Part shown: positions 1 through 64,000 of the stretch, in pieces
Layout of the letters: every line of letters begins with the position of its first letter
Position numbering within the stretch: the first letter of the stretch is position 1
DNA from: an uncultured Chryseobacterium sp.
GTDB taxonomy: Bacteria > Bacteroidota > Bacteroidia > Palsa-965
Reading direction: 5' to 3'
Assembly (NCBI GenBank): GCA_966211705.1
Contig: CBIHOC010000024.1
Location: 9,319-73,318, forward strand
DNA: 64,000 bases
The notes under the pieces: generated by a model
The model's input: the letters and a program-made list of their open reading frames with translations, nothing else
Told to the model about the DNA's origin: nothing
The model's database searches: none
Program-made: the position numbers and the translations under genes

Positions 1-2786
1 TCAACCCGCTGAGTGCAACGGCAACATCGACCAGCGTGAGCTGCAACGGCGGCTGCAACGGAACGGCAACCGTCACCGCAAGCGGCGGCACCGGGCCGTA
101 TACGTACAGCTGGGCGCCTTCGGGCGGAAACGCGGCGACCGCTTCCTCGCTTTGCGCGGGAACATATACATGCACGATCACGGATAACGTAGGCGCAACG
201 ACAACAGCTTCCGTTACGATCACGCAACCCGCCGCGCTCACTGCAAGCGCCACGCCCACGAACGTGCTTTGCAACGGCCAGTGCACCGGTTCCGCAACCG
301 CATCAGGCAGCGGCGGCACAGGCCCGTACACGTACAGCTGGGCGCCTTCGGGCGGAAACGCAGCAACCGCTTCCTCGCTTTGCGCAGGAACGTACACGGT
401 TACCGTCACCGACAACAACAGCTGCACCACCACGCAGACGGTGACGATCACGCAGCCCACCGCGCTCAGCGCAACCGCAACGCCCGCCGCCATTCTCTGC
501 AACGGCCAATGCACCGGCTCCGCAACCGCATCGGGCAGCGGCGGCACACCGGCGTATTCCTACAGCTGGGCGCCTTCGGGTGGAAACGCGGCAACCGCAT
601 CGTCCCTTTGCGCAGGGACTTACACGGTAACTGTGACGGATAACAATGGCTGTTCCACCACGCAAACTGCTGCGGTCACAGAACCTGTCACCGCGATCAC
701 TGCGGGCGCCACATCGACGCCGGCGACCTGCGGCAACACGAACGGCTCCGCGACAACGACAGCGAGCGGCGGAACGGGCGCGCTCACGTACAGCTGGGCG
801 CCATCGGGCGGCAACGCAGCAACGGCGAGCAACCTTGCCGCAGGAAATTATACCTGCACGGTGACGGATGCGAACGGCTGCACGCAAACAGCAACGGTCA
901 ACGTCGCCAACACCGGCGCGCCGAATGTTACGCTGCAGGCGCAAACGAACGTTTCCTGCGCAGGCGGATCGAACGGCGACGCGACAGTTTCTCCTTCCGG
1001 CGGAACGCCCCCTTATACGTATGCATGGTCGCCCACCGGCGGCAATGCTGCAACCGGCACGGGTCTCGGCGCGGGAACATACACGTGCACGATCACCGAC
1101 GACGCCGGCTGCACAACGACACAAACCGTAACCATTACCGAACCGGCCGCGCTCAGTGCAAACGCTACATCTACACCGACCGGATGCAGCACAAGCACGG
1201 GCTCGGCCACGGTAACGGAAAGCGGGGGAACGGGGCCGTACACATACAGCTGGGCGCCTTCGGGCGGAAGCGCATCGACGGCGAACAACCTCGCTGCAGG
1301 CACATACACCTGCACGGTCACCGATGCGAATGGCTGCACCACAACCGGTACGACGACAGTTTCATCCACCGGCGGTCCCACCGTCAGCCTGCAGTCGAGC
1401 GTCGACGTGGCTTGCTTCGGCGACACCACAGGCTCTGCAACGGTTAATGCAACGGGCAACGGCCCGTTCACGTACAGCTGGTCGCCCTCCGGCGGATCTT
1501 CTGCAACAGCAACCGCGATGCCGGCCGGAACATACACCGTTACGGTTACGGACATAAATAATTGTCCCACGCTGCAAACCGTTACGATCACCGAACCGCC
1601 GCAGCTGACCGTTTCCGCAACTTCAGTTCCTGCAATGTGCGGGAACAACAACGGCAGCGCAACCGCAACGCCCGCAGGCGGTACAGGCGCATACACGTAT
1701 GCCTGGAGCAATTCGCAGTCGACATCCACGATCAGCGGTCTTGCCGGCGGAACATACAGCGTGACGATCACGGATGCGAACGGTTGCACGACGACGACAA
1801 CAGCGGTCGTAGGAAATACCGGCGCGCCGGTTGTTACCTTGCAATCTTCTGCTGACGTTACGTGCTTCGGCGGCAGTAATGGAACGGCAACGGTGAACGC
1901 TTCTTCCGGATCGCCGCCGTACACGTACGCATGGTCGCCCACCGGCGGAAATGCAGCGACGGCAACAGGCCTTGCTGCGGGAACGTATACCGTGACCGTC
2001 ACGGGAAGCGACGGCTGCTCGCAAACGCAAACGCTGACCATTACACAACCGGCAAGCGCGCTTTCCGGTACGAGCACGGCAACGAATGAAAACTGCGGGG
2101 ACGGAAGCGGCAGCATCGCGCTCAGCGTGAGCGGCGGCACACCGGGTTACACGTATGCATGGAGCAACGGCCCGACGACTTCATCGATCAGCAACCTCAG
2201 CGCCGGAACTTATACGTGTACCGTTACCGACGCGAACGGCTGCACCCAGGTTATCACAGGAATTGTCGGCAACACGGGAAGCGCAACCGCGAATGCCGGT
2301 GTGGACGTTACCATCCTGCAGGGACAAACCACGCTGCTCACCGGCACAGGCGGCGGAACCTACGCATGGTCGCCGTCGACCGACCTGAGCTGCGCGACAT
2401 GCCCTGATCCCATCGCGTCGCCCACCGTGACGACCACGTACATTCTTACGGTGACAGATACGAACGGCTGTACCGATACAGATACGATCACCGTGTTCGT
2501 CGACATCACCTGCGGCGAGCTCTACCTGCCGAATGCATTCTCACCGAATGCGGATGGACGGAATGACGTGCTGTATGTGCGCGGAAATTGCATTAAGGTG
2601 TTGCAGTTCGACGTCTACAACCGGTGGGGCGAACGTGTTTTCTCGACCACCGATCCGGCGCTGGGGTGGGACGGAACGTGGAGGGGAGATGCCTGCGAAA
2701 CGGCGGTGTTTACCTACGTGCTGCGCGCAACGTTGCTCGATGGCACCGAGATCGACAAGCAGGGAAATATTTCACTGGTTAAATAA
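1..2786 (+). CDS. SprB-repeat cell-surface adhesin fragment with T9SS type-B (CHU_C / gliding-motility-associated) C-terminal sorting domain. 5'-partial: the reading frame is open from base 1 and the listed GTG at 36 is not the true start.
   Basis: About 11 tandem ~75-aa repeats of the form SGGTGPYTYSWAPSGGNAATASSLCAGTYTxTVTDxNGC. C-terminus LPNAFSPNADGRNDVLYVRG...YNRWGERVF...GWDG matches the CHU_C/T9SS-B domain. Frame is open upstream to the window edge and continues the repeat. Confidence 0.85.
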   Translation, partial: NPLSATATSTSVSCNGGCNGTATVTASGGTGPYTYSWAPSGGNAATASSLCAGTYTCTITDNVGATTTASVTITQPAALTASATPTNVLCNGQCTGSATASGSGGTGPYTYSWAPSGGNAATASSLCAGTYTVTVTDNNSCTTTQTVTITQPTALSATATPAAILCNGQCTGSATASGSGGTPAYSYSWAPSGGNAATASSLCAGTYTVTVTDNNGCSTTQTAAVTEPVTAITAGATSTPATCGNTNGSATTTASGGTGALTYSWAPSGGNAATASNLAAGNYTCTVTDANGCTQTATVNVANTGAPNVTLQAQTNVSCAGGSNGDATVSPSGGTPPYTYAWSPTGGNAATGTGLGAGTYTCTITDDAGCTTTQTVTITEPAALSANATSTPTGCSTSTGSATVTESGGTGPYTYSWAPSGGSASTANNLAAGTYTCTVTDANGCTTTGTTTVSSTGGPTVSLQSSVDVACFGDTTGSATVNATGNGPFTYSWSPSGGSSATATAMPAGTYTVTVTDINNCPTLQTVTITEPPQLTVSATSVPAMCGNNNGSATATPAGGTGAYTYAWSNSQSTSTISGLAGGTYSVTITDANGCTTTTTAVVGNTGAPVVTLQSSADVTCFGGSNGTATVNASSGSPPYTYAWSPTGGNAATATGLAAGTYTVTVTGSDGCSQTQTLTITQPASALSGTSTATNENCGDGSGSIALSVSGGTPGYTYAWSNGPTTSSISNLSAGTYTCTVTDANGCTQVITGIVGNTGSATANAGVDVTILQGQTTLLTGTGGGTYAWSPSTDLSCATCPDPIASPTVTTTYILTVTDTNGCTDTDTITVFVDITCGELYLPNAFSPNADGRNDVLYVRGNCIKVLQFDVYNRWGERVFSTTDPALGWDGTWRGDACETAVFTYVLRATLLDGTEIDKQGNISLVK

Positions 2787-2803
2787 TCAAGGAGGAACTG
2801 ATC

Positions 2804-3838
2804 ATGAAAACAAAATATCTTCTTCCCGCAACATTCCTGTTCGGCATGACGCTGAACGCGCAGGACGTGCATTTTTCGCAGAGCACGGAAACGCCGCTGC
2901 TGCTGAACCCTGCGCAGGCCGCGCTCGGGCACGATGTGCTTGCCGTCATTAATTTCAAAGACCAGTGGAAAAGCGTGGGCTCGTCGTATCGCACGTTCAA
3001 CGTCAGCACCGATGTCGCCGTTCTGAAAAAATCCACCGGCAGCCGCATGGGCATCGGCATCGATGTGTTTTCCGACAAAGCCGGCGATGCGAAAATGGGC
3101 ACGACGACCGGCGCATTGCATTTGTCGGGCGTGATCGCGGCGAATGATCACAACCTGCTTTCTGCCGGCGTTTCCGGCGGGTTCGGGCAACGCAGCTTAT
3201 CGTACGACAAGTTGTATTGGGACAGCCAGTACAACGGGATGCAATACGACGCGTCGCTTCCTTCGGGTGAGCCGCTGACGTTCGCGAACCATGGCTACAT
3301 GGACCTCAGCGCGGGCGTGGGCTGGTTTTACGGCGATGGGCATTCCACGCTCAGCTCGAACGACGCGCGCACGATCAATCTCGGTTTCGCCGTGCATCAC
3401 CTCAATAAGCCGGTGTACAGCTTTTACGGCGACCAGGACCAGCGTCTGCCGATCAAATATATTTTTCACGGGCAGGCGGACATCGGCATCAAAAATTACA
3501 GCCTGATCCTCGAGCCGTCGTACCTCGTCATGATCCAGGGCGGCCACCGCGAGATCACGCCGGGCATGATCGTGAAGTACACGCCGCGTGAAGCGTCGAA
3601 GTACACGGGGCGCATCAAAGCTTCGGCGTTCCTGCTCGGCGGTTATTTCCGGGTGAAAGATGCTGTGGTGATCGCGACGGGTTACGAATTTTCCAACTGG
3701 TCGGTCCGCATGAGCTACGACGTGAACGTTTCCAACCTGAAAACGGCAACGCAGGCCCGCGGCGGATTCGAGCTGGCGCTGAGCTTCATCGCACCGAACC
3801 CGTTCGGCGGCAGCAAGTCGACACGATTGTTTGATTGA
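2804..3838 (+). CDS. T9SS membrane protein of the PorP/SprF family
   Basis: Signal peptide, then the FSQ...NPA N-terminal motif typical of PorP/SprF. 344 aa. Sits directly downstream of an SprB-like CHU_C protein, as in sprB-sprF pairs. Confidence 0.85.
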   Translation: MKTKYLLPATFLFGMTLNAQDVHFSQSTETPLLLNPAQAALGHDVLAVINFKDQWKSVGSSYRTFNVSTDVAVLKKSTGSRMGIGIDVFSDKAGDAKMGTTTGALHLSGVIAANDHNLLSAGVSGGFGQRSLSYDKLYWDSQYNGMQYDASLPSGEPLTFANHGYMDLSAGVGWFYGDGHSTLSSNDARTINLGFAVHHLNKPVYSFYGDQDQRLPIKYIFHGQADIGIKNYSLILEPSYLVMIQGGHREITPGMIVKYTPREASKYTGRIKASAFLLGGYFRVKDAVVIATGYEFSNWSVRMSYDVNVSNLKTATQARGGFELALSFIAPNPFGGSKSTRLFD

Positions 3839-3920
3839 TACCGTTTCGGGACGGTATTCGTAGTGTGGTACGAAAGGCTCCTTTAAAATGGGAGCTTTTC
3901 GTTTATACAAAATGTTTAAA

Positions 3921-4024
3921 AACCACTGAGAGCACAGAGGAAGTTTCACAGAGAGGCACAGAGGATTTTCTCAGTGTCCTCTGTGTTAACAGGTAGTGGT
4001 CATCCTCTGTGACCTCAGTGGTTT
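3921..4024. terminator. Long imperfect palindrome (aaccactgag...ctcagtggtt, inner cacagagg x3 / cctctgtg x2) between convergent genes. Putative bidirectional terminator and a member of the word-repeat palindrome family.
   Basis: Inverted repeats read directly in the sequence between the PorP stop (3838) and the minus-strand gene stop (4027). Confidence 0.45.
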
Positions 4025-4026
4025 TG

Positions 4027-4536
4027 TTAAGTTTTCGGTTGCTTGTACACCGGCACCGTCGAGCACGGTTCGCCGTACATGATGCTTTTCACCACCGGCC
4101 GCAATTTCCGTGTGAGTTCGATATACGCCGTTTTCGGAACGGGTTTGTCGCCGCAGCCTTTGATCACCACGCGCGCGTCGCGGTAAGGTTCGATGTCGAA
4201 TTTTGAAAGCACTTCTTCGAAGAGCACGGTCTCGAGAACTTCCGTTGTACCGAAAACAATTTTTCTCGCGAACGGCTCGAGTGCGGAAGCGAGCAGCATC
4301 CATGCCCAGTCGGGAATGATCGCGTCGGCGGAGCAGGTGAGCGCGACGTACTTGTCTTTGTATTGCGACCAGTCGTGCGTTTTGATGAATTCCCGGAAAT
4401 CTTTTTCACGCAGGATCAATCCCTGGAAGAGCTGGTCTTTGATGTCGAGCAGCACGCGTTCGCCGGGAGGATAAAGCTCCCCGAGGTCAATGGTGACCAG
4501 GCCGCTGTTGGCTACTTTATTGACGATGTCTTCCAT
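4027..4536 (-). CDS. DUF2480-family protein, commonly found beside suf genes in Bacteroidota
   Basis: The track ORF 4027..4599 is trimmed to the internal ATG at 4536 (MEDIVNKV...). The family call rests on recollection of the suf-neighbourhood DUF2480; there are no catalytic motifs. Confidence 0.5.
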   Translation of the reverse strand: MEDIVNKVANSGLVTIDLGELYPPGERVLLDIKDQLFQGLILREKDFREFIKTHDWSQYKDKYVALTCSADAIIPDWAWMLLASALEPFARKIVFGTTEVLETVLFEEVLSKFDIEPYRDARVVIKGCGDKPVPKTAYIELTRKLRPVVKSIMYGEPCSTVPVYKQPKT

Positions 4537-4622
4537 GTGGAGGGACGTTGAGGGACGGGGGGCGTGGGACGGAAGATGATCGAATTTCTCATGTCTCACG
4601 TCTCATGTCTCACGTCTGTTTT

Positions 4623-4952
4623 TTACATAAATCCAAGTTCGAGCTGGGCGACTTCGCTCATCATTTCTTTTTCCCAGGGCGGCTCGAAAGTGATTTCGAC
4701 TTTGACCGATTTGACACCTTCAACGTCTTTCACTTTCATTTCCACGTCGGAGGGCAATGATTCGGCGGCGGGACAATTCGGGGACGTGAGCGTCATGATG
4801 ACCTTCACGTCGTTCTCTTCGTTGACGTTGATCTCGTAGATGAGCCCGAGCTCCCAGATGTCGACGGGGATTTCCGGGTCATAGCACATCTTGATCGCGT
4901 CGATGACCTTTTGCGCGAGCTCAGCGTTTTGGGATATAATAATAGCCGGCAT
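4623..4952 (-). CDS. SUF-system Fe-S assembly protein of the DUF59 / MIP18 (SufT-like) family
   Basis: MPAIIISQNAELAQKVIDAIKMCYDPEIPVDIWELGLIY...LTSPNCPAAE is a DUF59 signature. Start refined to the ATG at 4952. Confidence 0.75.
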   Translation of the reverse strand: MPAIIISQNAELAQKVIDAIKMCYDPEIPVDIWELGLIYEINVNEENDVKVIMTLTSPNCPAAESLPSDVEMKVKDVEGVKSVKVEITFEPPWEKEMMSEVAQLELGFM

Positions 4953-4964
4953 ATTTTTTTCGAA

Positions 4965-5040
4965 GTCTCCGCGTCCTCCGCGCCGCTGCGGCAAAAAATC
5001 AAGGATGAAATTTGCCGCAGAGGCGCAGGGAGCGCAGAGG
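4965..5040. repeat. Intergenic palindromic element (cctccgcgccgctgcggcaaaaaa...tttgccgcagaggcgcagggagcgcagagg) between sufE and the DUF59 gene
   Basis: Inverted repeat seen in the sequence. Shares the core ctgcggcaaaaaa / gccgca(a/g)aggcgcag with the element at 9768-9832. Confidence 0.4.
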
Positions 5041-5043
5041 TGT

Positions 5044-5463
5044 TTATGTTTTTGAACTCAATGCCAAAGCATCCATTTTCATTTGTTTCACCATCGACAG
5101 CAGGCCGTTGGAGCGGGTGGGCGAGAGGTGCTCTTTCAGACCGATCCTGTCGATGAACATGAGCGGCGCGTCCACGATCTCTTTCGGCGGATGGCCGGAA
5201 AGCACGCGCACCATCAGCGCCACCATTCCTTTCGTGATGATCGCGTCGCTGTCGGCGTGGTAAATGACTTTCCCGTCCTCCAGCTCCGTGTACAGCCACA
5301 CGCGGCTCTGGCAGCCTTTGATGAGGCGGTCGTCCGTTTTGTACCGCTCGTCCAGCGGCGGTAACGATTTCCCCAGGTCGATAATATACTGGTACTTATC
5401 GTCCCACTGGTCGAACATGGAAAACTCGTCCACGATTTCCGCTTCTGTTTCCGCGATGGTCAT
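5044..5463 (-). CDS. sufE: Cysteine desulfuration sulfur-acceptor protein SufE
   Basis: SufE motif LIKGCQSRVWL with the conserved Cys, 139 aa, located in the suf operon. Confidence 0.85.
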   Translation of the reverse strand: MTIAETEAEIVDEFSMFDQWDDKYQYIIDLGKSLPPLDERYKTDDRLIKGCQSRVWLYTELEDGKVIYHADSDAIITKGMVALMVRVLSGHPPKEIVDAPLMFIDRIGLKEHLSPTRSNGLLSMVKQMKMDALALSSKT

Positions 5464-5464
5464 T

Positions 5465-6004
5465 TTACTCCTGGAATAAAACGATTTCGTGCACTTTCAT
5501 TTTTATTGCTTTGTTCTTCGCCTTTTCTGAGATCGGGTATTTTGCCTCGACCGGGACGATGAATTTAATTCCGTCATATTGCTTGATCATGGTGACGCCA
5601 GTGGAATACCATGCGACATCGCCGTACTTATCAACAACGTCCTGCATCGTGGAAACATCCGGAACAATTCCTTTATCCGAAACACCGTTAAACGGGTGGC
5701 GTACGTGGATCGCAAAGAAGACGTCTTTGCCGGGCTTTGAGTAAAAAGAAAGTCCGAGTTTTTCGTATCGCTGCTGGACGGAATAGAGCGTGTCGCTGCC
5801 GTCGGACTTTTTGATATAGTGACTGATCAACTTGAAATCGTCACCATATTTCAGTGTCACCTCCGTGCGGGTTGTTTGCCCGAGGATGACCTCATTGTCG
5901 ATTCCTTTTCCCGGAACCAGCTGGTGCTGCTCTTCCGCCATGAAGGATAAGAAAGAAACGGCTGCGATGAAAAGCAGGAGCGTGCTGAGGAGAGCCTTTT
6001 TCAC
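5465..6004 (-). CDS. Hypothetical secreted protein embedded in the suf operon
   Basis: N-terminal signal peptide MKKALLSTLLLFIAAVSFLSF and no recognised domain. Overlaps neighbours by 1-4 nt, as in an operon. Confidence 0.5.
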   Translation of the reverse strand: MKKALLSTLLLFIAAVSFLSFMAEEQHQLVPGKGIDNEVILGQTTRTEVTLKYGDDFKLISHYIKKSDGSDTLYSVQQRYEKLGLSFYSKPGKDVFFAIHVRHPFNGVSDKGIVPDVSTMQDVVDKYGDVAWYSTGVTMIKQYDGIKFIVPVEAKYPISEKAKNKAIKMKVHEIVLFQE

Positions 6005-7245
6005 GATAACATTTTAATCGCTTTTTTCAAAGCGGTGATGAATACGTCGATCTCTTCTTTTGTATTGTAAAGCGCGAATGAAATGCGGACCGTTCCCGGA
6101 ACCTGGAAACATTCCATCAGCGGCTGCGTGCAATGATGCCCCGTGCGCACCGCCACGCCCTGCTGGTCGAGGATCGTGCCCACGTCGAAAGGATGAAGAT
6201 TTCCCACGACGAACGAGATCACGCCTGCTTTTTCTTTTGCCGCGCCGATGAAACGAATGCCTTCGATCTGCGACAATTGCTCCGTCGCGTAGGCCAGCAG
6301 CGCATGCTCGTGCGCCGCGATGTTTTCCATGCCGATGTTGTCCACGTAATCCAGCGCCGCCGCCATGCCGATCGTGCCTTCGATGTTCGGCGTGCCGCCT
6401 TCGAATTTCAGCGGGCCTTCGACGTAGACCGTTTTGATGAACGAAACGGTTTTGATCGTTCCTCCCCCGGCCTGGTAGGGAAGCATGTCGTTGACCAGCT
6501 CGCCTTTTGCATACAGCGCGCCGATGCCGGTGGGGCCGTACACTTTGTGCGCGGAGAAGCAGTAAAAATCGCAGCCGAGGTCGCGAACGTTCACCGGCAA
6601 ATGCGGGACCGCCTGCGCGCCGTCGATGAGGACGGGAATGTTGTGCGCGTGCGCCAGCTCCACCAATTCTTTCACAGGATTGACCGTGCCGAGCGTGTTG
6701 GAAACGTGCGTGAACGCAAACAGTTTTGTTTTCGGTGAAAGCATTCGCTCCACCGCGGAAAGTTCGAGCTCGCCGTTTTGATTTACGGGAACGTAACGCA
6801 GGTTCGCGCCGCGTTCCTCGCACAGCTGCTGCCAGGGAAGGATGTTGGAGTGATGTTCCATCTCCGTCACCAGCACGTCGTCGCCGGGGTTGAGGCGGAG
6901 GCGGAGGAAAGAATGCGCGACGAGGTTGATGCTTTCGGTGGTGCCGCGCGTGAAAATAATTTCGTCGGGTGAAGCTGCGCCGAGGTGACGCTGCACGGTG
7001 GCGCGTGCGTCTTCGTAAGCTTTCGAAGCTTCCTGGCTGAGCGTGTGCACGCCGCGGTGGATGTTGGCGTTGTAGCGGGAATAATAATCGACGATCGAAT
7101 CGATGACGGCTTTCGGTTTCTGCGTGGTGGCGCCGTTGTCGAAATACACGAGCGGTTTCCCGTGCACCGTGCGCGAAAGAATGGGGAAGTCGGCGCGGAC
7201 GCTGTTCGCTAGGAGTTTATCGTGTATGGAGGTCGACGGGATCAT
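6001..7245 (-). CDS. sufS: Cysteine desulfurase SufS (class V aminotransferase, group II)
   Basis: HRGVHTLSQEA..., PLP-lysine region FSAHKVYGPTGIGALY, C-terminal RTGHHCTQPLM with the active-site Cys. 414 aa. Confidence 0.9.
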   Translation of the reverse strand: MIPSTSIHDKLLANSVRADFPILSRTVHGKPLVYFDNGATTQKPKAVIDSIVDYYSRYNANIHRGVHTLSQEASKAYEDARATVQRHLGAASPDEIIFTRGTTESINLVAHSFLRLRLNPGDDVLVTEMEHHSNILPWQQLCEERGANLRYVPVNQNGELELSAVERMLSPKTKLFAFTHVSNTLGTVNPVKELVELAHAHNIPVLIDGAQAVPHLPVNVRDLGCDFYCFSAHKVYGPTGIGALYAKGELVNDMLPYQAGGGTIKTVSFIKTVYVEGPLKFEGGTPNIEGTIGMAAALDYVDNIGMENIAAHEHALLAYATEQLSQIEGIRFIGAAKEKAGVISFVVGNLHPFDVGTILDQQGVAVRTGHHCTQPLMECFQVPGTVRISFALYNTKEEIDVFITALKKAIKMLS

Positions 7246-7694
7246 GAAGGAAGCAGTGCTTTCGGGATGGAATTTTTTGCAAGAAGAATTCCTTCGGACG
7301 GCATGGCAAAATCAAAATGCGGGTTCAGTGTGGCGTGCAGCTCGATGGAGTAATAACGCGTGAGCCCTTTCTGCAGCGGGCGAACGGAGCCTTCAGCGGC
7401 GATAAGTTCTTCGGAAACGGCGAACGTGGAAATTTCCCCGTTGCCGTGGCTGAAGCGGTAAACACGCATGCCGGGGATCGTGAATTCAAATTCTTCTTCC
7501 GTCGTCAGGAATTTTCCCCTCATCACGTATTCCCCGTTCACGTCCTCTTCGATCTTCAGCACCTCTTCCATTTCATAACCGACTGCCCAGGAAAAGCGCA
7601 TGTTGTTCTCGCTTTCCATGCCATTATTATTTTCATCCGCATATGCCTGGCTGAAATCCGGGTTGGCGATTGAAAATTTGATCGTGACGTTCAT
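7242..7694 (-). CDS. Hypothetical acidic protein between sufD and sufS
   Basis: 150-aa ORF, translationally coupled on both sides (4-nt overlaps). No signal peptide and no known motifs. Confidence 0.45.
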   Translation of the reverse strand: MNVTIKFSIANPDFSQAYADENNNGMESENNMRFSWAVGYEMEEVLKIEEDVNGEYVMRGKFLTTEEEFEFTIPGMRVYRFSHGNGEISTFAVSEELIAAEGSVRPLQKGLTRYYSIELHATLNPHFDFAMPSEGILLAKNSIPKALLPS

Positions 7695-8992
7695 TTGAGC
7701 AGGTCGTCAATGCGTTTGTCGATGTATTCCCGCAACGCATCGATCTTTACGTGGTTCACCACTTCTTCCGCAAACGCGCGGATGAGCAGCGCGTGGGCAT
7801 CTTCTTTGCCGATGCCGCGTGAGCGAAGATAGAACAGCGATTCCTCGTCGATGCGGCCGGTGGAAGTTCCGTGCGAGCACTTCACGTCGTCGGCGTAGAT
7901 CTCGAGCTGCGGCTTCGTGTTCACCGTTGCGTCGTCGCTGAGAAGAATGTTGCGGTTGGTCTGGAATGCGTTCGTTTTCTGCGCGTCGGGGCGGACGAAA
8001 ATTTTGCCGTTGAATACCGCCGTTGCTTTCCCGCTGATGACGCCTTTGTACAGCTCGTTGCTCATGCAGCCGGGAACCTTGTGGTCGACGACCGTATGGT
8101 TGTCCGCAACCTGCGTTCCATCGAGCAGGTACAACCCGAACAAATGCGCTTCCCCGTTCCTGCCGCTCATCACGACTTCGAGGTTGTTGCGCACCCACGT
8201 GCCGCCGAGGATGAATGTGTACGTATTGTACAGCGCGTTCGCGGCGACATCCGCCTGCACGGTGCTGAGCAATTGGCCGGATTCTCCGCCTTCCTGGATG
8301 CGGTAATGGTCGAGCTTCCCGCCGGGAGCAATGGCGATCTCCGCCAGCGCGTTGTTGAAGGAACGCACCGGGCCGATCGTTTCGAACGATTCGATGATCG
8401 TCGCCTGCGCGTTTTCTTCGATCACGACGAGGTTGCGCGGCTGGAAAAAAGCTTCGGTCTCGTTGTCGGTAATGTGAAGCAGGTGGAACGGTTTTTCAGC
8501 CACGGCATTTTTCGCGGCATGGATGAACACGCCGCCTTCGTTCAGCGCGGTGTTCAGCGCAGCGAACGGGTCTTTGTCCACCGGCGTAAATTTCGCGTAA
8601 TGCTGCTGCGCGCGCTTGTCTGACGCAACGGCATCGGCGATGCTGTTTACCGTTACGCCCGCAGGCAATTCGTCCTTCGAAGAAAGTTCCGGCACGAAGA
8701 TGCCGTTGACGATCACCAGCACGTGCGCCTCCTTCACGATCACCAGCTTTTCAATATCCGAAGCGGCGATGCCGCGCATCAGTTCCGTGCGGAAGCCGAG
8801 CTCTTTTTTGAAGAGCGTGTCGGGGGCGATGTATTTGTAATCTTCGGAACGCCGCGTGGGAAAGCCGTTCTCCGAAAAGAAACGCGCCGCATCCTTGCGC
8901 AGGGCCGCATCGCCGTAAAGCGAAGGAAGACGCTGCGTGAAATGCGCGAGAAGCTGTTCTTTAAATGTCGTTTTTTCTGCCGTGGTGCTCAT
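7691..8992 (-). CDS. sufD: Fe-S cluster assembly protein SufD
   Basis: 433 aa in the SufB/SufD family (C-terminal beta-helix region ...GTSTGRIDEESLFYLRSRGI). Lies between sufC and sufS. Confidence 0.85.
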   Translation of the reverse strand: MSTTAEKTTFKEQLLAHFTQRLPSLYGDAALRKDAARFFSENGFPTRRSEDYKYIAPDTLFKKELGFRTELMRGIAASDIEKLVIVKEAHVLVIVNGIFVPELSSKDELPAGVTVNSIADAVASDKRAQQHYAKFTPVDKDPFAALNTALNEGGVFIHAAKNAVAEKPFHLLHITDNETEAFFQPRNLVVIEENAQATIIESFETIGPVRSFNNALAEIAIAPGGKLDHYRIQEGGESGQLLSTVQADVAANALYNTYTFILGGTWVRNNLEVVMSGRNGEAHLFGLYLLDGTQVADNHTVVDHKVPGCMSNELYKGVISGKATAVFNGKIFVRPDAQKTNAFQTNRNILLSDDATVNTKPQLEIYADDVKCSHGTSTGRIDEESLFYLRSRGIGKEDAHALLIRAFAEEVVNHVKIDALREYIDKRIDDLLK

Positions 8993-8995
8993 ACG

Positions 8996-9751
<756 letters not shown>

Positions 9752-9767
9752 AGTTCTTTGCGATAAA

Positions 9768-9832
9768 CTCTGCGCTCTCTGCGCCTCTGCGGCAAAAAAA
9801 TGTTCGCCGCAAAGGCGCAGAGGACGCGGAGG
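9768..9832. repeat. Intergenic palindromic element (ctctgcgctctctgcgcctctgcggcaaaaaaa...gccgcaaaggcgcagaggacgcggagg) between sufB and sufC
   Basis: Inverted repeat read in the sequence and related to the 4965-5040 element. Located inside the operon, not at its end. Confidence 0.4.
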
Positions 9833-9835
9833 ATT

Positions 9836-11299
9836 TTAGCCTACGCTGCCTTCCAGGGAGACAGACAATAATTTCTGCGCTTCGACGGCGAATTCCATCG
9901 GGAGCTGGTTTAATACTTCGCGGCAATACCCGTTCACGATAAGCCCGATCGCCTTTTCCGTGTCGATGCCGCGCTGGTTGCAGTAGAAGATCTGGTCTTC
10001 GCCGATCTTGGATGTCGTGGCTTCGTGTTCCACCACCGCGCTCTTGTCGTGGATCTCGATGTACGGAAACGTGTGCGCGCCGCATTTGTCGCCCATCAGC
10101 AACGAGTCGCACTGGGAGAAATTGCGCGCGTTCGATGCGCCTTTGGCAATGCGGACGAGACCGCGGTAGCTGTTGTTGCTCTTGCCGGCGGAAATCCCTT
10201 TCGAGATGATCGTGCTGCGCGTGTTGCGGCCGAGGTGGATCATCTTCGTGCCGGTGTCGGCCTGCTGCATGTTGTTCGTGACGGCCACGGAATAAAATTC
10301 ACCGACGGAATTATCGCCCTTGAGGATCACCGACGGATATTTCCACGTGATGGCTGAGCCGGTTTCGACCTGCGTCCAGGAAATTTTGGAGTTCGCGCCG
10401 AGGCAGATGCCGCGTTTGGTGACGAAGTTGTAGATGCCGCCTTTGCCTTCTTTGTCGCCGGGATACCAGTTCTGCACGGTGGAATATTTCACCTCCGCAT
10501 TTTCCAGCGCCACAATTTCCACCACTGCGGCGTGCAGCTGGTTCTCGTCGCGTTTCGGGGCGGTGCAGCCTTCGAGGTAGCTCACGTATGCGCCGTCTTC
10601 GGCCACGATGAGCGTGCGTTCGAACTGGCCGGTGCCGGCGGAATTGATCCGGAAATACGTGCTCAGCTCCATCGGGCAGCGAACGCCTTTCGGGATGAAA
10701 CAAAATGATCCGTCGCTGAACACGGCGGAATTGAGCGCGGCGTAATAGTTATCGGTGTAAGGCACGACCGAGCCCATGTATTTTTTGATCAGTTCGGGAT
10801 GTTCCTGCACGGCTTCGCTGAACGAGCAGAAGATGATGCCTTTTTCAGCAAGCACTTCCTTGAATGTCGTTTTCACCGAAACGCTGTCGATGACGGCATC
10901 CACGGCGATCTTCGATTCCATTCCCACGAGACGTTTCTGCTCTTCGAGTGAAATGCCGAGCTTCTCGAACGTTCTGCGCAGCTCGGGATCGACCTCGTCC
11001 ATGCTCGCCACCGTTTTGGATTTTTTCGGCGCGGCGTAATAGCTGATGCCCTGGAAATCGATTTCGGGATAATAGATGTGCGCCCAGTGACGGGGCTCTT
11101 CCATTTTCAGCCAGTGACGAAACGCTTTAAGCCTGAACTCGAGCATCCATTCCGGTTCGTTCTTTTTTGCCGAGATAAACCGCACGATGTCCTCGTTCAG
11201 TCCCATCGGCGCAAATTCCGTATCGATATCGGAAACGAATCCGTATTTGTATTCGCCCTGCGTGAATTCTTCTAATATGCTGTCCTGTTCGGATGACAT
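9836..11299 (-). CDS. sufB: Fe-S cluster assembly protein SufB
   Basis: 487 aa with a highly conserved SufB core (...[28 protein letters not shown]...). Confidence 0.95.
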
Positions 11300-11325
11300 T
11301 TAATTCCTGTTAACTGTGTCGCACA

Positions 11326-11652
11326 CTACACCGAAAAGCTTTCCCCGCAGCCGCACGTCCGCGACGCATTCGGGTTGACGAATACGAACCCTTTCCCGTT
11401 CAGCCCCGTGGTATAATCCAGCTCGGTGCCGACGAGGTAGAGGAAACTCTTTTTATCGACAACGATCTTGATCCCTTTGTCTTCGAACACCTGGTCCGTC
11501 GGCTGGAGGTTATTGTCGAACTCGAGCTTGTAAGACAGGCCGGAGCATCCCCCGCTTTCCACGCCTACACGTATAAATGTATCTGCCGGGCGGTTTTCCT
11601 CCTTAATCAAGGTAATTGCCCTGTCCCGGGCATTTTCAGTTACGGTGATCAT
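11326..11652 (-). CDS. sufA: A-type Fe-S carrier (HesB/IscA/SufA family)
   Basis: 108 aa with a GGCSG motif and a C-terminal CGCGESF, the three-Cys signature of A-type carriers. First gene of the suf operon. Confidence 0.8.
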   Translation of the reverse strand: MITVTENARDRAITLIKEENRPADTFIRVGVESGGCSGLSYKLEFDNNLQPTDQVFEDKGIKIVVDKKSFLYLVGTELDYTTGLNGKGFVFVNPNASRTCGCGESFSV

Positions 11653-11657
11653 TGGTT

Positions 11658-11678
11658 TTCAGTATTTTATATTCTGAA
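11658..11678 (-). promoter_or_regulatory. Imperfect palindrome TTCAGTATTTTATATTCTGAA immediately upstream of the sufA start codon. Candidate operator for an Fe-S- or iron-responsive regulator.
   Basis: Dyad symmetry seen in the sequence 6-26 nt upstream of the sufA ATG. No binding data. Confidence 0.3.
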
Positions 11679-11799
11679 ACTTATTTAGACTAAATCTAAA
11701 TTCAGTACAAAAATACCTACTTTTTGGTAGTCCGCCAAACGGAATGAACAGGAAATGAACAGGAGCAGATCACCCCTGTCAAGGTTAAGAAGATAAAAA

Positions 11800-12912
11800 T
11801 CAATGAATTACCTGCTCCGTAGCCGGAATGCCGCTGGGCAGGTAAATGGTGAAAACCGTGCCTTTCCCGGGTTCGCTCTTGAGGTCGATCAAACCGCCCA
11901 GGCGCTGGATGCCGTTCTTGACAAGGTAAAGCCCGAGCCCGGAACCCTGGGAACCGTCGCTGCCGCGGTAGAACATGTCGAAGATCTTGTCCTGGATCGC
12001 CGCGGGAATGCCGATGCCGTTGTCGGCGATTTCGATCTTTACGCCGTCGTTCGTGTCGGTGATCATGACGTTGAGGTAGGGGTTGGTGGAGGAACGGTCC
12101 TGGTACTTGACGGAATTTTCGATGACGTTTTGCAGGATCGAGTTGAGGATCTTGTCGTCGGAGAAAAATGTTTTGTGCGTGGCGACCTTGACGTTGACGA
12201 CGAGGCGTTCGAAGCCGGGCGTGAACTCGAGGCGTTCGAGAATGTTGTTCAGCGCCTGGCCGAAGTCGATCCGGCTGCTCACCAGGTGCGCATTTTTCAT
12301 CGCCATGGTTTCGATCAGCGACACGAGAATTTCGTCGAGCTTCTGCGTGCATTCCGAGATCATGCGTACGTACGCGGTGGTTTGCCGGAGATTTTCCTCG
12401 CGGCCTGCGAGGTTGGCAAGGCCCATGATGGACGTGAGCGGGCCGCGCAGGTCGTGGGTGGCTTTGTACACGAACGTGTTGAGCTCGTTGTTGGTGTTGA
12501 GCAGCTGCGCGAGCATTTCTTCCCGTTCGCGTTCCGCCACTTTTTTCTTCAGCGCGTTGGTGATCGCGGAAGGCAGGCGCATGAGATGGTCTTTCAGGAT
12601 GTAATCGTCGGCGCCGTCCTGGATAACCTGCACGGCGAATTCCTCGGAAACCGCGCCGGTCACCAGCAGGAACGGCACGCCGGGCCGCATTTCTTTGGCG
12701 ATCCTGAGCGCTTCGATGGAATTGAATTGAGGCAGCGAATGATCGGAAAGGATCACATCGGGCAGGAACTCGGCTATCGCCTGCACGTACTCGCCACGGC
12801 TGTCGGCAATGCGCTTCACAAAATCGAACCCTGCCTTCCGCAGCTCGCGCCCGATGAACTCGACGTCCGCGGGGTTATCCTCGAGGATCAGTATTTTCAG
12901 CGGCTCTCCCAT
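11800..12912 (-). CDS. Hybrid two-component protein: N-terminal receiver domain fused to a HisKA + HATPase_c histidine kinase
   Basis: ILILEDNPADVEF...D...LPDVILSDHSLP receiver. H-box ATHDLRGPL. G-boxes DNGIGIP and GSGLGLYLV. Start refined to MGEPLK at 12912. Confidence 0.8.
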   Translation of the reverse strand: MGEPLKILILEDNPADVEFIGRELRKAGFDFVKRIADSRGEYVQAIAEFLPDVILSDHSLPQFNSIEALRIAKEMRPGVPFLLVTGAVSEEFAVQVIQDGADDYILKDHLMRLPSAITNALKKKVAEREREEMLAQLLNTNNELNTFVYKATHDLRGPLTSIMGLANLAGREENLRQTTAYVRMISECTQKLDEILVSLIETMAMKNAHLVSSRIDFGQALNNILERLEFTPGFERLVVNVKVATHKTFFSDDKILNSILQNVIENSVKYQDRSSTNPYLNVMITDTNDGVKIEIADNGIGIPAAIQDKIFDMFYRGSDGSQGSGLGLYLVKNGIQRLGGLIDLKSEPGKGTVFTIYLPSGIPATEQVIH

Positions 12913-12919
12913 CTCACGT

Positions 12920-13369
12920 TCAGATTTTTCTCGGCATTTCATTGAGCAGCATCCAGTAGAGTCCAAGATCGGCCACTGCTTTCACAAAGTTTTCAAATTC
13001 CACAGGCTTCACGACATAGCTGTTGACGCCGAGGCGATAGCCTTCCACGAGGTCACGCTCTTCACGTGAAGAGGTCATGATCACGACGGGGATCGCTTTC
13101 ATCACGTCGTCGTTCTTCAGGATCCGCAACACTTCGAGCCCGTCCACCTTCGGCAGCTTGAGGTCGAGGATGATGAGCTTCGGAAGCGCCAGGCCCGTGC
13201 GGTGCTCGAACGGCCCGCGGCAGTAAATAAAGTCGAGCGCTTCCGCACCGTCCTTTACATGAAAGAGGTTGTTGACGAGGTGGTGTTTTTTCAGCGCGCG
13301 GACGGTAAGCTCGGCGTCGCTGGGATTGTCCTCGACAAGGAGGAGATCAACGTTGTGTGTTGTAATCAT
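12920..13369 (-). CDS. Single-domain CheY-like response regulator
   Basis: [15 protein letters not shown]...[16 protein letters not shown]...VVIMTSS. 149 aa with no output domain. Confidence 0.85.
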
Positions 13370-13372
13370 GGG

Positions 13373-14905
13373 TTAATTAGGATTAATTGCCGGGAGTGCA
13401 ACAAAAAATGACGCGCCTTTATCCACTTCTGCTTCCGCCCAGGCCCGCCCGCCGTGCCGCGATACGATACGCTGCACGATGGCAAGGCCTACGCCGGTTC
13501 CTTCAAACTCATCCATCGCATGCAAACGCTGGAACACGCCGAACAGCTTGTCCACGTACATCATGTCGAAACCTACGCCATTGTCTTTTACGCAAAAAAC
13601 CACTTCGCCGTTTTTTCGTTCCGAGGTAACCTCCACCACGGGTTTTTCTTTTTTGGAAGAATATTTCACCGCGTTGGAGATCAGGTTCAGCATCACCTGG
13701 TGCATCAGCCCGTAATCGACCTTCACCTTGTCGAGCTTGCCGACTTTTATTTCGGCATGATGCTGGAAACTTTTATTCAGTTCGATCAGCACGCCTTCCA
13801 CGAGCTGGTTCATGTCTTCCACCGATTTATCCAGCTCCTTGCGGCCCAGTCTCGAGAACGCGAGCAGGTCGTCGATGAGGCGGCCCATTTTTTCGGCGTT
13901 GTAACGGATCACACCGAGCAGGCGCCGTCCTTCGTCGTCCATCGAGTTCCCGTAATCTTCCTCCAGCATCGTTGCATAGCCGTTCACGGCGCGGAGGGGC
14001 GCGCGGAGGTCGTGGGAGACGGAATAAGTGAACGCCTCCAGCTCTTTGTTCAGCTGCAGGATGGCGTCTTCCTGCTTTTTCTGCTCGGTGATGTCTTCGG
14101 AGATCCCAAGCAGGAATTGCGGTTTCCCGTCTTCGCCCGTAACGGGAATTTTTTTGGTGTGCAGCCAGCGCATGCCATGCGCGCGGGTGCTGATCGGCTC
14201 TTCTTTGATGTCGACGAGCTTTCCTTTCTCCAGCACGTCGCGGTCTTTCGCGGTGAAAAATTCCGCTTCGTCCTTCGGGAAAAAATCGAAATCGTTCTTC
14301 CCGATCAGGTCGCTTTTTTTATGACCGAGAAGCTCTTCGCCGGCTTTGTTGAAACGGACAAAACGAAGGTCCTTCGCATCTTTCACGAAGATCATGTTGG
14401 GGATGTACTCGAGCACCGTGTCGAGAAATTTATTCGCCTGCTCGAGCGCGGCCTCGGTTTCCCTGCGCCATTTGAACATCATGTTGATGGCGGCATTCTG
14501 CGATTCGGAATGCACCTTTTCCAGCTCATCGACGATCCCGATCACTTCTTTCGGGTCGGAAGTGTAATCGGGGATAAAACGGTGAAGCGCTTTTTTCTGC
14601 GCCACATAAATCAGCACGAGATCGGTGGGCTGGATGCTTTCTTTCGGAATGCCGCCGTCGAGACGGTCCTCTTCCCACTTCCGGAGATTTTCTTCCTGCA
14701 CCTCCCTGTATGTGCCATCCTCCAGCTGACCGGCAAAATCCCGGAGCGATTTCATCGATTGCGGAATGAGCACCTCGTCGGGGACGGATGCAAAAAGCTT
14801 CATCAGCGGGAAGTCCATCTCGCGGGATATGCGCAGGCTTTCCCGTGCGGCTTCTTCCAACCGGGTGTCTTTAATGTAAGACAGGAATTTTATCAGTTTT
14901 TGCAT
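13373..14905 (-). CDS. PAS-domain sensor histidine kinase
   Basis: PAS-like segment (...IFVKDAKDLRFVRFNKAGEELLGHKKSDLIGKNDFDFF...). H-box SVSHDLRAPL. HATPase_c DNGVGFD...GTGVGLAIV. 510 aa. Confidence 0.85.
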   Translation of the reverse strand: MQKLIKFLSYIKDTRLEEAARESLRISREMDFPLMKLFASVPDEVLIPQSMKSLRDFAGQLEDGTYREVQEENLRKWEEDRLDGGIPKESIQPTDLVLIYVAQKKALHRFIPDYTSDPKEVIGIVDELEKVHSESQNAAINMMFKWRRETEAALEQANKFLDTVLEYIPNMIFVKDAKDLRFVRFNKAGEELLGHKKSDLIGKNDFDFFPKDEAEFFTAKDRDVLEKGKLVDIKEEPISTRAHGMRWLHTKKIPVTGEDGKPQFLLGISEDITEQKKQEDAILQLNKELEAFTYSVSHDLRAPLRAVNGYATMLEEDYGNSMDDEGRRLLGVIRYNAEKMGRLIDDLLAFSRLGRKELDKSVEDMNQLVEGVLIELNKSFQHHAEIKVGKLDKVKVDYGLMHQVMLNLISNAVKYSSKKEKPVVEVTSERKNGEVVFCVKDNGVGFDMMYVDKLFGVFQRLHAMDEFEGTGVGLAIVQRIVSRHGGRAWAEAEVDKGASFFVALPAINPN

Positions 14906-15067
14906 AAACTAGTAGCTTGAAAGCAAAGGCTTACAAGTTGAGGGAACATTATGCAATGCGAAAAGTAGTCAATTTGACAATATAGGATATAGATCTTTGT
15001 CCCCTGACCCTCATTCGACCGTTTGCTTCCAGTATTCGACAACCTGCATTCAGCTTACCTTTGCACC

Positions 15068-16111
15068 ATGCTTGACAACCAATCGAAAACAGAACTTTCC
15101 CGCCTCGGCGAATTCGGACTTATCCGTCACCTTACTTCTGCCATTGAGCTGAAGAACCCGTCATCGCTGAAAGGCGTGGGCGACGACGCCGCCGTGATCG
15201 ACTACGGCGGACCGAAGGTGAGCGTCGTTTCCACCGACATGCTGGTGGAAGGCGTTCACTTCGACCTTGCTTATGTTCCCCTGCGGCACCTCGGCTATAA
15301 GGCCGCCATTGTAAATTTCTCCGACATCTACGCCATGAACGCGCAGCCGAAGCAGCTGCTCGTGTCGATCGCGATCTCCAGCAAATTCCCGCTCGACGCG
15401 GTGGAGGAATTGTATTCCGGGTTATTGCTTGCCTGTGAACGTTACGGCGTCGACCTCGTGGGCGGCGATACCACTTCCTCGCAGATGGGCATGGTGATCT
15501 CCTGCACCGCGATCGGGGAAGGAGAGAAAGAAAAGCTGGCGTACCGCAACGGCGCAAAAGAAAAAAACCTGCTCTGCGTTTCCGGCGATCTCGGCGGCGC
15601 TTACATGGGGCTGCTCCTGCTCGAGCGTGAAAAAGAAGTGTTCAAATCCGACCCGAAGATCCAGCCCGACCTGGAAGGCAACGATTACATTCTCGAGCGC
15701 CAGCTCAAACCCGAAGCCCGTCCCGATGTGATCCAGATGCTGAACGACCTGGGCATCAGACCGACTTCGATGATCGACGTGTCCGACGGGCTTGCCTCCG
15801 AGCTGCTTCACATCTGCGACCAGTCGAACGTGGGCGCGCAGCTTTACGAAGAAAAAATTCCCATCGACCCGATGACGTACAACCGCGCGCGGGAATTCAA
15901 CCTCGACCCGACCATGTGCGCGCTGAGCGGCGGTGAAGATTACGAGCTGCTGTTCACGATCGACATGAACGATTACGAAAAGCTGAAGAACAACGCCGAC
16001 ATCACGGTCATCGGCCACATCACCGCGAAAGAATCAGGCGTGAACATGGTCTCGAAATCGAACACGGTTCACCCGGTGACGGCGCAGGGATGGGATGCGT
16101 TGAGAAAATAA
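15068..16111 (+). CDS. thiL: Thiamine-monophosphate kinase ThiL
   Basis: GEFGLIRHL...GVGDDAAVID...VSTDMLVEGVHF...GYKAAIVNFSDIYAMNAQP...LVGGDTT, an AIR-synthase-related fold with ThiL motifs. Start refined to the ATG at 15068 (track ORF begins at 15023). Confidence 0.8.
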   Translation: MLDNQSKTELSRLGEFGLIRHLTSAIELKNPSSLKGVGDDAAVIDYGGPKVSVVSTDMLVEGVHFDLAYVPLRHLGYKAAIVNFSDIYAMNAQPKQLLVSIAISSKFPLDAVEELYSGLLLACERYGVDLVGGDTTSSQMGMVISCTAIGEGEKEKLAYRNGAKEKNLLCVSGDLGGAYMGLLLLEREKEVFKSDPKIQPDLEGNDYILERQLKPEARPDVIQMLNDLGIRPTSMIDVSDGLASELLHICDQSNVGAQLYEEKIPIDPMTYNRAREFNLDPTMCALSGGEDYELLFTIDMNDYEKLKNNADITVIGHITAKESGVNMVSKSNTVHPVTAQGWDALRK

Positions 16112-16138
16112 ATTGTAGGTGCACGATGCATCGTGCAC

Positions 16139-16501
16139 CTACAATTTCGAATCGGTAACGACCATTGTCCCGATCGGCCCTTTTTGTATGATCTTCTTCC
16201 CCTTCTTTTTTGCTTTTTTGTAGAGGCGAACGGTGAATGTCTGTTCCTCTTTTCCTTTCAGCAGCGAGCTGAATTCCGCGCTCTCGCCGACGCCGCGCCT
16301 GACGCAGTCGCCCGACTGGTCGTAAATTTCATAGGAGACTTCCTGGCTGAATACGAGCTTGTGCTTTTCGCTGTCGTAATTAGCCGTGTAGGTTTTTCCC
16401 TGCACTTTGAACGTCGCGGAGTTCGTTGCGGCATCCTGGGCGGAAAGGAAATGGGCCGGGAGGCAGAACAGCAAAAGGAGAAGCAGCTTTTTCATGGTCA
16501 A
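16139..16501 (-). CDS. Hypothetical small secreted protein
   Basis: Signal peptide MTMKKLLLLLLFCLPAHFLSAQ. 120 aa, no known domain. Confidence 0.5.
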   Translation of the reverse strand: MTMKKLLLLLLFCLPAHFLSAQDAATNSATFKVQGKTYTANYDSEKHKLVFSQEVSYEIYDQSGDCVRRGVGESAEFSSLLKGKEEQTFTVRLYKKAKKKGKKIIQKGPIGTMVVTDSKL

Positions 16502-16564
16502 ATTTATACGTTCGATGTGAACTTAAGGTTCGAACGAAATGAAGTGCGCAATTAAAGGACACAA

Positions 16565-16765
16565 AAAAGAATTCTCACCGGGAAACCAATTTCCATCTGC
16601 CAGGAATTTCTTTGTGCCTTCGTGCCTTTGTGGCTTTCATTCTTATCGATCCGGCGAGGAAATTTCAACCTTCAAAAACGACATTCTCAGTGAGAGAAAA
16701 TTAATAATGCCACAAAGACACGAAGGCACAAAGGCTTTTCACCGGGGAAACCAATTTCCATCCAC
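16565..16765. repeat. Composite repeat element: 24-nt direct repeats (tcaccggg[g]aaaccaatttccatc at ~16574 and ~16741) flanking a 25-nt inverted repeat (ctttgtgccttcgtgcctttgtggc / gccacaaagacacgaaggcacaaag)
   Basis: Read directly in the sequence. Non-coding gap between two minus-strand genes. The architecture resembles a MITE or cassette-like element, or a large structured RNA. Confidence 0.45.
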
Positions 16766-16798
16766 ACCGAATGCCGCAAAATTTTCTCACGGCGGCAA

Positions 16799-18382
16799 TC
16801 ACATCTCTCCCGCTTCCGCTTTCTCTTCCACGATCTCACGGAACGCTTTGTTCTTCAGCTTGCTTTCGGCCCATGCGGGAAAGTCGAAATATTCGAACGC
16901 GGTTTTTTCGAACGGGTCCTGCTCGAGCTTCTGTAAATTTTCAAACAGCTCGGCGTAAAGCGGTGCGATCGCTTTTACATCGTCCGTTTTCGAAATTTTT
17001 TCGGCGAAGCGCAGGAACACGTTCTCGAACTGGTATGCGCGGTTCCTCGTTTTCAGGTAGCGCTGCACCGAACGCCCGACATACGGCAGCAGGTCGCGGT
17101 GGTCGAGCTCGATGTGCAGGATGAGCGCAAACACCTGCGCCACGGCGAAGATCCACTCGTTCTGCCCGACGCCGGGGTCGTTCACCAGGCGCGTGGTCCA
17201 GCGCAGCGCTTCGTGAAATTTCCCCGCGCCGTAATAGGCCACGGCCACGCTGATGCAGAAATGCGCCTCGCGCAGCTTGCTGAGCCGCCCCTCGAACCGC
17301 GTCAGCCCTTCCACGATCTTCGGCACGAGCGCCATCGCTTTGTCGAAATGCCCGATGGAGTTGTACAGCGTCAGCTCAAGGCTGTAGGCGCTGGAGAAAA
17401 GCTTGATCTCGAGGTCTTCGTTGCGCGCGGTGTCGAGCTTTTCGGGGAGCGCGCGCAGCTTGCTGAGGTATTTCAGCACCTCGCTGTAGCGCTTGAGGCG
17501 GCTGCACACGTAGATGAGATTGGTGAGCACGCCGAAATAAACGTTGGGCTCGTCGCGGAAAATTTCCGTATTCGCTTCGATGAGCAGCACGTTGGCGGCG
17601 AGGTGAGCATGGCAGCGTTCGGCATCGGCGATGGCGAAGTAATACGCGCTGTATGTGTGGTGGTAAAGGAAACGCGCGTTCACGCTCATGCCGTCCAGCG
17701 CCCGGTCCTTCAGCGACGCGTCGATAAGGTGGCGGAATTCGTCGAGCTCGCCGGATGCGCGGGCGCGGCCTTTGGTGTTGAGTATCAGGAAAAGGCGGCT
17801 CTTCACGTTCCACAGCTCGTTATAAACGCGGATATCTTCGGCCACTTTCCGGTCCTGCCCGAGCACGCGCACGATGCTTTCGTCGGTCATGCCGGCGTAG
17901 CTGTCTTTTTCCGCAAGCGCTTTTTCCATCTCGTGGATCTGCACCAGCACTGCATGCTTCTCGTATTTTTCCGCCAGCTTTTTCGCGCTGCGCAACCGTT
18001 TTGCGCATTGATCGTACAGCGTTTTTTTGTACAGGATCTCCGCGTAATGCAGCTCTTTCCACAGCTGCGCATCGATCGAACTGTTGTGGTGGAACACGTC
18101 GAGGCTGCGCAGGATCGTTTCGAAGAGGCGCGATTTGGTAATGCTGAGATTGTTGAGCAATGCTTCGCCTGCAAATTTTTTCAGGAGAACATCTTCATCG
18201 TACGCCGCCATTTTTTCGATCGCGTCGAACAGCGCCACGTACGTATTCTGCTCACCGATCGTGTGCCTGCCGGCGAAGATCTTGAAATGCCTTTTTTCCT
18301 GCTTGGTGAGCGAGTTGATCAGGCGGTGGAGCTGGTCGGAAGATTTGCCGGACATGTATAAAGATCGGATATGTTTGTGCAC
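16799..18382 (-). CDS. Hypothetical helical, TPR-like protein
   Basis: 527-aa ORF with no signal peptide and no recognised catalytic motif. Alternative start MSGKSS at 18355. Confidence 0.5.
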   Translation of the reverse strand: MHKHIRSLYMSGKSSDQLHRLINSLTKQEKRHFKIFAGRHTIGEQNTYVALFDAIEKMAAYDEDVLLKKFAGEALLNNLSITKSRLFETILRSLDVFHHNSSIDAQLWKELHYAEILYKKTLYDQCAKRLRSAKKLAEKYEKHAVLVQIHEMEKALAEKDSYAGMTDESIVRVLGQDRKVAEDIRVYNELWNVKSRLFLILNTKGRARASGELDEFRHLIDASLKDRALDGMSVNARFLYHHTYSAYYFAIADAERCHAHLAANVLLIEANTEIFRDEPNVYFGVLTNLIYVCSRLKRYSEVLKYLSKLRALPEKLDTARNEDLEIKLFSSAYSLELTLYNSIGHFDKAMALVPKIVEGLTRFEGRLSKLREAHFCISVAVAYYGAGKFHEALRWTTRLVNDPGVGQNEWIFAVAQVFALILHIELDHRDLLPYVGRSVQRYLKTRNRAYQFENVFLRFAEKISKTDDVKAIAPLYAELFENLQKLEQDPFEKTAFEYFDFPAWAESKLKNKAFREIVEEKAEAGEM

Positions 18383-18935
18383 CCCGGGAGAAGCGCGGCT
18401 GTATCTTCGACGCAGGCCGGGTGAAAAATTCCTTCGCGGGATGCAGCCTTTGTGTTCCTTTGTAGTAAAGGGTTCTATGAAATAGTGATTTTTTCGTTTA
18501 CAATGAAGTTAGACTTATTCCAACTGAATGTCAAGAATGAACGTCAGCCCGGCGGCCGGATAATATTGCTTTGGACATGTTAAAAGATGGCAGAAGTGTG
18601 AAAATCAGCTGGAGCTGTTGGATATGCAATACGCAAATTGCTGATTAGTAGTAAATTGTAAAAAATAATGCGATAAAATTCCCATGTTGACATGTTTAAA
18701 ACCGTCTTACTCTGGTTTGATAACCGTTTACAGCGGGAATAGCTTTGTCACGTATTGGTAAATTTCATGCGATCCGCCGAGGGGTCCGGTTCAATGGGGA
18801 TGTTGGCCGGGCCCCCGGCAATCGCGGAAAAAAAGCGGAGCACGTCTCCGAACCTGTTCATCTCCTTTGCCGCTCAGCGGGCCATCGCATCTTTTCGGAA
18901 ATTTCTTCGCCACGGAACTGCTATCTTTATAATTC

Positions 18936-21929
18936 ATGTTCCGCGGAAAGGCCCCTGATCCTTCTTTTCTACGCCTGTTGCGTGCTGCGCTGATATTCCT
19001 GGTGTTTGCGCCCCGGATTTCTTTTGCCCAGTCGCTCAACTTCCGCAACTATTCCGTCGACGACGGGCTGCCGTTCGTGCAGGTGTTCACCATTTTCCAG
19101 GACAGCAAAGGTTATCTCTGGTCGGGCGGTTACGGCGGACTGAGCCGCTTCGACGGGCGCACGTTCACCAACTTTTCTCCCAGCAACGGCGGACTTCCGA
19201 ACCACTGGGTCACATCGATCACCGAAGACAGCCGCGGCGATCTCTGGGTGGGAACGATCGAGGGCGCATCACGTTATTCAGAAGGCGTTTTCACGAACTA
19301 TTCCGAAAAAGACGGGTTGCCGAGCGAGTATGTGAATTGCCTCCTCCGCGACGAGCGCGACATGCTCTGGTTCGGAACTGCGAAAGGACTTTGCCGCTAC
19401 GACGGCCAGAAATTTTCCGGCATGGGCGACGACGGCCCGGGAAAAGCTTCCGTGCTTTGCTTTTTCCAGGAGCCGAACACCGGGCGCATCTGGATGGGCA
19501 CGTCGAGGGGCGTGTACAAATACGAGAACCATGCATTCACGCATTACCCGTTTTCTCCGTTCCTCGACAGCACGGTGACAGCGATCACGCGCGATGCGGA
19601 AGGACACATCATCGCCGGGACTGCCGACGGGCTTTTCCGTTTCGGGAACGGGCACTTCGAGCTGATGCTTACGCCGCCGGGCTTCGAAATGCCTGCCGTT
19701 GCCGATCTCGTGAGCGATCGCTTCGGGATGACATGGATCGCCGCCGATAACGGGTTGTTTTCTTTCGACGGGAAAAATTTCAGGCAGTACGACGTGTCGG
19801 GAGTTGTCGGCGCAAATTCCATCATCAGCCTGTACGTCGACTACGAAGGCAGCCTGTGGCTGGGCACGCATGCGGGGCTGTTCCGTTACCGCGGGGAAGG
19901 ATTTATCAGCTACACGGTGAAGGACGGGCTGGAAAGTAATTTCGTTTTCGGCATCACCGAAGACCGCGCGGGCACATTGTGGGTATGCACGGAAACGAAC
20001 GGCGTGTACCGCTACGATGGGAAAACGTTTTCTTCACTTGCAAAAAAAGAGGGGCTTGCTTCCGACGAATCGAACGCATGTATGTTGCTGCCGGACGGCG
20101 ACGTGCTGGTCGGAACAGACAACGGGCTGAGCCGGATTACGGAAAAAGGGAAGATCACGAATTTCCGCCGCGCCGACGGGTTGCATTCCGATTCGGTCAA
20201 CTGCATGCTGCGCGATCATCGCGGGCGTGTGTGGCTGGGCGGGGGAAAGGGACTGACCTTGTATGAAGAGGACGGAACGTTTACGCAGTTCATCATCCCG
20301 TCGGGCCCCGAAGAAAGTTTCGATGTCTGGTATTTGCACGAGGACCGCCGCGGCACGATCTGGGTGGGAACGTACAATGGCGGGCTCTATACGTTCGACG
20401 GGAAAACATTTACGGACGCCGATGCGCAGCTGGGCATGATGGCCGATTCGTATTTCTCGATCTGCGAAGACAGGCGCGGAAAACTTTACTTCGGCACGCT
20501 CGACGGCGTCTTTATTTACGACCCGCACAGCACAGGCGGCAAAGCCGTCGACCGGCTCAGCGAGTCGGACGGCATGAGCTCCGAGCTCGTGTATTGCATG
20601 ATCATCGACAACCCCGGGCGCTACCTGTGGATCGGCACCAACCAGGGCCTGGCCCGTTTCGACATCGAAACGTACAACAAGAGCGGGAGCAAGATCGTTT
20701 CCACGTACGGGAAGGAAGAAGGATTTACAGGCGTGGAAACGAATTCGAACGGCGCCTACATCGACCGCCGCGGCATGATCTGGTTCGGAACGGTGAACGG
20801 GCTCGTGCGTTATTCCGAAAAAGATTTCCGTCACAACCCTGCGTATGCGAAAACGAGCATCACCGGTGTCCGCCTGTTTTACAACAAAGACCATCTTCCG
20901 CCCGACGTGGAGCTCGAGTACGACATGAACAACGTGTCGTTCGAATACGTCGGCATCTGCCTCACCAACCCGGCCAAGGTGCGTTACCAATACATGCTCG
21001 CGGGTTTCGACACGGGCTGGTCGCCTCCGACTGCCGATCGCGTGGCGCGTTATTCCAACCTCCCGCCCGGCACGTACACGTTTAAGGTGATCAGCTGCAA
21101 CAACGAAGGCTTGTGGAACCCCGAGCCGGTCACGTATTCCTTTACGATCAACACGCCGGTATGGAAACGCCCGTGGTTCTGGCTTTTGCTGACGGGTGTT
21201 TCCGTGCTCATCCTCAGCCTTGCGATCGTTTACCGCATCCGCCAGATCAAGAAGAAAGAGCGCATCGAGACCGAAGCCCAGGTGGCGATGGCGCGGAACG
21301 AGCTGAAAGCGCTGCGCGCACAGATGAACCCGCACTTCGTATTCAACTCGCTCAATTCCATCCAGCATTTTATCCTCACCAACAAATCTGCCGACGCCGG
21401 GAAATACCTCAACAAGTTTGCCCGCCTCATGCGCGTGATCCTGAACAATTCCGAAAAATCCCTCATCACCATCCGCGAAGAGCTCGAATATTTACAACTG
21501 TACCTCGAGCTGGAGGAGATGCGCTTCGAAGGAAAGTTCAGCTGGTCGGTGGATGTCAGCAAGGACATCGACATGGATTATTTCGAGATCCCGGCGATGC
21601 TGCTGCAGCCTTACGTGGAGAATGCGATCCTGCACGGGCTGATGCCGAAGAGCGGGGGCGGGAAATTGCAGATCGTCATGCGCCTGCAGGGGAACACGAT
21701 CGTGTGCAGCATCATCGACGACGGCATCGGGCGGGAGAAGGCGTGGGAGATGCGCCAGCTTTCCAAGCGCAAGGACCACCAGTCGCTGGGGATGAAGATC
21801 ACGCACGACCGCCTCGAGCTGATCAATCGCCTGCACGGCTCGCAGCTGAGCCTTACAATTACCGATCTTTACGCTGAAGACGGTTCTGCCGCCGGCACCC
21901 GTGTTGATATATTCATACCCGTTTCCTAA
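18936..21929 (+). CDS. Sensor histidine kinase with a two-component-regulator beta-propeller (Y_Y_Y) periplasmic domain, one TM segment, and LytS/YehU-type His_kinase + HATPase_c
   Basis: Repeated DG(L/F)...GLxRFDG propeller blades. TM WFWLLLTGVSVLILSLAIVY. MNPHFVFNSLNSIQHFI matches the His_kinase PF06580 family. C-terminal ATPase. 997 aa. Confidence 0.85.
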   Translation: MFRGKAPDPSFLRLLRAALIFLVFAPRISFAQSLNFRNYSVDDGLPFVQVFTIFQDSKGYLWSGGYGGLSRFDGRTFTNFSPSNGGLPNHWVTSITEDSRGDLWVGTIEGASRYSEGVFTNYSEKDGLPSEYVNCLLRDERDMLWFGTAKGLCRYDGQKFSGMGDDGPGKASVLCFFQEPNTGRIWMGTSRGVYKYENHAFTHYPFSPFLDSTVTAITRDAEGHIIAGTADGLFRFGNGHFELMLTPPGFEMPAVADLVSDRFGMTWIAADNGLFSFDGKNFRQYDVSGVVGANSIISLYVDYEGSLWLGTHAGLFRYRGEGFISYTVKDGLESNFVFGITEDRAGTLWVCTETNGVYRYDGKTFSSLAKKEGLASDESNACMLLPDGDVLVGTDNGLSRITEKGKITNFRRADGLHSDSVNCMLRDHRGRVWLGGGKGLTLYEEDGTFTQFIIPSGPEESFDVWYLHEDRRGTIWVGTYNGGLYTFDGKTFTDADAQLGMMADSYFSICEDRRGKLYFGTLDGVFIYDPHSTGGKAVDRLSESDGMSSELVYCMIIDNPGRYLWIGTNQGLARFDIETYNKSGSKIVSTYGKEEGFTGVETNSNGAYIDRRGMIWFGTVNGLVRYSEKDFRHNPAYAKTSITGVRLFYNKDHLPPDVELEYDMNNVSFEYVGICLTNPAKVRYQYMLAGFDTGWSPPTADRVARYSNLPPGTYTFKVISCNNEGLWNPEPVTYSFTINTPVWKRPWFWLLLTGVSVLILSLAIVYRIRQIKKKERIETEAQVAMARNELKALRAQMNPHFVFNSLNSIQHFILTNKSADAGKYLNKFARLMRVILNNSEKSLITIREELEYLQLYLELEEMRFEGKFSWSVDVSKDIDMDYFEIPAMLLQPYVENAILHGLMPKSGGGKLQIVMRLQGNTIVCSIIDDGIGREKAWEMRQLSKRKDHQSLGMKITHDRLELINRLHGSQLSLTITDLYAEDGSAAGTRVDIFIPVS

Positions 21930-21963
21930 TTTGGCCCTCCCTGTAACCGATACCTGACCTCCC

Positions 21964-22713
21964 ATGATCAATGCTGTAATTGTTGAAGATGAAAAGAAAA
22001 GCCGCGAAGTGCTCGAGGCGCTGGTAAAAACCAACTGCCCCGAAGTGAACCTCGTCGGCAGCGCGGATTCCGTGGCCGGCGGCGTTGATCTCATCCGCAA
22101 AACCAATCCCCGCCTCGTGTTCCTCGACATCGAGATGGCCGACGGCAGCGGGTTCGACCTGCTCGAGCAGGTGCCCAACACCGGCTTCGAGGTGATCTTC
22201 ACCACCGCTTCCGACGCGCATGCCCTGCGCGCCATCAAGTACAGCGCGATCGATTATCTCCTCAAGCCGATCGACGCCGACGAGCTGAAAGCGGCGGTGG
22301 AAAAGATCAAAACCAGGCAGACGGTAAACGAGAACCTCGAAAATCTGAAATTCCTCCTGCAGAATTTCCGCCGCCCGAACGAGCAGTACACCAAGATCAC
22401 GCTGCCCACCGGGAATGCATACGAGATCGTGAATGTGAAAGACATCATCCGCTGCGAAGCCGACGGCAGCTACACGAGCTTCTTCCTCGAGAACAAAAAG
22501 AAGCTGCTCGTTTCCGCCAGCCTCAAGCATTACGAGGATCTTCTCCCGCCCGACGATTTTATCCGCGTGCACCATCACCACCTCATCAACATGAGCCACG
22601 TCGTACGTTTCCTGAAAACCGACGGAGGCTACGCCGTGATGAGCGACGGCACACAGATCGAAATTTCCCGCCGCAAAAAAGACGCATTCATCCAGCGGCT
22701 GAATAAGATCTGA
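21964..22713 (+). CDS. LytTR-family DNA-binding response regulator
   Basis: Receiver INAVIVEDEKKSREVL...VFLDIEMADGSGFDLL plus a C-terminal LytTR domain. 249 aa, adjacent to its kinase. Confidence 0.9.
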   Translation: MINAVIVEDEKKSREVLEALVKTNCPEVNLVGSADSVAGGVDLIRKTNPRLVFLDIEMADGSGFDLLEQVPNTGFEVIFTTASDAHALRAIKYSAIDYLLKPIDADELKAAVEKIKTRQTVNENLENLKFLLQNFRRPNEQYTKITLPTGNAYEIVNVKDIIRCEADGSYTSFFLENKKKLLVSASLKHYEDLLPPDDFIRVHHHHLINMSHVVRFLKTDGGYAVMSDGTQIEISRRKKDAFIQRLNKI

Positions 22714-22771
22714 AATTCAAAGATTCAAACGTCTCGTCATGCATGACGAGACTATTCAAAGATTCAAAGAT

Positions 22772-22803
22772 TCGGATTGGCTGAGGTCAATCCGATTTTT
22801 TTT
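22772..22803 (+). terminator. Rho-independent terminator (tcggattggctgaggtcaatccga followed by TTTTTTTT)
   Basis: GC-rich hairpin plus T-run 60 nt downstream of the LytTR stop. It lies inside a larger palindromic block (22717-22890) built from ttcaaagattcaaa words and the perfect palindrome gtctcgtcatgcatgacgagac. Confidence 0.6.
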
Positions 22804-23321
22804 GCCCTGTCGCGATACTATTTGAATTTTGAATCTTTGAATAACAAGGCTCGTCGGAGACGAGACGAGTGATTGAATTTTTGAATTCGTGACACTTCTC
22901 TGACAATACGCGCTTCAGGAAAACTCCGCTCATCCGGCGCTTTCGCCACTTATACCAATTTCGTTTCCGGTTACCGCATGCGCTCAGCCACCTGTTAAAA
23001 GTGACTATCCTTTCCGTGTTTACAAGCGTAATATTGAATGGAAATCAGCTACAGGAATAGAATACGCTGATCGACAGGAAATCCGCTCATTGAAAAGCTG
23101 CTTTAAAAAAGAAAAGAGAAAAAGGCCCTGAGCCTTTGGGGTGCAACCGGATAGCTGACGTATTCGGGGATGTTGCGTCTACCGTTCGGTTCACCCTGCT
23201 CTTTCTTTCAAAATAATTCTGTAACGAAATCCAGCTGCGACGTTATAGAACAAAGAAGGAAGTCCGCTCTTCGGCAAGCAACGCGGGCAGTGAAGTCAAA
23301 ACCCCTATAAAATTGAGTGCC

Positions 23322-23439
23322 ATGAAAAAGGTAACCCATCGGAAAGGCCACCAGTATCACATCGACGGCCTCGGCACCATCAGCATCATTTTCGGAATTG
23401 CATGCGTTGGTTTTATTATCTATAATGTTTGTCATGTGA
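23322..23439 (+). CDS. Candidate 39-aa small protein (MKKVTHRKGHQYHIDGLGTISIIFGIACVGFIIYNVCHV) with a hydrophobic C-terminal helix
   Basis: Below the ORF-track threshold. ATG..TGA is in frame and is followed 20 nt later by a hairpin + TTTT terminator. No homology assessable. Confidence 0.3.
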
Positions 23440-23460
23440 TTTTTTCCTGAGTGTGTGTGG

Positions 23461-23504
23461 AACCCCGGTCCTGTTTTTAACCCCAAGGGACCGGGGTTTT
23501 CTAA
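23461..23504 (+). terminator. Hairpin aaccccggtcc...ggaccgggg + tttt
   Basis: Perfect 9-bp GC stem followed by a T-run, downstream of the candidate small ORF. Confidence 0.5.
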
Positions 23505-23546
23505 AAAGTAACTCCAGGTTGCGCTGCAGCCGTCTCAATAAGAATG

Positions 23547-23573
23547 ACCCGTCCCGTAAGACGGGTTTTTTTC
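23547..23573 (+). terminator. Rho-independent terminator acccgtcccgtaagacgggt + ttttttt
   Basis: Classic stem-loop with a T7 run, 45 nt upstream of the next gene. Confidence 0.55.
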
Positions 23574-23619
23574 TTCGGAACAGCACAATGTATCCATCAT
23601 CCACTTGTTTACCTGACCT

Positions 23620-25299
23620 ATGAAAAGAACGCTACTCTCTATTACCGTGGTTGCTATTTGCGGAACACTGAACGCACAAACCTGGGTCACCGCCTCCCTC
23701 GACATCAACGGCGTAAGCGCCATGGCTGTTTCCAACGGTGATTTGTTCTGGGATTATACGAACACGCAGTTCGAAGTGCCGAAAGGCAATCAAACCTCCA
23801 CCATCTTCGCCGGCGCATTATGGGTCGGCGGACTCGACACGTCCGGCCAGCTGCACCTCGGCGCGCAAACGTACCGCCAGTCCGGCAACGACTTTTATCC
23901 CGGCCCTGTCATGAACCCTGCGAATTATTCCGCCGCCAACGATGCGCTGTGGAACAAGGTGTGGAAGGTGAACAAGTCTACGATCGACAGCTTCCGTCTT
24001 GGGCTTTTCACCTCCACACCTCCCGTGATCCTCGACTGGCCGGGCAACGGCGATGTGTCGCAGGGACAGGCTGCGCAGCTCGCGCCGTATGTCGACGTGG
24101 ATGCCGACGGCGTGTACGATCCATCTGCAGGCGATTATCCTTGCATCAAAGGCGACCAGGCGGTGTTCGTGATCTTCAACGATGACCGCAACACGCACAC
24201 GGAAACCGGCGGACAAAAGCTCGGCTTCGAATTTCATGCGATGTTGTATGCGTATAGCGCGCCCGGTTCCTGGCTCGACAGCGCCGTGTTCCTCAATTAC
24301 AAAATGTACAACCGCTCGGGCCGTGATTACTCCGACGCGTACATCGGCTCGTGGACGGATTTCGACATCGGCGCTTACGATGATGATTACATCGGCTGCG
24401 ATGTAACGCGGAACATTTATTATGGTTACAACGGAGATGTGAACGACGGTAGTTCGCCGTTCGCCACAATCGGGACGTACGGTGCAAATCCGCCGGCGCA
24501 GGGCGTCGTGTTCCTTCGCGGACCGGTTGCGGACCCCGGGGACGGTGTCGATAACAATCATGACGGACTTATCGACGAGGCAGGTGAAGTGTGGCTGATG
24601 AGCAAATTTGTTTCTTACAACAACGACTTCACCGTCACCGGGAATCCCGTCACCGCATGGGATTACCACAAGTACATGTCGGGTCGTTGGAAAGATAGCA
24701 TTCCTGTCACTTACGGCGGTACAGGTTATGGCGGATCTCCCCCATGCGATTACATGTTCCCCGGCACCAGCGACCCGCTCGCCTGGGGAACGAACGGCAT
24801 GCCGCAACCGCCGTGGGATGAGGCGAGCGCCGGCAATACGCCGTTCGATCGTCGTGGTTTTGCCGCTTCGGGTCCGTTTACCATCACGGCGGGACAAGTC
24901 ATGTGCGTGGATTATGCCTACGTCTACGCACGCGGAAACGCGGGGCCACTGTCGAGCGTAGCGGCGATACAAAACTTTTCAGACAGCGCGCGTGCGTTTT
25001 ACGGCACAACTTCACCCTGCACATGCGTAACTTATCCGCTGGGTGTCGATGATGACATGCAGGAATTCACCGTTCCTATTTATCCCAATCCTGCGGCCTC
25101 AGCCATCACGGTTACCTGGCAGCCGCAAACCGTCGGCGCAAAGTTGGGGCTTTATGACATGACGGGGCGAATGGTGCACAGCGAAACAATCGTGAAAAAA
25201 GAAACGACGGTGAGCCTGGAAAAATTTCCTGCAGGGATTTACCTGGTTCGTGTCACCGACGGACAACGTACAGGGGTTTCCAAAGTGTTAAAACAGTAG
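23620..25299 (+). CDS. Secreted protein with a T9SS type-A C-terminal sorting domain. The N-terminal domain is uncharacterised.
   Basis: Signal peptide. C-terminus IYPNPAASAITV...GLYDMTGRMVHSETIVKKETTVSLEKFPAGIYLVRVTDGQRTGVSKVLK is the TIGR04183-type Por secretion tail. 559 aa. Confidence 0.8.
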   Translation: MKRTLLSITVVAICGTLNAQTWVTASLDINGVSAMAVSNGDLFWDYTNTQFEVPKGNQTSTIFAGALWVGGLDTSGQLHLGAQTYRQSGNDFYPGPVMNPANYSAANDALWNKVWKVNKSTIDSFRLGLFTSTPPVILDWPGNGDVSQGQAAQLAPYVDVDADGVYDPSAGDYPCIKGDQAVFVIFNDDRNTHTETGGQKLGFEFHAMLYAYSAPGSWLDSAVFLNYKMYNRSGRDYSDAYIGSWTDFDIGAYDDDYIGCDVTRNIYYGYNGDVNDGSSPFATIGTYGANPPAQGVVFLRGPVADPGDGVDNNHDGLIDEAGEVWLMSKFVSYNNDFTVTGNPVTAWDYHKYMSGRWKDSIPVTYGGTGYGGSPPCDYMFPGTSDPLAWGTNGMPQPPWDEASAGNTPFDRRGFAASGPFTITAGQVMCVDYAYVYARGNAGPLSSVAAIQNFSDSARAFYGTTSPCTCVTYPLGVDDDMQEFTVPIYPNPAASAITVTWQPQTVGAKLGLYDMTGRMVHSETIVKKETTVSLEKFPAGIYLVRVTDGQRTGVSKVLKQ

Positions 25300-25321
25300 C
25301 TGCGAGCTGTGGCGCCCCGAA

Positions 25322-25353
25322 GCCTGTAAATTCACATTTACAGGCTTTTTTTT
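25322..25353 (+). terminator. Rho-independent terminator gcctgtaaattcacatttacaggc + tttttttt
   Basis: Perfect 9-bp stem with a T8 run 23 nt after the stop. Confidence 0.7.
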
Positions 25354-25483
25354 GCGCCCGCCGAAACCGTGGTTGATCAGGGGAGAAGGTTCATCCTCGT
25401 TTTACCCGTGTTGATCGAATTGTATGAACTTCCCCGGCCGGGTGGGCGTATACCTATTAAGTTTCCCCCCAAAGACCCGAAAT

Positions 25484-25735
25484 ATGACAATTGGCGTCCA
25501 GTCAGTAATGATTGAATTCAGGATAGTCGGTAAAGAGATTTTGCTGGACTACGAGCTTGTTACCGAAAAATGCTCCTGGAGTATTTTCGATATCGGGGGA
25601 GTGGAACTGAGCAAAGGATCGCTGGATGGCCCGCCGCCTCACCGGATCTCCGTGGCGCACCTTGCACCGAACGTTTACCAGCTTTGCGTGATCGACGGCG
25701 ACAAGCTGCTCAATTCACGTTTCCGCATCGGCTGA
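25484..25735 (+). CDS. Hypothetical small protein. Weak resemblance to a T9SS CTD tail.
   Basis: 84-aa ORF (track gives 25424..25735). The tail APNVYQLCVIDGDKLLNSRFRIG loosely resembles the GxYxxxVxDG...K end of T9SS sorting domains. Could be a gene remnant. Confidence 0.3.
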   Translation: MTIGVQSVMIEFRIVGKEILLDYELVTEKCSWSIFDIGGVELSKGSLDGPPPHRISVAHLAPNVYQLCVIDGDKLLNSRFRIG

Positions 25736-25771
25736 ACCTTTGACATTTTCTGTCAACAGCATTCCGGCACA

Positions 25772-26629
25772 TCAACCCATTTTCGTTTTGTAGCAGAAGC
25801 CTGCGAACGCGCGGAGTTTTTTCAGCGTTGTTTCCCGCGCTTCGATGAAGCCCATGTGCCCGGTGCGTTCCAGGGGCACGAAACGGCAGACCTTCGGTAA
25901 TTCCGCCTGCTCTTTCAGTGAATCGAACGGGATGACGTTGTCGCGCTTGCCGGCGATGATCTGCACGGGGTAATGCGCGAACTTCAGCACGATCTCGCGG
26001 TTGGTACGGATCTTCATGCCTTCGAGGCACGCCACGATGCCCTGCTTTTTCGTTTTGGCCGCCATGCGCCGCAGCCAGTTGATCTCTTTTTTGTAATAAC
26101 GCTGGTTGGCGAGCGCGAATAAATTGATCACGAGCTGGTTCGTGTATTTCGCGGGATCGCGCTTCACGATGCGGATCGCGCGCTCGCGGTCGAGTTTTTT
26201 CTCCGCGCTGTCGGGCAGGGCGGTGGAGTGGAAGAGGCAAAGCCCGCGCAGGTTGTCGGAATATTTTTCGGCGAATGCCAGCGCGACGTAACCGCCCATC
26301 GAGTGGCCCGCGATGATGTAGCGCCGGAGACCGAGCCCGTCCATCACGTCTTTCACCACGTCGGCCATGCGCTCCATCTTGTGCACGTAGCCCAGGCATT
26401 CCGACTTGCCGTGCCCCGGGAGATCGATGGCGATCACGCGGAATTTTTTTGCGAGGTCGTTGGCAAAACCATTCCCGAACCACACTTCCAGCGATTCGAG
26501 AAACCCATGCACGAGCACGATCGCGCGGCCCTTTCCCACATCCGCATAACGGATCTTCGCACCGCGGCAAACCATAAACTTCGTTTCCGGTACGATGGGT
26601 TTGAAGACGGGAACGGTCAGCGCCACCAT
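25772..26629 (-). CDS. Alpha/beta-fold hydrolase
   Basis: VLVHGFLES...IDLPGHGKSE...IAGHSMGGYVAL nucleophile elbow GHSMGG. 285 aa. Confidence 0.85.
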   Translation of the reverse strand: MVALTVPVFKPIVPETKFMVCRGAKIRYADVGKGRAIVLVHGFLESLEVWFGNGFANDLAKKFRVIAIDLPGHGKSECLGYVHKMERMADVVKDVMDGLGLRRYIIAGHSMGGYVALAFAEKYSDNLRGLCLFHSTALPDSAEKKLDRERAIRIVKRDPAKYTNQLVINLFALANQRYYKKEINWLRRMAAKTKKQGIVACLEGMKIRTNREIVLKFAHYPVQIIAGKRDNVIPFDSLKEQAELPKVCRFVPLERTGHMGFIEARETTLKKLRAFAGFCYKTKMG

Positions 26630-26915
26630 GCGGCTAAGTTAATTCATCTGCAGGGTTCACCTGAAACTTTTAGAGACTGTTTAAGATTCATCTTTCAAAA
26701 TGCTTATGCGTCTTTTTGCACCATACTTCGTTGTCCTTCTTGACCAGATTCTCTCCGATATGGCCTGCGAAGGACGCCTCGTCTGGCACAAAAATCCCCT
26801 TATAATCATTTCGAAATCTAAATCTTAAACAGTCTCTTAGTGGAGCGAGAATAATTTCCTGGCGATTAAACCTTTGGCGTGTTTCCCTGTCTTATGCAGG
26901 ATAACCGATGTCCCC

Positions 26916-29159
26916 ATGAAAAAAACCGTTACGCTCCTCGCAGCCATTTTGTCTTTTTCCCTCGCAGCCCAGAATAATTTACAATATGTCAGCTCCACGA
27001 AAGGCGGCGGCTGTTACGAGGTGTGTTATTACAACAACTACTTGTATGCCGGCGCGGGCAGCACGCTTACCGTGTATGATGTAACCGTTCCCGTGCCGTA
27101 TCCCAAAGTAGGCGAGTATCGTTTCCGCTCCTTCATCGACAAGATCCAGGTGGAGAACGGCTACCTGTATGTTTCGGCCAACCATTCCGGGCTTTTCAAG
27201 ATGGACATTTCCAGCCCGGCCAATCCTTTCGTGGAGGCTTTCTATACGCCGGCGCAGAACAGCGAAGCGGTGTACGACGTGGCTTTTTACGGCGGCGATA
27301 CGTTGTTCGTGGCGTATAAATCGAATGTGACCGTGCTGCGCGATATGGGAAATTATTTCCAGTTCGTCACCACGATCAATCCGCCGGTGAGCGGGGGAAA
27401 AATACGCGGGATCGATGTAAAGGACAGCCTGCTGGCGTTTACGCTCGGGTACGATAATGTACAGGCGAATGAAGGCGTGTATGTTTACGATGCCCGCACA
27501 TTTACGCAGAAAGATTTTTACAGCTACGGCTACTGCGACCCGGAAGGCGTGTTCTTCGGTCAGAATACAAATTTCATTCACGTGATGGGAGGGAGCAATT
27601 CCATAACCAGCGGCGGCGGTGATGTGCAGGGCTTGTATTACGTGCTGAACTGCGCCGACCCGTCCAACCTCCAGTTTGTTTACGGCGACACGCTTCCCGC
27701 TGTTCCCGGCTTCGAGATCGCTTCCGGGATGAACGCGGAGATCGTGAACGACACCGTTTACCTTGTCACGCAGGCATCGGGCGATATGGCCAATCCCAAT
27801 TGGCCGATTGCCGGCCACGTGTACGTGTACGACGCCACCGGCGCTGCGGTCATCCCGCTTACAGGCATCTACGCCGGGCTCTGGTTCTTCGACATCGCCA
27901 TCAACAACGATACGATGTTCGTCGCGTCCGAATGGTACGGCGTCAAAACGGTCGACATCAGCGATATTTACAACGAGGTGGACCTGGGCAACACGCTCAC
28001 CGGCGGCTGGAACCTCGGGGCCGACAAGCTGGGCAACCGCATGGTGCTCGCGAACGAAGGCAACGGCATCAAGCTGTACGACGTGAACAGCATCTACAAT
28101 CCCGTGCTGCTCGCCGAAGACAATCCCGTCGGCTTCTGCGCCAGCGCCGATTTCTCCGCCACCGGGTCGCACATCTACAGCCATTACCTCACCGACACGA
28201 GCTTCCGTGTGTACGACACCAGCCTTAACGTGGTCGGTTCGCTCACCACGTTCGCCGCTGTCAGCGCAACGCGCACGCAGGTCTGGCAGGACAAGCACGT
28301 TTGTTTCCGCACGCCCATTTTCGGGGCAGGACAAATTCAGCTCATCGATGTAAGCACGCCTTCCGCTCCGCAGCTCGACACCGCTTTTACGCAGGGACTC
28401 TTCAAAGACATGGTGGTGACGACCGGCGGAAAGCTGCTGGTGTCCATTCCCGGCAGCATCCGCGTATTCGACATGTCCACCAATCTCAGCCTGCTCAATA
28501 CCGTCAACGGGCAGGTTTTTAAGAACTTCGACCGCATGGCGTATTACAAAGACACGCTTTATGTCTACGTGGATGATGTCCTGGCCGCCAACGCCGACGT
28601 CATTAAACGTTACAAGTTCGACGATGCAACGAATTCGTTGACCTATATCGATGAATTTGCGCCCCCGCAGCCCGAGCCGCAGTTCATGTACATGGCAGTG
28701 GATTCATTCGGGCTGTATGTGGCCTACACCAAATACGGTTTTTATGCGCTCAACAAAAACACCGGGCAGCAGACGGGCTATTACGAGCACGGCAAGGAGC
28801 ACATCCATGATTTCCTCTGGGGCGTGCAGGACCTGTTCTGCAGGGATGGATATATTTTCCTGGTGGAATATTTCAGCCAGACGACGGTGCTCACCAACAA
28901 TGACGGGGTGATGAGCCTGCAGGAGCCTGCGCGCAACGATGCATTTTCTGTTTTTCCGAATCCCGGCAACGGCAACTTCACCGTTCACGGACTTGATGGC
29001 CCGGGCGTGGTAGAAGTATTCACCTCCACCGGCCAGTTGCTTTACCAGCTCAGGTATGAAGGCGAAGAAAATGTAAAGTTGGACATCTCTTTTCTGCCTC
29101 CCGGCATTTACCTTCTGAAAGCAGGAGCGGGAACTCAAAAGATCGTCATCGGGGAATAA
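26916..29159 (+). CDS. Secreted beta-propeller-type repeat protein with a T9SS type-A C-terminal sorting domain
   Basis: Start refined to MKKTVTLLAAILSFSLAAQ (signal peptide). C-terminus FSVFPNPGNGNFTV...GIYLLKAGAGTQKIVIGE is a T9SS CTD. Confidence 0.8.
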   Translation: MKKTVTLLAAILSFSLAAQNNLQYVSSTKGGGCYEVCYYNNYLYAGAGSTLTVYDVTVPVPYPKVGEYRFRSFIDKIQVENGYLYVSANHSGLFKMDISSPANPFVEAFYTPAQNSEAVYDVAFYGGDTLFVAYKSNVTVLRDMGNYFQFVTTINPPVSGGKIRGIDVKDSLLAFTLGYDNVQANEGVYVYDARTFTQKDFYSYGYCDPEGVFFGQNTNFIHVMGGSNSITSGGGDVQGLYYVLNCADPSNLQFVYGDTLPAVPGFEIASGMNAEIVNDTVYLVTQASGDMANPNWPIAGHVYVYDATGAAVIPLTGIYAGLWFFDIAINNDTMFVASEWYGVKTVDISDIYNEVDLGNTLTGGWNLGADKLGNRMVLANEGNGIKLYDVNSIYNPVLLAEDNPVGFCASADFSATGSHIYSHYLTDTSFRVYDTSLNVVGSLTTFAAVSATRTQVWQDKHVCFRTPIFGAGQIQLIDVSTPSAPQLDTAFTQGLFKDMVVTTGGKLLVSIPGSIRVFDMSTNLSLLNTVNGQVFKNFDRMAYYKDTLYVYVDDVLAANADVIKRYKFDDATNSLTYIDEFAPPQPEPQFMYMAVDSFGLYVAYTKYGFYALNKNTGQQTGYYEHGKEHIHDFLWGVQDLFCRDGYIFLVEYFSQTTVLTNNDGVMSLQEPARNDAFSVFPNPGNGNFTVHGLDGPGVVEVFTSTGQLLYQLRYEGEENVKLDISFLPPGIYLLKAGAGTQKIVIGE

Positions 29160-29350
29160 TTCCATTTGTCGCGCCGGTGACATTTCTCAATTTTTGCGAA
29201 ACGGGTTTTCACCGCAATGCCCGTCATTGTTAAAAGTGCCGCACAAAGTCAGCGGTAATACTGATCCTTGTCAAGAGCGCTCTTTCCGGCGAAGTGTTAA
29301 TTTGCAGCTCCGGAGCGCAATCACTTTTGCGATTCCGCGCGATTTTATTT

Positions 29351-39399: not shown

Positions 39400-41037
39400 T
39401 TGGTACGATCCATTTCCGCGATGATGTCCGTACGCAAGCCCCTCGCTGTAATCGTCAGCCTTTTCCTGCTCACCGCGCTGCATGCGCTTCCGGCGCGCGT
39501 GTACGTGCTGCAGCCGCAGGAAACGGAAACCGATCTCACCTCGTATTGCATGCTGCTGAGCGATCCCGGGAACAAGCTCGGCATTGAAGAGGTGCTTGCC
39601 GGCCGGAGTTCCGCCTTGTTCACGGAGAATAAATTGCACCAGCCGTTCCTGCAGGCCCATCCGCCCGGCTTCAATGGCTGGGTAAAGCTCAGCATCTGCA
39701 ACCCGGGCCAGTCCGCGCGGTCGATCTTTCTCTCCCCGAGCCGCGACGTCGATTCCGGCATGATCTACTGGAAGGAGCGCGACGGGCTGTATTCCGGGCA
39801 ATGGGGAACGCTGGTGAAAACATCCGGCCGCACCTACCCGCGCATCGGCATGACCATCGCCCCGCGCGATACGCTGCAGCTGCTGATGCGGATCCGCGGC
39901 GACGGCTTCAGCACGTTCAACAACCGCGACATATCCGTCACCGTCAGCGACCAGCAAACCTGGCTGAAGCAGGACGAATCGGCGCTGCTCATCTTCGGGA
40001 TCTTTTACGGCGTGCTGTTCGCGCTCATCTGCTATTCGTTCGCGGTGTATTTTGTCGTGCGCCGGCCCATTTATTTTTATTTCATCGCATTTATTTTTTC
40101 GGCGCTGCTCTTTTACATCAAGGAGAATGAGATCGGCGCGGCTTACATCTGGGGCGATAGCGCGCTGGTGTGGCTGAACAAATACGGGAACAACCTGCTG
40201 TTCGGCCCGCTGGCGATCGTGACGGGTTTTACCTTCTGCCGGAAATTTCTCCACCTCCGGCACTATTACCCGAAGCTCGACCGGGTGATCGCGGTGCTTT
40301 CGTATGTCCAGCTGTTTTCTTTTCTGCGCCTGTTCATCGGCCTCCACGAGCTGATGCGCTTCGTGCAGAACGGGCTGGTGGTGGTGGGAGTCGTTCTGCT
40401 GGTGGGCGGCGCGCTGGCGATGGCGCGGCGGAAAAATCCCGACGCCCGGTTGTTCCTCCTCGTGTTCCTGTTCGCGCTGGCCGGCATTGCGATCCACGCC
40501 CTGCGCTATTCGCAGCTGTTGCCGCAGAACGTATTCACCCAGTATGCCGCGCAGCTGGGCATCGGCATCACCGCTCTCGCTTTCGCGATGGCCATCGGCG
40601 CGCAGGTGCGGCAGATCAACAAGGCCAAGCGCGCTGCGGAGAAAGATGCGCTTGAAAAATCGAAAGAGATCGAACGGCTCACCAAAGAGCAGAACATTTT
40701 GCTCGAGCAGAAAGTGGAGGAGCGCACGCGCGAATTGCAGGAGGCGCAGGACGAGCTGCTGCGCCAGGAAAAGCTGGCCTCGCTCGGCAAGCTGGCCAAC
40801 CGCATCGCCCACGAAATGCAGAACCCGCTCAACTTCGTCAATAATTTTTCCGAGCTGTCTGCCGAGCTCATCGCGGAATACATGTCCGCCACCACCGAAG
40901 AGCGCCTCCACATTCTCAACCAGCTCAAAGAGAATATGGAGAAGATCAACCACCACGGCCAGCGCGCCGACCAGATCGTGAAAAGCATGCTGCAGCATCT
41001 GAACGAGCGGAAGGAAGGGAGTTTGTTCGGGGAATGA
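39400..41037 (+). CDS. 7TM-DISM receptor (extracellular 7TMR-DISMED2 domain + 7 TM helices) with a cytoplasmic HisKA dimerisation/phospho-acceptor domain and no HATPase_c catalytic domain
   Basis: Signal peptide, about 190-aa extracellular domain, seven hydrophobic helices, coiled coil, H-box LANRIAHEMQNPL. The ORF terminates about 60 aa after the H-box, with no N/G1/G2 boxes. Confidence 0.7.
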   Translation: MVRSISAMMSVRKPLAVIVSLFLLTALHALPARVYVLQPQETETDLTSYCMLLSDPGNKLGIEEVLAGRSSALFTENKLHQPFLQAHPPGFNGWVKLSICNPGQSARSIFLSPSRDVDSGMIYWKERDGLYSGQWGTLVKTSGRTYPRIGMTIAPRDTLQLLMRIRGDGFSTFNNRDISVTVSDQQTWLKQDESALLIFGIFYGVLFALICYSFAVYFVVRRPIYFYFIAFIFSALLFYIKENEIGAAYIWGDSALVWLNKYGNNLLFGPLAIVTGFTFCRKFLHLRHYYPKLDRVIAVLSYVQLFSFLRLFIGLHELMRFVQNGLVVVGVVLLVGGALAMARRKNPDARLFLLVFLFALAGIAIHALRYSQLLPQNVFTQYAAQLGIGITALAFAMAIGAQVRQINKAKRAAEKDALEKSKEIERLTKEQNILLEQKVEERTRELQEAQDELLRQEKLASLGKLANRIAHEMQNPLNFVNNFSELSAELIAEYMSATTEERLHILNQLKENMEKINHHGQRADQIVKSMLQHLNERKEGSLFGE

Positions 41038-41232
41038 CAACTCTATTTAGAATCATTTCGAATAAGCCCCATTTTGCTGAAATTCAGTGAGCTTCCTCAT
41101 AATTCCGGAAAATTTCTTCCCCCTGTAAACTTGATACAACCCTGCACGGTGAGTACATTTGTCCCCGCCTGCCGGTTTCCGAATCCCATTTAAATCATCG
41201 CCGGCGGAGACACGTCTAATCTCGTTCGGTAT

Positions 41233-41925
41233 ATGACCAAATTCCTCACCTCCTCCATCGGCAAAAAAACGGTGATGGCCCTTTCCGGCCTGTTCCTTAT
41301 CCTTTTCCTGCTGGAGCACCTGTACACCAACGTACATCTTTTCTTCGGCGACGGCGGCGAAGAATTCAACGAAATGTCTCACTCCATGGTGCGCATGATC
41401 ATCATCCGCATCATCGAGATCGTCCTCTTCCTCGCCATCGTGGTCCACGTGGCGCAGGCCATCCTGCTCACCCGCGAGAACGCACAGGCCCGCCCGATCA
41501 AATACGCCATCAACCGCACCGACCAGACGAGCGTGTGGATCTCCCGCAACATGGGCTTCACGGGGAGCGTCATATTCTTCTTTATCGTAGTTCACCTCTG
41601 GCAGTTCTTCCTGCCTTACCGCGTCACCGGCACCGTCGGTGCGGAAGGACATGAAACGCTGGCCCAGGAAGTGGTCGAAGCGCTGGAAAACCCGCTTTAC
41701 GCCGGCATTTACCTCGTGTCGGTTATTTCCCTTGCCTTCCACCTCAGCCACGCGCTGCAGTCGGCCGCGCAAACGCTCGGGGTCAACAACAAAAAATACG
41801 CGCCCCTGTGGCACAAGCTTTCCATGGGCCTCGCATGGCTGATGGGCATCGGCTTCGGCTCTTTCCCGGTCCTGTTCTACGGCGCGAAGCTGCTGAACAA
41901 AGACCTCCTGAACTGGGCGATGTAA
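41233..41925 (+). CDS. sdhC: Succinate dehydrogenase / fumarate reductase cytochrome b subunit, b558 family
   Basis: 230 aa and five TM helices with conserved His ligands, directly upstream of sdhA and sdhB as in Bacteroidota. Confidence 0.85.
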   Translation: MTKFLTSSIGKKTVMALSGLFLILFLLEHLYTNVHLFFGDGGEEFNEMSHSMVRMIIIRIIEIVLFLAIVVHVAQAILLTRENAQARPIKYAINRTDQTSVWISRNMGFTGSVIFFFIVVHLWQFFLPYRVTGTVGAEGHETLAQEVVEALENPLYAGIYLVSVISLAFHLSHALQSAAQTLGVNNKKYAPLWHKLSMGLAWLMGIGFGSFPVLFYGAKLLNKDLLNWAM

Positions 41926-42019
41926 AAATGAAAAAGCAAAACTCAAAACTCCAAATGCCCAAAATGTCGGGCGCTACACGTTTGAGATTTGAACGTTTGA
42001 ATTTTTTGAAATTTCAACT

Positions 42020-43996
<1,977 letters not shown>

Positions 43997-43997
43997 A

Positions 43998-44062
43998 ACC
44001 CTCCGTGCCTCCGTGTCTCCGTGGTGAAAGATCGTCAACCACGGAGACACGGAGGCACGGAG
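43998..44062. repeat. Near-perfect 25-nt inverted repeat (ctccgtgcctccgtgtctccgtggt / accacggagacacggaggcacggag) between sdhA and sdhB
   Basis: Read directly in the sequence. Intra-operon hairpin and a member of the word-repeat palindrome family. Confidence 0.5.
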
Positions 44063-44079
44063 AAAAACAACAGCGTATC

Positions 44080-44823
44080 ATGAATCTCACGCTCAAAGTC
44101 TGGAGACAGAAAAACGCGAACGACAAAGGCGGGTTCACCACCTACAAGGTGAATGACATTTCCCCCGACATGTCTTTCCTCGAAATGTTCGACGTGCTCA
44201 ACGAGCGCCTCATCAGCGAAGGACAGGAACCCATTGCGTTCGACCACGACTGCCGCGAAGGCATTTGCGGCATGTGCAGCATGTTCATCAACGGTCGTGC
44301 GCACGGTCCGCAGCGCGCCACCACCACCTGCCAGCTGCACATGCGCCAGTTCAAAGACGGAGACACGATCACCGTTGAGCCCTGGCGCGCCAAATCGTTC
44401 CCGGTGATCAAGGACCTCGTCGTGGACCGCACCGCGTTCGACAAGATCCAGTCTGCCGGCGGTTTTGTTTCCGTCAACACCGGCAACGCGCAGGATGCGA
44501 ACTGCCTTCCCATTCCGAAGACCGACGCCGACAAGTCATTCGCTGCTGCGGCCTGCATCGGCTGCGGGGCCTGCGTGGCTGCGTGCAAGAACGCTTCCGC
44601 CATGCTGTTCGTTTCCGCCAAAATTTCCCAGTACGCCCTCCTTCCCCAGGGACAGGTCGAGCGCGTGGACCGCGCGCTGAACATGGTGAAGGAAATGGAC
44701 GCGATGGGCTTCGGCAATTGCACGAACACCGGTTCCTGCGAAGCTGCCTGCCCGAAGGAAATTTCGCTGGAAAATATCGCGACGATGAACCGCGAATATA
44801 TTATGGCGAATTTGAAGAAGTAA
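44080..44823 (+). CDS. sdhB: Succinate dehydrogenase / fumarate reductase iron-sulfur subunit
   Basis: 2Fe-2[11 protein letters not shown] and 4Fe-4S/3Fe-4[12 protein letters not shown]...[12 protein letters not shown] cysteine clusters. Start refined to MNLTLKVW at 44080. Confidence 0.9.
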
Positions 44824-45370
44824 TTGTTCGGAAAAATTTTGTGGAAGCCATCCTGCAGGAATGCGGGGTGGCTTTTGTGTTTTCAAAGGTGTCGAATTCT
44901 GCCCCTTTGAAATCATTATTCAGTTGCGATCAAAAAACCGTTCAGTTCAAATGTGGCGAAATCGCTGTAATTAAATAACCCGTCGAATTCGACGGGTTTA
45001 AAATCTCGCTCTGTTGTTTAATAAACTCAGCCAGTCGTTCTTGTAATGCTGCTTGCCCGCAATCGAGGGCTCTTCCTCTCTCAGCACTCATAAAAACTGT
45101 CGCGCCGATATGATTTATTGGTGACCAGATAATTCCTTCCCGGGCTTCTCCCCATTCCGGGAGGAAAAATCCCCATCGTGGAAAAATTCCCCATTCTTTT
45201 TAATTCGCTGGGCGGATGGACGGATGCCCGGGAAGCGCTTACCGGCTTTGGGCTTTTCAGAATTATTTACAAATGAAAACCGCTGTAATCCAAGCGGAAA
45301 ACAGCGGTTGTATAGTTATATCCCGCAAAAATCATTCCTTTTTTCAATTATTGTGTAATTTGGTAGCAAT

Positions 45371-46852
45371 ATGCTCAGGCAAGGACTACACCAGAAGTTA
45401 TTACAGAAGCTGTCGCCACAGCAGATCCAGTTGATGAAGCTGCTGCAGCTGCCCACGGTGGCGCTGGAACAACGCATCAAGGAAGAGCTGGAAGTGAACC
45501 CTGCGCTTGAAGAAGGCGAGGAGAGCAGCGAAGAGGATAAAAAAGACGAGATCGACGAGGACGACGACGGGCTGTTCGAAGACGGTGCGGAAGGTGATGA
45601 TGAAAAAGAATCGGTCAAGGACGAAGACTTCGCGCTCGGCGATTACATGGACGAGGACGAAGGTTATTCGTACCGCGAGCATGTGAACAACAGCAGTCCC
45701 GACGACGAGCGCCGCGAAATGCCGCTCTCGCAGGGCCCCGGCTTCCACGACCAGCTCCTCAGCCAGCTTGGCCTCCAGCCCATCGACGACCACCAGTACC
45801 AGGTGGCTTCGTACCTCATCGGCAACATGGACGAGGACGGCTACATGCGCCGCGAGCTGGGCGCGATCGTCGACGACATTGCATTCTCACAGAATATCAC
45901 CACGACGGAAGAAGAGCTGAAGGAATTGCTCGGGCTCATCCAGACGTTCGATCCCCCGGGCGTGGGCGCGCGCGACCTGCAGGAATGCCTGCTGCTGCAG
46001 CTCCAGCGGAAAAACCCGAAGACGCCGGAAGTGGTGCTCGCCATGCGCGTGGTGCAGGAGCACATGGAAGAGTTTTCAAAAAAACATTACGATAAAATTT
46101 CCCGCCGCCTCGGCATCGACGACGAATCGCTCAAGCGCGTGATCCGTGAAGTGACGCATCTCAATCCCCGCCCGGGCAGCTCCGCGATCGACTCCGCGCG
46201 CTCCGTGCAGGATGTCGTTCCCGATTTTATCGTGAGCAATTCCGACGGCAAGCTCGACCTCACGCTGAACGAACGCAACATGCCCGAGCTGCGCGTGAGC
46301 GGGATGTATTCCAACATGCTGCAGGAATATGCGCGCAGCAAAGACAAGAGCAGCAAAGAGGCCGTCAACTTCATCAAGCAGAAGATCGACTCCGCGAAAT
46401 GGTTCATGGACGCCCTTCGCCAGCGCCAGCAAACATTGCTGCTGACGATGGAAGCGATCATGGAATACCAATATGAATATTTCCTGGAAGGCGACGAGAC
46501 GAAGCTGCGCCCGATGATCCTCAAGGATATCGCGGACCGCGTGGGGCTCGACATTTCCACCGTTTCCCGCGTGGCGAACAGCAAATACGTGCAGACACAA
46601 TTCGGCACGTTCCTCCTCAAAAGCTTTTTCTCCGAATCGCTTTCCACCGACAGCGGTGAAGAAGTGTCGACGCGCGAAGTGAAGAAAATTCTTTCCGACT
46701 GCATCGCCGCCGAAGACAAGCGCCGCCCGCTCACCGACGACCGCCTGGCGAAGATCCTCAAGGACAAAGGATACAACATCGCGCGCCGCACCGTTGCCAA
46801 ATACCGCGAGCAGCTCGACATCCCGGTGGCGCGACTGCGCAAGGAGCTCTGA
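45371..46852 (+). CDS. rpoN: RNA polymerase sigma-54 factor
   Basis: N-terminal Gln/Leu-rich activator-interacting region, acidic linker, core-binding domain, HTH and C-terminal RpoN box ARRTVAKYREQLDIP. 493 aa. Confidence 0.95.
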   Translation: MLRQGLHQKLLQKLSPQQIQLMKLLQLPTVALEQRIKEELEVNPALEEGEESSEEDKKDEIDEDDDGLFEDGAEGDDEKESVKDEDFALGDYMDEDEGYSYREHVNNSSPDDERREMPLSQGPGFHDQLLSQLGLQPIDDHQYQVASYLIGNMDEDGYMRRELGAIVDDIAFSQNITTTEEELKELLGLIQTFDPPGVGARDLQECLLLQLQRKNPKTPEVVLAMRVVQEHMEEFSKKHYDKISRRLGIDDESLKRVIREVTHLNPRPGSSAIDSARSVQDVVPDFIVSNSDGKLDLTLNERNMPELRVSGMYSNMLQEYARSKDKSSKEAVNFIKQKIDSAKWFMDALRQRQQTLLLTMEAIMEYQYEYFLEGDETKLRPMILKDIADRVGLDISTVSRVANSKYVQTQFGTFLLKSFFSESLSTDSGEEVSTREVKKILSDCIAAEDKRRPLTDDRLAKILKDKGYNIARRTVAKYREQLDIPVARLRKEL

Positions 46853-46870
46853 GCGTAAAAAACCAAAACA

Positions 46871-46917
46871 AAAATTCCAAATCCCAAAGCAGCTGCGATT
46901 TTGGGATTTGGAATTTT
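46871..46917 (+). terminator. Hairpin aaaattccaaatcccaaa-gcagctgcga-ttttgggatttggaatttt downstream of rpoN
   Basis: 18-bp inverted repeat with a T-rich 3' flank, 19 nt after the rpoN stop. A/T-rich stem, so the terminator call is moderate. Confidence 0.5.
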
Positions 46918-46945
46918 GAGCTTTGTATTTTTTTGAGACCTGCTT

Positions 46946-47557
46946 TTGACTGTGAAAATTACTTCTTTAACCCTCTCCGTAATTCTTCACCCCATGCTGA
47001 TGGTGACGTACGCCGCCGCCATCTTCCTGTTCGTGCTCCCTTCCGATTTCCAGCCCGTTTCGCCGGGGCTGCCGTGGAAGATCCTCGGCCTGCTCTTCAT
47101 CAGCACCGTGCTCATGCCGCTTACGTTCGTATTCATGATGCTGCGTATGGGACGCATCGACACCATGCAGATGGAACGGCAAAAGGAACGCAACTGGCCC
47201 CTGCTCACCACGGCGATGATCTACGCCGGCGGTTATTACGCGATCCGCTCCAGGGCGGTGCCCGATTTTATCCAGCTCTTTCTTCTCGGCGCGGTGATCG
47301 GCATGCTGCTCGCGCTGGTCGTGAACCTGAAATGGAAGATCAGCCTGCACATGATCGGCATCGGCGGGTTGTGCGGGGGAATTACAGCCGCGCTCATGCT
47401 GGGCATCGACGGAAGCCCGTGGCTGGTCGCCGGATGTTTTCTTGCGGCAGGATTGCTCGGCACGGCGCGCCTGTACCTTCATGCGCATTCGCCCGTGCAG
47501 GTGCTCGCCGGTTTCCTTGCAGGATTTGCCGTGGAGTTTGGACTGATGATGATGTAA
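46946..47557 (+). CDS. Polytopic membrane protein, possibly PAP2-like
   Basis: About 6 TM helices. SLH and R-x5-H-x3-Q resemble PAP2 motifs C2/C3, but the third-motif Asp is replaced. Tentative. Confidence 0.4.
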   Translation: MTVKITSLTLSVILHPMLMVTYAAAIFLFVLPSDFQPVSPGLPWKILGLLFISTVLMPLTFVFMMLRMGRIDTMQMERQKERNWPLLTTAMIYAGGYYAIRSRAVPDFIQLFLLGAVIGMLLALVVNLKWKISLHMIGIGGLCGGITAALMLGIDGSPWLVAGCFLAAGLLGTARLYLHAHSPVQVLAGFLAGFAVEFGLMMM

Positions 47558-47562
47558 AGGGT

Positions 47563-47700
47563 GCGAATTACGAATCGCTGCGAATCTACGAATTACGAAT
47601 CGCTGGCGGAATGCTATGCCCTCAAAGGGTTGCGCGCAGCCATGCGCACCGGCAACCCTTTGAGGGTTTAGCATTCGTATCCGGAAAGAAATCGTAAATC
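47563..47700. repeat. Palindromic/repeat block (gcgaattacgaatcgct x2, gccctcaaagggttgc...ggcaaccctttgagggt, cgaatgctatgcc / ttagcattcg)
   Basis: Direct and inverted repeats seen in the sequence between convergent genes. Confidence 0.35.
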
Positions 47701-47734
47701 CGCGCCATTCGCATTCGCACGCGGCAGACGTACC

Positions 47735-47932
47735 CTATTTCACAAGGTCCGCCACCTTATCATAATTGGCTTTCACGAGGATTTCCTCGCCGGAGACAAG
47801 GACGATTTTGCAGCCTTTGCCGAAGCGGACAACAGAGCGAACGTGTTTCTGCGGGATAAAATGGTTATCGACCTTGATGAGGACAGGGATATCGGCAGCG
47901 GGGGAGGTGAATTCGTCTTGCTTGGATGCCAC
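47735..47932 (-). CDS. Small (65 aa) hypothetical protein
   Basis: Short ORF with a plausible beta-rich pattern (VLIKVDNHFIPQKHVRSVVRFGKGCKIVLVSGEEILV). Unsupported beyond ORF integrity. Confidence 0.35.
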   Translation of the reverse strand: MASKQDEFTSPAADIPVLIKVDNHFIPQKHVRSVVRFGKGCKIVLVSGEEILVKANYDKVADLVK

Positions 47933-48086
47933 GGGGTTTCTTCTTATATTTCGTGTGTAAAGGTAACGAATCGCCCCCCGGTTTCGCCAACTGTTAACAA
48001 CCTTGTTGATGATCAGCGGTTAGCGGAATCCGACGGCAAACGGGTTTCGCTGAACTTTACGGGCAAACACATTAAACGAGTATAGT

Positions 48087-51000
48087 TTGAAACAGCGTTT
48101 ACCTGCTTTCATTTTATCCCTTTTCATCGCCACGACGCTGTTCGCGGAGGACCGTTACTGGGTGGGCGGATCGGGAAGCTGGCATGATGCCGCGCACTGG
48201 TCCGGCGTTCCTTACGGTAAAGGCGGTGCAGGCGTTCCCACTGCGAATGACCGGGTCTATATCGGTTACGCCGGAGGACATCAGCACGACACGATCACCG
48301 TCAACGGCATCGCCGACTGTGGAGGAATTAATTATAACCGCACGCCTTCGGAGATCGGTATTGAAAATGCCGCCATCCTGCTCGCTGGTAACGGCGAGAT
48401 CAACGTCAACGGTTCGTTGTATTTCGCAAAACCCTTCGCCGACCTCTTTACCGGCACCTGGAAATTCCTCGATCGCAACGCATGTTTCCGCGACAGCTCC
48501 GTTCCTGAGATCGAAACTTCCGGCCACGTTTTCACCGGCAAAATCGTATTCGCTTCACCGGAATCGACCGAATCTTCCGGCTGCCTGAACAGCTGGATGG
48601 TCAAGGATCAGCTGTATGTGAACAATACTATCGAAGCTCAGAAAGGATCGCAGCTCATTGTTCCGGAGAACGCAAAAGTCGCCGCGCCGAATGTTGCCCG
48701 TCATGCTGAAGGCGAACTGCTCGTACAGGGTGGAACCGTGATCGACGGCAGCACGCAGCGTGTCCATTCCCCCAATTCCCCGCAAAGCCATACCGTCACC
48801 ACGGTCATCGTTCCCAACCTCTGCAACGGCAACTGCAACGCCACGGCCACCGCAGTAGTAACGGGCGGTTCCGGCAGCTTCTCGTACCAGTGGAGCAACG
48901 CGCAGACCACGCAGACGGCCACGAACCTATGCGCCGGCACATACCTGGTCGTTGTGACCGACCTGGTCAACGGCGACCAGATCCCCGCTTTCGCGATCGT
49001 CACCGACCCGCCGCCGCTCGTCATCTTCTTCTTCAACACACCCGCCACCTGCTTCGGCAACTGCGACGGCACCAGCAGCGCGACCGTCGCCGGCGGAACT
49101 CCCGGCTACACGTATGCCTGGTCTCCCGCGCCCGGCGGCGGACAGGGAACGCCCAACGCCACCGGCCTCTGCGCAGGCATATACACGCTGACGGTGACCG
49201 ACAGCAACGGCTGCCAGATCAGCATGCAGTCGATCATCCTTCAGCCCGCGCTGCTCATTGACAATGGAACATTCACCAACGTCTCCTGCTTCGGGTTTTG
49301 CGACGGCACGGCAAGCGTAGCGCCCACCGGGGGCACCGCGCCATATACCTACGACTGGCTGCCCGGCAGCCCGATCGGGGACGGCACGCCTAACATCTCC
49401 AACCTTTGCCCCGGAACGTACACGTGCAACATTACGGATGCGAACGGCTGCACGGATTCGTATGTCGCGACGATCACGCAGCCGCAACCTCTGCAGGCCA
49501 CGCTCAGCAGCACCAACGCATCCTGCTTCGGCGTCTGCGACGGGACTGCCTCTTCGACCGTTTCCGGCGGCACCACGCCGTACAATTACAACTGGATGCC
49601 GGGGAACCTGAACACGCCCAACATCACAGGGCTGTGCGCCGGTACCTACACGCTTACGGTAACCGACAACAACGGTTGTGTGACGACGCAACAGGTAACC
49701 GTCACGGAACCCAACCAGCTGAATGTCACCCCCACAGGAATAAACATTGCCTGCTTTGCGACGTGTACGGGAATAGCCTCGGCCAACGCATCCGGCGGAA
49801 CACCCGGGTATGCTTATTCCTGGGCGCCGGCCGGCGGCACCGGGCCTGTGGCAAACAACCTTTGCCCGGATACATATACGGTCACGGTCACCGACACGAA
49901 CGGGTGCACGACAAACGGCACCGTGGTCATTACGGAACCCACGCAGCTTTTCGGAAATGCAGCCGGAACGGACATCACCTGTTTCGGGGCCTGCAATGGA
50001 TCAGCGACGGCAAACCCTTCAGGAGGAACCGGGCCATACACGTATCTGTGGATGCCCGGGAACCTGACGACACAAACGATTTCAAATTTATGCCCCGGAA
50101 CCTATACGGTTACCGTCACCGATGCGAATAACTGCTCCGACCCGGAAGTGGTGACCATCACCGAGCCGACGCAGCTGCAGACCAATGCGGTGTCGAACAT
50201 GGTTTCCTGTTTCGGCGCCTGCGACGGCACGGCTACAGCGAGTCCCAGCGGCGGCACACCGGGATACACGTATCTCTGGATGCCCGGCGGGCAAACGACG
50301 CCTTCCGTTTCCGGGTGGTGCCCGGGAACGTACACGCTTACGGTAACCGACGCGAACGGCTGCACACGCAACCAGGTGATCACGATCACGCAGCCGAACC
50401 AGCTTACGGTAGGCATCAACGCGACTTCCATTTCCTGCAACAGCGCCTGCAGCGCCGTGCTTTCCGCCACCGTCTCGGGCGGAACACCGGTGTTCACGTA
50501 TTCGTGGGCGCCGGGCGGGCAGACGACGCCCAGCATCAGCAACCAATGCGCCGGCAGCTACACGGTCGACATTACCGACGCAAACGGGTGCACCACGACG
50601 AACAGCATTTCCATTACCCAGCCCACGCCTTTCCAGATCACCACGACGGTTACCGACGTCACCTGCAACAACCTCTGCAACGGCGCGATCACGGTGAGCG
50701 TTTCGGGATCTTCCCCGCCTTACACCTACAGCTGGGCGCCGGGCGGGCAAACCACGCCGACCATTAACGGATTATGCGCAGGATCGTACACGCTTACGAT
50801 CAACGACGCGAGCGGTTGCGACAGCACGATCGTAGTTACGGTAACCGAGCCGACACAGATCACGACCAACGCCACGTTCACCAATGCGACCTGTTCGGGC
50901 GTGTGCAACGGAACAGCTGCGGCAGTGCCGTCCGGCGGCACGGGACCATATACATACCTGTGGATGCCGGGGTCGCTCAATACGCCTTCGGTAAGCGGCC

Positions 51001-54000
51001 TGTGCGCAGGAACGTACACGCTGACGGTGACGGACGCGAACGGCTGCACGGCGAACCAGACTATTACCATCACGCAGCCGCCACCGCTCTCTGCGATCGT
51101 TACCAGCTCTACAGCAAGCTGCGGAAGCTGCAACGGTTCGGCAACGGTAAGTGTAAGCGGCGGAACTTCCCCGTATGCCTATTTCTGGACACCGGCCGGC
51201 GGCACGAACCCGACCGCAACCAATCTTTGCATCGGCAACTACACCTGCACGGTAACCGACGGGCAGGGCTGCACCACCACCGCGACGGTGACCATCGTGC
51301 AGGTGGTGAACATTACGATCACACCGTCGGCCAGCACGCCGAGCTGTTTCGGAAGCTGTGATGCCGTGGCAAGCGCCAACGCTGCGGGCGGCGCGCCACC
51401 GTATACGTACCTGTGGCAACCGGGGAACGTCGTTTCGCAAAACCTCACCGGGCTTTGCGCAGGCTCGTACACAGTTACCGCAACCGACGCGAACGGCTGC
51501 TTCAATTCCGACACGATCATTTTTACCAACCCGGCCCAGCTCGCGCCGACGCCTTCATTCACGAACGTAACGTGTAACGGCGCATGCGACGGAACCGCAT
51601 CCGTAAGCGTAACGGGCGGAACAGGCGGATACAGCTACCTGTGGTCGCCGGGAAATCAAACGACGGCTTCCATCTCCGGGCTTTGCCCGGGAACGTATTC
51701 GGTCACGATCGATGATGCGAACGGTTGTGATACGACTGTCGTTTTCAACATTACCGAACCGACGCTGATCACCGCAAACGAAACGAGCACACCGGCGAAC
51801 TGCACGCTCTGCGACGGAAGCATCACCACCTCGACATCCGGCGGTGTCGGGCCGTACACCTACAGCTGGGCGCCCGGCGGACAAACCACGCCATCCGTGA
51901 CGAATTTATGTCCCGGCGTTTACACCGTTACCATTACCGACGCGTCAGGCTGCCCGGTCAACATACCGATCGCAGTCAGCAACCTCAACGGACCGACACT
52001 TTCTTCATCCTCCACCAACGTCAGCTGTAACGGAGGTTCAGACGGAACGGCTACTGTGGTTGTTACCGGCGGCGCTGCACCGTTCACCTATGACTGGACA
52101 CCCGGCAGTCCCGCCGGCGATGGAACTCCGTCAGTGACAGGTCTTACTGCCGGAACATGGTTCGTGCAGGTCACCGACGCGGTCGGTTGCATCACGTTCG
52201 AGGCGTACACGATCACCGAGCCCCAGCCTTTGCAGGCGAACGCGACGATCACGAACGCCAGCTGCGGCGGCATTTGCGACGGTTCGATCTCGCTCGTCCC
52301 ATCGGGCGGAACAGGGCCGTTCACGTACAGCTGGACCGGCCCGTCGAGCTTCACGGCCACAACGGCAACCATTACCGGCCTCTGCGCAGGAACCTACACG
52401 GTGGACATTACCGACGCCAACAACTGCGTGGTGAACATGACGTTCGCCGTGACGGAACCGCTCACCGTTTCACCGAACGTCACATACACGGATATTACGT
52501 GTAACGGGGCAAGCAACGGAACAGCGCAGGCCAACGTCACGGGAGGAACCGCGCCATACAGCTATAGCTGGACGTCGGGCCAGCTCGTTTCTTCGGTCGT
52601 CAACCTTAGCCCGGGAAGTTATACCGTGACCGTGACCGATGCGAATGGTTGCAGCTCGCAGCAGAGCATTACAATAACAGAACCGCCTGCGCTCGTCAGC
52701 GTCATCACGTCGACCAATGCGCTCTGCAACGGCAGCTGCGACGGAACGGCATCGGTTTTTGCAGCAGGCGGATCGCCGGGATATGCGTTCCTGTGGTCGC
52801 CGGGCGGGCAAACCACTTCCGCGGTGAACGGGTTGTGCGCAGGTGCATATAGCGTCACCACTTCCGACACGAACGGCTGCACGTCGGTGCAATCGGTTAC
52901 GATCTTACAGCCCAATGCAATGACGTTGTCCACGAGCGTAAATGCGGTTTCCTGTTTCGGAAATTGCGACGGTGTGGCAATGGCGAACGCGAACGGCGGA
53001 ACACCGTCTTATTCATATAGCTGGGCGCCTTCCGGTGGAACAGCAGCAACCGCGACCGCGCTTTGCCCCGGCATTTACACGGTAACGCTTACGGATGCGA
53101 ACGGCTGCGTGCAGACAGCGACGGCGAACGTCACACAACCTGCGCAGCTCCAGTCGAACACAGGATTCACAAGCCCGCAATGCAACGGCAACTGCGACGG
53201 CGCTGCCTGGGCCAACCCGATCGGCGGGACCGGGCCGTTTACGTACCTGTGGGCAACCGGCGGGCAGACGACAGACACCATCACCAACCAATGCCCGGGA
53301 ACATACACCGTCACGGTGCGCGATGCGAACGGCTGCCAGGATGTTCAGACGGTGAATGTGCTCGCCACAACCCCCATGACCTTGTCGGTCGCCAGCGCGC
53401 CGGCCAACTGCGGATCCTGCAACGGCACGATCAACGTTGTTCCTTCGGGCGGAACAGGACCGTACACCTATTCATGGACCGGCGGCCTTCCGCCGCAGGC
53501 GAACCAGGTGAACGTCTGCGCGGGCGTTTATACCGTGACGGTTATCGACGCGATGTTATGCTCCGATACATTCGTCATCGCGCTCAACAACTCGGGCGGC
53601 CCGACCGGCGAAACCGTCGTCACTACCCCGGTCAGCTGTCCTTCCGGTTGCGACGGTACGGCAACTGTCACACCGGTCGGCGGAACTTCGCCGTACACGT
53701 ATTCCTGGATCCCCGGCGGGCAGACGGTGAACAGCCTCACGAACATGTGCGGCGGCAGCTACTTCCTGCAAGTGACCGACTCGAACGGCTGCATCCGCTT
53801 TTCGCCCGTGACGATCGCTGAACCCGCACCGATACTTGCCAACGCATTTGTGACCAACGCCTCCTGCTCCGGCATCTGCGACGGCGCGATCACCGTTACG
53901 CCTTCGGGCGGAACGGGCCCGTACACGTACGTATGGGCGCCCGGCGGGCAAACGACTGCGACGATCAGCAACCTTTGCACGGGAACGTACACCGTTTACA

Positions 54001-56417
54001 TCACCGACGCCGGCGGTTGTGTCGACAGCGCAACTGCCACGGTGAATCCATGGAACTCGCTTATTGCAGCCATTACATCGGCAAACCCAACCTGCAGCAA
54101 TCTCTGCAACGGAACTGCAACAGCCAACATTTCATCGGGAACTGCGCCGTTCATCTTCCAGTGGAATGATCCGCTCGGGCAAAGCGCGCAAACGGCCACA
54201 GGACTTTGCGCAGGAACTTATTCGGTGCTGGTGACGGATGCGGCAGGATGCAATTCCACAATCCCCGTTACACTTACCGGTCCCACGCCGATCGTAATTA
54301 ACCCTGCGATCACGCCGACGACCTGCGGACAGTGCAATGGAAGCGTTACGCTCAATGCCGCGGGCGGCACTGCGCCGTATTCGTACACGTGGAGCAACGG
54401 CGCGCCGACCTCTACCGTAAGCAACCTCTGTGCAGGCGTCTACACAGTGGACGTTTCGGATGCAACCGGCTGCACGGCTTCATTCACGATCAACATCAGC
54501 AGCAGCGGCGGACCGACAGCGACGAACGGAACGGTGACCAATGCTTCCTGCAGCGGCGTTTGCGACGGCGCGATCACGGTTGCGCCCGCCGGCGGAATTC
54601 TTCCGTACACCTACAACTGGTTGCCGGGCGGGCAGACCACGCCATCCGTCACCAGCCTCTGCGCGGGAACGTACACGGTGCAGGTCATGGATTCGGCCGG
54701 CTGCGTGCGCGTTGACAGCTTCAACATTACCGCACCGCCTGCAATTCTCCCGAACCAATCGATCACGAACGCGGATTGCGGGGTTTGCAACGGAAGCATC
54801 GTGCTTAACCCGACCGGCGGCACCGGGCCCTACACCTACAACTGGCTTCCCGGCGGACAAACAACATCTTCGATCACCGGCCAGTGCGGCGGCCTTTACA
54901 CGGTCACGATCACGGATGCGACCGGTTGCTCCGTCACGCAATCGGTCCCGGTGAGCAGCCTGAATTCCACGACAGCGATCACCGTGTCGGGCACAGATCT
55001 CAGCTGCGACGGAACATGCGATGGCTCAGCAACCGTTACGATCACCAGCGGAACCGGGCCGTTTACATTCAGCTGGAGTAATGGCGCGACGAACGACACG
55101 CTCACAGGTCTCTGCGCCGGAACGTATCTCGTGCAGGTCACGGACGGCGCCGGTTGCATAACGACGGCGCAGGTGACGATCACGCAGCCGCCGCCGCTTG
55201 CGGGTTCTTTCCTCTTCGTGCAGGATGAGCTTTGCACCGGCGCATGCGATGGTTTCATTACGGCAATCCCTTCCGGCGGAACGTTGCCGTACCAGTATAG
55301 CTGGAGCACTTCACCGGCACAAACCACGGCGACTGCGGTGAACCTGTGCAACGGCATATACACAGTGACAATAACGGATGCGAACGGCTGCTCCATCGTG
55401 CAAAGCGACACCATCGTTTCCCCGGTCGTGCTGGTGCAAGGCGTGCCCGTTGTGACGGACGCAATCTGCAGCAACTCGCCCGACGGCGCGATCGATATTA
55501 CGATCACCGGCGGCGCATTGCCGTACACGTATTCATGGACCGGTCCTGCGCCGTTCGTGGCGAATACGGAAGACGTCACCGGCCTCTATGCGGGAACTTA
55601 TACGGTGGTCATTACCGATGCGAACGGTTGCCAGGTTTCGGACACGATCACCGTCAACGCGACGACGACGGTAATTGCGAATGCAGGCAGCGACACTACT
55701 TCCTGCCAGCTGGGAAGTGTGACGCTTGACGGAACGGGAAGCATAAACGCGCTGTCGTACCAATGGATCGAGCTTCCGTCGATGACGGTGGTCGGAACGA
55801 CGGCGAACCCGACGGTGAACCCGCCGGCAGGAGCGACATCGTATGTGCTCATCGTGACGAACGGCATCTGCACGGATTCCGACACGGTAACGGTCACCAC
55901 GCTGACACCGCCGGTTGCCAACGCAGGCCCGGACGTGGAAATTATTACGGGCATGACGGCAACGATCGGCGGAACACCGACCGGTCCTTCCGGCTCGACA
56001 TACGCATGGGGCCCGTCGACCGGCCTGGGCGACCCGACGCAGGGAAACCCGGTGGCATCGCCGTCCGCGACGACAACTTACACCGTGGTCGTCACGGATG
56101 CGAACGGCTGCACCGACAGCGACACGATGACGGTGATCGTGGTTCCCGAGATCGATTTCCCGAACGGCTTCACGCCGAACGGCGACGGCATCAACGACGT
56201 GTGGGTGATCGACAACATTTATCTTTTCCCGAATTGCCAGGTGGAAGTGTACAACCGCTGGGGTGAATTGCTTTTCGTATCCATCGGCTACAACACGCCG
56301 TGGGATGGAAGGTATGACGGGAAAGATCTTCCTGTCGGCACATATTATTACATCATCCAGCTGAACGACCCGATGTTCCCTGAAGTCTACACCGGTCCGA
56401 TCACGATCATCCGTTAA
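48087..56417 (+). CDS. Giant (2776 aa) SprB-repeat cell-surface adhesin with T9SS type-B (CHU_C) C-terminal sorting domain
   Basis: Signal peptide. More than 30 tandem ~75-80-aa repeats of the form C.G.CDG.A...SGGT.PYTY.W.PGG.TT......LC.GTYT.TVTD.NGC. C-terminus EIDFPNGFTPNGDGINDVWVI...VYNRWGELLF...PWDGRYDGK. A PorP/SprF gene follows. Confidence 0.9.
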   Translation: MKQRLPAFILSLFIATTLFAEDRYWVGGSGSWHDAAHWSGVPYGKGGAGVPTANDRVYIGYAGGHQHDTITVNGIADCGGINYNRTPSEIGIENAAILLAGNGEINVNGSLYFAKPFADLFTGTWKFLDRNACFRDSSVPEIETSGHVFTGKIVFASPESTESSGCLNSWMVKDQLYVNNTIEAQKGSQLIVPENAKVAAPNVARHAEGELLVQGGTVIDGSTQRVHSPNSPQSHTVTTVIVPNLCNGNCNATATAVVTGGSGSFSYQWSNAQTTQTATNLCAGTYLVVVTDLVNGDQIPAFAIVTDPPPLVIFFFNTPATCFGNCDGTSSATVAGGTPGYTYAWSPAPGGGQGTPNATGLCAGIYTLTVTDSNGCQISMQSIILQPALLIDNGTFTNVSCFGFCDGTASVAPTGGTAPYTYDWLPGSPIGDGTPNISNLCPGTYTCNITDANGCTDSYVATITQPQPLQATLSSTNASCFGVCDGTASSTVSGGTTPYNYNWMPGNLNTPNITGLCAGTYTLTVTDNNGCVTTQQVTVTEPNQLNVTPTGINIACFATCTGIASANASGGTPGYAYSWAPAGGTGPVANNLCPDTYTVTVTDTNGCTTNGTVVITEPTQLFGNAAGTDITCFGACNGSATANPSGGTGPYTYLWMPGNLTTQTISNLCPGTYTVTVTDANNCSDPEVVTITEPTQLQTNAVSNMVSCFGACDGTATASPSGGTPGYTYLWMPGGQTTPSVSGWCPGTYTLTVTDANGCTRNQVITITQPNQLTVGINATSISCNSACSAVLSATVSGGTPVFTYSWAPGGQTTPSISNQCAGSYTVDITDANGCTTTNSISITQPTPFQITTTVTDVTCNNLCNGAITVSVSGSSPPYTYSWAPGGQTTPTINGLCAGSYTLTINDASGCDSTIVVTVTEPTQITTNATFTNATCSGVCNGTAAAVPSGGTGPYTYLWMPGSLNTPSVSGLCAGTYTLTVTDANGCTANQTITITQPPPLSAIVTSSTASCGSCNGSATVSVSGGTSPYAYFWTPAGGTNPTATNLCIGNYTCTVTDGQGCTTTATVTIVQVVNITITPSASTPSCFGSCDAVASANAAGGAPPYTYLWQPGNVVSQNLTGLCAGSYTVTATDANGCFNSDTIIFTNPAQLAPTPSFTNVTCNGACDGTASVSVTGGTGGYSYLWSPGNQTTASISGLCPGTYSVTIDDANGCDTTVVFNITEPTLITANETSTPANCTLCDGSITTSTSGGVGPYTYSWAPGGQTTPSVTNLCPGVYTVTITDASGCPVNIPIAVSNLNGPTLSSSSTNVSCNGGSDGTATVVVTGGAAPFTYDWTPGSPAGDGTPSVTGLTAGTWFVQVTDAVGCITFEAYTITEPQPLQANATITNASCGGICDGSISLVPSGGTGPFTYSWTGPSSFTATTATITGLCAGTYTVDITDANNCVVNMTFAVTEPLTVSPNVTYTDITCNGASNGTAQANVTGGTAPYSYSWTSGQLVSSVVNLSPGSYTVTVTDANGCSSQQSITITEPPALVSVITSTNALCNGSCDGTASVFAAGGSPGYAFLWSPGGQTTSAVNGLCAGAYSVTTSDTNGCTSVQSVTILQPNAMTLSTSVNAVSCFGNCDGVAMANANGGTPSYSYSWAPSGGTAATATALCPGIYTVTLTDANGCVQTATANVTQPAQLQSNTGFTSPQCNGNCDGAAWANPIGGTGPFTYLWATGGQTTDTITNQCPGTYTVTVRDANGCQDVQTVNVLATTPMTLSVASAPANCGSCNGTINVVPSGGTGPYTYSWTGGLPPQANQVNVCAGVYTVTVIDAMLCSDTFVIALNNSGGPTGETVVTTPVSCPSGCDGTATVTPVGGTSPYTYSWIPGGQTVNSLTNMCGGSYFLQVTDSNGCIRFSPVTIAEPAPILANAFVTNASCSGICDGAITVTPSGGTGPYTYVWAPGGQTTATISNLCTGTYTVYITDAGGCVDSATATVNPWNSLIAAITSANPTCSNLCNGTATANISSGTAPFIFQWNDPLGQSAQTATGLCAGTYSVLVTDAAGCNSTIPVTLTGPTPIVINPAITPTTCGQCNGSVTLNAAGGTAPYSYTWSNGAPTSTVSNLCAGVYTVDVSDATGCTASFTINISSSGGPTATNGTVTNASCSGVCDGAITVAPAGGILPYTYNWLPGGQTTPSVTSLCAGTYTVQVMDSAGCVRVDSFNITAPPAILPNQSITNADCGVCNGSIVLNPTGGTGPYTYNWLPGGQTTSSITGQCGGLYTVTITDATGCSVTQSVPVSSLNSTTAITVSGTDLSCDGTCDGSATVTITSGTGPFTFSWSNGATNDTLTGLCAGTYLVQVTDGAGCITTAQVTITQPPPLAGSFLFVQDELCTGACDGFITAIPSGGTLPYQYSWSTSPAQTTATAVNLCNGIYTVTITDANGCSIVQSDTIVSPVVLVQGVPVVTDAICSNSPDGAIDITITGGALPYTYSWTGPAPFVANTEDVTGLYAGTYTVVITDANGCQVSDTITVNATTTVIANAGSDTTSCQLGSVTLDGTGSINALSYQWIELPSMTVVGTTANPTVNPPAGATSYVLIVTNGICTDSDTVTVTTLTPPVANAGPDVEIITGMTATIGGTPTGPSGSTYAWGPSTGLGDPTQGNPVASPSATTTYTVVVTDANGCTDSDTMTVIVVPEIDFPNGFTPNGDGINDVWVIDNIYLFPNCQVEVYNRWGELLFVSIGYNTPWDGRYDGKDLPVGTYYYIIQLNDPMFPEVYTGPITIIR

Positions 56418-56425
56418 CACAGCAA

Positions 56426-57352
56426 GTGATGAAAAAACTGTTTACACTTCTCGCTTTTTTCCCGCTCGCTCTTTTCGCGCAGCAGCTGCCGCATTACAGC
56501 CAGTACATGCTGAACGATTACGTGATGAACCCGGCGATCGGCGGGAAGAACAATTATTTCGTCGGCATGTCGGCCAACCGTTACCAGTGGAGCGGCATCA
56601 CCGACGCGCCGCGCACATACATCCTGAGCGTTCACGGGCCGCTGAAGTACGATCACATGGGCGTAGGCGGCCAACTGTTCACCGACATCGTGGGACCGAC
56701 GCGCCGCACGGGATTTTATTTGTCGTACGCCTATCACGCCCCGCTCAACGAAAAGCTGAAGCTTTCTTTCGGCTTATCCGCCGGCATCCTGCAGTTCATG
56801 GTCGACGGGCAGAAGATCAACCTGCACGACCCGGGTGACCTGACGATCATGAATTCCCTGCAGTCGGTGCTGACGCCGGATTTCAGCGCAGGATTTTACC
56901 TGCACCATGAACGTTTCTGGATAGGCGCATCGTGTTTACAGATCCAACAGAACAAGCTGAAATTTTTCGAATACATGTCGAACACGACGAGCGTGATGAA
57001 CCGCCATTATTACGGCATGCTCGGCTACCGGCAGCCCATCGGCGAGGATTTCGTGCTCGAGCCTTCCGCGCTGCTCAAGTTCGTCAACCCGGCGCCGTTC
57101 CAGTTCGACATCGGCCTGCGCGCGATTTACAAGGAGAAATTCTGGCTGGGCGGCTCGTTCCGCAACCGGGATGCGTTCGCTGCGTACATGGGATTCATCA
57201 TCAAAGAAAACCTGACGCTCGGCTACGCGCACGATTTCACCACGACAAACCTGAGGAACTACAGCACCGGCACGCACGAGCTGGTGATCGGCGTGCGCTT
57301 TAACAAGCAGGGGTGGGCGAAGAGCGACGGTTCGCAGATGCAGTTCAACTGA
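56426..57352 (+). CDS. T9SS membrane protein of the PorP/SprF family
   Basis: Signal peptide, PHYSQYMLNDYVMNPAIGG N-terminal motif, 308 aa, 9 nt after the adhesin stop. Confidence 0.85.
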   Translation: MMKKLFTLLAFFPLALFAQQLPHYSQYMLNDYVMNPAIGGKNNYFVGMSANRYQWSGITDAPRTYILSVHGPLKYDHMGVGGQLFTDIVGPTRRTGFYLSYAYHAPLNEKLKLSFGLSAGILQFMVDGQKINLHDPGDLTIMNSLQSVLTPDFSAGFYLHHERFWIGASCLQIQQNKLKFFEYMSNTTSVMNRHYYGMLGYRQPIGEDFVLEPSALLKFVNPAPFQFDIGLRAIYKEKFWLGGSFRNRDAFAAYMGFIIKENLTLGYAHDFTTTNLRNYSTGTHELVIGVRFNKQGWAKSDGSQMQFN

Positions 57353-57466
57353 GCTCTATTTCCAAAAGAGATTCAAACTTCTCTGTTTATTAGCATCTGC
57401 ACCTGATCTGATCCGGTATTCGGTTTGGCCAGGATTATACTTAGTTTCCCATTCTTCATTAAGATC

Positions 57467-58726
57467 TTACAATTCACCCAGGTAATGGAATGAGCTTACC
57501 TGGTCATATTCATCATACTGCCGGAATTGTCCTTGCTTATCAATAAACCCTTTTTTGCCATTTTTAGTCACTTTAGCCATGCCACCGGAAAAAGAGGAGG
57601 CGTTTTCATACTCAAACGGAAGTACAACTTTTCCACTGTGATCGATAAATCCATACTTGCCGGCAACGTTTTTCACATGCGCAAGACTATCAGAAAACTG
57701 GTATGCATAAGCAAATTGCAAAGGGATTACTACCTTTCCTGATGTGTCGATGAATCCAAATTTACCGTCTTTTCTGACCGAACATAGTCCTTCTTTGATC
57801 CCAAACATCACTTCATATCTGGGAGGAACTATAGTGTCTCCTGATCCGGACAGTAACCCGTACTTGTGATTTGCGTACGAAAAAAAAATCGCCATGTCGA
57901 GGTCACTGTCATACAGCCATGTGCTGTCAGCGATTTCTCGGATCACCAGGCCCGCTGTATCGATCAGCATTTTTCTCGTGACATAATTTCGAACACTGTC
58001 ATCAAATACCTTACGAATTACGAAAGCCGTGCGTTTATTATCAAAAGCTCTTCCTTCATCATATATACATGGGATCACCAATTTCCCGTTCCGATTTACA
58101 AACCCTATTTTACGTGTGTGCGGATCTATTACGAGTAACCTGTTGCAATGAAATTCGAACGTAGCAACCATTTCCGGAGCGATATCCTTATCTAACATAT
58201 CAGGTGAAATAACGACTTCCCCGGATGTGTCCACGAATGCCAGGCGAAAATGTTGTGGTCCGTTCTTTTTCGAAAGACCGATAGCGGCTAAGTTTTCGTT
58301 AAAGCGACCCAGTCCCTCTACTTCATATTCATTATTAATTCTGACTGTTTTTATTTTATTATTATTTTTTGTAATAATCCAAACGTCATTTCCTAGCCTG
58401 ACCATCGCGCGGCCCTCTCCGAATCTTGCTGCTTCATCATACATGAGCGGTATCGCCAGGTTCCCCAGTGAGTCATAAAACCCCTGCTTACCATTTTCGC
58501 AAACACCATAAAAACCTTCACTCCAGCCTGAAGAACTATAGTTGACAGGGGAAAACCGACATGGTACTATCTCTTTGCCTTCGGCGTTGATATACCCGAA
58601 CTGTTCATTGGTGCCGTTCCTTTTCCTTACTTCAGCTACGGAAATCGGGCCTGTTTTCGTCTCCGTGCAAGAAAAAAAAATCGAGGAGAACGTTGTAAAA
58701 AAAAATAGTTGTCTCAGATATCTCAT
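57467..58726 (-). CDS. WG-repeat (KWG-type beta-repeat) lipoprotein
   Basis: Start refined to MRYLRQLFFFTTFSSIFFSC (lipobox-like Cys). Repeated GKxGFID/YGFIDxSGKVVIP motifs of the WG_beta_rep family. AT-richer than the surrounding genome. Confidence 0.75.
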   Translation of the reverse strand: MRYLRQLFFFTTFSSIFFSCTETKTGPISVAEVRKRNGTNEQFGYINAEGKEIVPCRFSPVNYSSSGWSEGFYGVCENGKQGFYDSLGNLAIPLMYDEAARFGEGRAMVRLGNDVWIITKNNNKIKTVRINNEYEVEGLGRFNENLAAIGLSKKNGPQHFRLAFVDTSGEVVISPDMLDKDIAPEMVATFEFHCNRLLVIDPHTRKIGFVNRNGKLVIPCIYDEGRAFDNKRTAFVIRKVFDDSVRNYVTRKMLIDTAGLVIREIADSTWLYDSDLDMAIFFSYANHKYGLLSGSGDTIVPPRYEVMFGIKEGLCSVRKDGKFGFIDTSGKVVIPLQFAYAYQFSDSLAHVKNVAGKYGFIDHSGKVVLPFEYENASSFSGGMAKVTKNGKKGFIDKQGQFRQYDEYDQVSSFHYLGEL

Positions 58727-58751
58727 GGTCTGTAAAAGTAGGACATCCTCT

Positions 58752-61700
58752 CTATTTCTCATTTTTCTCGACAACAGGCACAGGAGTCCACCAGCGACGT
58801 TTATAATACCAGGAGAACTCCGCACCGGCATTCCACCCGATCTTGTGCTTTTTGGTCCCGTCGGCAAGCTCGATATCCGTAAGCCAGAACCCCTCGACCA
58901 ACTGTATCCGAGCATAGGGCTCATCGCCGTGATAGAGCGGAGTCCCGACCGCAGTGTACACGCTGACGATCTTCACCGGTACTTTGTCATAAAATTTGCC
59001 TAACCCGCCTTTAAACGAAACATGGAAGTTCACCCACACCGCCACTTCGCTCTGCCTGTATATTTCGAGCACCTTGGGATCGTCGAACCCTCCTTCGAAA
59101 TAAACGTCGGCGCCGATCGCGGAGGGTTGTGTGACAGACAATGTTTCGTTGCTTGCGTTGACCGCGGTTTCATTGCTCCCGGCATTTTTATTTTTAGGCA
59201 ATGTGTCGATCCTGGTCGGATAGCTAACGGTCGTATTGTCTTTTTGTTCACGCTTAACCAGGTCCGGCGGCGGCGCAACCGGTTTAATGACGGAAAGCTT
59301 TTTGTAGGGTGTGTCCGTGAACCCTGCTCCATAGGGAGAAATCATTTTGCCGGAATCGGTCAGCACGGAATTATACGACCTGAGGTCGTCGACATTGACA
59401 AGCGCATAACCGCCTGTGTTAAGCGCGTAGTTATACCTGGTGTGGGTTCCGGACGTTTCCATCGATTCGTAGCTGGCGGTGACAATGTAATAATCCATCA
59501 GCAACTCCAGGGTATACGCATCGGCAGCCTGCACCAGCACATAATCGTCGGGGTCGCCGGGATAATGATCCCGGAATGGTTGCCAACTTTGCATGTAATT
59601 AATTTCTGCTTTCCTGAACATGGGTATCCTGTTCTCCATCGTTTTTTCGCCGGTTATCGTTTCCGCCTCGTCCAGTTCGATCGGTTTTGTCCTGAAGTAG
59701 CGGTTGATCGTATATACCGATTCGTCTGTGGAGAACAGCTCCTCATCGCTGTCCATCATATCGAACTGCTGCTGTTCGGCCTGCCTCGCCAGGTGATATA
59801 ACCCGTCGAGCATCTCCTGCTGCTCCTCGCTATAGAAGGAAACCCTTTTCTCATCCCTTGCGAGCCACACATTGTAGCCCCATTTCCCTTCAAGGTAGTG
59901 CAGGCGCCGGTTGCCGGATTCGTCGGTGATATAAGCGAACCACGATTTCAGGTCGAGCACTTCGGCGAACATATCATAAAATACGGCCTCCATACCTCCA
60001 TTATCATAGGTCAGATCGCCTTCGACCACTGCATGGAATCCTTCTACGGATGTGATATTTGCAAAACGGGGATCGTCAACGAGCGCGGCTTTGATCCGGT
60101 CTTCATTCGACATGTTTTCGGTACCGGCGATCTGCTCGTTATCATCATCAAGCAGCATGACCCCGGGTTCAATTCCTTTATCCTTCCACCAGCGTATTTC
60201 GCTCTGTCCTGCCAGGTCTATTTTGGATCGTTCGATATCCTCCATCGCATCCGCAATTTCCTCGTTTTCCATGTACTCACGCGTCATATCCAACAATTGC
60301 ACGATCAGGAAGAACCAGGCAGCGCCCTTTGTGCCAGCCGATGGCGTCGCGGTTCTTGCACTTTTCTCTACCATTTGTTCCAGCTCAACCTGCCTTTTCG
60401 TCACCCTGTTCATTTCCTGTACCGTCCTGCTGTACAGCTGCATTTCCCTTTCACCCGAGCTCAGCTTCGTTCTTCCCAGTTTGTTTCGCATACTTAACGT
60501 AGCCTTGGCCCATACCATCGCATATTGAAACGCCTCCTTCATGAATGTTGTGCCGACAACCATTCCCGCCTGTTGCACGACACTCATCTGGTACGCTTTT
60601 GCTTTCGCCAGTGCGCCCAGGTCTTTCCGTGCCGTCGCATCCCTGATCATTGCGGATGAAAAGGAGATCATCTGCGTGAAGGTCATCACGGACAAATTAT
60701 CGATGTATTCTTTTTCCAGCTTTTCGAACTCCGCCTTGCCCATAGCCTGCTCGACTTTGTTGGCTGCCGCTGTCACCTGTGTCATGTCCATTTCCCCTGA
60801 TCTCAAGCCTCCGGGGTTTGCTTCACCTGCTTTTATCATCTCCAGCCAGAAAGCATTGATCGATGTCTTCAGGCGTGAAATGGGATCCGGAAGACGGGAG
60901 GTGAAATCGGCCAGTGAAGCCGTATAAGTGCTCAGAAGGGTTTTCCCGCCTCCTTTTTCCTGCTTGAGCTGGGGATCAAGAATGCCTTTCAGCATGGTAA
61001 TGTTGCGATGAATCTCCTGGAGCTGGGAAAGCTTCAGTTGAGCGGCCTGCATGCGGGTGATCGTTTCCTTATCCGCGTAGAACCGGTTAAAAAGTCCGCC
61101 GAAATCGACCGTATATTTTTTGCCTCCTTCGTATTTCTTCGTTTTCGAATTTTCAGTTACGGGTTCACTTTTGATGATCTCGGCTTCCTGCAAAATGGTT
61201 ACGGTCCCGGAGGGGGACGATTCAGCGCCCGCTTTCTGCTGGGCGAACATGTTGAGGTTCCCTCCGCTCGCTTCGAAGCTCAGGCGCAGCAGCTCGATCA
61301 TGCCCTTGACGTCTCCTTTCCCTACTTTGCCTCCATGGTGCGCATGCTCCAGCACACGGAGATTCGTTCCGCCCGCTCCCATCAGCTTTATCATTACTTC
61401 GGGCGTTATCGCGTTGATGATCTTCTCCATCCCTTTTCCCGTGAGGTCAGACGTAAAGACCATGCTTGTTCCCAGGGAAAGGTCGTACAGGATGGTAATC
61501 GGGCTCGTTTCATTCACGGTCATTTTCTCCGTGTTCTTCGGGTTCAGGCGCATCTCGATCATCTTGAGCCCATTCATGACGCGCTGTGTCATGTTGACGT
61601 CGCCTCCTTCCACCCGGATTTCCAGAATATTCTCCCCGGCTACGCGCTGCACGTATGCCGTTTTCCATGCCGCAAGGCCTTTGATGTTTTCTTCGTATTT

Positions 61701-62885
61701 ATACCGGGCCACCCGTACGACCATATTTTCCATTCCCGGCAGCAGCTTGAGGCGGTCAAGTTCCGAGAAATGGTCCTTGTCGAAATGCGATATCGTAGTT
61801 TCAAAAGGTAATTGCGAACCGGAAATTTTTGCCGTTTGCTGTACCTGCTCGGTAAGATCTTTTACCCTTAAATTGTAAGGAGCTCCCGCGTCCATCAGTA
61901 ATGAACGGCCATCCTGGTTCAGGGTGACCATGATCGACCGTGCAGCGCCTCTCGGGAGAACATAAACGCTTATTGCCGCTCTCGGCGTTTTTGTTTGCAG
62001 CCGGAACGTTCTTTCCTTAATGGAGACGACATATTCATTGGCGGGCCCTGCCGATGTAATGCAGGAGTCCTCGTAGAGATCAAGTTTGTAATCGGTGCCA
62101 AAAGTATTTGTTACAAGGGTTTTCAGTTCGGGATCGCCGTCGAGCAGTTCCAGGAATTCTTTAATGACGACCGCCGGGTCGACCTTGCGCTGGATCTTTG
62201 CCATTACTCCCTTTCCCTGCTGCACCGTATGTGTCACCTCATGCGCCAGCAAACTCTTCCCCTCCGCCGTACCCGGATTATAATTCCCCCCCTTAAAATA
62301 AATATCCTGTCCATGCGTAAACGCCTTCGCATTGATCCCCTCACTCATCGAACTGGCCGTGCTTCCGGTATGAATTTTCACGCCTGAAAGATCGGTTCCT
62401 GTATGCTGCTCTAGTTCGCCCTTCGTATTGCCGTCAAGGCTTTGCCCCTGTCCCTTTGTCGCCGACAGTTGCTGATCGAACTCCGGTGTGGTTGTCAATG
62501 TCCCGTTTTCTCCTTTCATACTGATCTCCGGCCCCGCCTGCTCCATCGTCATTCGTGACATGTTCACGTCGCCGCGCGAAACCGCATCTGCCAGCTTGTC
62601 CGCCTGCATCTCCGACGAATCATGAGGCTGCGAAATTTCCAGCTTGGCCTGTACGAACATTTTTTGCTGCTCTATTGATTTTCGGAGGATTGCACGGCCA
62701 GTCTGGTCCACATGAGTTTGCGAAAACTGGTTCGCACCATCCTTCATCATCCGCGATATCTGCTCATTGCTGAGCGAAGCGATATAACGAAATACTTGCT
62801 GCCGGCCGGAATTTCCTTTCTTACGGTTAGCCTTTCCTTTGTCCTTTTCTTCTTTATGGCCCTGATCGTAAGTTCTCATATTCAA
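58752..62885 (-). CDS. Large (1377 aa) multidomain protein with an N-terminal DUF4157 domain (putative HExxH zinc metallopeptidase-like). Candidate eCIS-associated effector/toxin.
   Basis: Residues ~90-225: EMQADKLADAV...DLSGVKIHTGSTASSMSEGINAKAFTHGQDIYFKGGNYNPGTAEGKSLLAHEVTHTVQQ matches the DUF4157 consensus, including HEVTH. No signal peptide. Sits immediately downstream of an AAA+ ATPase. Confidence 0.8.
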   Translation of the reverse strand: MNMRTYDQGHKEEKDKGKANRKKGNSGRQQVFRYIASLSNEQISRMMKDGANQFSQTHVDQTGRAILRKSIEQQKMFVQAKLEISQPHDSSEMQADKLADAVSRGDVNMSRMTMEQAGPEISMKGENGTLTTTPEFDQQLSATKGQGQSLDGNTKGELEQHTGTDLSGVKIHTGSTASSMSEGINAKAFTHGQDIYFKGGNYNPGTAEGKSLLAHEVTHTVQQGKGVMAKIQRKVDPAVVIKEFLELLDGDPELKTLVTNTFGTDYKLDLYEDSCITSAGPANEYVVSIKERTFRLQTKTPRAAISVYVLPRGAARSIMVTLNQDGRSLLMDAGAPYNLRVKDLTEQVQQTAKISGSQLPFETTISHFDKDHFSELDRLKLLPGMENMVVRVARYKYEENIKGLAAWKTAYVQRVAGENILEIRVEGGDVNMTQRVMNGLKMIEMRLNPKNTEKMTVNETSPITILYDLSLGTSMVFTSDLTGKGMEKIINAITPEVMIKLMGAGGTNLRVLEHAHHGGKVGKGDVKGMIELLRLSFEASGGNLNMFAQQKAGAESSPSGTVTILQEAEIIKSEPVTENSKTKKYEGGKKYTVDFGGLFNRFYADKETITRMQAAQLKLSQLQEIHRNITMLKGILDPQLKQEKGGGKTLLSTYTASLADFTSRLPDPISRLKTSINAFWLEMIKAGEANPGGLRSGEMDMTQVTAAANKVEQAMGKAEFEKLEKEYIDNLSVMTFTQMISFSSAMIRDATARKDLGALAKAKAYQMSVVQQAGMVVGTTFMKEAFQYAMVWAKATLSMRNKLGRTKLSSGEREMQLYSRTVQEMNRVTKRQVELEQMVEKSARTATPSAGTKGAAWFFLIVQLLDMTREYMENEEIADAMEDIERSKIDLAGQSEIRWWKDKGIEPGVMLLDDDNEQIAGTENMSNEDRIKAALVDDPRFANITSVEGFHAVVEGDLTYDNGGMEAVFYDMFAEVLDLKSWFAYITDESGNRRLHYLEGKWGYNVWLARDEKRVSFYSEEQQEMLDGLYHLARQAEQQQFDMMDSDEELFSTDESVYTINRYFRTKPIELDEAETITGEKTMENRIPMFRKAEINYMQSWQPFRDHYPGDPDDYVLVQAADAYTLELLMDYYIVTASYESMETSGTHTRYNYALNTGGYALVNVDDLRSYNSVLTDSGKMISPYGAGFTDTPYKKLSVIKPVAPPPDLVKREQKDNTTVSYPTRIDTLPKNKNAGSNETAVNASNETLSVTQPSAIGADVYFEGGFDDPKVLEIYRQSEVAVWVNFHVSFKGGLGKFYDKVPVKIVSVYTAVGTPLYHGDEPYARIQLVEGFWLTDIELADGTKKHKIGWNAGAEFSWYYKRRWWTPVPVVEKNEK

Positions 62886-62905
62886 TAGTGTTAATAGTGT
62901 TATTC

Positions 62906-64000
62906 TTAAAAATTCTTCCGGTGCTCATACCCGGCGCCATAACGCCGGGCCGGATTGGTCATTACCATTTCATCGGTACATATTTCATACTTACGCCCTG
63001 TCTTTTTAAACTCATCCGCTATAGCCTGTTCCAGGATTTTGAAGGTGATTGTTTCCATATTCCGATCGAGCGCTTCAATAACGCCCTCCGAAATAATATT
63101 GTAAATCCCTCCCCCGGAAAACTGGTAATCTTTTGCTAACCGGTCAACCAAACCGTCTTCATATTTAAAAGGCTCGTTCAACGCATTTTTCCAGAGAAGA
63201 ATACGTTCAGGATATTCCGGGAAATTAAACGCCACGATTTGACGTATACGACGCTGAAAGGCTTTGTCAAAATACTGGGACAGGTTTTGTACGTTGGTTG
63301 CGAGGATCACTATGCCGTTATATTCTTCTATTTTCTGAAGGAGAAAGGACTGCTCGTTGTTCGCGTGCTTATCATGCGAATCTTTCACTTCAATACGCTT
63401 GCTAAAAATCGATTCGGCTTCATCAAAGAATAAAATACTCGGCTGCCCGCTGAAACGATCAAATACCCGCTCGAGGTTTTTCTCAGTTTCGCCGATGTAT
63501 TTCGAAACGAGTTGTGCAAAATTTACCTTATACACCGGCAGATGCAGTTCGTTACCTATAGCTTCGGCGGTATGGCTTTTTCCCGTTCCGGGATCCCCGC
63601 TAAAAATACCAATGAAGTTTTGCCGATATTTTTGACCATTAGGCAGCGACCATAGTTTTTTCATGTTTCGGGCAAAACGACGAAGCTTTTCCAGTTCAAT
63701 AATCGTCTTTTCATCAAGGACTACATCCTTCATCGTATGCGTGTGCTTGCCACGCCTTACCGGAAAATGGGAATCGCCGTCTAAACTGGGAGCATTACCG
63801 TGCAGTATCGCTGACAAGAACTGTTCGTTGAAGAGCAGCTCATGCTCGAGAAAATTTGTGTTTTCGTGTGTCGGGTGAGAAAGCAGGATATTCGAGGTAA
63901 AAAGTTTGTGGCGGCTGTTGAAAAGACAGAGATAATAGTCGATCAACTCTTCATCCTCACCGGCCAGCAAAAATATAGCTGTGCGAACAGTTGGATAAAA
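62906..64000 (-). CDS. AAA+ ATPase, 5'-partial (N-terminus lies beyond the window end). Afp15/Pvc15-like candidate.
   Basis: Walker A GDPGTGKSH, Walker B ILFFDEAE, second region of homology, sensor residues. The reading frame stays open to base 64000 and the listed start at 63970 is a TTG. Confidence 0.8.
   Translation of the reverse strand, partial: FYPTVRTAIFLLAGEDEELIDYYLCLFNSRHKLFTSNILLSHPTHENTNFLEHELLFNEQFLSAILHGNAPSLDGDSHFPVRRGKHTHTMKDVVLDEKTIIELEKLRRFARNMKKLWSLPNGQKYRQNFIGIFSGDPGTGKSHTAEAIGNELHLPVYKVNFAQLVSKYIGETEKNLERVFDRFSGQPSILFFDEAESIFSKRIEVKDSHDKHANNEQSFLLQKIEEYNGIVILATNVQNLSQYFDKAFQRRIRQIVAFNFPEYPERILLWKNALNEPFKYEDGLVDRLAKDYQFSGGGIYNIISEGVIEALDRNMETITFKILEQAIADEFKKTGRKYEICTDEMVMTNPARRYGAGYEHRKNF

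Follow-up and report, generated by a model that had tools for sequence, protein, structure and literature searches.

Word-built stem-loops behind stop codons in a Bacteroidota locus look like a new variant of known repeat hairpins

Several spacers in a 64,000-nt stretch of DNA from an uncultured Chryseobacterium sp. (the whole stretch analysed is called the window hereafter) seemed to hold long imperfect palindromes made of short repeated words, which raises the question of whether such structures are real, how they evolve and what kind of element they represent. The T9SS domains found with Pfam and the relatives of the locus place the host in the phylum Bacteroidota. An earlier note had listed nine intergenic sites as long dyads of iterated words; all of them were found, one forming a weak hairpin (E7) and another having a stem that is not itself built from words (E10), and the spacer at 4538-4620 brings the word-built dyad elements to ten spacers. 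The excess of inverted repeats over the expectation from composition, which had been left to be checked, was evident when ungapped repeats with loops of at most 120 nt were counted: 8 reached a score of at least 14 in the window versus a mean of 0.1 (maximum 1) in 20 dinucleotide shuffles, and 7 versus none reached a score of at least 16. RNA folding z-scores, computed against 200 shuffles, ranged from -4.6 (E9) to -11.4 (E8) for the eight stable elements, ungapped autocorrelation was 0.82-0.88 at period 8 for E5, E6 and E8 (shuffle p at most 0.002), and TRF detected tandem words in E2, E4, E5, E6, E7, E8 and E10. Since spacer lengths at E1-E3 are identical in independent Illumina contigs of the same organism and since two other such contigs end inside E8, the elements are not an assembly artefact. 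The word-built stem-loops are thus real.

All ten elements lie 3' of a gene and none is in a promoter spacer; neither an rRNA nor an Rfam match was found anywhere in the window, all elements being located between protein-coding genes. That several sit inside operons was borne out for five or six of them, with Pfam confirming the sufB|sufC, sufE|DUF59, sdhC|sdhA and sdhA|sdhB contexts, and these intra-operon elements begin 4-5 nt past the stop codon and finish 2-18 nt ahead of the next start codon.

Four elements are associated with the suf genes. E1 (3919-4025, no strand assigned) combines CACAGAGG/CACTGAG words with their complements in a composite hairpin (z -7.5 for 3912-4032) and lies in the spacer between the convergent genes for PorP (plus strand) and DUF2480 (minus strand), the latter being the final suf operon gene according to Pfam; it is terminator-like, since AAAA precedes and TTTT(T) follows its stem. 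E2 (4538-4620, minus strand), the element absent from the earlier list, occupies the DUF59|DUF2480 spacer and shows on the plus strand a (GGGACG)n array opposite a (CGTCTCA/TGTCTCA)4 array (TRF period 14, 100%); it folds well only antisense, via G-U pairs (z -5.1 on the plus strand versus -2.7 in the sense direction). E3 (4967-5039, minus strand), whose hairpin is made of CCTCTGCG/CGCAGAGG words, occupies the sufE|DUF59 spacer; it begins 4 nt past the sufE stop and finishes 14 nt before the DUF59 start, with a fold of -52.2 kcal/mol (z -7.6 for 4953-5043) and no T-tract on its sense strand. E4 (9768-9831, minus strand), a hairpin of CTCTGCG/CGCAGAG words, lies in the sufB|sufC spacer, where it starts 4 nt past the sufB stop and leaves 16 nt ahead of the sufC start (z -9.1 for 9752-9835).

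Two elements are found between sdh genes, both on the plus strand. E7 (41937-42015), in the sdhC|sdhA spacer, is an AAAACTC/AAACTCC array opposite a TTTGAGA/TTTGAAC/TTTGAAT array, and its sense-strand fold is weak and not significant (z -1.6). E8 (44001-44062) is a perfect hairpin, (CTCCGTGN)3 facing (NCACGGAG)3, in the sdhA|sdhB spacer that starts 5 nt past the stop and leaves 18 nt ahead of the sdhB ATG, which is at 44081; all 25 positions of its 25-bp stem are paired (-56.8 kcal/mol, z -11.4 for 43997-44080), and its flanks are A-rich, with no T-tract.

The remaining elements are in other contexts. E5 (16566-16756, no strand assigned) is a hairpin of CTTTGTGC/GCACAAAG words between convergent genes, with arms at 16610-16637 and 16706-16733 (26 of 28 positions paired), a period of 8, a fold z of -7.8 on the minus and -6.4 on the plus strand (16600-16745), and a direct repeat of ~25 nt (TCACCGGGAAACCAATTT...) on both sides. 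E6 (22715-22890, plus strand), 3' of a LytTR regulator gene, consists of ATTCAAAG/CTTTGAAT word arrays that surround two inner hairpins (z -6.0 for 22712-22860), one of which (~22770-22803) is taken to be a terminator because a canonical stem is followed by T8. E9 (46857-46931, plus strand), a hairpin of AAATTCC/AAATCCC words in the rpoN|PAP2-like spacer, has a perfect 18-bp core at 46871-46917, with A-rich sequence on its 5' side and T-rich sequence on its 3' side (z -4.6 for 46853-46952). E10 (47563-47700, plus strand), between convergent genes, comprises a CGAATTA/CGAATCG direct array at 47563-47605, a hairpin at 47609-47676 and then ATTCG-type words (z -7.5 for 47558-47700); its strong stem shows no periodicity, the words being confined to the flanks.

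The idea that each locus uses a different word stood only in part. Most elements do carry a word variant of their own and are not near-identical copies, but the words of E1, E3, E4, E5 and E8 (CACAGAGG, CGCAGAGG, CACAAAGG and CACGGAGG) are transition variants of a single octamer, CCTYYGYG/CRCRRAGG, that is shared by these five GC-rich elements. Moreover, E3 and E4 are 84% identical overall and match at 34 of 35 positions in one arm, in opposite orientation and with unrelated loops, and are evidently one sequence dispersed as inverted copies. The same words are also present in a Chitinophagaceae, a Flavobacteriales and a Bacteroides MAG, and one word family is present at four places in another locus (L011), including a BIME-like tandem cluster. 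Local slippage alone would not be expected to produce one word family in distant taxa and loci, and this recurrence hints at mobility or at a sequence-specific factor.

Comparison with orthologous intergenic regions, which the earlier note had proposed, revealed different contents at the same spacers in sister species. Coding DNA of these species is 88-92% identical, yet the E1, E2 and E3 sites are either empty or occupied by a single word pair, a direct array, different words or an unrelated palindrome, while a conventional hairpin near these sites is conserved in the same species. At the E1 site, L139 carries a (CACGGAG)3 hairpin in an A6-hairpin-T9 arrangement and L138 an unrelated palindrome; at the E2 site, L138 has one arm in common with E2 and (TCTCAAG)4 as the other arm, and L139 only a direct (CYTTGCG)3 array, direct-only arrays being also seen in L010, L067 and L002. 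At the E3 site, L139 lacks a 56-nt interior part and L138 the whole element. The sufB|sufC spacer that holds E4 is empty in some relatives and filled in others by other word hairpins, by direct arrays or by a gene between inverted arrays, and the sdhC|sdhA spacer of E7 contains a GC-rich word element in L137. The rpoN|PAP2-like spacer measures 0-3 nt in L083, L084, L085 and L137, indicating that E9 is an insertion. In the L137 orthologue of E8, the left arm is the same and the right-arm words have all changed from CACGGAG to CGCAGGG by the same three transitions, which is a concerted change within one arm. Since presence varies between sister species, no single element is essential.

The gene found between inverted heptamer arrays in the corresponding spacers of relatives is an IVP gene, encoding a 23S-rRNA-IVS protein (S23p, PF05635); it occupies the orthologous sufB|sufC spacer of L001, L003, L004, L017 and L078. 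Inverted word arrays surround all 7 of the Bacteroidota IVP genes and 8 of the 11 in viral contigs, and the median inverted-repeat score of their flanks is 14 versus 8 for control genes. In the window, neither an IVP gene (tblastn) nor an RNase III gene was found. A survey of 1.9 Mb of Bacteroidota loci gave an 8-20-fold higher density of short arrays in non-coding than in coding sequence for periods 7, 8 and 14 (8-10-fold for periods 7-8, using TRF), with no such enrichment for periods 5-6. Among 131 non-coding arrays of 7-9-nt words, 28 are matched by an inverted tandem partner no more than 300 nt away, compared with 7 and 2 in two controls.

The earlier interpretation, which had likened the elements to REP/BIME sequences, overlooked closer precedents, namely the STRR hairpins of cyanobacteria and IVS/S23p stems. 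STRR heptamers form hairpins between hupS and hupL, and their function is unproven, with roles in transcript stability, translational coupling or termination having been proposed (PMC2670836). As in E3, E4 and E8, tandem words of ~7 nt in non-coding DNA form a hairpin between co-transcribed genes; unlike STRRs, the elements of the window have word arrays in both arms, with a period of 7-9 (mostly 8 in the GC-rich family), and they belong to another phylum and use other words. PMC2670836 does not describe for STRRs either the turnover seen here from one sister species to another or the connection with IVP genes. The IVS of Coxiella has a 28-bp terminal stem, tandem heptamers of strain-variable copy number and an S23p ORF, and is excised by RNase III (PMC4990558). 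IVSs of Coxiella, Leptospira and Salmonella share with our elements terminal inverted repeats, a long stem (~28 bp in IVSs, with at least 20 bp taken as long) and heptamer repeats, which in IVSs vary in copy number and are located at the stem or in the 5' region, and their optional ORF belongs to PF05635, the same family as the genes between inverted word arrays in the suf spacers of relatives; in contrast, our elements are located in mRNA spacers after stop codons rather than in helix 25/45 of 23S rRNA and, unlike IVSs with S23p, those in the window have no ORF. Intergenic heptamer repeats of TAACTGA type, known near start codons in Beggiatoaceae, Cyanobacteria and some Bacteroidetes, nearly always repeat one specific heptamer in direct orientation, with a single indirect repeat reported (PMC4679880). 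The intergenic heptamers, the occurrence in Bacteroidetes and the direct-only arrays of some relatives match these repeats, whereas our elements have dyad symmetry and draw on many words. The words also differ from the STRR consensus heptamers of heterocystous cyanobacteria.

The REP/BIME comparison fits in part. Like REP, BIME and REPIN elements of Proteobacteria, those of the window are extragenic imperfect palindromes 3' of stop codons, often inside operons, with presence that varies between relatives, dispersed copies and (in L011) tandem clusters. Unlike REPs, however, their arms are short-word arrays rather than one unit of 20-40 nt and their copies are far more diverse in sequence. A REP family typically has near-identical copies by the tens or hundreds in a genome, together with a cognate RAYT (Y1 transposase) gene and a conserved GTAG tetranucleotide 5' of the palindrome; the word elements lack this 5' GTAG, GTAGGTGCAC being present only in a separate palindrome (E12) and in L138, and no transposase family was matched among the ORFs of the 64-kb window scanned with Pfam, a set that leaves out several ORFs near the window ends. 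In E. coli, REPs influence how the upstream gene is translated, as well as attenuation and mRNA stability, and the same effects may apply here. The elements look like a known kind of hairpin, STRR- and IVS-like, in a new variant form.

We favour, with moderate confidence, the view that these elements are transcribed, fast-evolving Bacteroidota stem-loops of the STRR, REP/BIME or IVS kind, whose function is read from their anatomy and from the closest systems. Each would consist of tandem 7-9-nt words facing their own inverted copies just 3' of a stop codon. Slipped-strand duplication may multiply a word within one arm, and complementarity of the arms may be maintained by intrastrand template switching (quasi-palindrome correction) or by copying between elements; together, these processes would lead to concerted evolution within an element and to rapid gain, loss and replacement between species. 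The elements would act as RNA: hairpins with an A/T tract at operon ends (E1, E9 and, within E6, the inner one) would terminate transcription, while inside operons (E2-E4, E7 and E8, where no U-tract follows the stem) a stem of 20-30 bp would be a barrier to 3' exonucleases or a double-stranded substrate of RNase III. By setting apart cistrons that abut in relatives, such stems could alter the relative stability and translation of neighbouring genes. In relatives, the same architecture at these spacers encloses S23p genes, so that hairpins lacking an ORF may best be seen as the mRNA counterpart of ORF-less rRNA IVSs and of STRR hairpins. A rough tally of stem mismatches gave 12 sense G-U versus 17 sense A-C, hence no G-U bias on the transcribed strand, and E2, E7 and E9 fold better antisense, a pattern that does not point to selection on the sense RNA. 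The dispensability of single elements in sister species, the recurrence of one word family in distant taxa and the lack of IVP and RNase III genes in the window also weigh against this view.

Could all elements instead be ordinary Rho-independent terminators or attenuators, with stems that are repetitive by chance? The earlier statement that they are not simply terminators is supported for E3, E4 and E8, which have no T-tract after the stem and are followed by A-rich sense sequence inside the conserved sufBCDSE and sdhCAB operons; E1, E9 and, within E6, the inner hairpin do look like terminators, with their A/T tracts. A purely terminator role would agree with these tracts, with the textbook A6-hairpin-T9 that ends the suf operon in L139 and with the position of E1, E5 and E10 between convergent genes; stems of 25-30 bp are, however, far above typical terminator length, E2 and E7 make poor sense-strand hairpins, and a simple terminator scan flagged none of E7-E10, partly owing to its 3-8-nt loop limit. 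We thus consider this explanation highly improbable. Action at the DNA level, as protein-binding arrays (iteron-like operators, or sites of nucleoid or S23p-type proteins) or as cruciforms, seems the most improbable of the readings: regular word spacing of 7-9 bp, one octamer family across taxa, palindromes without strand bias and the association with genes whose product, a pentameric four-helix bundle, is a relative of the nucleic-acid-binding protein Avd would suit it, but GC-rich and AT-rich words differ so widely that no single binding specificity fits, promoter spacers hold none, and sister species dispense with individual elements.

A more serious contender, possible though doubtful in our view, is that these are mobile DNA palindromes, selfish or neutral and akin to REP/REPIN-RAYT or IVS cassettes, spread by a trans-acting enzyme and tolerated in transcribed post-stop spacers without a host function. 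The near-identity of E3 and E4 in opposite orientation around unrelated loops, the spread of one word family over five window loci, four places in L011 and Flavobacteriales and Bacteroides MAGs, the varying occupancy in sister species with another family at the same site (CYTTGCG at the E2 site of L139), the insertion of E9, the IVP cassettes of the same architecture in the same spacers and wobble pairs without strand bias all point that way. Against it count the failure to see a transposase or RAYT gene among the scanned ORFs, a 5' GTAG in the word elements or a consistent target-site duplication, the prevalence of element-specific word variants, the terminator-like tracts on operon-end copies, and the concerted one-arm change and one-word minimal form, which point to local growth and shrinkage. 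A MITE was considered and rejected, no flanking duplication being consistent and the direct repeat around E5 being too long for a typical target-site duplication.

Beyond the favoured reading of transcribed, fast-evolving stem-loops, a broader and rather unlikely hypothesis is that ORF-less palindromes and S23p/IVP cassettes form one superfamily of "mRNA intervening sequences", inserted after stop codons in Bacteroidota operon spacers and present with GGCAGAA- or AACGTTG-type heptamers in other phyla and their viruses. Such elements would be excised from the transcript by RNase III like rRNA IVSs, and the Avd-like S23p pentamer would bind or propagate the heptamer arrays. If that was the case, the S23p family, long unexplained, and bacterial heptamer repeats would have one common explanation.

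The window carries T9SS PorP/SprF and Por_Secre_tail domains (Pfam), has a G+C content of ~55% and comes from a Bacteroidota genome, whose nearest SufB in a species-level genome collection was only 86% identical. Pfam agreed with the gene calls that an earlier note had made from the sequence alone, placing iscA-sufB-sufC-sufD-(ORF)-sufS-(ORF)-sufE-DUF59-DUF2480 on the minus strand, and sdhC-sdhA-sdhB and rpoN on the plus strand. That note had also described intergenic imperfect palindromes built from short iterated words, and we found such a dyad element at every site that it named, together with a tenth (E2) that it had overlooked. E1 (3919-4025) lies at the end of the suf operon, E2 (4538-4620) in the DUF59/DUF2480 spacer, E3 (4967-5039) in the sufE/DUF59 spacer, E8 (44001-44062) in the sdhA/sdhB spacer and E9 (46857-46931) in the rpoN/PAP2-like spacer; the others are E4 (9768-9831), E5 (16610-16733), E6 (22715-22890), E7 (41937-42015) and E10 (47563-47700). 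Stems begin 4-5 nt after the preceding stop codon, and their far ends leave 2-18 nt to the next start.

Several features of these surroundings are recorded here in their own right. The suf operon contains two minus-strand ORFs without a Pfam match, one of 179 aa between sufS and sufE (5465-6004) and one of 150 aa between sufD and sufS (7242-7694), each with a 4-nt overlap with one or more of its neighbours. Sister species (L138-L141) also have the former; neither ORF occurs in any of the 80 sufB loci or in a relative further removed (contig of P0125). A long non-coding stretch 3' of E6 (22900-23619), for which Rfam gave no match, holds canonical terminators at 23450-23500 and 23540-23575 and, at 23313-23450, an ORF of 45 aa whose tail is hydrophobic. 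The 228-nt tandem repeat at 81-823 (~3 copies, 75-80% identical) is a coding repeat inside the first large ORF (36-2786) and has no relation to the intergenic elements; a 2776-aa ORF at 48087-56417 is also highly repetitive.

Inverted-repeat scoring bore out that such palindromes exceed chance, since the window has eight ungapped inverted repeats scoring at least 14, whereas 20 dinucleotide shuffles gave 0.1 on average and never more than 1. RNA folding gave z-scores of -7.5 for E1, -7.6 for E3, -9.1 for E4, -7.8 for E5, -6.0 for E6, -11.4 for E8 (a perfect 25-bp stem of -56.8 kcal/mol), -4.6 for E9 and -7.5 for E10, whose strong stem is not made of words. The sense-strand fold of E7 was not significant (z -1.6), and E2 folded well antisense only (-39.8 kcal/mol versus -19.6 sense). 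Word periodicity was significant by ungapped autocorrelation in E5, E6 and E8, and TRF detected arrays in E2, E4, E5, E6, E7, E8 and E10; in E1, E3 and E4 the words are spaced by 8 and 9 nt in alternation, which hides them from autocorrelation, though TRF recovered the E4 array. An Rfam scan of the whole window at the gathering threshold returned no family. The window's longest inverted repeat (26672-26837; 36-nt arms, 86% complementary, 94 nt apart) is not word-built; it lies between two divergent genes, one for an alpha/beta-hydrolase (minus strand) and one for a T9SS-tailed protein (plus strand), and folds at -76.6 kcal/mol on the minus strand versus -51.9 on the other.

Two trivial explanations were rejected: the elements are not CRISPRs, as they have no unique spacers of constant length, and they are not assembly artefacts, as independent contigs of the same organism give equal spacer lengths at E1-E3. 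In two Illumina metagenome contigs of the same organism with identical SdhA (L081, L082), the true sequence stops a few bases into E8, within the last ~70 nt, and gives way to G-rich junk; it seems that neither short-read sequencing nor assembly gets past this very stable hairpin. Since hairpins of this kind break short-read assemblies, they are likely under-represented in MAGs.

Contrary to the earlier note, the words were not locus-specific. Transition variants of one octamer, CRCRRAGG/CCTYYGYG (CACAGAGG, CGCAGAGG, CACAAAGG and CACGGAGG), span E1, E3/E4, E5 and E8, and the AT-rich E6, E7 and E9 share a TTTGRRN/NYYCAAA theme. The minus-strand reading of E3 matches the plus-strand reading of E4 at 84% identity overall, with one arm at 34/35 and unrelated loops, so that the two are dispersed copies, oppositely oriented, in one operon. 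The same GC-rich words also occur in other MAGs: a Chitinophagaceae MAG (L011) has them at four places, among which are two hairpins in its own sufB/sufC spacer and a BIME-like cluster in which four or more hairpin units of ~97 nt follow in tandem; a Flavobacteriales MAG (L037) has them at iscA/sufB and sufD/sufS, and a Bacteroides MAG (L058) carries them too. A literature search for the words themselves returned chance matches only. Around the E5 hairpin lies a ~25-nt direct repeat, TCACCGGG(G)AAACCAATTTCCATC (16566-16592 and 16730-16756), too long for an ordinary target-site duplication and partly self-complementary in each copy. A perfect loopless 19-bp palindrome, AAATTGTAGGTGCACGATG/CATCGTGCACCTACAATTT (16110-16147), runs from the end of an AIR-synthase-like gene into the beginning of the ORF that follows, and its GTAGGTGCRC core recurs in another palindrome, perfect over 27 bp, which occupies the E1 site in the sister species L138 (2115-2160); these GTAG-containing palindromes look like a second, REP-like family apart from the word hairpins.

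Orthologous spacers, whose comparison the earlier note had proposed, showed the turnover of the elements. A DUF2480 search identified two sister species, L138 and L139, with 98% identical DUF2480 protein and 88-92% identical coding DNA; at sdhA and rpoN even the nearest relatives (78-91% protein identity) had diverged too far to be useful for most of the elements. Despite the similar coding DNA, the sister spacers at the E1-E3 sites were quite unlike those of the window and differed from each other. At the E3 site, the window has a full hairpin in a 91-nt spacer, L139 retains just the outermost word on either side (CCTCTGCGCTC/CGCAAAGAC), exactly the 56-nt interior being absent, and L138 has a 6-nt spacer and no element. 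At the E2 site, the (GAGACRT)4 ... (CGTCCC)4 of the window corresponds in L138 to one arm as in the window and another of (TCTCAAG)4, and in L139 to a direct array only, (CYTTGCG)3, of the E3/E4 word family. The CACAGAGG/CACTGAG complex at E1 is replaced in L139 by a textbook terminator, an A6-(CACGGAG)3 hairpin-T9, and in L138 by the unrelated perfect palindrome, while an adjoining conventional hairpin (ACGAAAAGCTCC...GGAGCCTTTCGT) is kept in all three.

Further away, the E8 orthologue of L137 (SdhA 90% identical) has a nearly unchanged left arm and a right arm in which every CACGGAG word has become CGCAGGG by the same three transitions, weakening the stem to -31.7 kcal/mol, a case of concerted evolution inside one arm. 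The rpoN/PAP2-like spacer measures 0-3 nt in L083, L084, L085 and L137, and E9 is an insertion. The sdhA/sdhB spacer seems to be an insertion hotspot; in other relatives it holds, in place of E8, inserted genes for an ORF of 71 aa or for a protein of 298 aa whose match is weak and nucleoside 2-deoxyribosyltransferase-like (L134 7221-7436, L135 2013-2909, L136 3323-4219). The stems are rapidly made and remade. The neighbouring 547 nt between sdhB and rpoN (44824-45370) hold no convincing ORF; L134 and L137 have a patatin-family gene there, and L137 one further ORF, and the stretch may reflect gene loss or a decayed remnant.

Word arrays are a phylum-wide phenomenon in Bacteroidota. Across 1.9 Mb of fetched loci, the non-coding density of short tandem arrays was 346, 249 and 147 per Mb for periods 7, 8 and 14, which is 8-20 times that in coding DNA, with no excess at periods 5 and 6. 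Under a stringent definition (two tandem inverted unit copies within 300 nt), an inverted partner was present for 28 of 131 non-coding 7-9-nt arrays, against 7 with reversed and 2 with complemented units; a looser count, which allowed up to one mismatch per unit at the same distance, failed to separate real from control units (78 versus 67 and 64). Among relatives the sufB/sufC spacer can be as short as 14 nt or exceed 800 nt; it contains nothing, direct arrays ((GTTAGTA) in ~14 copies in L010, (GAAGTAG)n in L067), hairpins built of different words (L008, L042 and L065) or an inserted gene. The literature searched, with incomplete coverage, held no account of word-built palindromes in Bacteroidota.

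The inserted gene encodes a 23S-rRNA-intervening-sequence protein (IVP or S23p; PF05635, E ~1e-38). Each of the seven PF05635 copies found in the fetched loci is encoded on the operon strand in a spacer of the suf operon, with inverted heptamer arrays on both sides (for example TTTAAAGTTGGAAAGTTTAAAGTTGG ... CAACTTTAAACTTTCTAACTTTAAAC in L004). In an independent scan of IMG/VR viral contigs, 8 of 11 homologues lay between such arrays (L144, L145, L147, L148, L149, L150, L151 and L152), with the heptamers AACGTTG and GGCAGAA (4-5 copies each), TAGGRAA and GGAAGAA, so that this architecture extends beyond Bacteroidota chromosomes. By inspection, 15 of 18 IVP genes had enclosing arrays; their best flank inverted-repeat score had a median of 14, versus 8 for 150 control genes of similar size, and 13 of the 18 were at or above the control 95th percentile. 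No IVP gene lies within the window. The IVS of Coxiella has a 28-bp terminal stem, an S23p ORF and tandem GACAGAT heptamers whose number varies between strains, and is excised by RNase III (PMC4990558); a general enclosure of PF05635 genes by heptamer arrays was absent from the literature searched, whose coverage was incomplete.

These IVS elements, with or without S23p, are among the closest precedents, although membership of the window elements fails on location. The others are the cyanobacterial STRR sequences, 7-nt repeats forming hairpins between hupS and hupL with proposed effects on transcript stability and translation (PMC2670836), the intergenic heptamer direct repeats (PMC4679880) and REP/BIME. 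By analogy, the elements would work like the STRR, IVS and REP/BIME families without being demonstrable members. The earlier note, which had called them REP/BIME-like and not simply terminators, is supported in part: it was right about the intra-operon E3, E4 and E8. Membership of REP/BIME is not established, the word elements having no GTAG and no RAYT gene being seen among the window ORFs scanned; searches on REP/RAYT in Bacteroidetes retrieved nothing relevant.

How such elements arise and what they do can be read in several ways. The reading that we prefer, at roughly even confidence, is that they are transcribed stem-loops born of slippage and template switching, with a role in termination or in processing and stability. 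Slipped-strand mispairing would amplify words inside an arm, and intrastrand template switching of the quasi-palindrome-correction type, an established class of mutation in E. coli, or copying from another element, would make or keep the arms complementary. In RNA, copies with T tracts would terminate transcription, and intra-operon copies would block 3' exonucleases or be cut by RNase III (the literature searched on Bacteroides intercistronic RNase III sites held nothing relevant). By splitting cistrons that abut or overlap in relatives, the elements may alter the stability and translation of flanking genes. Roles of this kind are known or proposed for REP/BIME, for STRR hairpins (PMC2670836) and for IVS stems. 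That all of them are ordinary terminators is very improbable: A/T tracts typical of bidirectional terminators do occur at E1, E9, the inner hairpin of E6 and the E1 site of L139, but the sequence 3' of E3, E4 and E8 is A-rich, not T-rich, and there this explanation fails. A simple terminator scan gave 18 hits, close to the 12.5 expected from shuffles, with a loop limit that excludes these elements.

The main rival, possible if rather less probable than our preferred reading, sees in the elements mobile palindromes, selfish or neutral, that transcribed spacers tolerate. Mobility is favoured by the E3/E4 copy pair, by the return of a single word family at several loci and in several taxa, and by sites where one family has taken the place of another. 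In a comparison of mismatches made to gauge RNA-level selection, G-U was not favoured over A-C in the transcribed orientation and no strand stood out consistently; E2, E7 and E9 fold better antisense, and no single element is conserved among the sister species. These points fit this alternative and argue against the preferred reading. The two readings are compatible, not exclusive. Least probable of all, and very unlikely, are DNA-level protein-binding arrays, which do not account for the diversity of the words. None of the ten elements lies in a divergent promoter spacer; with only ~1.7 expected, this absence lacks significance and supports no claim.

The association of S23p genes with heptamer arrays offers a concrete handle on the role of IVS proteins and on the excess of 7-nt repeats in bacterial non-coding DNA, and its interest would grow if the link proves mechanistic. 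If the stem-loop reading is true, many Bacteroidota operons would be cut up by hypervariable stem-loops that could set mRNA processing, termination and translational coupling anew from one sister species to the next, providing a quick and cheap shift of gene-dosage ratios in a phylum without Shine-Dalgarno-based coupling.

What the first reader, a model, noticed from the sequence alone, without database searches (positions are those of the whole stretch)
16565..16765. MITE- or cassette-like composite element: direct repeats flanking an inverted repeat
A 24-nt direct repeat (tcaccggg[g]aaaccaatttccatc) occurs at ~16574 and ~16741. It brackets a 25-nt inverted repeat pair (ctttgtgccttcgtgcctttgtggc / gccacaaagacacgaaggcacaaag) and a central ctcagtgag palindrome. 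The whole lies in a 300-nt non-coding gap. Direct repeats around terminal-inverted-repeat-like arms suggest a miniature mobile element or recombination site. Alternatively it is a large structured ncRNA.
Basis: seen in the sequence. Interest (0 to 1): 0.5.

Follow-up and report, generated by a model that had tools for sequence, protein, structure and literature searches.

The report
Strain-specific compound hairpin repeat between genes
The repeats are real, but rather than a classic miniature transposon they form a strain-specific, roughly 190-base hairpin whose core arms are copies of a short eight-base-periodic repeat that is scattered between genes in this genome and in bacteria of other phyla, so it is best filed as an unusual relative of the extragenic palindromes (REP elements) already known in bacteria.

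Summary
The direct repeat (DR) lies at 16575-16597 and 16739-16762 and differs by a 1-nt indel. The inverted repeat (IR) lies at 16610-16634 and 16709-16733 with 1 mismatch. Both sit in a 303-nt gap between two minus-strand genes.

Each IR arm consists of three tandem 8-mers, (CTYYGYGN)3. The same module forms hairpins at four other places in the window, each 1-5 nt after a stop codon and each apparently within an operon or gene cluster. It also occurs in more than 120 metagenome contigs (GC 33-72%) and on Sphingopyxis and Thiodictyon plasmids. Only the arms recur. The 74-nt interior and the DRs were found nowhere else.

Relatives with 76-85% identity in the upstream protein have gaps of 46-100 nt without the element. 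A strain with 95% nucleotide identity carries an unrelated tandem-unit hairpin at the same site. One population variant has lost exactly one 8-nt unit.

As RNA, the minus (sense) strand folds into a long interrupted stem: a 25-bp core plus about 14 bp of DR:DR pairing through G.U pairs. I read it as a fast-turnover REP/REPIN-like compound palindrome that acts on the upstream gene's 3' UTR. That function is inferred, not shown. A strict MITE, a gene cassette and any Rfam family are not supported.

The parts
16570..16766 (-). The whole compound palindrome. On the minus (sense) strand RNA it forms one long interrupted stem-loop: DR:DR pairing, then short helices, then the 25-bp IR core, then a 74-nt branched interior.
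   Evidence: RNAfold gives -78.9 kcal/mol on the minus strand and -63.1 on the plus strand. The whole gap folds at -111.9 kcal/mol with z = -6.9 on the minus strand, against -85.3 and z = -3.8 on the plus strand. Expected paired bases are 24.9 for the IR and 13.7 for DR:DR on the minus strand, against 23.9 and 5.0 on the plus strand.
16575..16597 (.). DR1: TCACCGGGAAACCAATTTCCATC. The quasi-palindromic core GGAAACCAATTTCC is at 16581-16594.
   Evidence: This is one of only two copies in 64 kb. In population variant L157 it carries 2 of that contig's 3 SNPs.
16739..16762 (.). DR2: TCACCGGGGAAACCAATTTCCATC (one extra G).
16610..16634 (.). IR arm L: three tandem 8-mers, CTTTGTGC CTTCGTGC CTTTGTGG, plus C. 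It is a copy of the dispersed (CTYYGYGN)3 module.
   Evidence: Variant L157 lacks exactly one 8-nt unit of this arm.
16709..16733 (.). IR arm R: the complement of arm L with one difference. That position is C.A on the plus-strand RNA and G.U on the minus-strand RNA.
16635..16708 (.). 74-nt interior. It is unique sequence with two small local hairpins, including TTCTCAGTGAGAGAA at 16683-16697.
   Evidence: No similarity was found in 120 metagenome loci that carry the arms, in the window, or in relatives' loci. A scan of viral contigs with an interior 23-mer found nothing.
16771..16797 (-). Small hairpin next to the stop codon, directly after the 518-aa gene (minus strand: GCCGCCGUGAGAAAAUUUUGCGGC).
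   Evidence: It contains a third TTCTCACGG copy, at 16784-16792.
16563..16568 (-). U6 tract on the minus strand, 12 nt downstream of the 3' end of the compound stem.
   Evidence: Read from the sequence. It is too far from the stem for a canonical intrinsic terminator, and the terminator scan found none.
16499..16506 (-). TAAATTTG, a match to the Bacteroidetes -7 promoter box TAnnTTTG, 3 nt before the ATG of the small gene.
   Evidence: A TAnnTTTG box lies 3-14 nt before the ATG in the window and in five relatives: L001, L002, L004, L005 and L153. L156, whose gene is called with a GTG start, shows no such box at that position. The promoter consensus itself comes from my own knowledge.
16799..18355 (-). 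Upstream gene: a 518-aa helical-repeat hypothetical protein, conserved in Bacteroidia. Its 3' UTR would contain the element.
16139..16495 (-). Downstream gene: a 118-aa protein with a signal-peptide-like N-terminus.
3919..4025 (.). Family member: a nested hairpin of CTCTGTG/CTCAGTG units, ending 1 nt from the DUF2480 gene's stop codon.
4967..5039 (.). Family member: a hairpin of CTCCGCG units, 4 nt after the stop of the 139-aa ORF that I take by synteny with L175 to be sufE.
9768..9831 (.). Family member: a hairpin of CTCTGCG units in the spacer between sufB and the adjacent ABC-ATPase gene (sufC by synteny), 4 nt after the sufB stop.
   Evidence: It is absent from L175. In L174 it is replaced by a PF05635 gene with inverted arrays of 7-mer units.
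44001..44062 (.). Family member: a perfect 25-bp hairpin of CTCCGTG units between the sdhA-like and sdhB-like genes, 4 nt after the upstream stop.

Best explanation
The region is a strain-specific compound extragenic palindrome of the REP/REPIN kind.

**Core and outer layer.** Its core is two inverted copies of a 24-25-nt repeat module made of three tandem 8-mers, (CTYYGYGN)3 ending in GG. The arms bracket 74 nt of unique sequence. An outer layer is formed by two direct copies of a 23/24-nt quasi-palindromic sequence.

**Family.** The module is a dispersed extragenic repeat. In this genome it builds hairpins directly behind stop codons between co-directional genes that appear to be operon or gene-cluster partners. 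It occurs in unrelated bacteria as single copies, inverted pairs around unique DNA, direct arrays, and pure 8-mer tandem arrays.

**Proposed action (inferred).**
- The element is transcribed with the upstream 518-aa gene on the minus strand.
- There it folds into a long stem with about 47 paired positions: 25 bp of core, a few short helices, and about 14 bp of DR:DR pairing.
- This stem acts post-transcriptionally on the 3' end of the upstream message, as an exonuclease barrier, a double-strand RNase (RNase III-type) site, or a partial terminator.
- It would separate the upstream message from the small downstream gene, which has its own promoter box 3 nt before its ATG.

**Turnover.** The element is dispensable and changes fast. 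It was gained in this lineage, either by insertion or by recombination that brought in the whole spacer. Its arms change length by slippage of whole 8-nt units.

**Shown versus inferred.** Shown: the anatomy, family membership, dispersal of the arms only, presence/absence among relatives, unit slippage, and strand asymmetry of folding. Inferred: transcription, the RNA-level function, and the way it was acquired.
For: - **Repeats.** They are real and non-random.
- **Family in the window.** Five loci have two or more adjacent CTYYGYG units in inverted pairs. That is 19 two-unit hits against 1.7 in shuffles.
- **Position of the other four.** They start 1-5 nt after the stop codon of a co-directional upstream gene: after sufB, after the sdhA-like gene, after the ORF I take to be sufE, and after the DUF2480 gene.
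- **Distribution.** It also occurs on a Sphingopyxis indica plasmid and a Thiodictyon plasmid.
- **Only the arms recur.** The gap's similarity to 120 such loci is confined to 16604-16640 and 16702-16740. The Sphingopyxis spacer is unique too.
- **Arms are complementary more often than chance.** Partner arms match at all 5 variable positions in 13 of 76 pairs, where 3% is expected. Different window copies carry different units with matching partner arms.
- **Presence/absence.** Identical or near-identical copies are in L158 and L157. Gaps of 46-100 nt without the element are in L002, L004, L005, L153 and L156. L001 aligns at 95.5% up to 5 nt past the stop, then carries an unrelated 194-nt spacer with an ATTCAA-unit hairpin.
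- **Slippage.** L157 lacks exactly one 8-nt unit in one arm.
- **Sense-strand bias.** The single IR mismatch and the DR:DR centre are G.U pairs only on the minus strand. Folding differs by 10-27 kcal/mol in favour of the minus strand.
- **Published parallel.** For REPs, location behind coding regions between unidirectional or convergent ORFs, G.T pairing in stems, and inverted dimers 20-100 bp apart are reported as typical and read as signs of an RNA-level role (PMC3733652).
Against: - There are no transcription data, and no orthologous covariation is available to test.
- The two SNPs in L157 both break DR:DR pairs, which argues against strong selection on the outer stem. Coverage there is only about 6x, so they could be errors.
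- Sense-strand folding bias holds for 3 of the 5 CTYYGYG hairpins. One is neutral and one goes the other way.
- The U tract is 12 nt from the stem, and no terminator-like site was called.
- In metagenomes, inverted pairs mostly have the GG end at the stem base (66 against 5). Here the GG end faces the interior, and the 74-nt spacer is much wider than the 6-22 nt seen in the other pairs of that orientation.
- Many partner arms elsewhere carry periodic mismatches (CACYAAG opposite CTTYGTG), so simple stem conservation does not describe the whole family.
- Intergenic-type enrichment is weak: 38 tandem, 18 convergent and 8 divergent, against a background of 356, 120 and 104, from crude ORF calls.
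- The origin of the 23/24-nt DRs remains unexplained.
Confidence: 0.55

Rival explanations
1. A true non-autonomous transposon (MITE). The IR arms are its terminal inverted repeats, the 23/24-nt DRs are an unusually long target-site duplication, and a transposase encoded elsewhere in the genome moves it.
For: - It has direct repeats around inverted repeats.
- The element is absent from relatives, and the spacer is about 200 nt longer than in them.
- The arms belong to a dispersed family.
Against: - The DRs are separated from the arms by 12 and 5 nt, and they are far longer than usual duplications.
- The interior and DRs are unique in the window, in 120 arm-bearing loci and in relatives.
- The DR core gives only chance-level single hits in 185,579 species genomes.
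- No protein family recurs near the modules; the largest shared family covers 5 of 120 loci.
- Compared with L001, the whole spacer plus the first 18 or so codons of the small gene differ. That fits replacement by recombination better than a clean insertion.
- The source genome outside the 64-kb window could not be scanned.
Confidence: 0.12
2. Not mobile and not selected. The hairpin grew in place by slippage of 8-nt units and by template switching within a palindrome, as a neutral by-product of replication in a tolerant spacer. The DRs are a local duplication.
For: - One-unit slippage is seen in a natural variant.
- Pure 8-mer tandem arrays of the same units exist in L054 and in Burkholderia plasmids.
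- Interiors are always unique.
- Other hairpins of this lineage are built from other 7-8-nt units (ATTCAAAG, TCCCAAA, CAATG, CYRGAAA), which points to a process rather than one element.
Against: - The same unit pattern and the same 3' flank (GG-Y-N-A-A) recur in contigs with GC from 33 to 72% and in three bacterial classes. Independent growth in place does not easily explain that.
- The hairpins sit 1-5 nt behind stop codons in four of four other cases.
- Folding favours the sense strand.
Confidence: 0.2
3. A DNA-level regulatory region. The two 14-bp quasi-palindromes GGAAACCAATTTCC are operator sites for a dimeric regulator that controls the small downstream gene, perhaps by looping out the hairpin.
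For: - DR1 lies about 80-100 nt upstream of the small gene's ATG and promoter box.
- The DR core is palindromic, and it occurs only here in 64 kb.
- Two-component regulator genes are nearby.
Against: - Relatives keep the small gene and its promoter box but have no such sites.
- The 164-nt spacing does not fit the closely spaced direct-repeat sites that, to my knowledge, LytTR regulators use.
- The L157 variant has two changes in the DR1 core.
- Nothing links the sites to any regulator.
Confidence: 0.07
4. An independent small RNA gene, or a cis-regulatory leader of the small gene.
For: The minus-strand fold is strong, with z = -6.9.
Against: - No Rfam family matches. The only hits are generic miRNA-hairpin matches at 20-31 bits against thresholds of 70-211.
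- The promoter box conserved in five relatives lies 3 nt before the ATG, so the element is upstream of the small gene's likely start site.
- The element is not conserved in relatives.
Confidence: 0.05

Closest known systems
REP elements and their inverted dimers (BIMEs of E. coli; REPINs of Pseudomonas fluorescens; the GTAG/CGTC-tagged REP super-families of Di Nocera et al. 2013, PMC3733652)
   Same: - Short, high-copy extragenic repeats.
- Located just behind coding regions between co-directional or convergent genes, including inside operons.
- Occur as single copies, as inverted dimers 20-100 bp apart that fold into larger hairpins, and as arrays.
- G.T (G.U) pairs in stems suggest an RNA role.
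- Copy content differs between strains.
   Different: - The unit here is not itself a palindrome. It is three tandem 8-mers.
- There is no unpaired GTAG or CGTC tag.
- The same unit pattern occurs across phyla rather than being specific to a species or genus.
- No RAYT transposase could be linked to it.
- The outer 23/24-nt direct repeats have no REP counterpart.
Correia elements (CREE/NEMIS) of Neisseria
   Same: - A 100-160-nt intergenic element with inverted repeats of about 26 bp.
- Co-transcribed with neighbouring genes.
- The hairpin formed by the repeats is a substrate for RNase III and alters mRNA stability (my own knowledge of the Neisseria literature).
- Strain-to-strain presence/absence.
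   Different: - Correia elements have a conserved interior, a TA target duplication, and hundreds of near-identical copies in a genome.
- Here only the arms recur, and the flanking repeats are 23/24 nt.
Cyanobacterial STRR heptamer arrays and small dispersed repeats (SDR; Elhai et al. 2008, from memory)
   Same: - Intergenic arrays of tandem 7-8-nt units.
- Very small (21-27 nt) repeats embedded in hairpins and in tandem-unit arrays.
- Nested, compound structures.
   Different: - A different phylum and different sequences.
- SDRs are many-copy within a genome, whereas the DR here has two copies in 64 kb and none elsewhere that I could find.
Intervening sequences of 23S rRNA and their PF05635 (four-helix-bundle, Avd-like) genes
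   Same: - A unique interior, sometimes with a PF05635 ORF, bracketed by inverted repeats that form a long stem.
- In L174 such a gene, flanked by inverted arrays of 7-nt units, occupies the site where this genome has a CTCTGCG-unit hairpin.
   Different: - The element studied here has no ORF and is not in an rRNA gene.
- No PF05635 homologue was found in the window or in any other fetched locus, including the 120 module-bearing metagenome loci.

Membership tests
MITE (miniature inverted-repeat transposable element) | Inverted repeats at the very ends of the element, directly flanked by a short target-site duplication (typically 2-14 bp) | tested here: not met
   The DRs are 23/24 nt and lie 12 nt and 5 nt away from the IR arms.
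MITE (miniature inverted-repeat transposable element) | Multiple copies in the genome that share the interior as well as the ends | tested here: inconclusive
   There is no second copy in the 64-kb window. The interior is absent from 120 arm-bearing loci. The rest of the source genome was not available.
MITE (miniature inverted-repeat transposable element) | A related autonomous element whose transposase recognises the same ends | not testable with these tools
   No protein family recurs next to the modules, but whole genomes could not be searched.
MITE (miniature inverted-repeat transposable element) | Presence/absence polymorphism at orthologous sites | tested here: met
REP / REPIN | A 20-40-nt unit that is itself an imperfect palindrome | tested here: not met
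   The 24-25-nt module is a tandem 8-mer array, not a palindrome. The DR core is a weak 5-bp palindrome, but it is not dispersed.
REP / REPIN | An unpaired GTAG or CGTC tag at one end (PMC3733652) | tested here: not met
   The module ends in GTGG, and this pairs with CCAC in the partner arm.
REP / REPIN | High-copy, extragenic, mostly behind genes between co-directional or convergent ORFs | tested here: met
   Five loci in 64 kb, all behind stop codons of co-directional genes. In metagenome loci the enrichment for such spacers is only mild.
REP / REPIN | Inverted dimers that fold into a larger hairpin | tested here: met
REP / REPIN | A RAYT (IS200/IS605-like Y1) transposase gene in the genome, flanked by the repeats | not testable with these tools
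   None of the 17 window ORFs scanned against Pfam is a transposase. The remaining window ORFs and the rest of the genome were not examined.
Integron gene cassette / attC site | An imperfect palindrome bounded by RYYYAAC and GTTRRRY core sites, next to a promoterless ORF, with an integron integrase nearby | tested here: not met
   I saw no such core-site pair at the boundaries when reading the sequence, though I ran no dedicated pattern scan. Both flanking genes are conserved, syntenic chromosomal genes.
Canonical intrinsic terminator | A short G+C-rich stem with a 3-8-nt loop, followed immediately by a U tract | tested here: not met
   The scan found none. The U6 tract is 12 nt from the end of the stem.
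Any Rfam RNA family | A score at or above the family's gathering threshold | tested here: not met
   There were 0 matches in the window. The only hits were sub-threshold generic miRNA-hairpin matches. None was found for family members in 11 other loci.

The most novel reading that the evidence does not exclude
The IR arms are copies of a repeat family for which I found no description: the module (CTYYGYGN)3-GG-YNAA with 8-nt periodicity. The family is found across phyla: in Bacteroidia, Alpha- and Gammaproteobacteria, and contigs with GC from 33 to 72%. It behaves like REP elements, occurring as single copies, as inverted pairs around unique DNA, and as arrays. It lodges directly behind stop codons, including between genes that appear to be operon partners, and it turns over between strains. 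It lacks the REP palindrome, the REP tag and any linked transposase. That would imply an unknown way of spreading or being generated, possibly unit slippage combined with hairpin-templated copying, or a link to the PF05635-gene insertions that occupy the same sites in relatives.
Probability: 0.35. Interest if true: 0.65.

Novelty: new variant of a known kind. Interest (0 to 1): 0.4.

Why it matters
- **For this locus, not much.** The element is dispensable and strain-specific, lying between a conserved hypothetical gene and a small gene for a protein with a signal-peptide-like leader.
- **The wider point is more interesting.** Long hairpins whose arms are arrays of 7-8-nt units seem to be the main variable component of intergenic spacers in this Bacteroidia lineage.
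- **Turnover.** Three spacers differ in this way between close relatives.
- **Reach.** One unit family, CTYYGYG, reaches across phyla without a recognisable mobilising gene.
- **If the hairpins act on mRNA 3' ends,** they would be a cheap and rapidly evolving way to retune expression within operons. The candidate sites are the spacers after sufB and after the sdhA-like gene.
- **If they are selfish,** they point to a spreading mechanism that has not been described.
- **Practical note for annotation.** Spurious ORFs run across these hairpins, for example 4805-5299.

Tried and rejected
- **Rfam.** Nothing reached gathering thresholds in the window. A permissive scan of the gap gave only generic plant/animal miRNA-hairpin models at 20-31 bits against thresholds of 70-211. 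An Acido-Lenti-1 hit on the Thiodictyon plasmid is a different, unrelated hairpin.
- **tRNA/tmRNA.** None found, so there is no tRNA-linked integration site.
- **DR as a dispersed repeat.** The 18-mer core gave 25 single hits in unrelated phyla in 185,579 genomes, about the number I estimated by hand for chance (roughly 17). Several fall in alphaproteobacterial coding sequence encoding GGETNFHP, which I read as purL. I considered that the DR might be a purL fragment and rejected the idea. The hits collapse to about 17 independent events, and the similarity does not extend further.
- **Viral contigs.** The DR 17-mer gave 11 single chance hits, and an interior 23-mer gave none.
- **Plasmid and phage-style origin.** Plasmid BLAST found only the arms.
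- **A mobilising gene next to the modules.** All-against-all clustering of 1,550 ORFs within 2.5 kb of the modules in 120 loci gave no recurrent family; the largest covers 5 loci. tblastn with the L174 PF05635 protein found no other copy.
- **Literature.** Four searches used module sequence strings or REP plus Bacteroidota terms. They returned nothing relevant.
- **Same element family as L001's hairpin.** L001's element and window 22705-22843 share only ATTCAAAG units, not the interior.
- **Canonical terminator, attC site, dif/Xer site, LytTR operator.** None fits the anatomy. Only the terminator was scanned for with a tool; the other three were judged from the sequence and from my own knowledge of those sites.
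Full report
**Observation**

- A 23/24-nt direct repeat (DR), TCACCGGG(G)AAACCAATTTCCATC, lies at 16575-16597 and 16739-16762.
- A 25-nt inverted repeat (IR) lies at 16610-16634 and 16709-16733, with one mismatch.
- A small palindrome, CTCAGTGAG, sits in the 74-nt interior.
- Neither long repeat has any match at up to 3 mismatches in 100 dinucleotide shuffles of the window. Neither occurs anywhere else in the 64 kb.

The gap spans 16496-16798 (303 nt). Both neighbouring genes are on the minus strand.
- The upstream gene is a 518-aa hypothetical protein with no Pfam hit. Some homologues are labelled TPR. Its stop codon is at 16799-16801.
- The downstream gene encodes a 118-aa protein with a signal-peptide-like N-terminus. 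Its ATG is at 16495.

Each IR arm is three tandem 8-mers: CTTTGTGC CTTCGTGC CTTTGTGG.

The DR core GGAAACCAATTTCC is a quasi-palindrome whose centre reads UUGG on the minus strand. On minus-strand RNA the two direct copies can therefore pair with each other over 14 positions using G.U pairs. On the plus strand the same centre gives four C.A mismatches.

The single IR mismatch behaves the same way: G.U on the minus strand, C.A on the plus strand. The folding results follow from this:

| Segment | Minus strand | Plus strand |
|---|---|---|
| Whole gap (kcal/mol; z-score) | -111.9; z = -6.9 | -85.3; z = -3.8 |
| 16570-16766 (kcal/mol) | -78.9 | -63.1 |
| Expected paired bases, IR | 24.9 | 23.9 |
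| Expected paired bases, DR:DR | 13.7 | 5.0 |

The minus strand is the sense strand of both neighbouring genes.

**The arms belong to a dispersed family**

A scan of the whole window for inverted repeats found four more hairpins whose arms are two or three tandem CTYYGYG units:

| Location | Unit | Position relative to the upstream stop codon |
|---|---|---|
| 3919-4025 | CTCTGTG/CTCAGTG, nested | 1 nt from the DUF2480 gene's stop |
| 4967-5039 | CTCCGCG | 4 nt after the stop of the ORF I take to be sufE |
| 9768-9831 | CTCTGCG | 4 nt after the sufB stop |
| 44001-44062 | CTCCGTG, 25 of 25 bp | 4 nt after the sdhA-like gene's stop |

- Two-unit matches number 19, against 1.7 in shuffles.
- All four lie between co-directional genes, and three of the four are in spacers that look intercistronic: after sufB, after the ORF taken as sufE, and between the sdhA-like and sdhB-like genes. 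SufB, the sdhA/B-like pair and DUF2480 have Pfam support. The sufC and sufE names rest on synteny with L174-L176.
- The copies differ in their units, mostly by C/T changes, while the partner arm matches.
- Other hairpins in the window use other 7-8-nt units: ATTCAAAG at 22705-22843 and TCCCAAA/TTCCAAA at 46857-46931.

**Distribution beyond this genome**

They come from soils, sediments and sludge, with GC from 0.33 to 0.72.
- The consensus over 130 copies is TtT(CTTCGTGt)2CTTCGTGG-Y-N-A-a.
- The modules occur in four arrangements:
  - alone;
  - as inverted pairs, 66 with the GG end at the base of the stem and 5 with it facing the loop, as here, with spacers of 6-252 nt;
  - as direct arrays (L033);
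  - as pure (CTTTGTGG)n tandem arrays (L054).
- In cultured organisms, identical arms bracket a unique 98-nt spacer between convergent genes on Sphingopyxis indica pMC4, which has 6 such places.
- Nested arrays lie between anti-phage genes on Thiodictyon pTs485.
- Burkholderia replicons carry pure 8-mer arrays.
- BLAST of the whole 303-nt gap against the 120 loci matched only 16604-16640 and 16702-16740. The DRs and the interior never matched.
- Partner arms agree at all five variable positions in 13 of 76 pairs, where 3% is expected. Many other pairs carry periodic mismatches.
- No protein family recurs near the modules.
- With crude ORF calls, the modules are mildly enriched between convergent genes and depleted between divergent ones, with no strand bias.

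**The DRs**

- The 18-nt core gave 25 single hits in 185,579 species genomes, all in unrelated phyla. That is about the number I estimated by hand for chance, roughly 17.
- Several hits are one conserved alphaproteobacterial coding sequence encoding GGETNFHP, which I read as purL. Counted as independent events, the hits come to about 17.
- The source genome is not in that collection, so the copy number of the DR in the rest of the genome is unknown.

**Orthologous loci**

The source is an uncultured Bacteroidia bacterium.

| Locus | Similarity to the window | Spacer |
|---|---|---|
| L158 | 99.84% nt | identical gap |
| L157 | 99.83% nt over 6.3 kb | same gap, but one 8-nt unit of arm L is missing, and 2 of its 3 SNPs fall in the DR1 core and both break DR:DR pairs |
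| L001 | 95.5% nt | 194 nt, unrelated compound hairpin of ATTCAA units |
| L153, L002, L004, L005, L156 | 81-85% aa identity in the upstream protein | 78, 46, 65, 100 and 49 nt, no such hairpin |

- L001 aligns up to 5 nt past the stop codon. It then diverges until about codon 18 of the small gene. The terminator palindrome behind the small gene also differs between the window and L001.
- A TAnnTTTG box lies 3-14 nt before the small gene's ATG in the window and in five relatives: L001, L002, L004, L005 and L153. L156, whose gene is called with a GTG start, shows no such box. I read this box as the Bacteroidetes -7 promoter element, from my own knowledge. On that reading the element lies upstream of the small gene's promoter, in the 3' region of the upstream gene.

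A second spacer behaves the same way.
- The hairpin after sufB (9768-9831) is present in L176, at 99.7% identity.
- It is absent from L175, which has a 39-nt spacer at 81% identity.
- In L174 (about 90% nt identity; SufB protein 99%) it is replaced by a 168-aa PF05635 gene flanked by inverted arrays of 7-nt units. A JGI contig whose SufB is 98% identical carries the same gene in that spacer.

**Interpretation**

The element is best described as a compound extragenic palindrome of the REP/REPIN kind. It is built from two inverted copies of a dispersed module with 8-nt periodicity. It is dispensable, specific to this lineage, and changes by whole-unit slippage.

The most likely mode of action is at the RNA level.
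- The element would be co-transcribed with the upstream gene and fold into a long stem.
- That stem could block 3' exonucleases, be cut by a double-strand-specific RNase, or partly terminate transcription.
- This is inferred from three observations: the position behind the stop codon, the G.U asymmetry favouring the sense strand, and the parallel with published REP properties (PMC3733652).
- Nothing here shows transcription or function.

**Why not the alternatives**

- **Strict MITE.** This fails on anatomy: the arms are not terminal, and the repeats are 23/24 nt and do not abut them. It also fails on the uniqueness of the interior. The rest of the genome could not be checked, so I leave it about 12%.
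- **Growth in place without function.** This is supported by the slippage variant and by the variety of unit families. It is weakened by the recurrence of the same unit and the same 3' flank across phyla. About 20%.
- **Operator sites or an independent sRNA.** These are unlikely. Relatives lack the sequence but keep the gene and, in five of them, its promoter box, and no Rfam family matches.

**Unexplained**

- The origin of the 23/24-nt direct repeats.
- Why this genome places the GG end of the module towards the loop, while most metagenome pairs place it at the stem base.
- The periodic mismatches in many pairs elsewhere.
- What spreads or generates the modules.

**Novelty**

- Four literature searches (three with module sequence strings, one with REP plus Bacteroidota terms) and the Rfam scans returned no description of this module.
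- Extragenic palindromic repeats as a class are well known.
- I therefore rate the finding as a new variant of a known kind, with moderate interest (0.4).
- I give a 35% chance that the cross-phylum module family is truly undescribed and mechanistically distinct.

Noticed in passing
window 9768-9831; L174:3786-4411: This genome has a CTCTGCG-unit hairpin in the spacer after sufB. A relative (about 90% nt identity; SufB 99% aa) instead has a 168-aa PF05635 gene (23S rRNA intervening-sequence protein, Avd-like four-helix bundle) flanked by inverted arrays of 7-nt units: GTTTCNR upstream and (CYRGAAA)x11 downstream. A JGI contig whose SufB is 98% identical carries the same gene in that spacer. 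The gene looks like a small insertion cassette bracketed by tandem-unit inverted repeats.
   Followed up: partly
window 26672-26837: A 166-nt hairpin with 36-nt outer arms, lying between divergent genes. It folds far better on the minus strand (-76.4 kcal/mol) than on the plus strand (-50.7), which suggests a minus-strand RNA element or leader. No Rfam match.
   Followed up: no
window 16110-16147; L001:6117-6199: A perfect 19+19-nt palindrome lies exactly between the convergent stops of the small gene and the AIRS-domain gene. In the 95%-identical strain, a different hairpin with CAATG-like units replaces it.
   Followed up: partly
window 22705-22843; L001:5570-5715: A compound hairpin built from ATTCAAAG units lies behind the LytTR response-regulator gene. 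The same unit family forms the hairpin that occupies the studied gap in strain L001, but the interiors are unrelated.
   Followed up: yes
window 46857-46931 and 47609-47676: Two more strong intergenic hairpins: one behind the sigma-54 gene built from TTCCAAA/TCCCAAA units, and one G+C-rich with 25-nt arms.
   Followed up: no
L157:2700-3006 (= window 16490-16805): This population variant differs from the window in 6.3 kb by only 3 SNPs and one indel. The indel removes exactly one 8-nt unit of IR arm L, and 2 of the 3 SNPs lie in the DR1 core. The element is therefore the most variable spot in the region. Alternatively, these are errors from an assembly with about 6x coverage.
   Followed up: partly
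window 16493-16506 and the matching sites in L001, L002, L004, L005, L153: A TAnnTTTG box lies only 3-14 nt before the ATG of the small gene for a signal-peptide-like protein, in the window and in five relatives (L156, called with a GTG start, has no such box there). This suggests a leaderless or nearly leaderless transcript.
   Followed up: no
window 16572, 16736, 16784: TTYTCACSG occurs three times on the plus strand within the 303-nt gap: twice as the head of the DRs and once right next to the upstream stop codon. The whole window has 10 copies where 3.9 are expected. It resembles the TCTCAC/GTGAGAGA ends of the modules on the Sphingopyxis and Thiodictyon plasmids, so the gap may hold decayed older module copies.
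   Followed up: partly
window 4805-5299 (minus strand): A 164-aa ORF with no Pfam hit runs straight across the hairpin at 4967-5039 and overlaps the ORF I take to be sufE. It is almost certainly spurious. Hairpins of this kind can mislead ORF calling.
   Followed up: partly
L172:2462-2506: An Acido-Lenti-1 RNA (RF01687; 40.5 bits against a threshold of 37) on the Thiodictyon plasmid, between anti-phage DUF3780 and DUF1156 genes. It is unrelated to the modules.
   Followed up: no
L011, L013, L017, L021, L024, L026, L027: The DR2 sequence CGGGGAAACCAATTTCCATCC is identical over 21 nt to a conserved stretch of alphaproteobacterial coding sequence (codons GGETNFHP) that I read as purL. I judged this a coincidence, given the number of hits expected by chance.
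   Followed up: yes

What the first reader, a model, noticed from the sequence alone, without database searches (positions are those of the whole stretch)
22714..23619. About 900-nt non-coding island with nested palindromes, a terminated 39-codon ORF and two tandem terminators
No credible long ORF occupies this AT-richer stretch between the LytTR regulator and the T9SS cargo gene. It contains a perfect 22-nt palindrome (gtctcgtcatgcatgacgagac), a terminator and mirrored ttcaaagattcaaa arms. Further on there is a 39-codon ORF (23322-23439, hydrophobic C-terminal half) with its own hairpin + TTTT 20 nt downstream, then a second strong terminator at 23547-23573. The arrangement suggests an independently transcribed small gene or sRNA, not dead space.
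Basis: seen in the sequence. Interest (0 to 1): 0.5.

Follow-up and report, generated by a model that had tools for sequence, protein, structure and literature searches.

The report
Regulator-controlled small membrane-peptide gene with structured leader
The "empty" 900 bases hold a conserved gene for a 42-residue membrane peptide, with its own promoter carrying sites that fit the neighbouring LytTR regulator and a previously undescribed folded RNA leader, so it is a real and probably regulated small gene, not dead space.

Summary
The described features are present. One correction: the small ORF has 42 codons (23322-23450 with its stop), not 39.

The island splits into four parts.

1. 22714-22888 is a lineage-specific, AT-rich compound palindrome built around the LytTR gene's terminator. 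It belongs to a small dispersed class (three in this window).
2. 22946-23036 is a promoter region that aligns without gaps in 13 related sequences. It has three CCRnnT boxes exactly 21 bp apart, which is the spacing of LytTR sites, and a Bacteroidetes-type -7 box.
3. 23044-23205 is a conserved leader RNA. It contains a 94-nt three-way-junction motif (23112-23205) whose long hairpin carries an invariant GGGGAUGU loop. Of its paired positions, 89% pair and 19 of 34 pairs show compensatory changes. Rfam has no match. A simpler hairpin with the same loop lies upstream of the sensor-kinase gene (18766-18826).
4. The 42-aa single-pass membrane peptide is under purifying selection (dN/dS 0.1-0.2). 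It belongs to about 46 unannotated protein clusters from uncultured Bacteroidia and is almost always linked to the same kinase / LytTR regulator / T9SS-cargo neighbourhood. Two conserved terminators follow it.

The functions of the peptide and of the RNA loop remain inferred; there are no expression data.

The parts
22714..22888 (.). Compound AT-rich palindrome. It has tandem ATTCAAAG units and a GC hairpin (the perfect palindrome 22731-22752) on the left, and inverted copies plus a second hairpin (22850-22869) on the right, around the LytTR terminator. It is lineage-specific.
   Evidence: Repeats are listed. It folds as a cruciform at -72.3 kcal/mol, z = -7.2. It is absent from 25 other loci and is not aligned in relatives. 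L016 has an analogous architecture with different units. Similar elements lie at 41937-42017 and 46870-46919.
22772..22803 (+). Intrinsic terminator of the kinase / LytTR-regulator operon (10-bp stem followed by T8).
   Evidence: L002 and L016 have a terminator at the same place with a different sequence.
22946..22998 (+). Three direct boxes 21 bp apart: CCACTTAT at 22946, CCGGTTAC at 22967 and CCACCTGTTAA at 22988. These are candidate LytTR regulator binding sites.
   Evidence: A gap-free alignment of 13 sequences gives the consensus CCAgTTAt-N13-CCg..T-N15-CCAccTGttaA. The three-box pattern occurs exactly once per locus in 11 of the 12 loci scanned, always on + and upstream of the leader, with 0 in shuffles; L003 fails the strict pattern because its middle box is CCAATTAA. 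Published LytTR sites are 9-11 nt repeats with 11-13 nt spacers (PMC4847170). Binding itself is inferred.
23029..23036 (+). TAATATTG, a 7-of-8 match to the Bacteroidetes -7 promoter element TAnnTTTG. It lies within an invariant CGTAATATTG. The start site is inferred at about 23042-23045.
   Evidence: Conserved in all lineages. The consensus is taken from PMC7366714. The start site has not been mapped.
23044..23071 (+). 5'-proximal hairpin ATCAGC/GCTGAT. The stem is conserved and the loop varies from 11 to 33 nt between lineages.
   Evidence: L019 has a U-G wobble that would be an A-C mismatch on the other strand.
23112..23205 (+). Three-way-junction RNA motif. It has a closing helix (AAAGAG/CTCTTT), a small hairpin (AGGC-CCTGA-GCCT) and a long hairpin of about 22 bp (23139-23197) with an 11-nt loop, TTCGGGGATGT (23163-23173).
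   Evidence: RNAalifold finds the long hairpin on its own, with 11 of 20 pairs compensatory. For the full structure, 89% of cells pair against 40-46% when slid, 19 of 34 pairs are compensatory, and 0 of 500 shuffles reach this. The covariance model scores 77 bits here (E about 1e-17) and is strand-specific. Rfam gives no match.
23322..23450 (+). Gene for a 42-aa peptide, MKKVTHRKGHQYHIDGLGTISIIFGIACVGFIIYNVCHVIFS. It has a basic, His-rich N-terminus and one transmembrane helix.
   Evidence: Homologues are. dN/dS is 0.08-0.22. Hydropathy above 1.6 covers residues 13-42. There are no Pfam, NCBIfam, PADLOC or PDB matches.
23451..23503 (+). A conserved GTGTGTGTGG run directly after the stop codon (small variants in some lineages), then the first terminator (arms 23461-23471 and 23488-23498, followed by TTTT).
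   Evidence: The hairpin is kept in every lineage with different stem sequences.
23517..23574 (+). A conserved short hairpin (GGTTGC/GCAGCC, 23517-23531), then CCGTCTCAATA, then the second terminator (23546-23567 followed by T7).
   Evidence: It is conserved in L003, L005, L010, L016 and L019.
18766..18826 (+). A second hairpin with the same GGGGAUGU apex (18796-18803), upstream of the sensor-kinase gene. It lies outside the finding's coordinates but belongs to the same system.
   Evidence: It folds at -40.8 kcal/mol. It is conserved in L010, L016, L019, L021 and L023 with some compensatory changes. It gives a partial model match.
18936..22713 (+). Two-component system: a sensor kinase (Reg_prop + Y_Y_Y + His_kinase, 18936-21929) and a response regulator (Response_reg + LytTR, 21964-22713).
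   Evidence: The synteny appears.
23620..25299 (+). T9SS cargo protein (Por_Secre_tail). It starts 45 nt after the second terminator.

Best explanation
The island is a compact, separately controlled transcription unit placed directly behind a two-component system.

Shown:
1. The operon of the sensor kinase and LytTR regulator ends at a strong terminator (22772-22803), which is embedded in a fast-evolving palindromic repeat element.
2. About 140 nt further on lies a promoter region with fixed geometry: three CCRnnT-type boxes at 21-bp intervals and a Bacteroidetes -7 box.
3. Next comes a conserved leader that folds into a 5' hairpin and a three-way-junction motif. The long arm of that motif presents an invariant GGGGAUGU loop.
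4. Next comes a 42-codon ORF under purifying selection that encodes a single-pass membrane peptide.
5. Two conserved terminators follow.

Inferred:
- The phosphorylated LytTR regulator binds the boxes and switches on a transcript of about 460-530 nt.
- The peptide is the protein output. By analogy with other small membrane proteins induced by two-component systems, it most likely acts in the inner membrane on the kinase or on export of the neighbouring T9SS cargo.
- The GGGGAUGU hairpin also sits in the leader of the kinase operon and, in some lineages, in front of the cargo gene. It is taken to be a shared post-transcriptional handle, recognised by an unidentified RNA-binding factor or acting on transcription read-through, that couples expression of the locus's transcripts.
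For: ORF:
- It is intact in all lineages, with dN/dS of 0.08-0.22, a third-position bias and an in-frame indel.
- There are 46 homologous clusters and 8 representatives at 50% identity.
- Hydropathy predicts a transmembrane helix.
- The A-rich stretch at -10 to -15 fits Bacteroidetes translation-initiation signals (PMC7366714).

Unit autonomy:
- The block plus ORF is kept where the upstream gene is a convergent TPR gene (L005), where no cargo gene follows (L003), and where it sits after the cargo gene (L013/L024).

Promoter:
- The alignment is gap-free, with invariant CGTAATATTG and boxes at alignment positions 23, 44 and 65.
- The three-box pattern is unique per locus (one hit in 11 of 12 loci scanned) and absent from shuffles.
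- The geometry matches published LytTR sites (PMC4847170).
- The second motif copy in L024, in front of the cargo gene, has similar boxes.

RNA:
- Covariation statistics support the structure.
- The model scores 52-81 bits on + and about 15 bits on -.
- Each lineage folds the long hairpin at -17 to -40 kcal/mol.
- Every hairpin-embedded GGGGAUG in the loci is on the gene strand and in a leader position.

Synteny with the kinase, LytTR regulator and cargo gene is seen.
Against: - There are no transcript, start-site, 3'-end or peptide data. All relatives are metagenome contigs.
- The -7 box is a 7-of-8 match, and the -33 element is weak.
- The box consensus is loose (CCRnnT), and binding by this particular regulator is untested.
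- The kinase-operon promoter does not show the same boxes.
- L002 has lost the long hairpin but keeps the ORF, so the motif is not indispensable for the gene.
- The closing helix of the motif is A-run against U-run. It could instead be the flanks of a terminator, which would make the 5' part a separate RNA.
- Part of the structural alignment was set by hand, which leans towards the structure.
- The peptide's function rests on analogy only.
Confidence: 0.6

Rival explanations
1. There are two separate genes. The conserved 5' part (about 23042-23210) is a stand-alone trans-acting small RNA of about 165 nt that ends at the long hairpin plus the U-rich GCUCUUUCUUUC. The 42-codon ORF is transcribed from its own start close to the ATG.
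For: - The motif is followed by U-rich sequence in most lineages, and the A-run/U-run flanks resemble a terminator.
- The 110-200 nt between motif and ORF are poorly conserved.
- The motif occurs without the ORF directly behind it in L013/L024, and the ORF persists without the long hairpin in L002.
- A TAAAATTG lies 6 nt before the ATG in the window.
Against: - The near-ATG box is not conserved (L002, L003, L019, L021). It is better explained as the A-rich translation-initiation region.
- The U-run is mostly paired in the closing helix and is short or interrupted in L016, L021 and L022.
- The simple terminator scan does not call this site.
- In L013/L024 the motif sits about 130 nt in front of the cargo ORF with no recognisable promoter between them.
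Confidence: 0.2
2. The leader motif controls transcription elongation (an attenuator or a processive antiterminator). It decides whether polymerase started at the regulated promoter reads through the leader and the two terminators after the small ORF into the T9SS cargo gene, which has only 45 nt of upstream sequence of its own.
For: - The cargo ATG is 45 nt after the second terminator and has no recognisable -7 box.
- In L013/L024 the same boxes plus motif sit directly in front of the cargo gene.
- The same loop hairpin heads the kinase operon, which in L010, L016 and L019 begins with another cargo gene.
- There are alternative pairings for GCUC, either with AAAGAGC or with the GAGCC of the small hairpin.
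Against: - The alternative pairing is not kept in L013a/L024a, and no covariation separates the two folds.
- L003 and L010 keep the unit although the full-length cargo gene is absent or reduced.
- No candidate partner protein was identified.
- The idea is entirely untested.
Confidence: 0.2
3. This is a type I toxin-antitoxin-like module: a small hydrophobic toxic peptide whose translation is held off by a long folded 5' UTR and by an antisense RNA.
For: - The peptide is 42 aa with one hydrophobic helix.
- The leader is long and highly structured.
- The small hairpin plus the A-run reads as a terminator-like site on the minus strand (23137-23121).
Against: - The gene is single-copy in 64 kb and strictly syntenic with a two-component system across lineages that are diverged to saturation at synonymous sites. 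Type I toxins are usually patchy and multi-copy.
- No minus-strand promoter was predicted or conserved in 23200-23500.
- The G-U pairs and the model scores show the structure is on the + strand.
- There is no PADLOC hit.
Confidence: 0.07
4. The region is non-functional spacer DNA with chance palindromes, a chance ORF and ordinary terminators.
For: - The palindromic part (22714-22888) is not conserved and resembles other dispersed AT-rich palindromes.
- Rfam finds nothing.
Against: - There is purifying selection on the ORF.
- A 15-nt stretch (TATTCGGGGATGTTG) is identical in most lineages, and its GGGGATGTT core is invariant in all 11, while synonymous sites are saturated.
- Covariation supports the RNA structure.
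- The promoter geometry is fixed.
Confidence: 0.02

Closest known systems
Small membrane proteins induced by two-component systems that act back on the system or on membrane partners (e.g. MgrB with PhoQ/PhoP, SafA, PmrR, MgtS in enterobacteria). This comparison is from my own knowledge.
   Same: - It is a peptide of under 50 residues with one transmembrane helix and a short charged cytoplasmic end.
- The gene sits by a two-component system.
- Its promoter carries sites that fit that system's regulator type.
   Different: - There is no sequence similarity to any of them and no Pfam or NCBIfam family.
- The regulator is LytTR-type, not OmpR-type.
- The leader is long and structured.
- Interaction with the kinase is untested.
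AgrA-activated RNAIII/hld of Staphylococcus aureus. AgrA is a LytTR regulator that binds direct repeats and drives a 514-nt structured RNA that also encodes a 26-aa peptide. This comparison is from my own knowledge; the LytTR site geometry is from PMC4847170.
   Same: - LytTR-type direct repeats lie upstream of a promoter next to the regulator's operon.
- The product would be an RNA of about 0.5 kb with conserved hairpins plus a very small hydrophobic peptide ORF and a strong terminator.
   Different: - It is a different phylum with no sequence or structure similarity.
- The transcription unit here runs in the same direction as the regulator operon, downstream of it, not divergent from it.
- There are three boxes rather than two.
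- No evidence exists that the RNA acts in trans.
- The peptide is a membrane-anchored helix, not a secreted amphipathic toxin.
GGA-loop hairpins bound by CsrA/RsmA (SELEX consensus RUACARGGAUGU; the term appears in PMC4347634 and others)
   Same: The apical loop presents GGAUGU closed by a short stem. Some lineages read GUACAUGGGGAUGU (L023, L024).
   Different: - There are two extra G residues.
- There is one hairpin per RNA rather than many.
- No CsrA, Hfq or ProQ homologues were found in the surveyed Bacteroidetes genomes (bioRxiv 10.1101/2021.04.27.441718).
- The RRM-type protein RbpB of that phylum binds G/U/A-rich GUAGGAUA (same paper), which is only a loose lead.
REP/BIME-like or MITE-like intergenic palindromic repeats (for 22714-22888 only)
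   Same: - It is AT-rich, intergenic and terminator-associated.
- Its terminal arms are 15 nt long and 93% complementary.
- It is a member of a small dispersed class.
- It evolves fast.
   Different: - No target-site duplication was seen.
- No identical copies occur elsewhere in 64 kb.
- The arms look like echoes of the terminator stem (ATTCGGA... in the window, TTCGGAG in L016), which suggests local slippage rather than transposition.

Membership tests
LytTR-regulated promoter | Two or more direct (or inverse) repeats of 9-11 nt separated by 11-13 nt, upstream of the core promoter (PMC4847170) | tested here: met
   Boxes start at 22946, 22967 and 22988, so the period is 21 bp. The register is identical in 13 sequences. 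The pattern is unique per locus and has 0 hits in shuffles.
LytTR-regulated promoter | Binding and activation by the cognate LytTR response regulator | not testable with these tools
   This rests only on adjacency to the LytTR gene and on conserved linkage.
Bacteroidetes primary-sigma promoter | -7 element TAnnTTTG, with an optional -33 TTTG (PMC7366714) | tested here: inconclusive
   TAATATTG is a 7-of-8 match and is invariant. The -33 region reads CTATCCTTTC, with no clean TTTG. The start site has not been mapped.
Protein-coding small ORF | Reading frame kept, synonymous changes exceeding non-synonymous changes, and indels in multiples of three | tested here: met
   dN/dS is 0.08-0.22. Differences by codon position are, for example, 9, 3 and 21. 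A 12-nt insertion in L005 stays in frame.
Any Pfam / NCBIfam / PADLOC / PDB protein family | A significant profile match | tested here: not met
   There are no hits above noise.
Any Rfam RNA family | A covariance-model match at or near the gathering score | tested here: not met
   The best E-values are 0.6-10, on unrelated families far below their gathering scores.
Structured cis-regulatory RNA (generic) | A conserved secondary structure supported by compensatory changes, specific to one strand, and positioned in a leader | tested here: met
Riboswitch | Conserved unpaired nucleotides forming a ligand pocket, and an expression platform with mutually exclusive folds | tested here: inconclusive
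   Conservation is concentrated in an apical loop, not in the junction. The loop of the small hairpin is replaced by GCAA or CGAAA in some lineages. The alternative GCUC pairing is possible but is not supported by covariation.
Intrinsic terminators (22772-22803, 23461-23503, 23546-23574) | A GC-rich hairpin directly followed by a U run | tested here: met
   Their positions are conserved in relatives.
Type I toxin-antitoxin | An antisense or divergent small RNA overlapping the toxin mRNA | tested here: not met
   There is no minus-strand promoter-like site in 23200-23600. The structure is specific to the + strand.
CsrA/Rsm target hairpin | A GGA in a hairpin loop, and a CsrA protein in the organism | tested here: inconclusive
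   The GGA in the loop is present. CsrA was reported absent from the surveyed Bacteroidetes. This genome is not available for testing.
MITE | Terminal inverted repeats, a target-site duplication and multiple near-identical copies | tested here: not met
   Terminal inverted arms are present. No duplication is seen at the ends. There are no further copies in the window or in 25 loci.

The most novel reading that the evidence does not exclude
The GGGGAUGU-loop hairpins define a new class of leader RNA element, either alone (in front of the kinase operon) or embedded in a three-way junction (in front of the small peptide gene and, in some lineages, the T9SS cargo gene). This element would mark all transcripts of one LytTR two-component regulon in an uncultured Bacteroidia clade. 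It would be read by an as yet unknown factor, for example an RRM-type RNA-binding protein or RNA polymerase itself acting as a processive antiterminator. That would add an RNA layer that couples signal sensing to secretion of T9SS cargo.
Probability: 0.3. Interest if true: 0.75.

Novelty: new variant of a known kind. Interest (0 to 1): 0.58.

Why it matters
- Post-transcriptional control in Bacteroidota is poorly understood. The phylum lacks Hfq, ProQ and CsrA, and it makes little use of Shine-Dalgarno pairing.
- This locus offers, in one place, a candidate direct target promoter for an uncharacterised class of two-component system (Y_Y_Y kinase with LytTR regulator).
- It also offers an unannotated family of 42-residue membrane peptides, and a covariation-supported RNA motif that is absent from Rfam and recurs on the locus's own transcripts.
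- Each of these is directly testable, by gel shift with the regulator, reporter fusions, or pull-down with the hairpin.
- The work also shows that gene callers and family databases currently leave this conserved small gene as "hypothetical", or in some assemblies uncalled (L018, L019/L020).

Tried and rejected
- **Rfam scans** of 22300-24000 and 18350-19000 at E up to 10 gave only noise.
- **tRNA/tmRNA scan:** none found.
- **DNA pattern scans:** GCGTAATATTGAANNNNNATCAGC against genome and metagenome collections gave only chance hits in unrelated coding DNA (L006-L009).
- **Leader pairing GCUCA (23084-23088) with UGAGC** was proposed by RNAalifold. I rejected it because L010, L016 and L019 break it without compensation.
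- **Upstream ORF starting at the AUG inside the GGGGAUGUUG loop:** its length is 3, 16 or 46 codons in different lineages, so it is not conserved.
- **Local partner for the loop:** CAUCCCC or ACAUCCC is absent from the loci.
- **Loop-loop pairing** between CCUGA (small hairpin) and UCGGG (long hairpin) is possible in the window, but it is not kept where the small loop is GCAA or CGAAA.
- **The loop as a Shine-Dalgarno mimic:** an A-C mismatch would sit in the middle, and the phylum makes little use of such pairing. This rests on memory and is not pursued.
- **The minus-strand 92-aa ORF (23208-23486)** and minus-strand ORFs called in L002, L013 and L020 are not conserved and overlap the selected + frame.
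- **The minus-strand terminator-like site at 23352-23330** is not conserved in L002.
- **The LytTR-type boxes in the kinase-operon promoter:** I found only a loose 21-bp repeat, GTTTAAAACCG/GTTTGATAACCG, in the window, and it is not kept in L010.
- **The palindromic element as a binding-site array for the regulator:** rejected because its sequence is not conserved while the regulator is 84-90% identical.
Full report
**What is in the sequence**

The interval 22714-23619 lies between the stop codon of a response regulator with Response_reg and LytTR domains (21964-22713) and the start of a protein with a T9SS sorting domain (23620-25299). Upstream of the regulator is a 997-aa sensor kinase with Reg_prop, Y_Y_Y and His_kinase domains.

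- the perfect 22-nt palindrome at 22731-22752, unique in the window;
- five copies of ATTCAAAGATTCAAA at up to 2 mismatches, three direct and two inverted, all within 22715-22886, with one further match elsewhere in the window against 0.2 expected;
- a terminator at 22772-22795 followed by T8, and one at 23546-23567 followed by T7;
- an 11-bp perfect inverted repeat at 23461-23498 followed by TTTT;
- lower GC.

The one error concerns the small ORF. It starts at ATG 23322 and stops at 23448-23450, which is 42 codons, not 39.

**The small ORF is a gene**

A search of 5.8 billion proteins found the 42-aa product itself and three relatives of 42-46 aa. A profile search of 1.84 billion cluster representatives found 8. 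A profile built on 15 members found 46 clusters. All are annotated as hypothetical or not annotated, and all come from uncultured Bacteroidia/Bacteroidetes assemblies.

- Across lineages the frame is always open.
- Differences are concentrated at third codon positions.
- Pairwise dN/dS is 0.08-0.22, while synonymous sites approach saturation.
- L005 carries an in-frame 12-nt insertion.

The peptide has a basic, histidine-rich N-terminus (MKKVTHRKGHQYH), a conserved DGLGT, and a hydrophobic stretch with Kyte-Doolittle means of 1.6-2.3 over residues 13-42. That indicates one membrane helix with the N-terminus in the cytoplasm. It matches nothing in Pfam, NCBIfam, PADLOC or the PDB.

**Genomic context**

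In relatives the order is kinase, LytTR regulator, small ORF, T9SS cargo gene, then a convergent hydrolase and an M24 peptidase. This order is kept from 100% down to about 68-75% regulator identity.

The variants are informative:
- In L005 the small ORF with its upstream block lies behind a convergent TPR gene, not behind the regulator.
- In L003 no full cargo gene follows.
- In L013, L024 and L025 the small ORF (48 aa) lies after the cargo gene.

The small ORF plus its upstream block therefore behaves as a unit of its own.

**The "featureless" middle is the most conserved non-coding part**

Aligning the intergenic DNA shows that conservation starts at about 22944 and runs to about 23210. It resumes just before the ATG and continues through both terminators.

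*Promoter region.* Anchored on the invariant CGTAATATTG, 13 sequences align without a single gap over 105 nt upstream.
- The conserved columns form CCAgTTAt, CCg..T and CCAccTGttaA, starting exactly 21 bp apart (window 22946, 22967, 22988).
- These are followed by ctAtCcTT and then by TAATATTG (23029-23036).
- TAATATTG is a 7-of-8 match to the Bacteroidetes -7 element TAnnTTTG (PMC7366714).
- A three-box pattern written from this consensus hits exactly once per locus in 11 of the 12 loci scanned. L003 fails the strict pattern because its middle box reads CCAATTAA. The hit is always on the gene strand at this place, with none in shuffled sequence.
- Published LytTR regulators bind repeats of 9-11 nt separated by 11-13 nt, without a common consensus (PMC4847170). 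A 21-bp period fits that.

Binding by the adjacent regulator is an inference from geometry, adjacency and co-inheritance.

*Leader RNA.* Downstream of the inferred start (about 23042) lies a hairpin, ATCAGC/GCTGAT (23044-23071). Its stem is kept while its loop varies from 11 to 33 nt.

Then comes a 94-nt motif (23112-23205).
- RNAalifold on an ordinary MAFFT alignment of 11 lineages predicts its long hairpin, with 11 of 20 pairs showing compensatory changes.
- Each lineage folds it on its own at -17 to -40 kcal/mol.
- I then built a register-controlled alignment, padding indels with N so that MAFFT kept my columns. The structure I named has three parts:
  - a closing helix (AAAGAGC/GCUCUUU);
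  - a small hairpin, which reads GGC-CCUGA-GCC in most lineages, GGCC-CGAAA-GGCC in L021/L022 and GGRCA-GCAA-UGYCC in L013/L024;
  - a long hairpin of about 22 bp.
- On that alignment 89.2% of cells pair, against 40-46% when partners are slid by 1-3 columns. Nineteen of 34 pairs have changes on both sides, and none of 500 shuffles reaches the observed values.
- The hand-made register favours the structure. The slid controls and the independent argue that this is not the whole story.
- The long hairpin's 11-nt loop, UUCGGGGAUGU, has an invariant GGGGAUGU core in all lineages.
- A covariance model built from this alignment scores 52-81 bits on the gene strand and about 15 bits on the opposite strand. 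Several columns are dominated by G-U pairs. The functional form is therefore the + strand RNA.
- With speed filters off, the window holds only this one full copy.
- Rfam has no family for it.

**The same loop elsewhere in the locus**

I searched all loci for GGGGATG and folded the surroundings. Every occurrence that sits at the tip of a long hairpin is on the gene strand and in a leader position. These positions are:
- upstream of the small ORF, in every lineage except L002 (see the exception below);
- upstream of the cargo gene in L013/L024/L025, where it is a second full motif;
- upstream of the kinase operon, as a simpler hairpin, UUCAUGCGAUC...GGUUUCAAUGGGGAUGUUGGCC...AUCGC.

The simpler hairpin is found in the window (18766-18826, -40.8 kcal/mol) and in L010, L016/L017, L019, L021 and L023. 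It is conserved, with a few compensatory changes.

The element thus marks several transcripts of one locus. No complementary sequence lies nearby. The loop resembles the CsrA SELEX consensus, but Bacteroidetes genomes surveyed so far lack CsrA, Hfq and ProQ. An RRM-type protein of the phylum binds GUAGGAUA (same source), which is only a lead.

One exception is noted: L002 has lost the long hairpin through a replacement or deletion but keeps the promoter, the small hairpin and the ORF.

**After the ORF**

- The stop codon is followed in nearly all lineages by a GU-repeat run, GUGUGUGUGG in the window with small variants in L002, L010 and L016. The most distant member sampled (L026) lacks it.
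- Next comes a hairpin whose stem differs in each lineage but always ends in a U-rich tail. This is the first terminator.
- Next is a short conserved hairpin (GGUUGC/GCAGCC) followed by CCGUC..AUA.
- The second terminator follows.
- The cargo ATG follows 45 nt later, with no recognisable promoter element.

**The palindromes**

As one strand it folds into a four-way structure at -72.3 kcal/mol, z = -7.2. Its centre is the terminator of the regulator operon.

- L016 has the same layout at the same place with other units: two TAGTTCGGAG, the terminator, then three inverted CTCCGAACTA.
- In both lineages the units echo the terminator stem.
- The window has two more AT-rich palindromes built of TTCAAA/TCCAAA/CTCAAA units after other genes (41937-42017 and 46870-46919).

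I read this as a fast-evolving, terminator-associated repeat class. It possibly adds insulation between the regulator operon and its target promoter. It is not a specific regulatory device.

**How it most likely works**

*Shown:* the anatomy above, selection on the peptide, RNA structure with covariation, fixed promoter geometry and conserved linkage.

*Inferred:* the regulator, once phosphorylated by the Y_Y_Y kinase, binds the three boxes and activates a transcript of about 460 nt (to the first terminator) or about 530 nt (to the second). The peptide inserts in the inner membrane. By analogy with small membrane proteins induced by two-component systems, it modulates a membrane partner, with the kinase itself or the cargo export step as the obvious candidates. 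The GGGGAUGU hairpin gives a common handle for post-transcriptional or elongation control of the locus's transcripts.

*Rivals:*
- The 5' part is a separate small RNA.
- The motif is an attenuator or antiterminator governing read-through into the cargo gene.
- The unit is a type I toxin-like module.

None of these can be settled without transcript mapping.

**Comparison and novelty**

In logic the unit resembles MgrB-type feedback peptides. In architecture it resembles the AgrA/RNAIII/hld arrangement: LytTR repeats driving a structured RNA of about 0.5 kb that carries a tiny peptide ORF. It is a member of neither, because it shares no sequence or structure homology with them, comes from a different phylum and has a different layout.

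The peptide family and the RNA motif are absent from Pfam, NCBIfam and Rfam. I rate it a new variant of a known kind. It has moderate interest and a narrow known taxonomic range.

Noticed in passing
window 18766-18826: There is a long hairpin (-40.8 kcal/mol) with the same GGGGAUGU apex as the leader motif. It lies about 110 nt upstream of the sensor-kinase start and is preceded by a conserved GTATTGGTAAATTTCATGCGATC. It is conserved in L010, L016, L019, L021 and L023.
   Followed up: partly
window 23451-23460, and the same place in nearly all related loci: The stop codon of the small ORF is followed by a GU-repeat run: GTGTGTGTGG in the window, with small variants in L002, L010 and L016, and TAAGTGTGTGTGG in L021-L023. 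It is absent in the most distant member, L026. It is conserved at the nucleotide level although it is non-coding. The reason is unknown.
   Followed up: no
window 23517-23574: Between the two terminators lies a conserved module: a hairpin (GGTTGC/GCAGCC), the sequence CCGTC..ATA, and a terminator. It is kept even where no cargo gene follows (L003). It could be a small RNA derived from the 3' UTR.
   Followed up: no
window 41937-42017 and 46870-46919: There are two further AT-rich intergenic palindromes built of TTCAAA/TCCAAA/CTCAAA units, placed after stop codons. They are the same kind as 22714-22888. The region 46856-46949(-) even scores 26 bits with the RNA model, purely as a long hairpin with A and U flanks.
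   Followed up: partly
window 22922-22933, 23079-23090, 23260-23271: There are three copies of A(A/C/G)TCCGCTC(A/T)T spaced 157 and 181 nt apart: one upstream of the boxes, one in the leader and one in the spacer. The first two are shared with L002. Their meaning is unknown.
   Followed up: no
L002 2600-2700: This relative (small ORF 83% identical) has lost the long GGGGAUGU hairpin through a replacement or deletion of about 100 nt. It keeps the promoter, the small hairpin and an intact ORF.
   Followed up: partly
L024 5200-5560 and L013 8850-9050: After the small ORF there are tandem arrays of short hairpins with CCCGTAAGG loops, of the form GCAGCCCCGTAAGGTTGC... The period is about 85 nt in L024.
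   Followed up: no
L018 and L019/L020, intergenic region after the LytTR gene: The small ORF is present and intact but was not called as a gene in these assemblies. The family is therefore under-counted in protein databases.
   Followed up: yes
window 25424-25735: A 103-aa ORF after the cargo gene has no Pfam family. Its positional counterparts are 79-93 aa, and the L021 and L022 counterparts carry a Por_Secre_tail hit. It may be a stand-alone T9SS sorting-domain protein.
   Followed up: no

What the first reader, a model, noticed from the sequence alone, without database searches (positions are those of the whole stretch)
39400..41037. 7TM-DISM receptor with a HisKA domain but no ATPase domain
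The protein has the full extracellular 7TMR-DISMED2 and 7TM architecture, a coiled coil and a canonical H-box (HEMQNPL). It then stops about 60 residues later, with no N, G1 or G2 boxes. It is followed by a ~195-nt non-coding gap. Either it is a naturally catalytic-domain-less phosphoacceptor that needs a partner kinase in trans, or it is a 3'-truncated pseudogene.
Basis: seen in the sequence. Interest (0 to 1): 0.5.

Follow-up and report, generated by a model that had tools for sequence, protein, structure and literature searches.

The report
Conserved sensor kinase without its ATPase
A membrane sensor of a soil-type Bacteroidota bacterium keeps the phosphate-accepting half of a histidine kinase but naturally lacks the ATP-using half; the short form is conserved in relatives and belongs to a large unstudied family, so it is a working gene and not a broken one.

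Summary
The ORF at 39400..41037 (real start probably ATG 39421, 538 aa) encodes a RetS-like beta-sandwich ectodomain, a 7TMR-DISM membrane domain, a coiled coil and a complete DHp hairpin with H-box HEMQNPL. It has no ATPase domain. The 195-nt gap downstream holds no ATPase remnant in any frame.

The pseudogene reading is refuted:
- Orthologues at 93%, 62% and 28% identity stop at the same place and share a tail.
- dN/dS is 0.15 overall and 0.09 in the DHp plus tail.
- The stop position is kept although the stop codon and the downstream DNA differ.

The gene belongs to a wider ATPase-less lineage, with at least 61 clusters at 50% identity. Most members are TPR-TM-DHp proteins that end in ...GTAHEFFE. 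In 67 metagenomic loci every copy stops 0-18 residues after this motif, and no ATPase domain lies nearby.

Against 184 full-length relatives, the H-box and the helix after it are invariant, while the nine residues before the histidine are remodelled. No partner gene is linked.

My best reading is a signal-gated, kinase-less transmitter that acts on receiver domains phosphorylated by other kinases, as a phosphatase or phosphoryl acceptor. This mechanism is inferred, not shown. Catalytic-domain-less kinases are a known database category, but this family appears undescribed in the held literature.

The parts
39421..41037 (+). Coding sequence of the ATPase-less 7TM-DISM receptor (538 aa plus TGA stop). 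The listed ORF starts at TTG 39400, but ATG 39421 is the start shared with orthologues.
   Evidence: exactly this 538-aa protein is on record from 3 contigs.
39421..39483 (+). N-terminal signal or anchor helix (residues 1-21).
   Evidence: AlphaFold model, helix 6-21. The sequence is the hydrophobic MMSVRKPLAVIVSLFLLTALHA.
39499..39951 (+). Extracytoplasmic beta-sandwich (residues 27-177) with the 7TMR-DISMED2 / RetS-like fold.
   Evidence: Pfam PF07696 E 0.007, below its cut-off. Foldseek matches the RetS periplasmic domain: 2xbz_A E 3e-4 and 3jyb_A E 1e-3, TM 0.48-0.51.
39952..40620 (+). Seven-helix membrane domain (residues about 178-400), 7TMR-DISM_7TM.
   Evidence: Pfam PF07695 E 3e-34. 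Seven long helices in the model.
40621..40770 (+). Coiled-coil signalling helix (residues about 401-450), continuous with TM7 and DHp helix 1.
   Evidence: The model has a single helix 376-489. The motif LEQKVEERTRELxE is conserved in relatives.
40771..41007 (+). Complete DHp (HisKA) hairpin: helix 1 to residue 489, turn, helix 2 at residues 492-529. The H-box is H464-E-M-Q-N468-P-L, with the His codon at 40810-40812.
   Evidence: H, E and N are invariant in 60 short and 184 full-length relatives.
40996..41034 (+). C-terminal tail HLNERKEGSLFGE, taking the place of the DHp-to-ATPase linker. F536 is conserved in at least 90% of 63 ATPase-less relatives. Residues 531-538 are predicted disordered.
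   Evidence: near-invariant F536; pLDDT below 50 for residues 531-538.
41035..41037 (+). Stop codon TGA. The closest relative has TAA at the same position, with unalignable DNA after it.
41038..41232 (.). Ordinary intergenic region before sdhC (41233..41925). It holds no ATPase remnant. TACATTTG at about 41152-41159 fits the Bacteroidota -7 promoter consensus TAnnTTTG, which is weak evidence on its own.

Best explanation
The gene encodes a functional membrane receptor that has naturally lost the ATP-binding catalytic domain of a histidine kinase. It keeps the sensor (beta-sandwich ectodomain and 7TM domain), the signalling coiled coil and a complete DHp dimerisation/phosphoacceptor hairpin.

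Shown here:
- The short form is conserved, selected, and part of a large ATPase-less lineage with its own C-terminal tail.

Inferred:
- Because it cannot autophosphorylate, it most likely works on receiver domains that other kinases have phosphorylated.
- Ligand-driven motion of the 7TM domain and coiled coil would gate the DHp. The DHp would then either dephosphorylate the response regulator (through the HExxN motif) or take the phosphoryl group back onto His464, as a sink or relay.
- The short disordered aromatic/acidic tail may tether a partner.

In effect it would be an 'off-only' or cross-regulating input into pathways driven by its many full-length paralogues. These share the identical helix-1 face after the histidine.

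I put about 0.93 on 'natural functional short form, not a pseudogene' and about 0.5 on the phosphatase/phosphoryl-acceptor mechanism.
For: Conservation of the short form:
- P0001 (93% identity, 538 aa), P0002 (62%, 538 aa, in two genomes of about 4.8-5.0 Mb) and P0004 (28%, 540 aa, six or more variants of the same length) all stop at the same place with related tails.
- Their genomic contexts differ, and none has an ATPase ORF downstream.

Selection:
- dN/dS against the 93% orthologue is 0.148 overall, 0.064 in the 7TM domain and 0.089 in the DHp plus tail.
- The stop position is kept although the stop codon and downstream DNA differ.

Family:
- A profile of DHp plus tail, run against 1.84 billion representatives, returns 61 ATPase-less clusters among the best 150. 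All end in ...GTAHEFFE-like tails.
- No HATPase_c is among the families listed for 63 members. 52 of the 63 carry TPR repeats and 3 carry the 7TM-DISM domain.
- In 67 metagenomic loci every copy stops 0-18 residues after the motif.

Chemistry retained:
- H, E (H+1), N (H+4) and H+5 to H+13 are invariant in 60 short forms, as in 184 full-length forms.
- H-10 to H-2 is near-invariant in full-length forms (SLGELTAGI) but switched in short forms (AFGVMASRV). The window has SLGKLANRI.
- The acidic residue at H+1 and the T/N at H+4 are the reported kinase and phosphatase determinants (bioRxiv 10.64898/2026.02.27.708494).

Structure:
- The model shows a continuous TM7-coil-DHp helix and a complete hairpin.

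Precedents:
- RetS, another 7TMR-DISM receptor, acts on GacS as a phosphoryl acceptor and transmitter phosphatase (PMC5992135).
Against: - No biochemical data exist, and no response regulator or partner is genetically linked. There is no REC within about 17 kb in the window, none in L001, L003, L004, L009 or L010, and REC in only 5 of 67 family loci. The target is therefore unknown.
- An invariant His and Glu would equally fit phosphorylation in trans by another kinase's catalytic domain.
- My reading of the H-10 to H-2 segment as the catalytic-domain docking surface rests on general knowledge of HisKA structures, not on a test here.
- The window protein is intermediate at those positions, and its orthologue P0002 keeps Gly at H-3.
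- Placement of the window's DHp inside the large ATPase-less clade has only about 40% bootstrap support.
Confidence: 0.5

Rival explanations
1. Split or heteromeric kinase. His464 is phosphorylated in trans by the catalytic domain of another protein. The donor could be a full-length paralogue with which it forms DHp heterodimers, or a stand-alone ATPase protein. The receptor then passes the phosphoryl group to a response regulator like a normal kinase.
For: - The DHp is 55-70% identical to that of many full-length paralogues, and the H-box and following helix are identical.
- The invariant His and the Glu at H+1, the kinase determinant, are retained.
- Precedents: the EnvZ domains work when split, and 3.66% of SMART HisKA proteins lack HATPase and were proposed as split kinases (PMC3591291).
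- A ChrS variant with a frameshifted catalytic domain is functional and heterodimerises with HrrS (PMC9491836).
Against: - No orphan ATPase ORF lies in the 64-kb window. The only two ATPase domains belong to complete kinases of another H-box type, about 26 kb away.
- None lies within +/-8 kb of five related genes.
- None lies in 467 kb around 67 family members.
- The segment before the histidine, strictly conserved in kinase-competent relatives, is remodelled in the short forms. Gly to Arg at H-3 occurs in 54 of 60 short forms, including the window.
- The rest of the genome could not be searched.
Confidence: 0.27
2. Pseudokinase scaffold or inhibitor. The receptor binds a bona fide kinase through its membrane or DHp parts and changes that kinase's activity without any phosphoryl chemistry of its own. 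This resembles RetS mechanism 3 or RocA.
For: - RetS inhibits GacS autophosphorylation independently of phosphotransfer (PMC5992135).
- RocA is a multi-pass membrane pseudokinase whose histidine is dispensable, and a version lacking the catalytic domain complements when overexpressed (PMC7028121).
- The target is an orphan gene with no linked regulator.
Against: His, Glu (H+1), Asn (H+4) and the next nine residues are invariant across 60 ATPase-less clusters that are otherwise only about 20% identical. That is not expected if the catalytic histidine were dispensable.
Confidence: 0.15
3. A 3'-truncated pseudogene, a frameshifted gene or an assembly artefact.
For: - Most relatives are 650-720 aa with an ATPase domain.
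- Many short HisKA-only database entries are indeed fragments of full-length kinases.
Against: - The stop position is the same in orthologues down to 28% identity and in several independent assemblies.
- dN/dS is 0.09-0.15.
- The truncation lies exactly at the domain boundary, followed by a conserved tail.
- No ATPase remnant lies downstream in any frame.
- The stop is conserved despite a different stop codon and different downstream DNA.
Confidence: 0.03

Closest known systems
RetS / LadS of Pseudomonas aeruginosa (7TMR-DISM sensor kinases)
   Same: Same sensor architecture: a 7TMR-DISMED2-type beta-sandwich (the model matches RetS structures 2xbz and 3jyb), a 7TM domain and a HisKA DHp. RetS works mainly without using its own kinase activity, taking phosphoryl groups from, dephosphorylating and inhibiting GacS (PMC5992135).
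   Different: RetS and LadS keep a HATPase_c domain and carry receiver domains. This protein ends right after the DHp. Sequence similarity to RetS is limited to fold level (15-17% identity). No GacS-like partner is identified.
'Incomplete histidine kinases' lacking HATPase (P2CS class) / putative split kinases
   Same: HisKA present and HATPase absent. The HE/DxxN/T motif is retained, as in the 1.7% of SMART HisKA proteins singled out as possible split bifunctional kinases (PMC3591291; bioRxiv 10.64898/2026.02.27.708494).
   Different: That class is a bookkeeping category mixing fragments, pseudogenes and real genes. Here the short form is shown to be conserved and selected, and to be part of a coherent lineage with a specific tail and a remodelled pre-histidine segment. 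No separate ATPase partner was found nearby.
EnvZ domain A (isolated DHp) and engineered or evolved catalytic-domain-less kinases (ChrS_CA-fs)
   Same: A DHp without a catalytic domain can still be biologically active. From my own knowledge (Zhu et al. 2000, PNAS), the isolated EnvZ DHp has phosphatase activity. The evolved ChrS with a frameshifted catalytic domain changes signalling and heterodimerises with its paralogue (PMC9491836).
   Different: Those are laboratory constructs or a laboratory-evolved mutant. This one is a natural, ancient, family-wide architecture.
RocA (Streptococcus pyogenes) and DivL-type histidine pseudokinases
   Same: Multi-pass membrane kinase homologues that regulate another kinase rather than phosphorylating a regulator themselves (PMC7028121).
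   Different: RocA and DivL keep a (degenerate) catalytic domain and do not need the histidine. Here the catalytic domain is gone and the H-box is invariant.
Spo0B / ChpT phosphotransferases
   Same: DHp-like four-helix-bundle proteins that shuttle phosphoryl groups between receiver domains without autokinase activity (own knowledge).
   Different: They are soluble, keep a degenerate ATPase-like alpha/beta domain and have no sensor. This protein is a membrane receptor with no such domain.

Membership tests
7TMR-DISM receptors | 7TMR-DISM_7TM membrane domain (PF07695). | tested here: met
   E 3.3e-34, 119 bits against a cut-off of 29, residues 197-400 of the 545-aa form. Seven helices in the model.
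7TMR-DISM receptors | Extracytoplasmic 7TMR-DISMED2 (or DISMED1) domain before the 7TM domain. | tested here: met
   By sequence it is below the cut-off (PF07696 E 0.007, 16.7 against 22 bits). The modelled beta-sandwich matches the RetS periplasmic domain (Foldseek E 3e-4 and 1e-3, probability 1.00, TM 0.48-0.51). The feature is met by fold and borderline by sequence.
HisKA-family sensor histidine kinase (functional kinase) | DHp domain with a phosphoacceptor H-box. | tested here: met
   HEMQNPL. Pfam HisKA E 9.5e-5, just under the cut-off. There are 54-60% DHp identities to many kinases. PDB matches are FixL and ZraS at E 1e-5. The model has a helical hairpin.
HisKA-family sensor histidine kinase (functional kinase) | HATPase_c catalytic domain with N, G1, F and G2 boxes. 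| tested here: not met
   No Pfam or NCBIfam hit. The protein ends 9 residues after DHp helix 2. There is no remnant downstream in any frame. It should therefore not be filed as a kinase.
HisKA-family sensor histidine kinase (functional kinase) | ATP-dependent autophosphorylation. | not testable with these tools
   This needs biochemistry. It is expected to be absent in the isolated protein.
Incomplete histidine kinase lacking HATPase (P2CS 'iHK') | HisKA present, HATPase absent, in a complete gene. | tested here: met
   The gene is internal to contigs up to 91 kb (window protein) and 4.8 Mb (P0002).
Split histidine kinase | A separate protein supplying the ATPase domain, usually encoded nearby. 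| tested here: not met
   No orphan ATPase lies in the 64-kb window, in five related loci or in 467 kb around 67 family members. The rest of the genome could not be tested.
ATPase-less DHp lineage with C-terminal aromatic/acidic tail (defined here) | The protein ends 0-18 residues after a tail of the type H-x3-G-[TK]-x3-4-[FLY]-[FL]-[DEG], directly after DHp helix 2. | tested here: met
   The window ends ...HLNERKEGSLFGE. It aligns with P0004 ...YLREGKGEELFDN, P0066 ...HLREGTGLDLFDN and the TPR forms ...HTRAGTAHEFFE. F536 is conserved in at least 90% of 63 members. The window lacks the family's conserved Gly, having R530 at that column.
ATPase-less DHp lineage with C-terminal aromatic/acidic tail (defined here) | The DHp core groups with the other ATPase-less forms when the tail is excluded. 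| tested here: inconclusive
   In a neighbour-joining tree of 244 DHp cores, 59 of 60 short forms make one pure clade. Bootstrap is 48% for a clade of at least 55 short forms and 40% for the window lying inside it. The TPR subclade has 96%.
Spo0B / ChpT-type phosphotransferase | DHp-like bundle plus a degenerate ATPase-like alpha/beta domain; soluble. | tested here: not met
   No domain follows the DHp, and the protein is a 7TM membrane protein.

The most novel reading that the evidence does not exclude
The window gene is the 7TM-DISM version of a previously unrecognised class of two-component element in Bacteroidota. These would be orphan, sensor-coupled DHp modules that have permanently given up autokinase activity and act as ligand-gated phosphatases or phosphoryl acceptors/relays for receivers phosphorylated by other kinases. 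They would use a conserved disordered C-terminal aromatic/acidic motif (...GTAHEFFE, or ...GSLFGE here) to recruit their partner. This is comparable in principle to the C-terminal NWETF tether of chemoreceptors or the W-acidic tail of WalK (PMC9087282). The same DHp-tail module would have been combined with two unrelated sensor types, TPR and 7TM-DISM.
Probability: 0.35. Interest if true: 0.7.

Novelty: new variant of a known kind. Interest (0 to 1): 0.5.

Why it matters
Histidine kinases without a catalytic domain are usually dismissed in genome annotation as fragments or pseudogenes. Here one is shown to be conserved and selected. It is also one member of a large, coherent family (at least 61 clusters at 50% identity, common in soil and rhizosphere metagenomes). 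That family keeps every residue needed for phosphoryl chemistry and regulator docking but has remodelled the part that normally faces the ATPase.

If the inferred mechanism is right, Bacteroidota have many receptors whose only output is to remove or divert phosphoryl groups. That would be a dedicated negative or cross-talk input layer in two-component networks, and it would need to be included when pathways are reconstructed from genomes.

The family also gives an experimentally simple natural system: a membrane sensor plus a bare DHp. It could be used to study how a DHp is gated without the complication of the catalytic domain.

Tried and rejected
- **ATPase remnants downstream.** I translated 40900-41300 in six frames and ran a catalytic-domain HMM with all filters off. 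Nothing was found.
- **Orphan ATPase in the window.** The only two ATPase domains belong to complete kinases with another H-box type, SHDLRAPL and THDLRGPL.
- **The 159-aa gene right after the P0002 orthologue as a detached ATPase.** It is a small secreted-type protein with no similarity to the domain.
- **Organism and isolate orthologues through genome contigs.** Only distant DHp matches in other phyla turned up.
- **Profile search in the word-indexed protein database.** It returned only proteins of 100-183 aa, mostly fragments of full-length kinases. Its only use was to pick out tail-bearing examples.
- **P0241, the top hit of the representative search, as a possible short-long fusion.** It is a tandem fusion of two complete kinases.
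- **Conserved neighbours.** None was found in 22 lineages, apart from tandem TPR-type paralogues. A REC ORF lies directly downstream in one locus only, L024.
- **Sigma-70 promoter and terminator scan.** It was uninformative, because Bacteroidota promoters are not covered.
- **RedE of Myxococcus as a precedent.** It was rejected because RedE keeps a HATPase_c domain.
- **Hik36/Hik43 as a precedent.** This is a split CheA-type kinase, not a HisKA type.
- **First literature query.** It was badly specified and returned dihydropyridine papers.
Full report
**1. What is there**

The ORF 39400..41037 (+) exists. Orthologues and public gene calls start at ATG 39421, giving 538 aa with an N-terminal hydrophobic helix.

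Pfam finds 7TMR-DISM_7TM strongly (E 3e-34). It finds HisKA (E 9.5e-5) and 7TMR-DISMED2 (E 0.007) just below their curated cut-offs, and no HATPase_c. NCBIfam gives only partial matches to the H-box region of many kinase models. An AlphaFold model built on 51 sequences has mean pLDDT 82.4. It shows:
- a beta-sandwich at residues 27-177;
- seven membrane helices;
- one uninterrupted helix at 376-489 (TM7, coiled coil, DHp helix 1), a two-residue turn, and helix 2 at 492-529;
- a disordered end at 531-538.

Foldseek matches the beta-sandwich to the RetS periplasmic domain (2xbz and 3jyb, E 3e-4 and 1e-3, TM about 0.5). The DHp resembles those of FixL, ZraS and ThkA. His464 (codon 40810-40812) sits in HEMQNPL, and the protein ends 74 residues later.

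The 195-nt gap to sdhC (41233) is AT-richer than the ORF (45% against 59% GC). It has no ATPase motif in any frame. A catalytic-domain HMM built from 80 full-length relatives finds nothing there. Its only hits in the window are two complete kinases at 11.8-14.9 kb.

**2. Not a pseudogene**

The closest relatives have the same length. P0001 is 93% identical and 538 aa. P0002 is 62% identical, 538 aa, and found in two genomes of about 4.8-5.0 Mb. P0004 is 28% identical, 540 aa, with six or more sequence variants of that length.

All three stop at the same alignment position and have related tails:

| Protein | C-terminal tail |
|---|---|
| window | ...MLQHLNERKEGSLFGE |
| P0002 | ...MFAHLRERKDQSPFGEKNPGNE |
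| P0004 | ...MFKYLREGKGEELFDNFGNSLL |

Their surroundings differ and none has an ATPase ORF:
- window: sdhCAB downstream;
- P0002: gldB/gldC and a PKD protein upstream, and a small secreted-type protein downstream;
- P0004: a convergent ThiF-like gene.

Nei-Gojobori dN/dS against the 93% orthologue is 0.148 overall, 0.064 in the 7TM domain and 0.089 in the DHp plus tail. Against P0002, synonymous sites are saturated.

DNA similarity between the window and the 93% orthologue ends exactly at the stop codon. That codon is TGA in one and TAA in the other, and the downstream DNA is unalignable.

**3. A family, not a one-off**

P0066 is a complete TPR-TM-HisKA gene followed by a convergent gene. It ends ...MQQHLREGTGLDLFDN, the same kind of tail on a different sensor.

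I ran a profile of DHp plus tail against 1.84 billion representative proteins. Among the best 150, it returned 61 clusters (50% identity) that lack any ATPase motif and end in ...IVKQLQEHxRxGTAHEFFE plus 0-16 residues. These are mostly 480-600 aa with a signal peptide.

Pfam on 63 members gives HisKA in 54, TPR_12 in 52 and 7TMR-DISM_7TM in 3. HATPase_c is not among the listed families. The 7TM-DISM version in the window is therefore the rarer architecture.

A scan of metagenome contigs for GTA[HQ][EQ][FY]FE gave 72 loci. In 67 of them the H-box and tail lie in one ORF, and every one stops 0-18 residues after the motif. The catalytic-domain HMM finds no hit in the 467 kb of these loci, and a receiver HMM finds hits in only 5. 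No neighbour gene is conserved across 22 lineages, except tandem paralogues.

P0004 (short) and P0003 (full length, 666 aa) are 37% identical over 503 residues, up to the end of helix 2. They diverge exactly at YLREG / HSRTG.

**4. What changed in the DHp**

I compared 60 short and 184 full-length DHp cores column by column.

| Segment | Full-length forms | Short forms | Window |
|---|---|---|---|
| H, E (H+1), N (H+4), H+5 to H+13 | (I)QNPLNFVNNFS, invariant | invariant, same sequence | same |
| H-10 to H-2 | S-L-G-E-L-T-A-G-I, near-invariant | A-F-G-V-M-A-S-R-V | S-L-G-K-L-A-N-R-I, intermediate |

Gly at H-3 is present in 184 of 184 full-length forms. Arg takes its place in 54 of 60 short forms. 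Several helix-2 positions also differ (H+31, H+37).

From general knowledge of HisKA structures, the receiver docks on the membrane-distal half, after the histidine. The catalytic domain approaches the histidine and the part before it during autophosphorylation. I did not test this mapping here. The pattern fits retention of the regulator-facing catalytic surface and release or re-use of the ATPase-facing one.

With the tail removed, a neighbour-joining tree puts 59 of 60 short forms in one pure clade. The TPR subclade has 96% bootstrap. The larger clade has only 48%, and the window's inclusion 40%. A single origin followed by sensor swapping is therefore suggested but not established.

**5. 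Mechanism**

Without a catalytic domain the protein cannot autophosphorylate.

The invariance of His, Glu and Asn argues that phosphoryl chemistry persists. The acidic residue at H+1 is the reported kinase determinant, and T/N at H+4 is the phosphatase determinant. This speaks against a pure scaffold such as RocA, whose histidine is dispensable.

The absence of any linked ATPase and the remodelled pre-histidine segment argue mildly against a simple split kinase. That idea has precedents, however, and the rest of the genome is unseen.

I therefore favour a ligand-gated, kinase-less transmitter that dephosphorylates, or takes phosphoryl groups from, receivers phosphorylated by other kinases. RetS, the best-studied 7TMR-DISM receptor, does this to GacS. 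The short disordered aromatic/acidic tail is conserved and may be a docking motif. WalK's W-acidic tail is a precedent for a kinase tail that binds its regulator (PMC9087282, listed). That last point is speculation.

**6. Comparison and novelty**

HisKA proteins without HATPase are a recognised database category, 'incomplete' kinases. They make up 3.66% of SMART HisKA proteins, of which 1.7% keep the HE/DxxN/T motif.

In the held literature I found no description of this Bacteroidota lineage, its tail, or the switch before the histidine. That search is limited to open-access text.

I file the gene as an incomplete histidine kinase and a 7TMR-DISM receptor, not as a kinase, because the defining ATPase domain was tested for and is absent. 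I rate it a new variant of a known kind, with interest 0.5.

**7. Context**

The window comes from a gliding Bacteroidota genome. It carries a SprB-repeat adhesin with a CHU_C signal, T9SS sorting tails, rpoN and sdhCAB.

Noticed in passing
window 33342-38856: A 5.5-kb segment holds two large ORFs with no Pfam match: 33462..36299 (945 aa) and 36347..38767 (806 aa). The segment is absent from the close relative L003, whose flanks are 90-91% identical in DNA. L003 has 1.7 kb of other genes there. The 806-aa protein has an internal duplication (N half against C half, 29% identity over 234 aa, E 2e-19).
   Followed up: partly
window 41035-41037 and L003 7008-7010: DNA similarity between the window and its 93% orthologue ends exactly at the stop codon (TGA against TAA). 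The downstream DNA is unalignable, so L003 is apparently not followed by sdhC.
   Followed up: partly
window 38860-39312 (+): A 150-aa gene lies directly upstream of the receptor and is conserved with it in L003. Its only match is a weak one to an NTF2-like family (DUF6841, E 0.011). It is not found next to the 62% orthologue.
   Followed up: partly
window 11800-14905 (-): A two-component cluster: PAS-HisKA-HATPase (13373..14905), a stand-alone receiver (12920..13369) and a receiver-HisKA-HATPase hybrid (11800..12966). The H-boxes SHDLRAPL and THDLRGPL are of a different type from the target's.
   Followed up: partly
window 18936-22713 (+): A Reg_prop/Y_Y_Y/His_kinase (PF06580) sensor of 997 aa whose ATPase domain is only weakly detected (HATPase_c E 2e-4, below the cut-off). 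A LytTR response regulator follows it (21964..22713).
   Followed up: partly
window 48087-56417 (+) and 58752-62885 (-): A 2776-aa SprB-repeat protein with a CHU_C type IX secretion signal, and a 1377-aa protein with an eCIS core domain.
   Followed up: no
L024 1-1420: In one metagenomic locus a receiver-domain ORF starts 11 nt after the stop of a TPR-type ATPase-less gene. This is the only such case among 67 loci.
   Followed up: no
L011-L082 (for example distances -24 to +116 from the short-form gene): In 6 of 22 lineages a second TPR-type paralogue lies directly next to the ATPase-less gene on the same strand. No ATPase domain is detectable in the locus.
   Followed up: partly
protein P0241 (1456 aa, representative search): A tandem fusion of two complete 7TM-DISM histidine kinases in one ORF.
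   Followed up: partly
model of window 39421-41034: The best whole-model Foldseek hits are to human Wntless (E 2e-5, TM 0.28, rmsd about 21 A). This probably reflects only the shared layout of a beta-sandwich plus a multi-helix membrane domain.
   Followed up: no

Follow-up and report, generated by a model that had tools for sequence, protein, structure and literature searches.

A probable detached loader and cargo operon of the extracellular contractile injection system type in an uncultured soil Bacteroidia bacterium

The window, by which we mean the whole stretch of 64,000 nucleotides that was analysed, ends at its right edge in three minus-strand genes encoding an AAA+ ATPase, a toxin with a DUF4157 ("eCIS_core") domain and a WG-repeat lipoprotein. 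All three are present where the original prediction had placed them, with the ATPase gene running off the edge. They occupy a block of low GC content (57353..64000, no strand assigned) that starts at the convergent junction with a PorP/SprF gene (ending at 57352) and continues for at least 1 kb beyond the window. The step in composition at about 57350 is abrupt, GC content being 0.563 over bases 1-57352 and 0.50-0.55 in the toxin gene, 0.42-0.45 in the ATPase gene and 0.39-0.46 in the WG gene, the lowest of the whole window. GC3 amounts to 0.42 in the WG gene, 0.62 in the toxin gene and 0.50 in the ATPase gene, against 0.73-0.80 in the SprB, PorP and SdhA genes. These contrasts bear out the expectation of an AT-richer block with its minimum at the WG gene. 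The horizontal acquisition proposed along with it fares less evenly: the low GC fits such an origin, without being proof of it, whereas no tRNA was found within the window and no integrase family was matched there. Elsewhere in the window, the minus-strand open reading frames 39283-41040 and 41053-41946 were considered as unknown genes and discarded, since they are artefacts that lie antisense to a 7TMR-DISM kinase gene and to an sdhC gene.

The ATPase frame (62906..64000, minus strand) is open up to the window edge and holds the 3' 364 codons of a gene for 468 amino acids (PF00004 AAA, E 1.5e-23). The remaining part was read from a twin contig of 6.4 kb (L001), the sole match to exact look-ups with the toxin and the ATPase, which is identical to the window at 5356 of 5357 overlapping bases. 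The complete gene lies at 727-2133 of this contig and its start falls 312 nt past the edge (about 64312), so that the window holds residues 105-468, including the AAA module (residues ~236-440). The protein is built of this one module and a helical N-terminal domain of ~190 residues. It carries Walker A (GDPGTGKS at 239), pore-loop (KYIG at 271), Walker B (ILFFDE at 293) and sensor-1 (ILATN) motifs as well as arginine fingers (RR at 354-355), and these residues are invariant across 32 homologues. The AF2 model (pLDDT 82) has its best fold matches among FtsH, p97 and proteasomal Rpt unfoldases, and the best PDB sequence match is the D2 of CDC48 (1e-26). By its motifs and fold matches this protein is a single-ring AAA+ unfoldase of the classical clade.

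It had been proposed that the ATPase belongs to extracellular contractile injection systems (eCIS) rather than with FtsH or CbbX, and the comparisons agree with this. In BLASTP the AAA module aligns with residues 446-693 of Afp15 (pADAP) at 36% identity (153 bits, E 1e-44), and an ATPase encoded directly after a CIS tape-measure gene aligns at 33% identity over 445 residues (236 bits), the N-terminal domain included. Scores against the NCBIfam models of FtsH (44 bits) and CbbX (25 bits) are far below those against eCIS ATPases. The alignments support an Afp15/Pvc15/Alg15-type eCIS ATPase, not FtsH or CbbX, and its role is presumed to be that of a cargo loader and unfoldase. Afp15 of Serratia entomophila pADAP shares the pore-loop block KYIGETEKNL with the window ATPase; nevertheless it has 696 amino acids and is encoded between a tape-measure gene and a gene for DUF4255, the eCIS tail terminator domain (PMC8213781), whereas the window ATPase has 468 and heads its own operon. 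Pvc15 of Photorhabdus, which picks payloads via an N-terminal signal and consists of tandem D1 and D2 AAA domains (PMC11495950), also differs from the one-module window ATPase. Alg15 of AlgoCIS, compared by description only, is like the window protein a single-module AAA+ ATPase with DE in Walker B.

The toxin gene follows. The 1377-residue DUF4157 protein predicted at 20 nt after the ATPase stop stands as an open reading frame (58752..62885, minus strand, opening with TTG), but its start does not. Because homologues uniformly open with M[RK]T[YF][DE].G, the true start is the ATG at 62879, which gives 1375 amino acids (58752..62879) and a spacer of 26 nt between the ATPase stop and this ATG (62880..62905). 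Residues 1-149 (62433..62879) form a hydrophilic region matching no Pfam family which, judged by composition alone (70% disorder-promoting and 22% hydrophobic residues), is probably disordered, and which by analogy with known systems is presumed to be the loading signal. Its first ~58 residues (MRTYDQG...RKKG...FRYIASLSNEQISRM) are specific to cargoes accompanying the close clade of ATPases described below, and the N-terminus is 51-75% identical to those of six toxins paired with such ATPases. This tag motif was found in 11 of 120 DUF4157 matches, on differing C-termini, and was absent from in-operon cargoes and from the cargo of L173, which is paired with a divergent ATPase.

Residues 150-226 (62202..62432) are the zincin domain, known as DUF4157 or PVC-metallopeptidase and now as 'eCIS_core' (PF13699, 2.9e-27). 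It contains HEVTHTVQQ, and HExxHxxQ is the defining signature of the PVC-metallopeptidases (PMC3482391). Shortly after it lies a recombination-type breakpoint (residues ~232-248, 62136..62184) where similarity to sister toxins stops: in BLASTP against six of these, every alignment, at 51-75% identity, ends at residues 231-248 of the query and nothing aligns further on. Related DUF4157 proteins bear Ntox35, Het-C, colicin-DNase, EndoU, deaminase, lipase, amidase and other domains. DUF4157 marks eCIS toxins (PMC8213781, PMC11297309) and is also present in some T6SS effectors (PMC11297309). The PVC-type or eCIS toxins have a constant DUF4157 N-terminus and variable C-terminal domains swapped by recombination; long stretches between DUF4157 and the C-terminal domain are common in them, and several toxins are possible per genome (PMC3482391, PMC8213781). 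The window toxin resembles these polymorphic toxins in its N-terminal DUF4157 with HExxHxxQ and its exchangeable C-terminus. Unlike the published ones, it is encoded together with an ATPase of its own and apart from any structural gene detected. Its suggested place as an eCIS component or cargo is thus in keeping with its architecture, which matches eCIS cargo and supports assignment to the PVC-type polymorphic toxins with a swappable C-terminus.

A similar cargo layout has been described for AlgoCIS of Algoriphagus machipongonensis, which like the window host belongs to the Bacteroidota. Its cargoes Cgo1 and Cgo2 have a disordered N-terminus, DUF4157 and a variable C-terminus, and Alg15 is needed for their loading into the tube lumen (bioRxiv 10.64898/2026.05.27.728243). 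The likeness in layout was compared by description only, and Cgo2 has 1228 amino acids as against 1375 in the window toxin. Moreover, the N-terminal signal of the window toxin is clade-specific, and the AlgoCIS cargo genes sit in the structural cluster whereas the ATPase and cargo of the window have an operon to themselves, in 65 kb that show no structural gene. A type IX secretion system (T9SS) as export route, hinted at by the SprB and PorP neighbours, was also considered and rejected, as the toxin has neither a Sec signal nor a T9SS C-terminal domain (CHU_C, Por_Secre_tail).

Beyond the breakpoint, residues ~300-570 (61170..61982) have the alpha-beta/beta-alpha fold of the metallo-beta-lactamases (MBL) with a conserved metal-binding motif. 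This motif, S364-H-x-D-x-D-H370 (61770-61790), is invariant, and likewise D478 and H514-H515. In the AF2 model of the module, of moderate quality (mean pLDDT 67.5), the domain is likest the nucleases and phosphodiesterases ComEC, RNase J and RNase Z, and it is predicted to be a hydrolase. These three have H-x-H-x-D-H where the toxin has S-H-x-D-x-D-H, identity to them is only 9-14%, and the toxin domain, unlike them, sits inside a protein of 1375 residues. The remainder of this effector module of ~900 residues (59370..61055) is, by the secondary structure of the AF2 model, helical at residues ~609-900 and alpha/beta at ~905-1170, and besides the MBL domain the module gave no significant fold match. 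The module matches no Pfam or NCBIfam family and is rare, with 43 cluster representatives among 1.84 billion. HExxH stands upstream of it in all but two of the 24 representatives examined, the exceptions being shorter and with scant N-terminal sequence. Toxins sharing the module are found inside eCIS operons, in one case right after CIS_TMP (L175) and in another with Tail_P2_I and PAAR genes (L174). The tail of the toxin (residues 1186-1375, 190 amino acids, 58755..59324) comprises a low-complexity linker and a beta-rich domain. It has no Pfam match at E<=10, and phmmer matched it only with itself among the proteins and loci gathered; a word-indexed search with the C-terminal part of the toxin also returned the query as sole match. 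An internal similarity of this tail to the DUF4157 region had no Pfam support and was discarded.

The last gene of the block (57467..58726, minus strand) has its ATG 25 nt from the toxin stop and encodes 419 amino acids with six stretches of WG repeats (PF14903 WG_beta_rep, E 8.6e-60). The N-terminus, MRYLRQLFFFTTFSSIFFSC, contains a lipobox with a lipoprotein-type Cys20. The lipoprotein is possibly an immunity protein, an accessory or an unrelated passenger. In PVC-type systems a cognate immunity gene directly after the toxin gene is optional. As a cognate immunity protein the lipoprotein found no backing, there being no co-variation with toxin type, and the literature searched offered nothing relevant on an immunity role of WG-repeat proteins. 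The gene is absent beside toxins with the same C-terminal module, whose neighbours differ. A WG-repeat gene does adjoin the module in L086, but it is convergent, its product is 23-30% identical and the toxin there carries Het-C.

Relatives of the ATPase were collected from genomes and metagenomes in scans dominated by the generic eCIS-ATPase peptide KYIGETEK, which returned mainly relatives of 30-37% identity, with two close ones among the matches listed. The distant relatives were sampled as the 106 loci, among the matches listed, in which 4 kb or more upstream of the ATPase could be read. They are 30-37% identical over residues ~10-440 and have an eCIS context in 96 cases (91%). In 55 of the 106 the ATPase directly follows a tape-measure gene, a neighbour whose family was checked as PF19268 CIS_TMP (2.4e-100), and 21 show the order tape measure, DUF4157, ATPase. 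The close clade is made up of eight loci including that of the window, a small sample in which some flanks reach just 1-4 kb. ATPases within it are 55-91% identical and at most 36% identical to other ATPases; against in-operon ATPases the figure is 30-36%, about as far as the in-operon ones are from each other. A DUF4157 toxin comes immediately after the ATPase in six of the seven other clade loci, the neighbour in L093 having no DUF4157 match. Six loci (L003, L085, L086, L088, L092 and L093) lie among housekeeping genes, and L002 is the only one of the seven that adjoins eCIS genes. The clade thus differs from the distant relatives in eCIS context (Fisher p = 2e-5). In addition, the metagenome-assembled genome (MAG) GCA_025963725.1 contains two divergent ATPase-toxin pairs and a toxin lacking an ATPase that bears the tag of one of the pairs. 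DUF4157 proteins are likewise encoded on two JGI contigs, of 4.84 and 4.96 Mb, whose SdhA proteins cluster with that of the window at 90% identity.

The original prediction took the ATPase to close a structural operon at its 3' end, with sheath, tube and baseplate genes just past base 64000 on the minus strand, and the adjoining sequence does not agree with this. On the twin contig the ATPase gene is preceded by an intergenic region of 282 nt with a strong terminator at its start, and beyond it by two tandem cold-shock genes, each followed by its own terminator; the nearer of these is complete and the farther is visible as its 3' end only. The cold-shock genes lie in the 1 kb past the edge, in which no eCIS structural gene was found. 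Because this terminator, the gap and the cold-shock genes lie upstream, the three genes constitute a transcription unit of their own, and the WG gene is probably co-transcribed with those of the ATPase and the toxin. On the side of the window, no large open reading frame of bases 1-57000 had a Pfam match to sheath, tube, gp25, Baseplate_J, spike/PAAR or tape-measure families, and profiles built with jackhmmer, for the sheath, for Pvc16_N, for CIS_TMP and for four more families of eCIS neighbours, gave zero matches in the window. A contiguous eCIS locus, with the block as its ATPase and cargo end and the structural genes no more than ~25 kb past 64000, is nonetheless the alternative that survives best. 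An eCIS cluster encloses the ATPase gene in 91% of the distant relatives among the matches listed, an eCIS operon that includes two sheath genes and Pvc16_N begins 1.4 kb from the ATPase in L002, and the source contig of 91,209 nt has about 27 kb outside the window. That operon, however, is divergent and on the opposite strand and not upstream on the same one, and the flanks of the other six clade loci show no structural gene. Moreover the usual succession of tape measure and ATPase is missing: the window ATPase comes first in its unit and is flanked by the terminator with the cold-shock genes and by the toxin, not by tape-measure or terminator genes of a structural operon. We regard a contiguous locus as unlikely.

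The block is better read as an operon of three genes that stands by itself, the loader and cargo of an eCIS forming a detached module, and to this reading we give a probability of about 0.65. The system is of a known kind, in an unusual detached layout, and the block itself is an ordinary member of a well-described class, in which a DUF4157 toxin is accompanied by an AAA+ ATPase. Gene content, spacing, motifs, homology, context statistics and fold come from the analysis itself; from the experiments on PVC and AlgoCIS we infer loading, delivery, an enzymatic target and a structural cluster elsewhere in the genome. A hexamer of the ATPase would recognise the N-terminal signal of the toxin, unfold it and thread it into eCIS particles encoded elsewhere, through the lumen of their inner tube. 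After release and contraction of the particle the toxin would reach the target cell, where the predicted metal-dependent hydrolase domain would act. DUF4157 may process the cargo or serve as its chaperone.

Dependence on an eCIS particle is suggested by homology, and it can be asked if the module acts without one, either as a conflict or defence pair similar to IetAS or as an effector of another secretion route. Most of the close-clade loci and the three dispersed DUF4157 loci of the one MAG have no eCIS genes nearby, and PADLOC IetA models match the ATPase at 1.3e-30. This match covers the generic AAA module only (residues 177-438), and the NCBIfam model IteA (87.5 bits, 9.4e-25) stays far under its cut-off of 510 bits. 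IetAS has the serine protease IetS as partner, whereas the partner in the window is not of the IetS type, and PADLOC gave zero matches for the toxin and the WG lipoprotein, so membership of a known defence system was rejected. Furthermore, in-operon eCIS ATPases align with the window ATPase over its N-terminal domain, the same DUF4157 domain and C-terminal module occur within eCIS operons, and the missing Sec and T9SS signals argue against another route. Action without a particle therefore seems improbable. More improbable still is a decaying remnant with no present function, left when an eCIS locus was lost or rearranged, as the detached position and atypical composition could suggest, since three long reading frames are intact (1375 codons uninterrupted in the toxin), the catalytic motifs of the ATPase are all invariant and the metal-site residues of the toxin conserved, and the clade is 55-91% conserved over many metagenomes with a full-length DUF4157 toxin next to the ATPase in all the other loci but one of the seven.

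Cargo loading is a poorly understood step of eCIS (bioRxiv 10.64898/2026.05.27.728243). If the block is a detached loader-plus-cargo operon, the C-terminal module of its toxin would represent an unannotated and rare effector family (the 43 representatives mentioned above) with a predicted catalytic domain of MBL fold. The particles are under engineering for protein delivery, and a loader tied genetically to the cargo and not to the particle would help in this; the short conserved tag of the clade would, if the reading is true, provide matched pairs of ATPase and signal for tests of loading specificity. As a tentative and rather doubtful extension, cargo loading in a lineage of soil Bacteroidia may be modular and dispersed, with clade ATPase-toxin operons that are scattered among housekeeping genes, carry tags of ~58 residues and constitute several channels per genome, and in its radical version with no particle. 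If loaders are tied to their cargo and not to the particle, scans for toxins limited to the neighbourhoods of structural operons would overlook part of the arsenal of these bacteria.

Three genes lie together on the minus strand at the right edge of the window and, as the original prediction described, they encode an AAA+ ATPase (62906..64000, open to the edge; PF00004 AAA, 1.5e-23), a DUF4157 protein, here called the toxin, and a WG-repeat lipoprotein. The toxin had been read as an ORF of 1377 aa (58752-62885, TTG start) beginning 20 nt past the ATPase stop, which is correct for that ORF; however, every toxin homologue starts with M[RK]T[YF][DE].G which places the true start at the ATG at 62879, so that the protein has 1375 aa and the spacer 26 nt. 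Its PF13699 domain (formerly DUF4157, now named eCIS_core in Pfam, eCIS being the extracellular contractile injection system) covers aa 150-226 (2.9e-27) and includes the motif HEVTHTVQQ. The lipoprotein gene (58726-57467, 419 aa) follows 25 nt after the toxin, and its product has a lipoprotein-type N-terminus with Cys20 and six WG_beta_rep stretches (8.6e-60). The block is also AT-richer than the rest of the window, as had been noticed: GC is 0.39-0.46 in the WG gene, 0.50-0.55 in the toxin gene and 0.42-0.45 in the ATPase gene against 0.563 in bases 1-57352, with a sharp step at ~57350. The same three genes have GC3 values of 0.42, 0.62 and 0.50, respectively, while the SprB, PorP and SdhA genes in the neighbourhood have 0.73-0.80.

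The ATPase belongs to a family with neither a curated model nor a solved structure and was therefore judged by genomic context and direct comparison; its best PDB sequence match was CDC48 D2 (1e-26) and every NCBIfam match fell far under its cut-off. Two collection scans provided at least 160 loci with ATPases aligning over residues ~10-440 at 30-37% identity, those listed spanning Bacteroidota, Proteobacteria, Planctomycetota, Cyanobacteria and other phyla. After their neighbour genes had been clustered, the commonest upstream neighbour was identified by Pfam as the CIS tape-measure protein (PF19268, 2.4e-100). Among the matches listed, 106 loci had at least 4 kb of upstream sequence: the ATPase directly followed the tape-measure gene in 55, the order tape measure, DUF4157, ATPase was found in 21, other structural genes were in the flank in 20 (8 of these with a tape-measure gene further upstream) and no structural gene was in the flank in 10. 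The ATPase shares 33% identity over 445 aa with one in-operon ATPase (BLASTP, 3e-77), and its AAA module is 36% identical (1e-44) to Afp15 of pADAP, the block KYIGETEKNL being common to both; the Afp15 gene sits between the tape-measure gene and a gene annotated DUF4255. The ATPase keeps Walker A and B, the pore loop KYIG, sensor-1 and the arginine pair intact, with no variation in these across 32 homologues, and the matches of the AF2 model (pLDDT 82) are substrate-threading unfoldases. Context and the Afp15 comparison agree on an ATPase of eCIS type, and no clustering with FtsH or CbbX was found. In Afp/PVC the ATPase comes after the tape-measure gene, whereas in several eCIS clusters of Bacteroidota (L012, L054, L061 and L068, from Marivirga, Filimonas, Bacteroidales and Belliella) it is placed at the sheath/Pvc16_N end, co-directional or divergent.

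Sheath, tube, baseplate and spike genes had been expected just past base 64000. A near-identical ENA contig (L001, 6395 nt), with 5356 identities in its 5357-base overlap with the window and 1038 nt of further sequence, has terminators and cold-shock genes in this first kb instead; the sequence covered is the 64-kb window and these 1038 nt, out of a source contig of 91,209 nt. In L001 the complete ATPase has 468 aa, starting 312 nt past the window edge, and the 282-nt intergenic region upstream of it opens with a strong stem-loop terminator, GCCCCCCGATTACTCGGGGGGCTTTTTTT. Next upstream is a 63-aa cold-shock gene (L001 253-444; PF00313, 2e-18) and farther upstream, in tandem and also on the window minus strand, the 3' end of a second one (L001 1-87), each with its own terminator, a strong GC-rich stem-loop with a T-run. 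With a GC3 of 0.42 the cold-shock genes fall as low as the toxin module, and the stretch of atypical composition thus continues beyond the ATPase. The ATPase's own upstream region, the terminators and the cold-shock genes indicate that ATPase and toxin, probably together with the lipoprotein, are a transcription unit of their own.

The nearest relatives of the ATPase (464-490 aa, Bacteroidia metagenomes) form with it a clade of eight loci, with 55-91% identity inside and at most 36% to in-operon ATPases and Afp15. In L002 (76% identity) an eCIS operon with genes for a 1075-aa protein and Pvc16_N and two sheath genes starts 1.4 kb from the ATPase-DUF4157 pair, in divergent orientation. The pair is flanked by ion-channel or glycosyltransferase genes and cytochrome-oxidase genes in L003 and L092 (74%), and by radical-SAM and response-regulator genes in L085 (84%); the neighbours are CBM9, OmpA and purine-biosynthesis genes in L086 (75%) and peroxiredoxin, tRNA-synthetase and methyltransferase genes in L088 (72%), and structural genes are absent from the flanks of L093 (57%). 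Structural eCIS genes are near the ATPase in 1 of the 7 other clade loci against 96/106 of the distant relatives among the matches listed (Fisher p = 2e-5; 8e-4 with long-flank loci only). An eCIS locus continuous with the block past the edge is contradicted for the first kb there, and for the remaining 26 kb of the source contig these contexts make it unlikely.

Six clade-paired toxins are 51-75% identical to the window toxin over aa 1-232..248, with no alignment beyond, and relatives by N-terminus carry Ntox35, Het-C, colicin-DNase, EndoU, deaminase, lipase, amidase, AHH, PT-HINT and other domains. The toxin exactly matches the architecture of PVC-type polymorphic toxins (Zhang et al. 2012, PMC3482391) and the pattern of eCIS-associated toxins (Geller et al. 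2021, PMC8213781; Danov et al. 2024, PMC11297309). The stretch aa 1-149 is hydrophilic, 70% of its residues being disorder-promoting, and its first ~58 residues, a clade-specific tag, recur in 11 DUF4157 proteins with differing C-termini; the tag is absent from the L173 cargo, the partner of a divergent ATPase, and from in-operon cargoes. In AlgoCIS, loading depends both on a disordered sequence at the N-terminus and on Alg15, an AAA+ protein, DUF4157 being dispensable (bioRxiv 10.64898/2026.05.27.728243), and Pvc15 picks payloads by their signal peptides (PMC11495950). The pairing of the tag with the clade ATPase parallels both.

Three dispersed DUF4157 loci are found in MAG GCA_025963725.1, with no structural genes within 10 kb of them. 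L003 has a clade ATPase and an Ntox35-domain toxin, and L173 an ATPase only 32% identical to that of L003 and a DUF4157 toxin. Downstream of these two L173 genes lies an orphan 133-aa Tox-REase-2 cassette with a 120-aa ORF (14329-15110). Polymorphic-toxin loci typically have such spare toxin-and-immunity cassettes; this one stands in a toxin locus of eCIS type that has no structural genes nearby. The DUF4157 toxin of L172 (10001-12343) has a PG_binding domain and shares its N-terminal tag with the L003 toxin. The called protein (780 aa) has 42 extra N-terminal residues before the tag, MRTYDHG, at residue 43, so its annotated start is probably wrong. Having no adjacent ATPase, this toxin may rely on that of L003.

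An exhaustive phmmer search with toxin aa 241-1375 matched only 43 of 1.84 billion cluster representatives, the common part being aa ~280-1180. HExxH was present upstream of this region in all but two of 24 examined, the exceptions being shorter with little N-terminal sequence. Two of the matched proteins sit within bona fide eCIS operons, one immediately downstream of CIS_TMP and upstream of an AAA gene (L175), the other alongside Tail_P2_I and PAAR genes (L174). The effector module is unannotated and includes a predicted metallo-beta-lactamase-fold domain; its activity would most likely be that of a metal-dependent phosphodiesterase or nuclease. No informative match was obtained for the rest of the toxin, which consists of a helical region, an alpha/beta domain and a 190-aa tail unique to it. 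The lipoprotein is tied to the operon by spacing, strand and composition and is a candidate immunity protein. This role is unproven, since in L086 a WG-repeat gene also adjoins the module but is convergent, only 23-30% identical and beside a Het-C toxin, and since neighbours differ around toxins with the same C-terminal module.

Bases 1-57000 encode Suf Fe-S assembly, two-component regulators, succinate dehydrogenase, sigma-54 and T9SS substrates, with no match to contractile-tail families. Local profiles of sheath, Pvc16_N, tape measure and four other eCIS neighbour families had no match in the window, which also has no tRNA genes. Two plus-strand SprB-repeat and PorP/SprF gene pairs (3-2786/2804-3838 and 48087-56417/56426-57352) are present, the second adjoining the low-GC module convergently; their SprB proteins are giant, CHU_C-tailed T9SS surface proteins, one having 2776 aa and 29 SprB repeats. 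Neither Pfam nor PHROG gave a match for three consecutive plus-strand genes (33462-36299, 36347-38767 and 38824-39312; 945, 806 and 162 aa), which have normal GC (0.57) and bear no likeness to any locally profiled eCIS neighbour family. The long, Arg-rich minus-strand ORFs 39283-41040 and 41053-41946, without family match, were rejected as antisense artefacts of a 7TMR-DISM histidine kinase (39400-41037) and sdhC (41233-41925) on the plus strand; the Arg-rich, match-less ORFs 25710-26570 (minus) and 46933-47697 (plus) are probably likewise artefacts.

The AAA module (aa 177-438 of the ATPase, whose gene is L001 727-2133) also matches PADLOC IetA (1.3e-30) and phrog_3757 (9.6e-48), a phage family of unknown function, and these scores suggest that eCIS loader ATPases and some defence or phage ATPases are one subgroup of classical AAA+ proteins. 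The IetA match would suit a conflict system independent of any particle, but the partner is not IetS, and the ATPase N-domain and the toxin both link the module to eCIS, which makes such a system quite improbable. A decaying remnant is scarcely credible given the intact ORFs and conserved catalytic residues. The original reading as the cargo/ATPase end of an eCIS locus stands for the eCIS-type ATPase and the DUF4157 cargo, and fails for structural genes directly past the edge. The cited eCIS and PVC-toxin literature holds no description of such an ATPase-toxin organisation. In the block a loader and its cargo probably make up one module of a known system, eCIS with PVC-type polymorphic toxins; what appears to be new is the genetic link of a separate clade of ATPases to tagged toxins and not to the structural operon.
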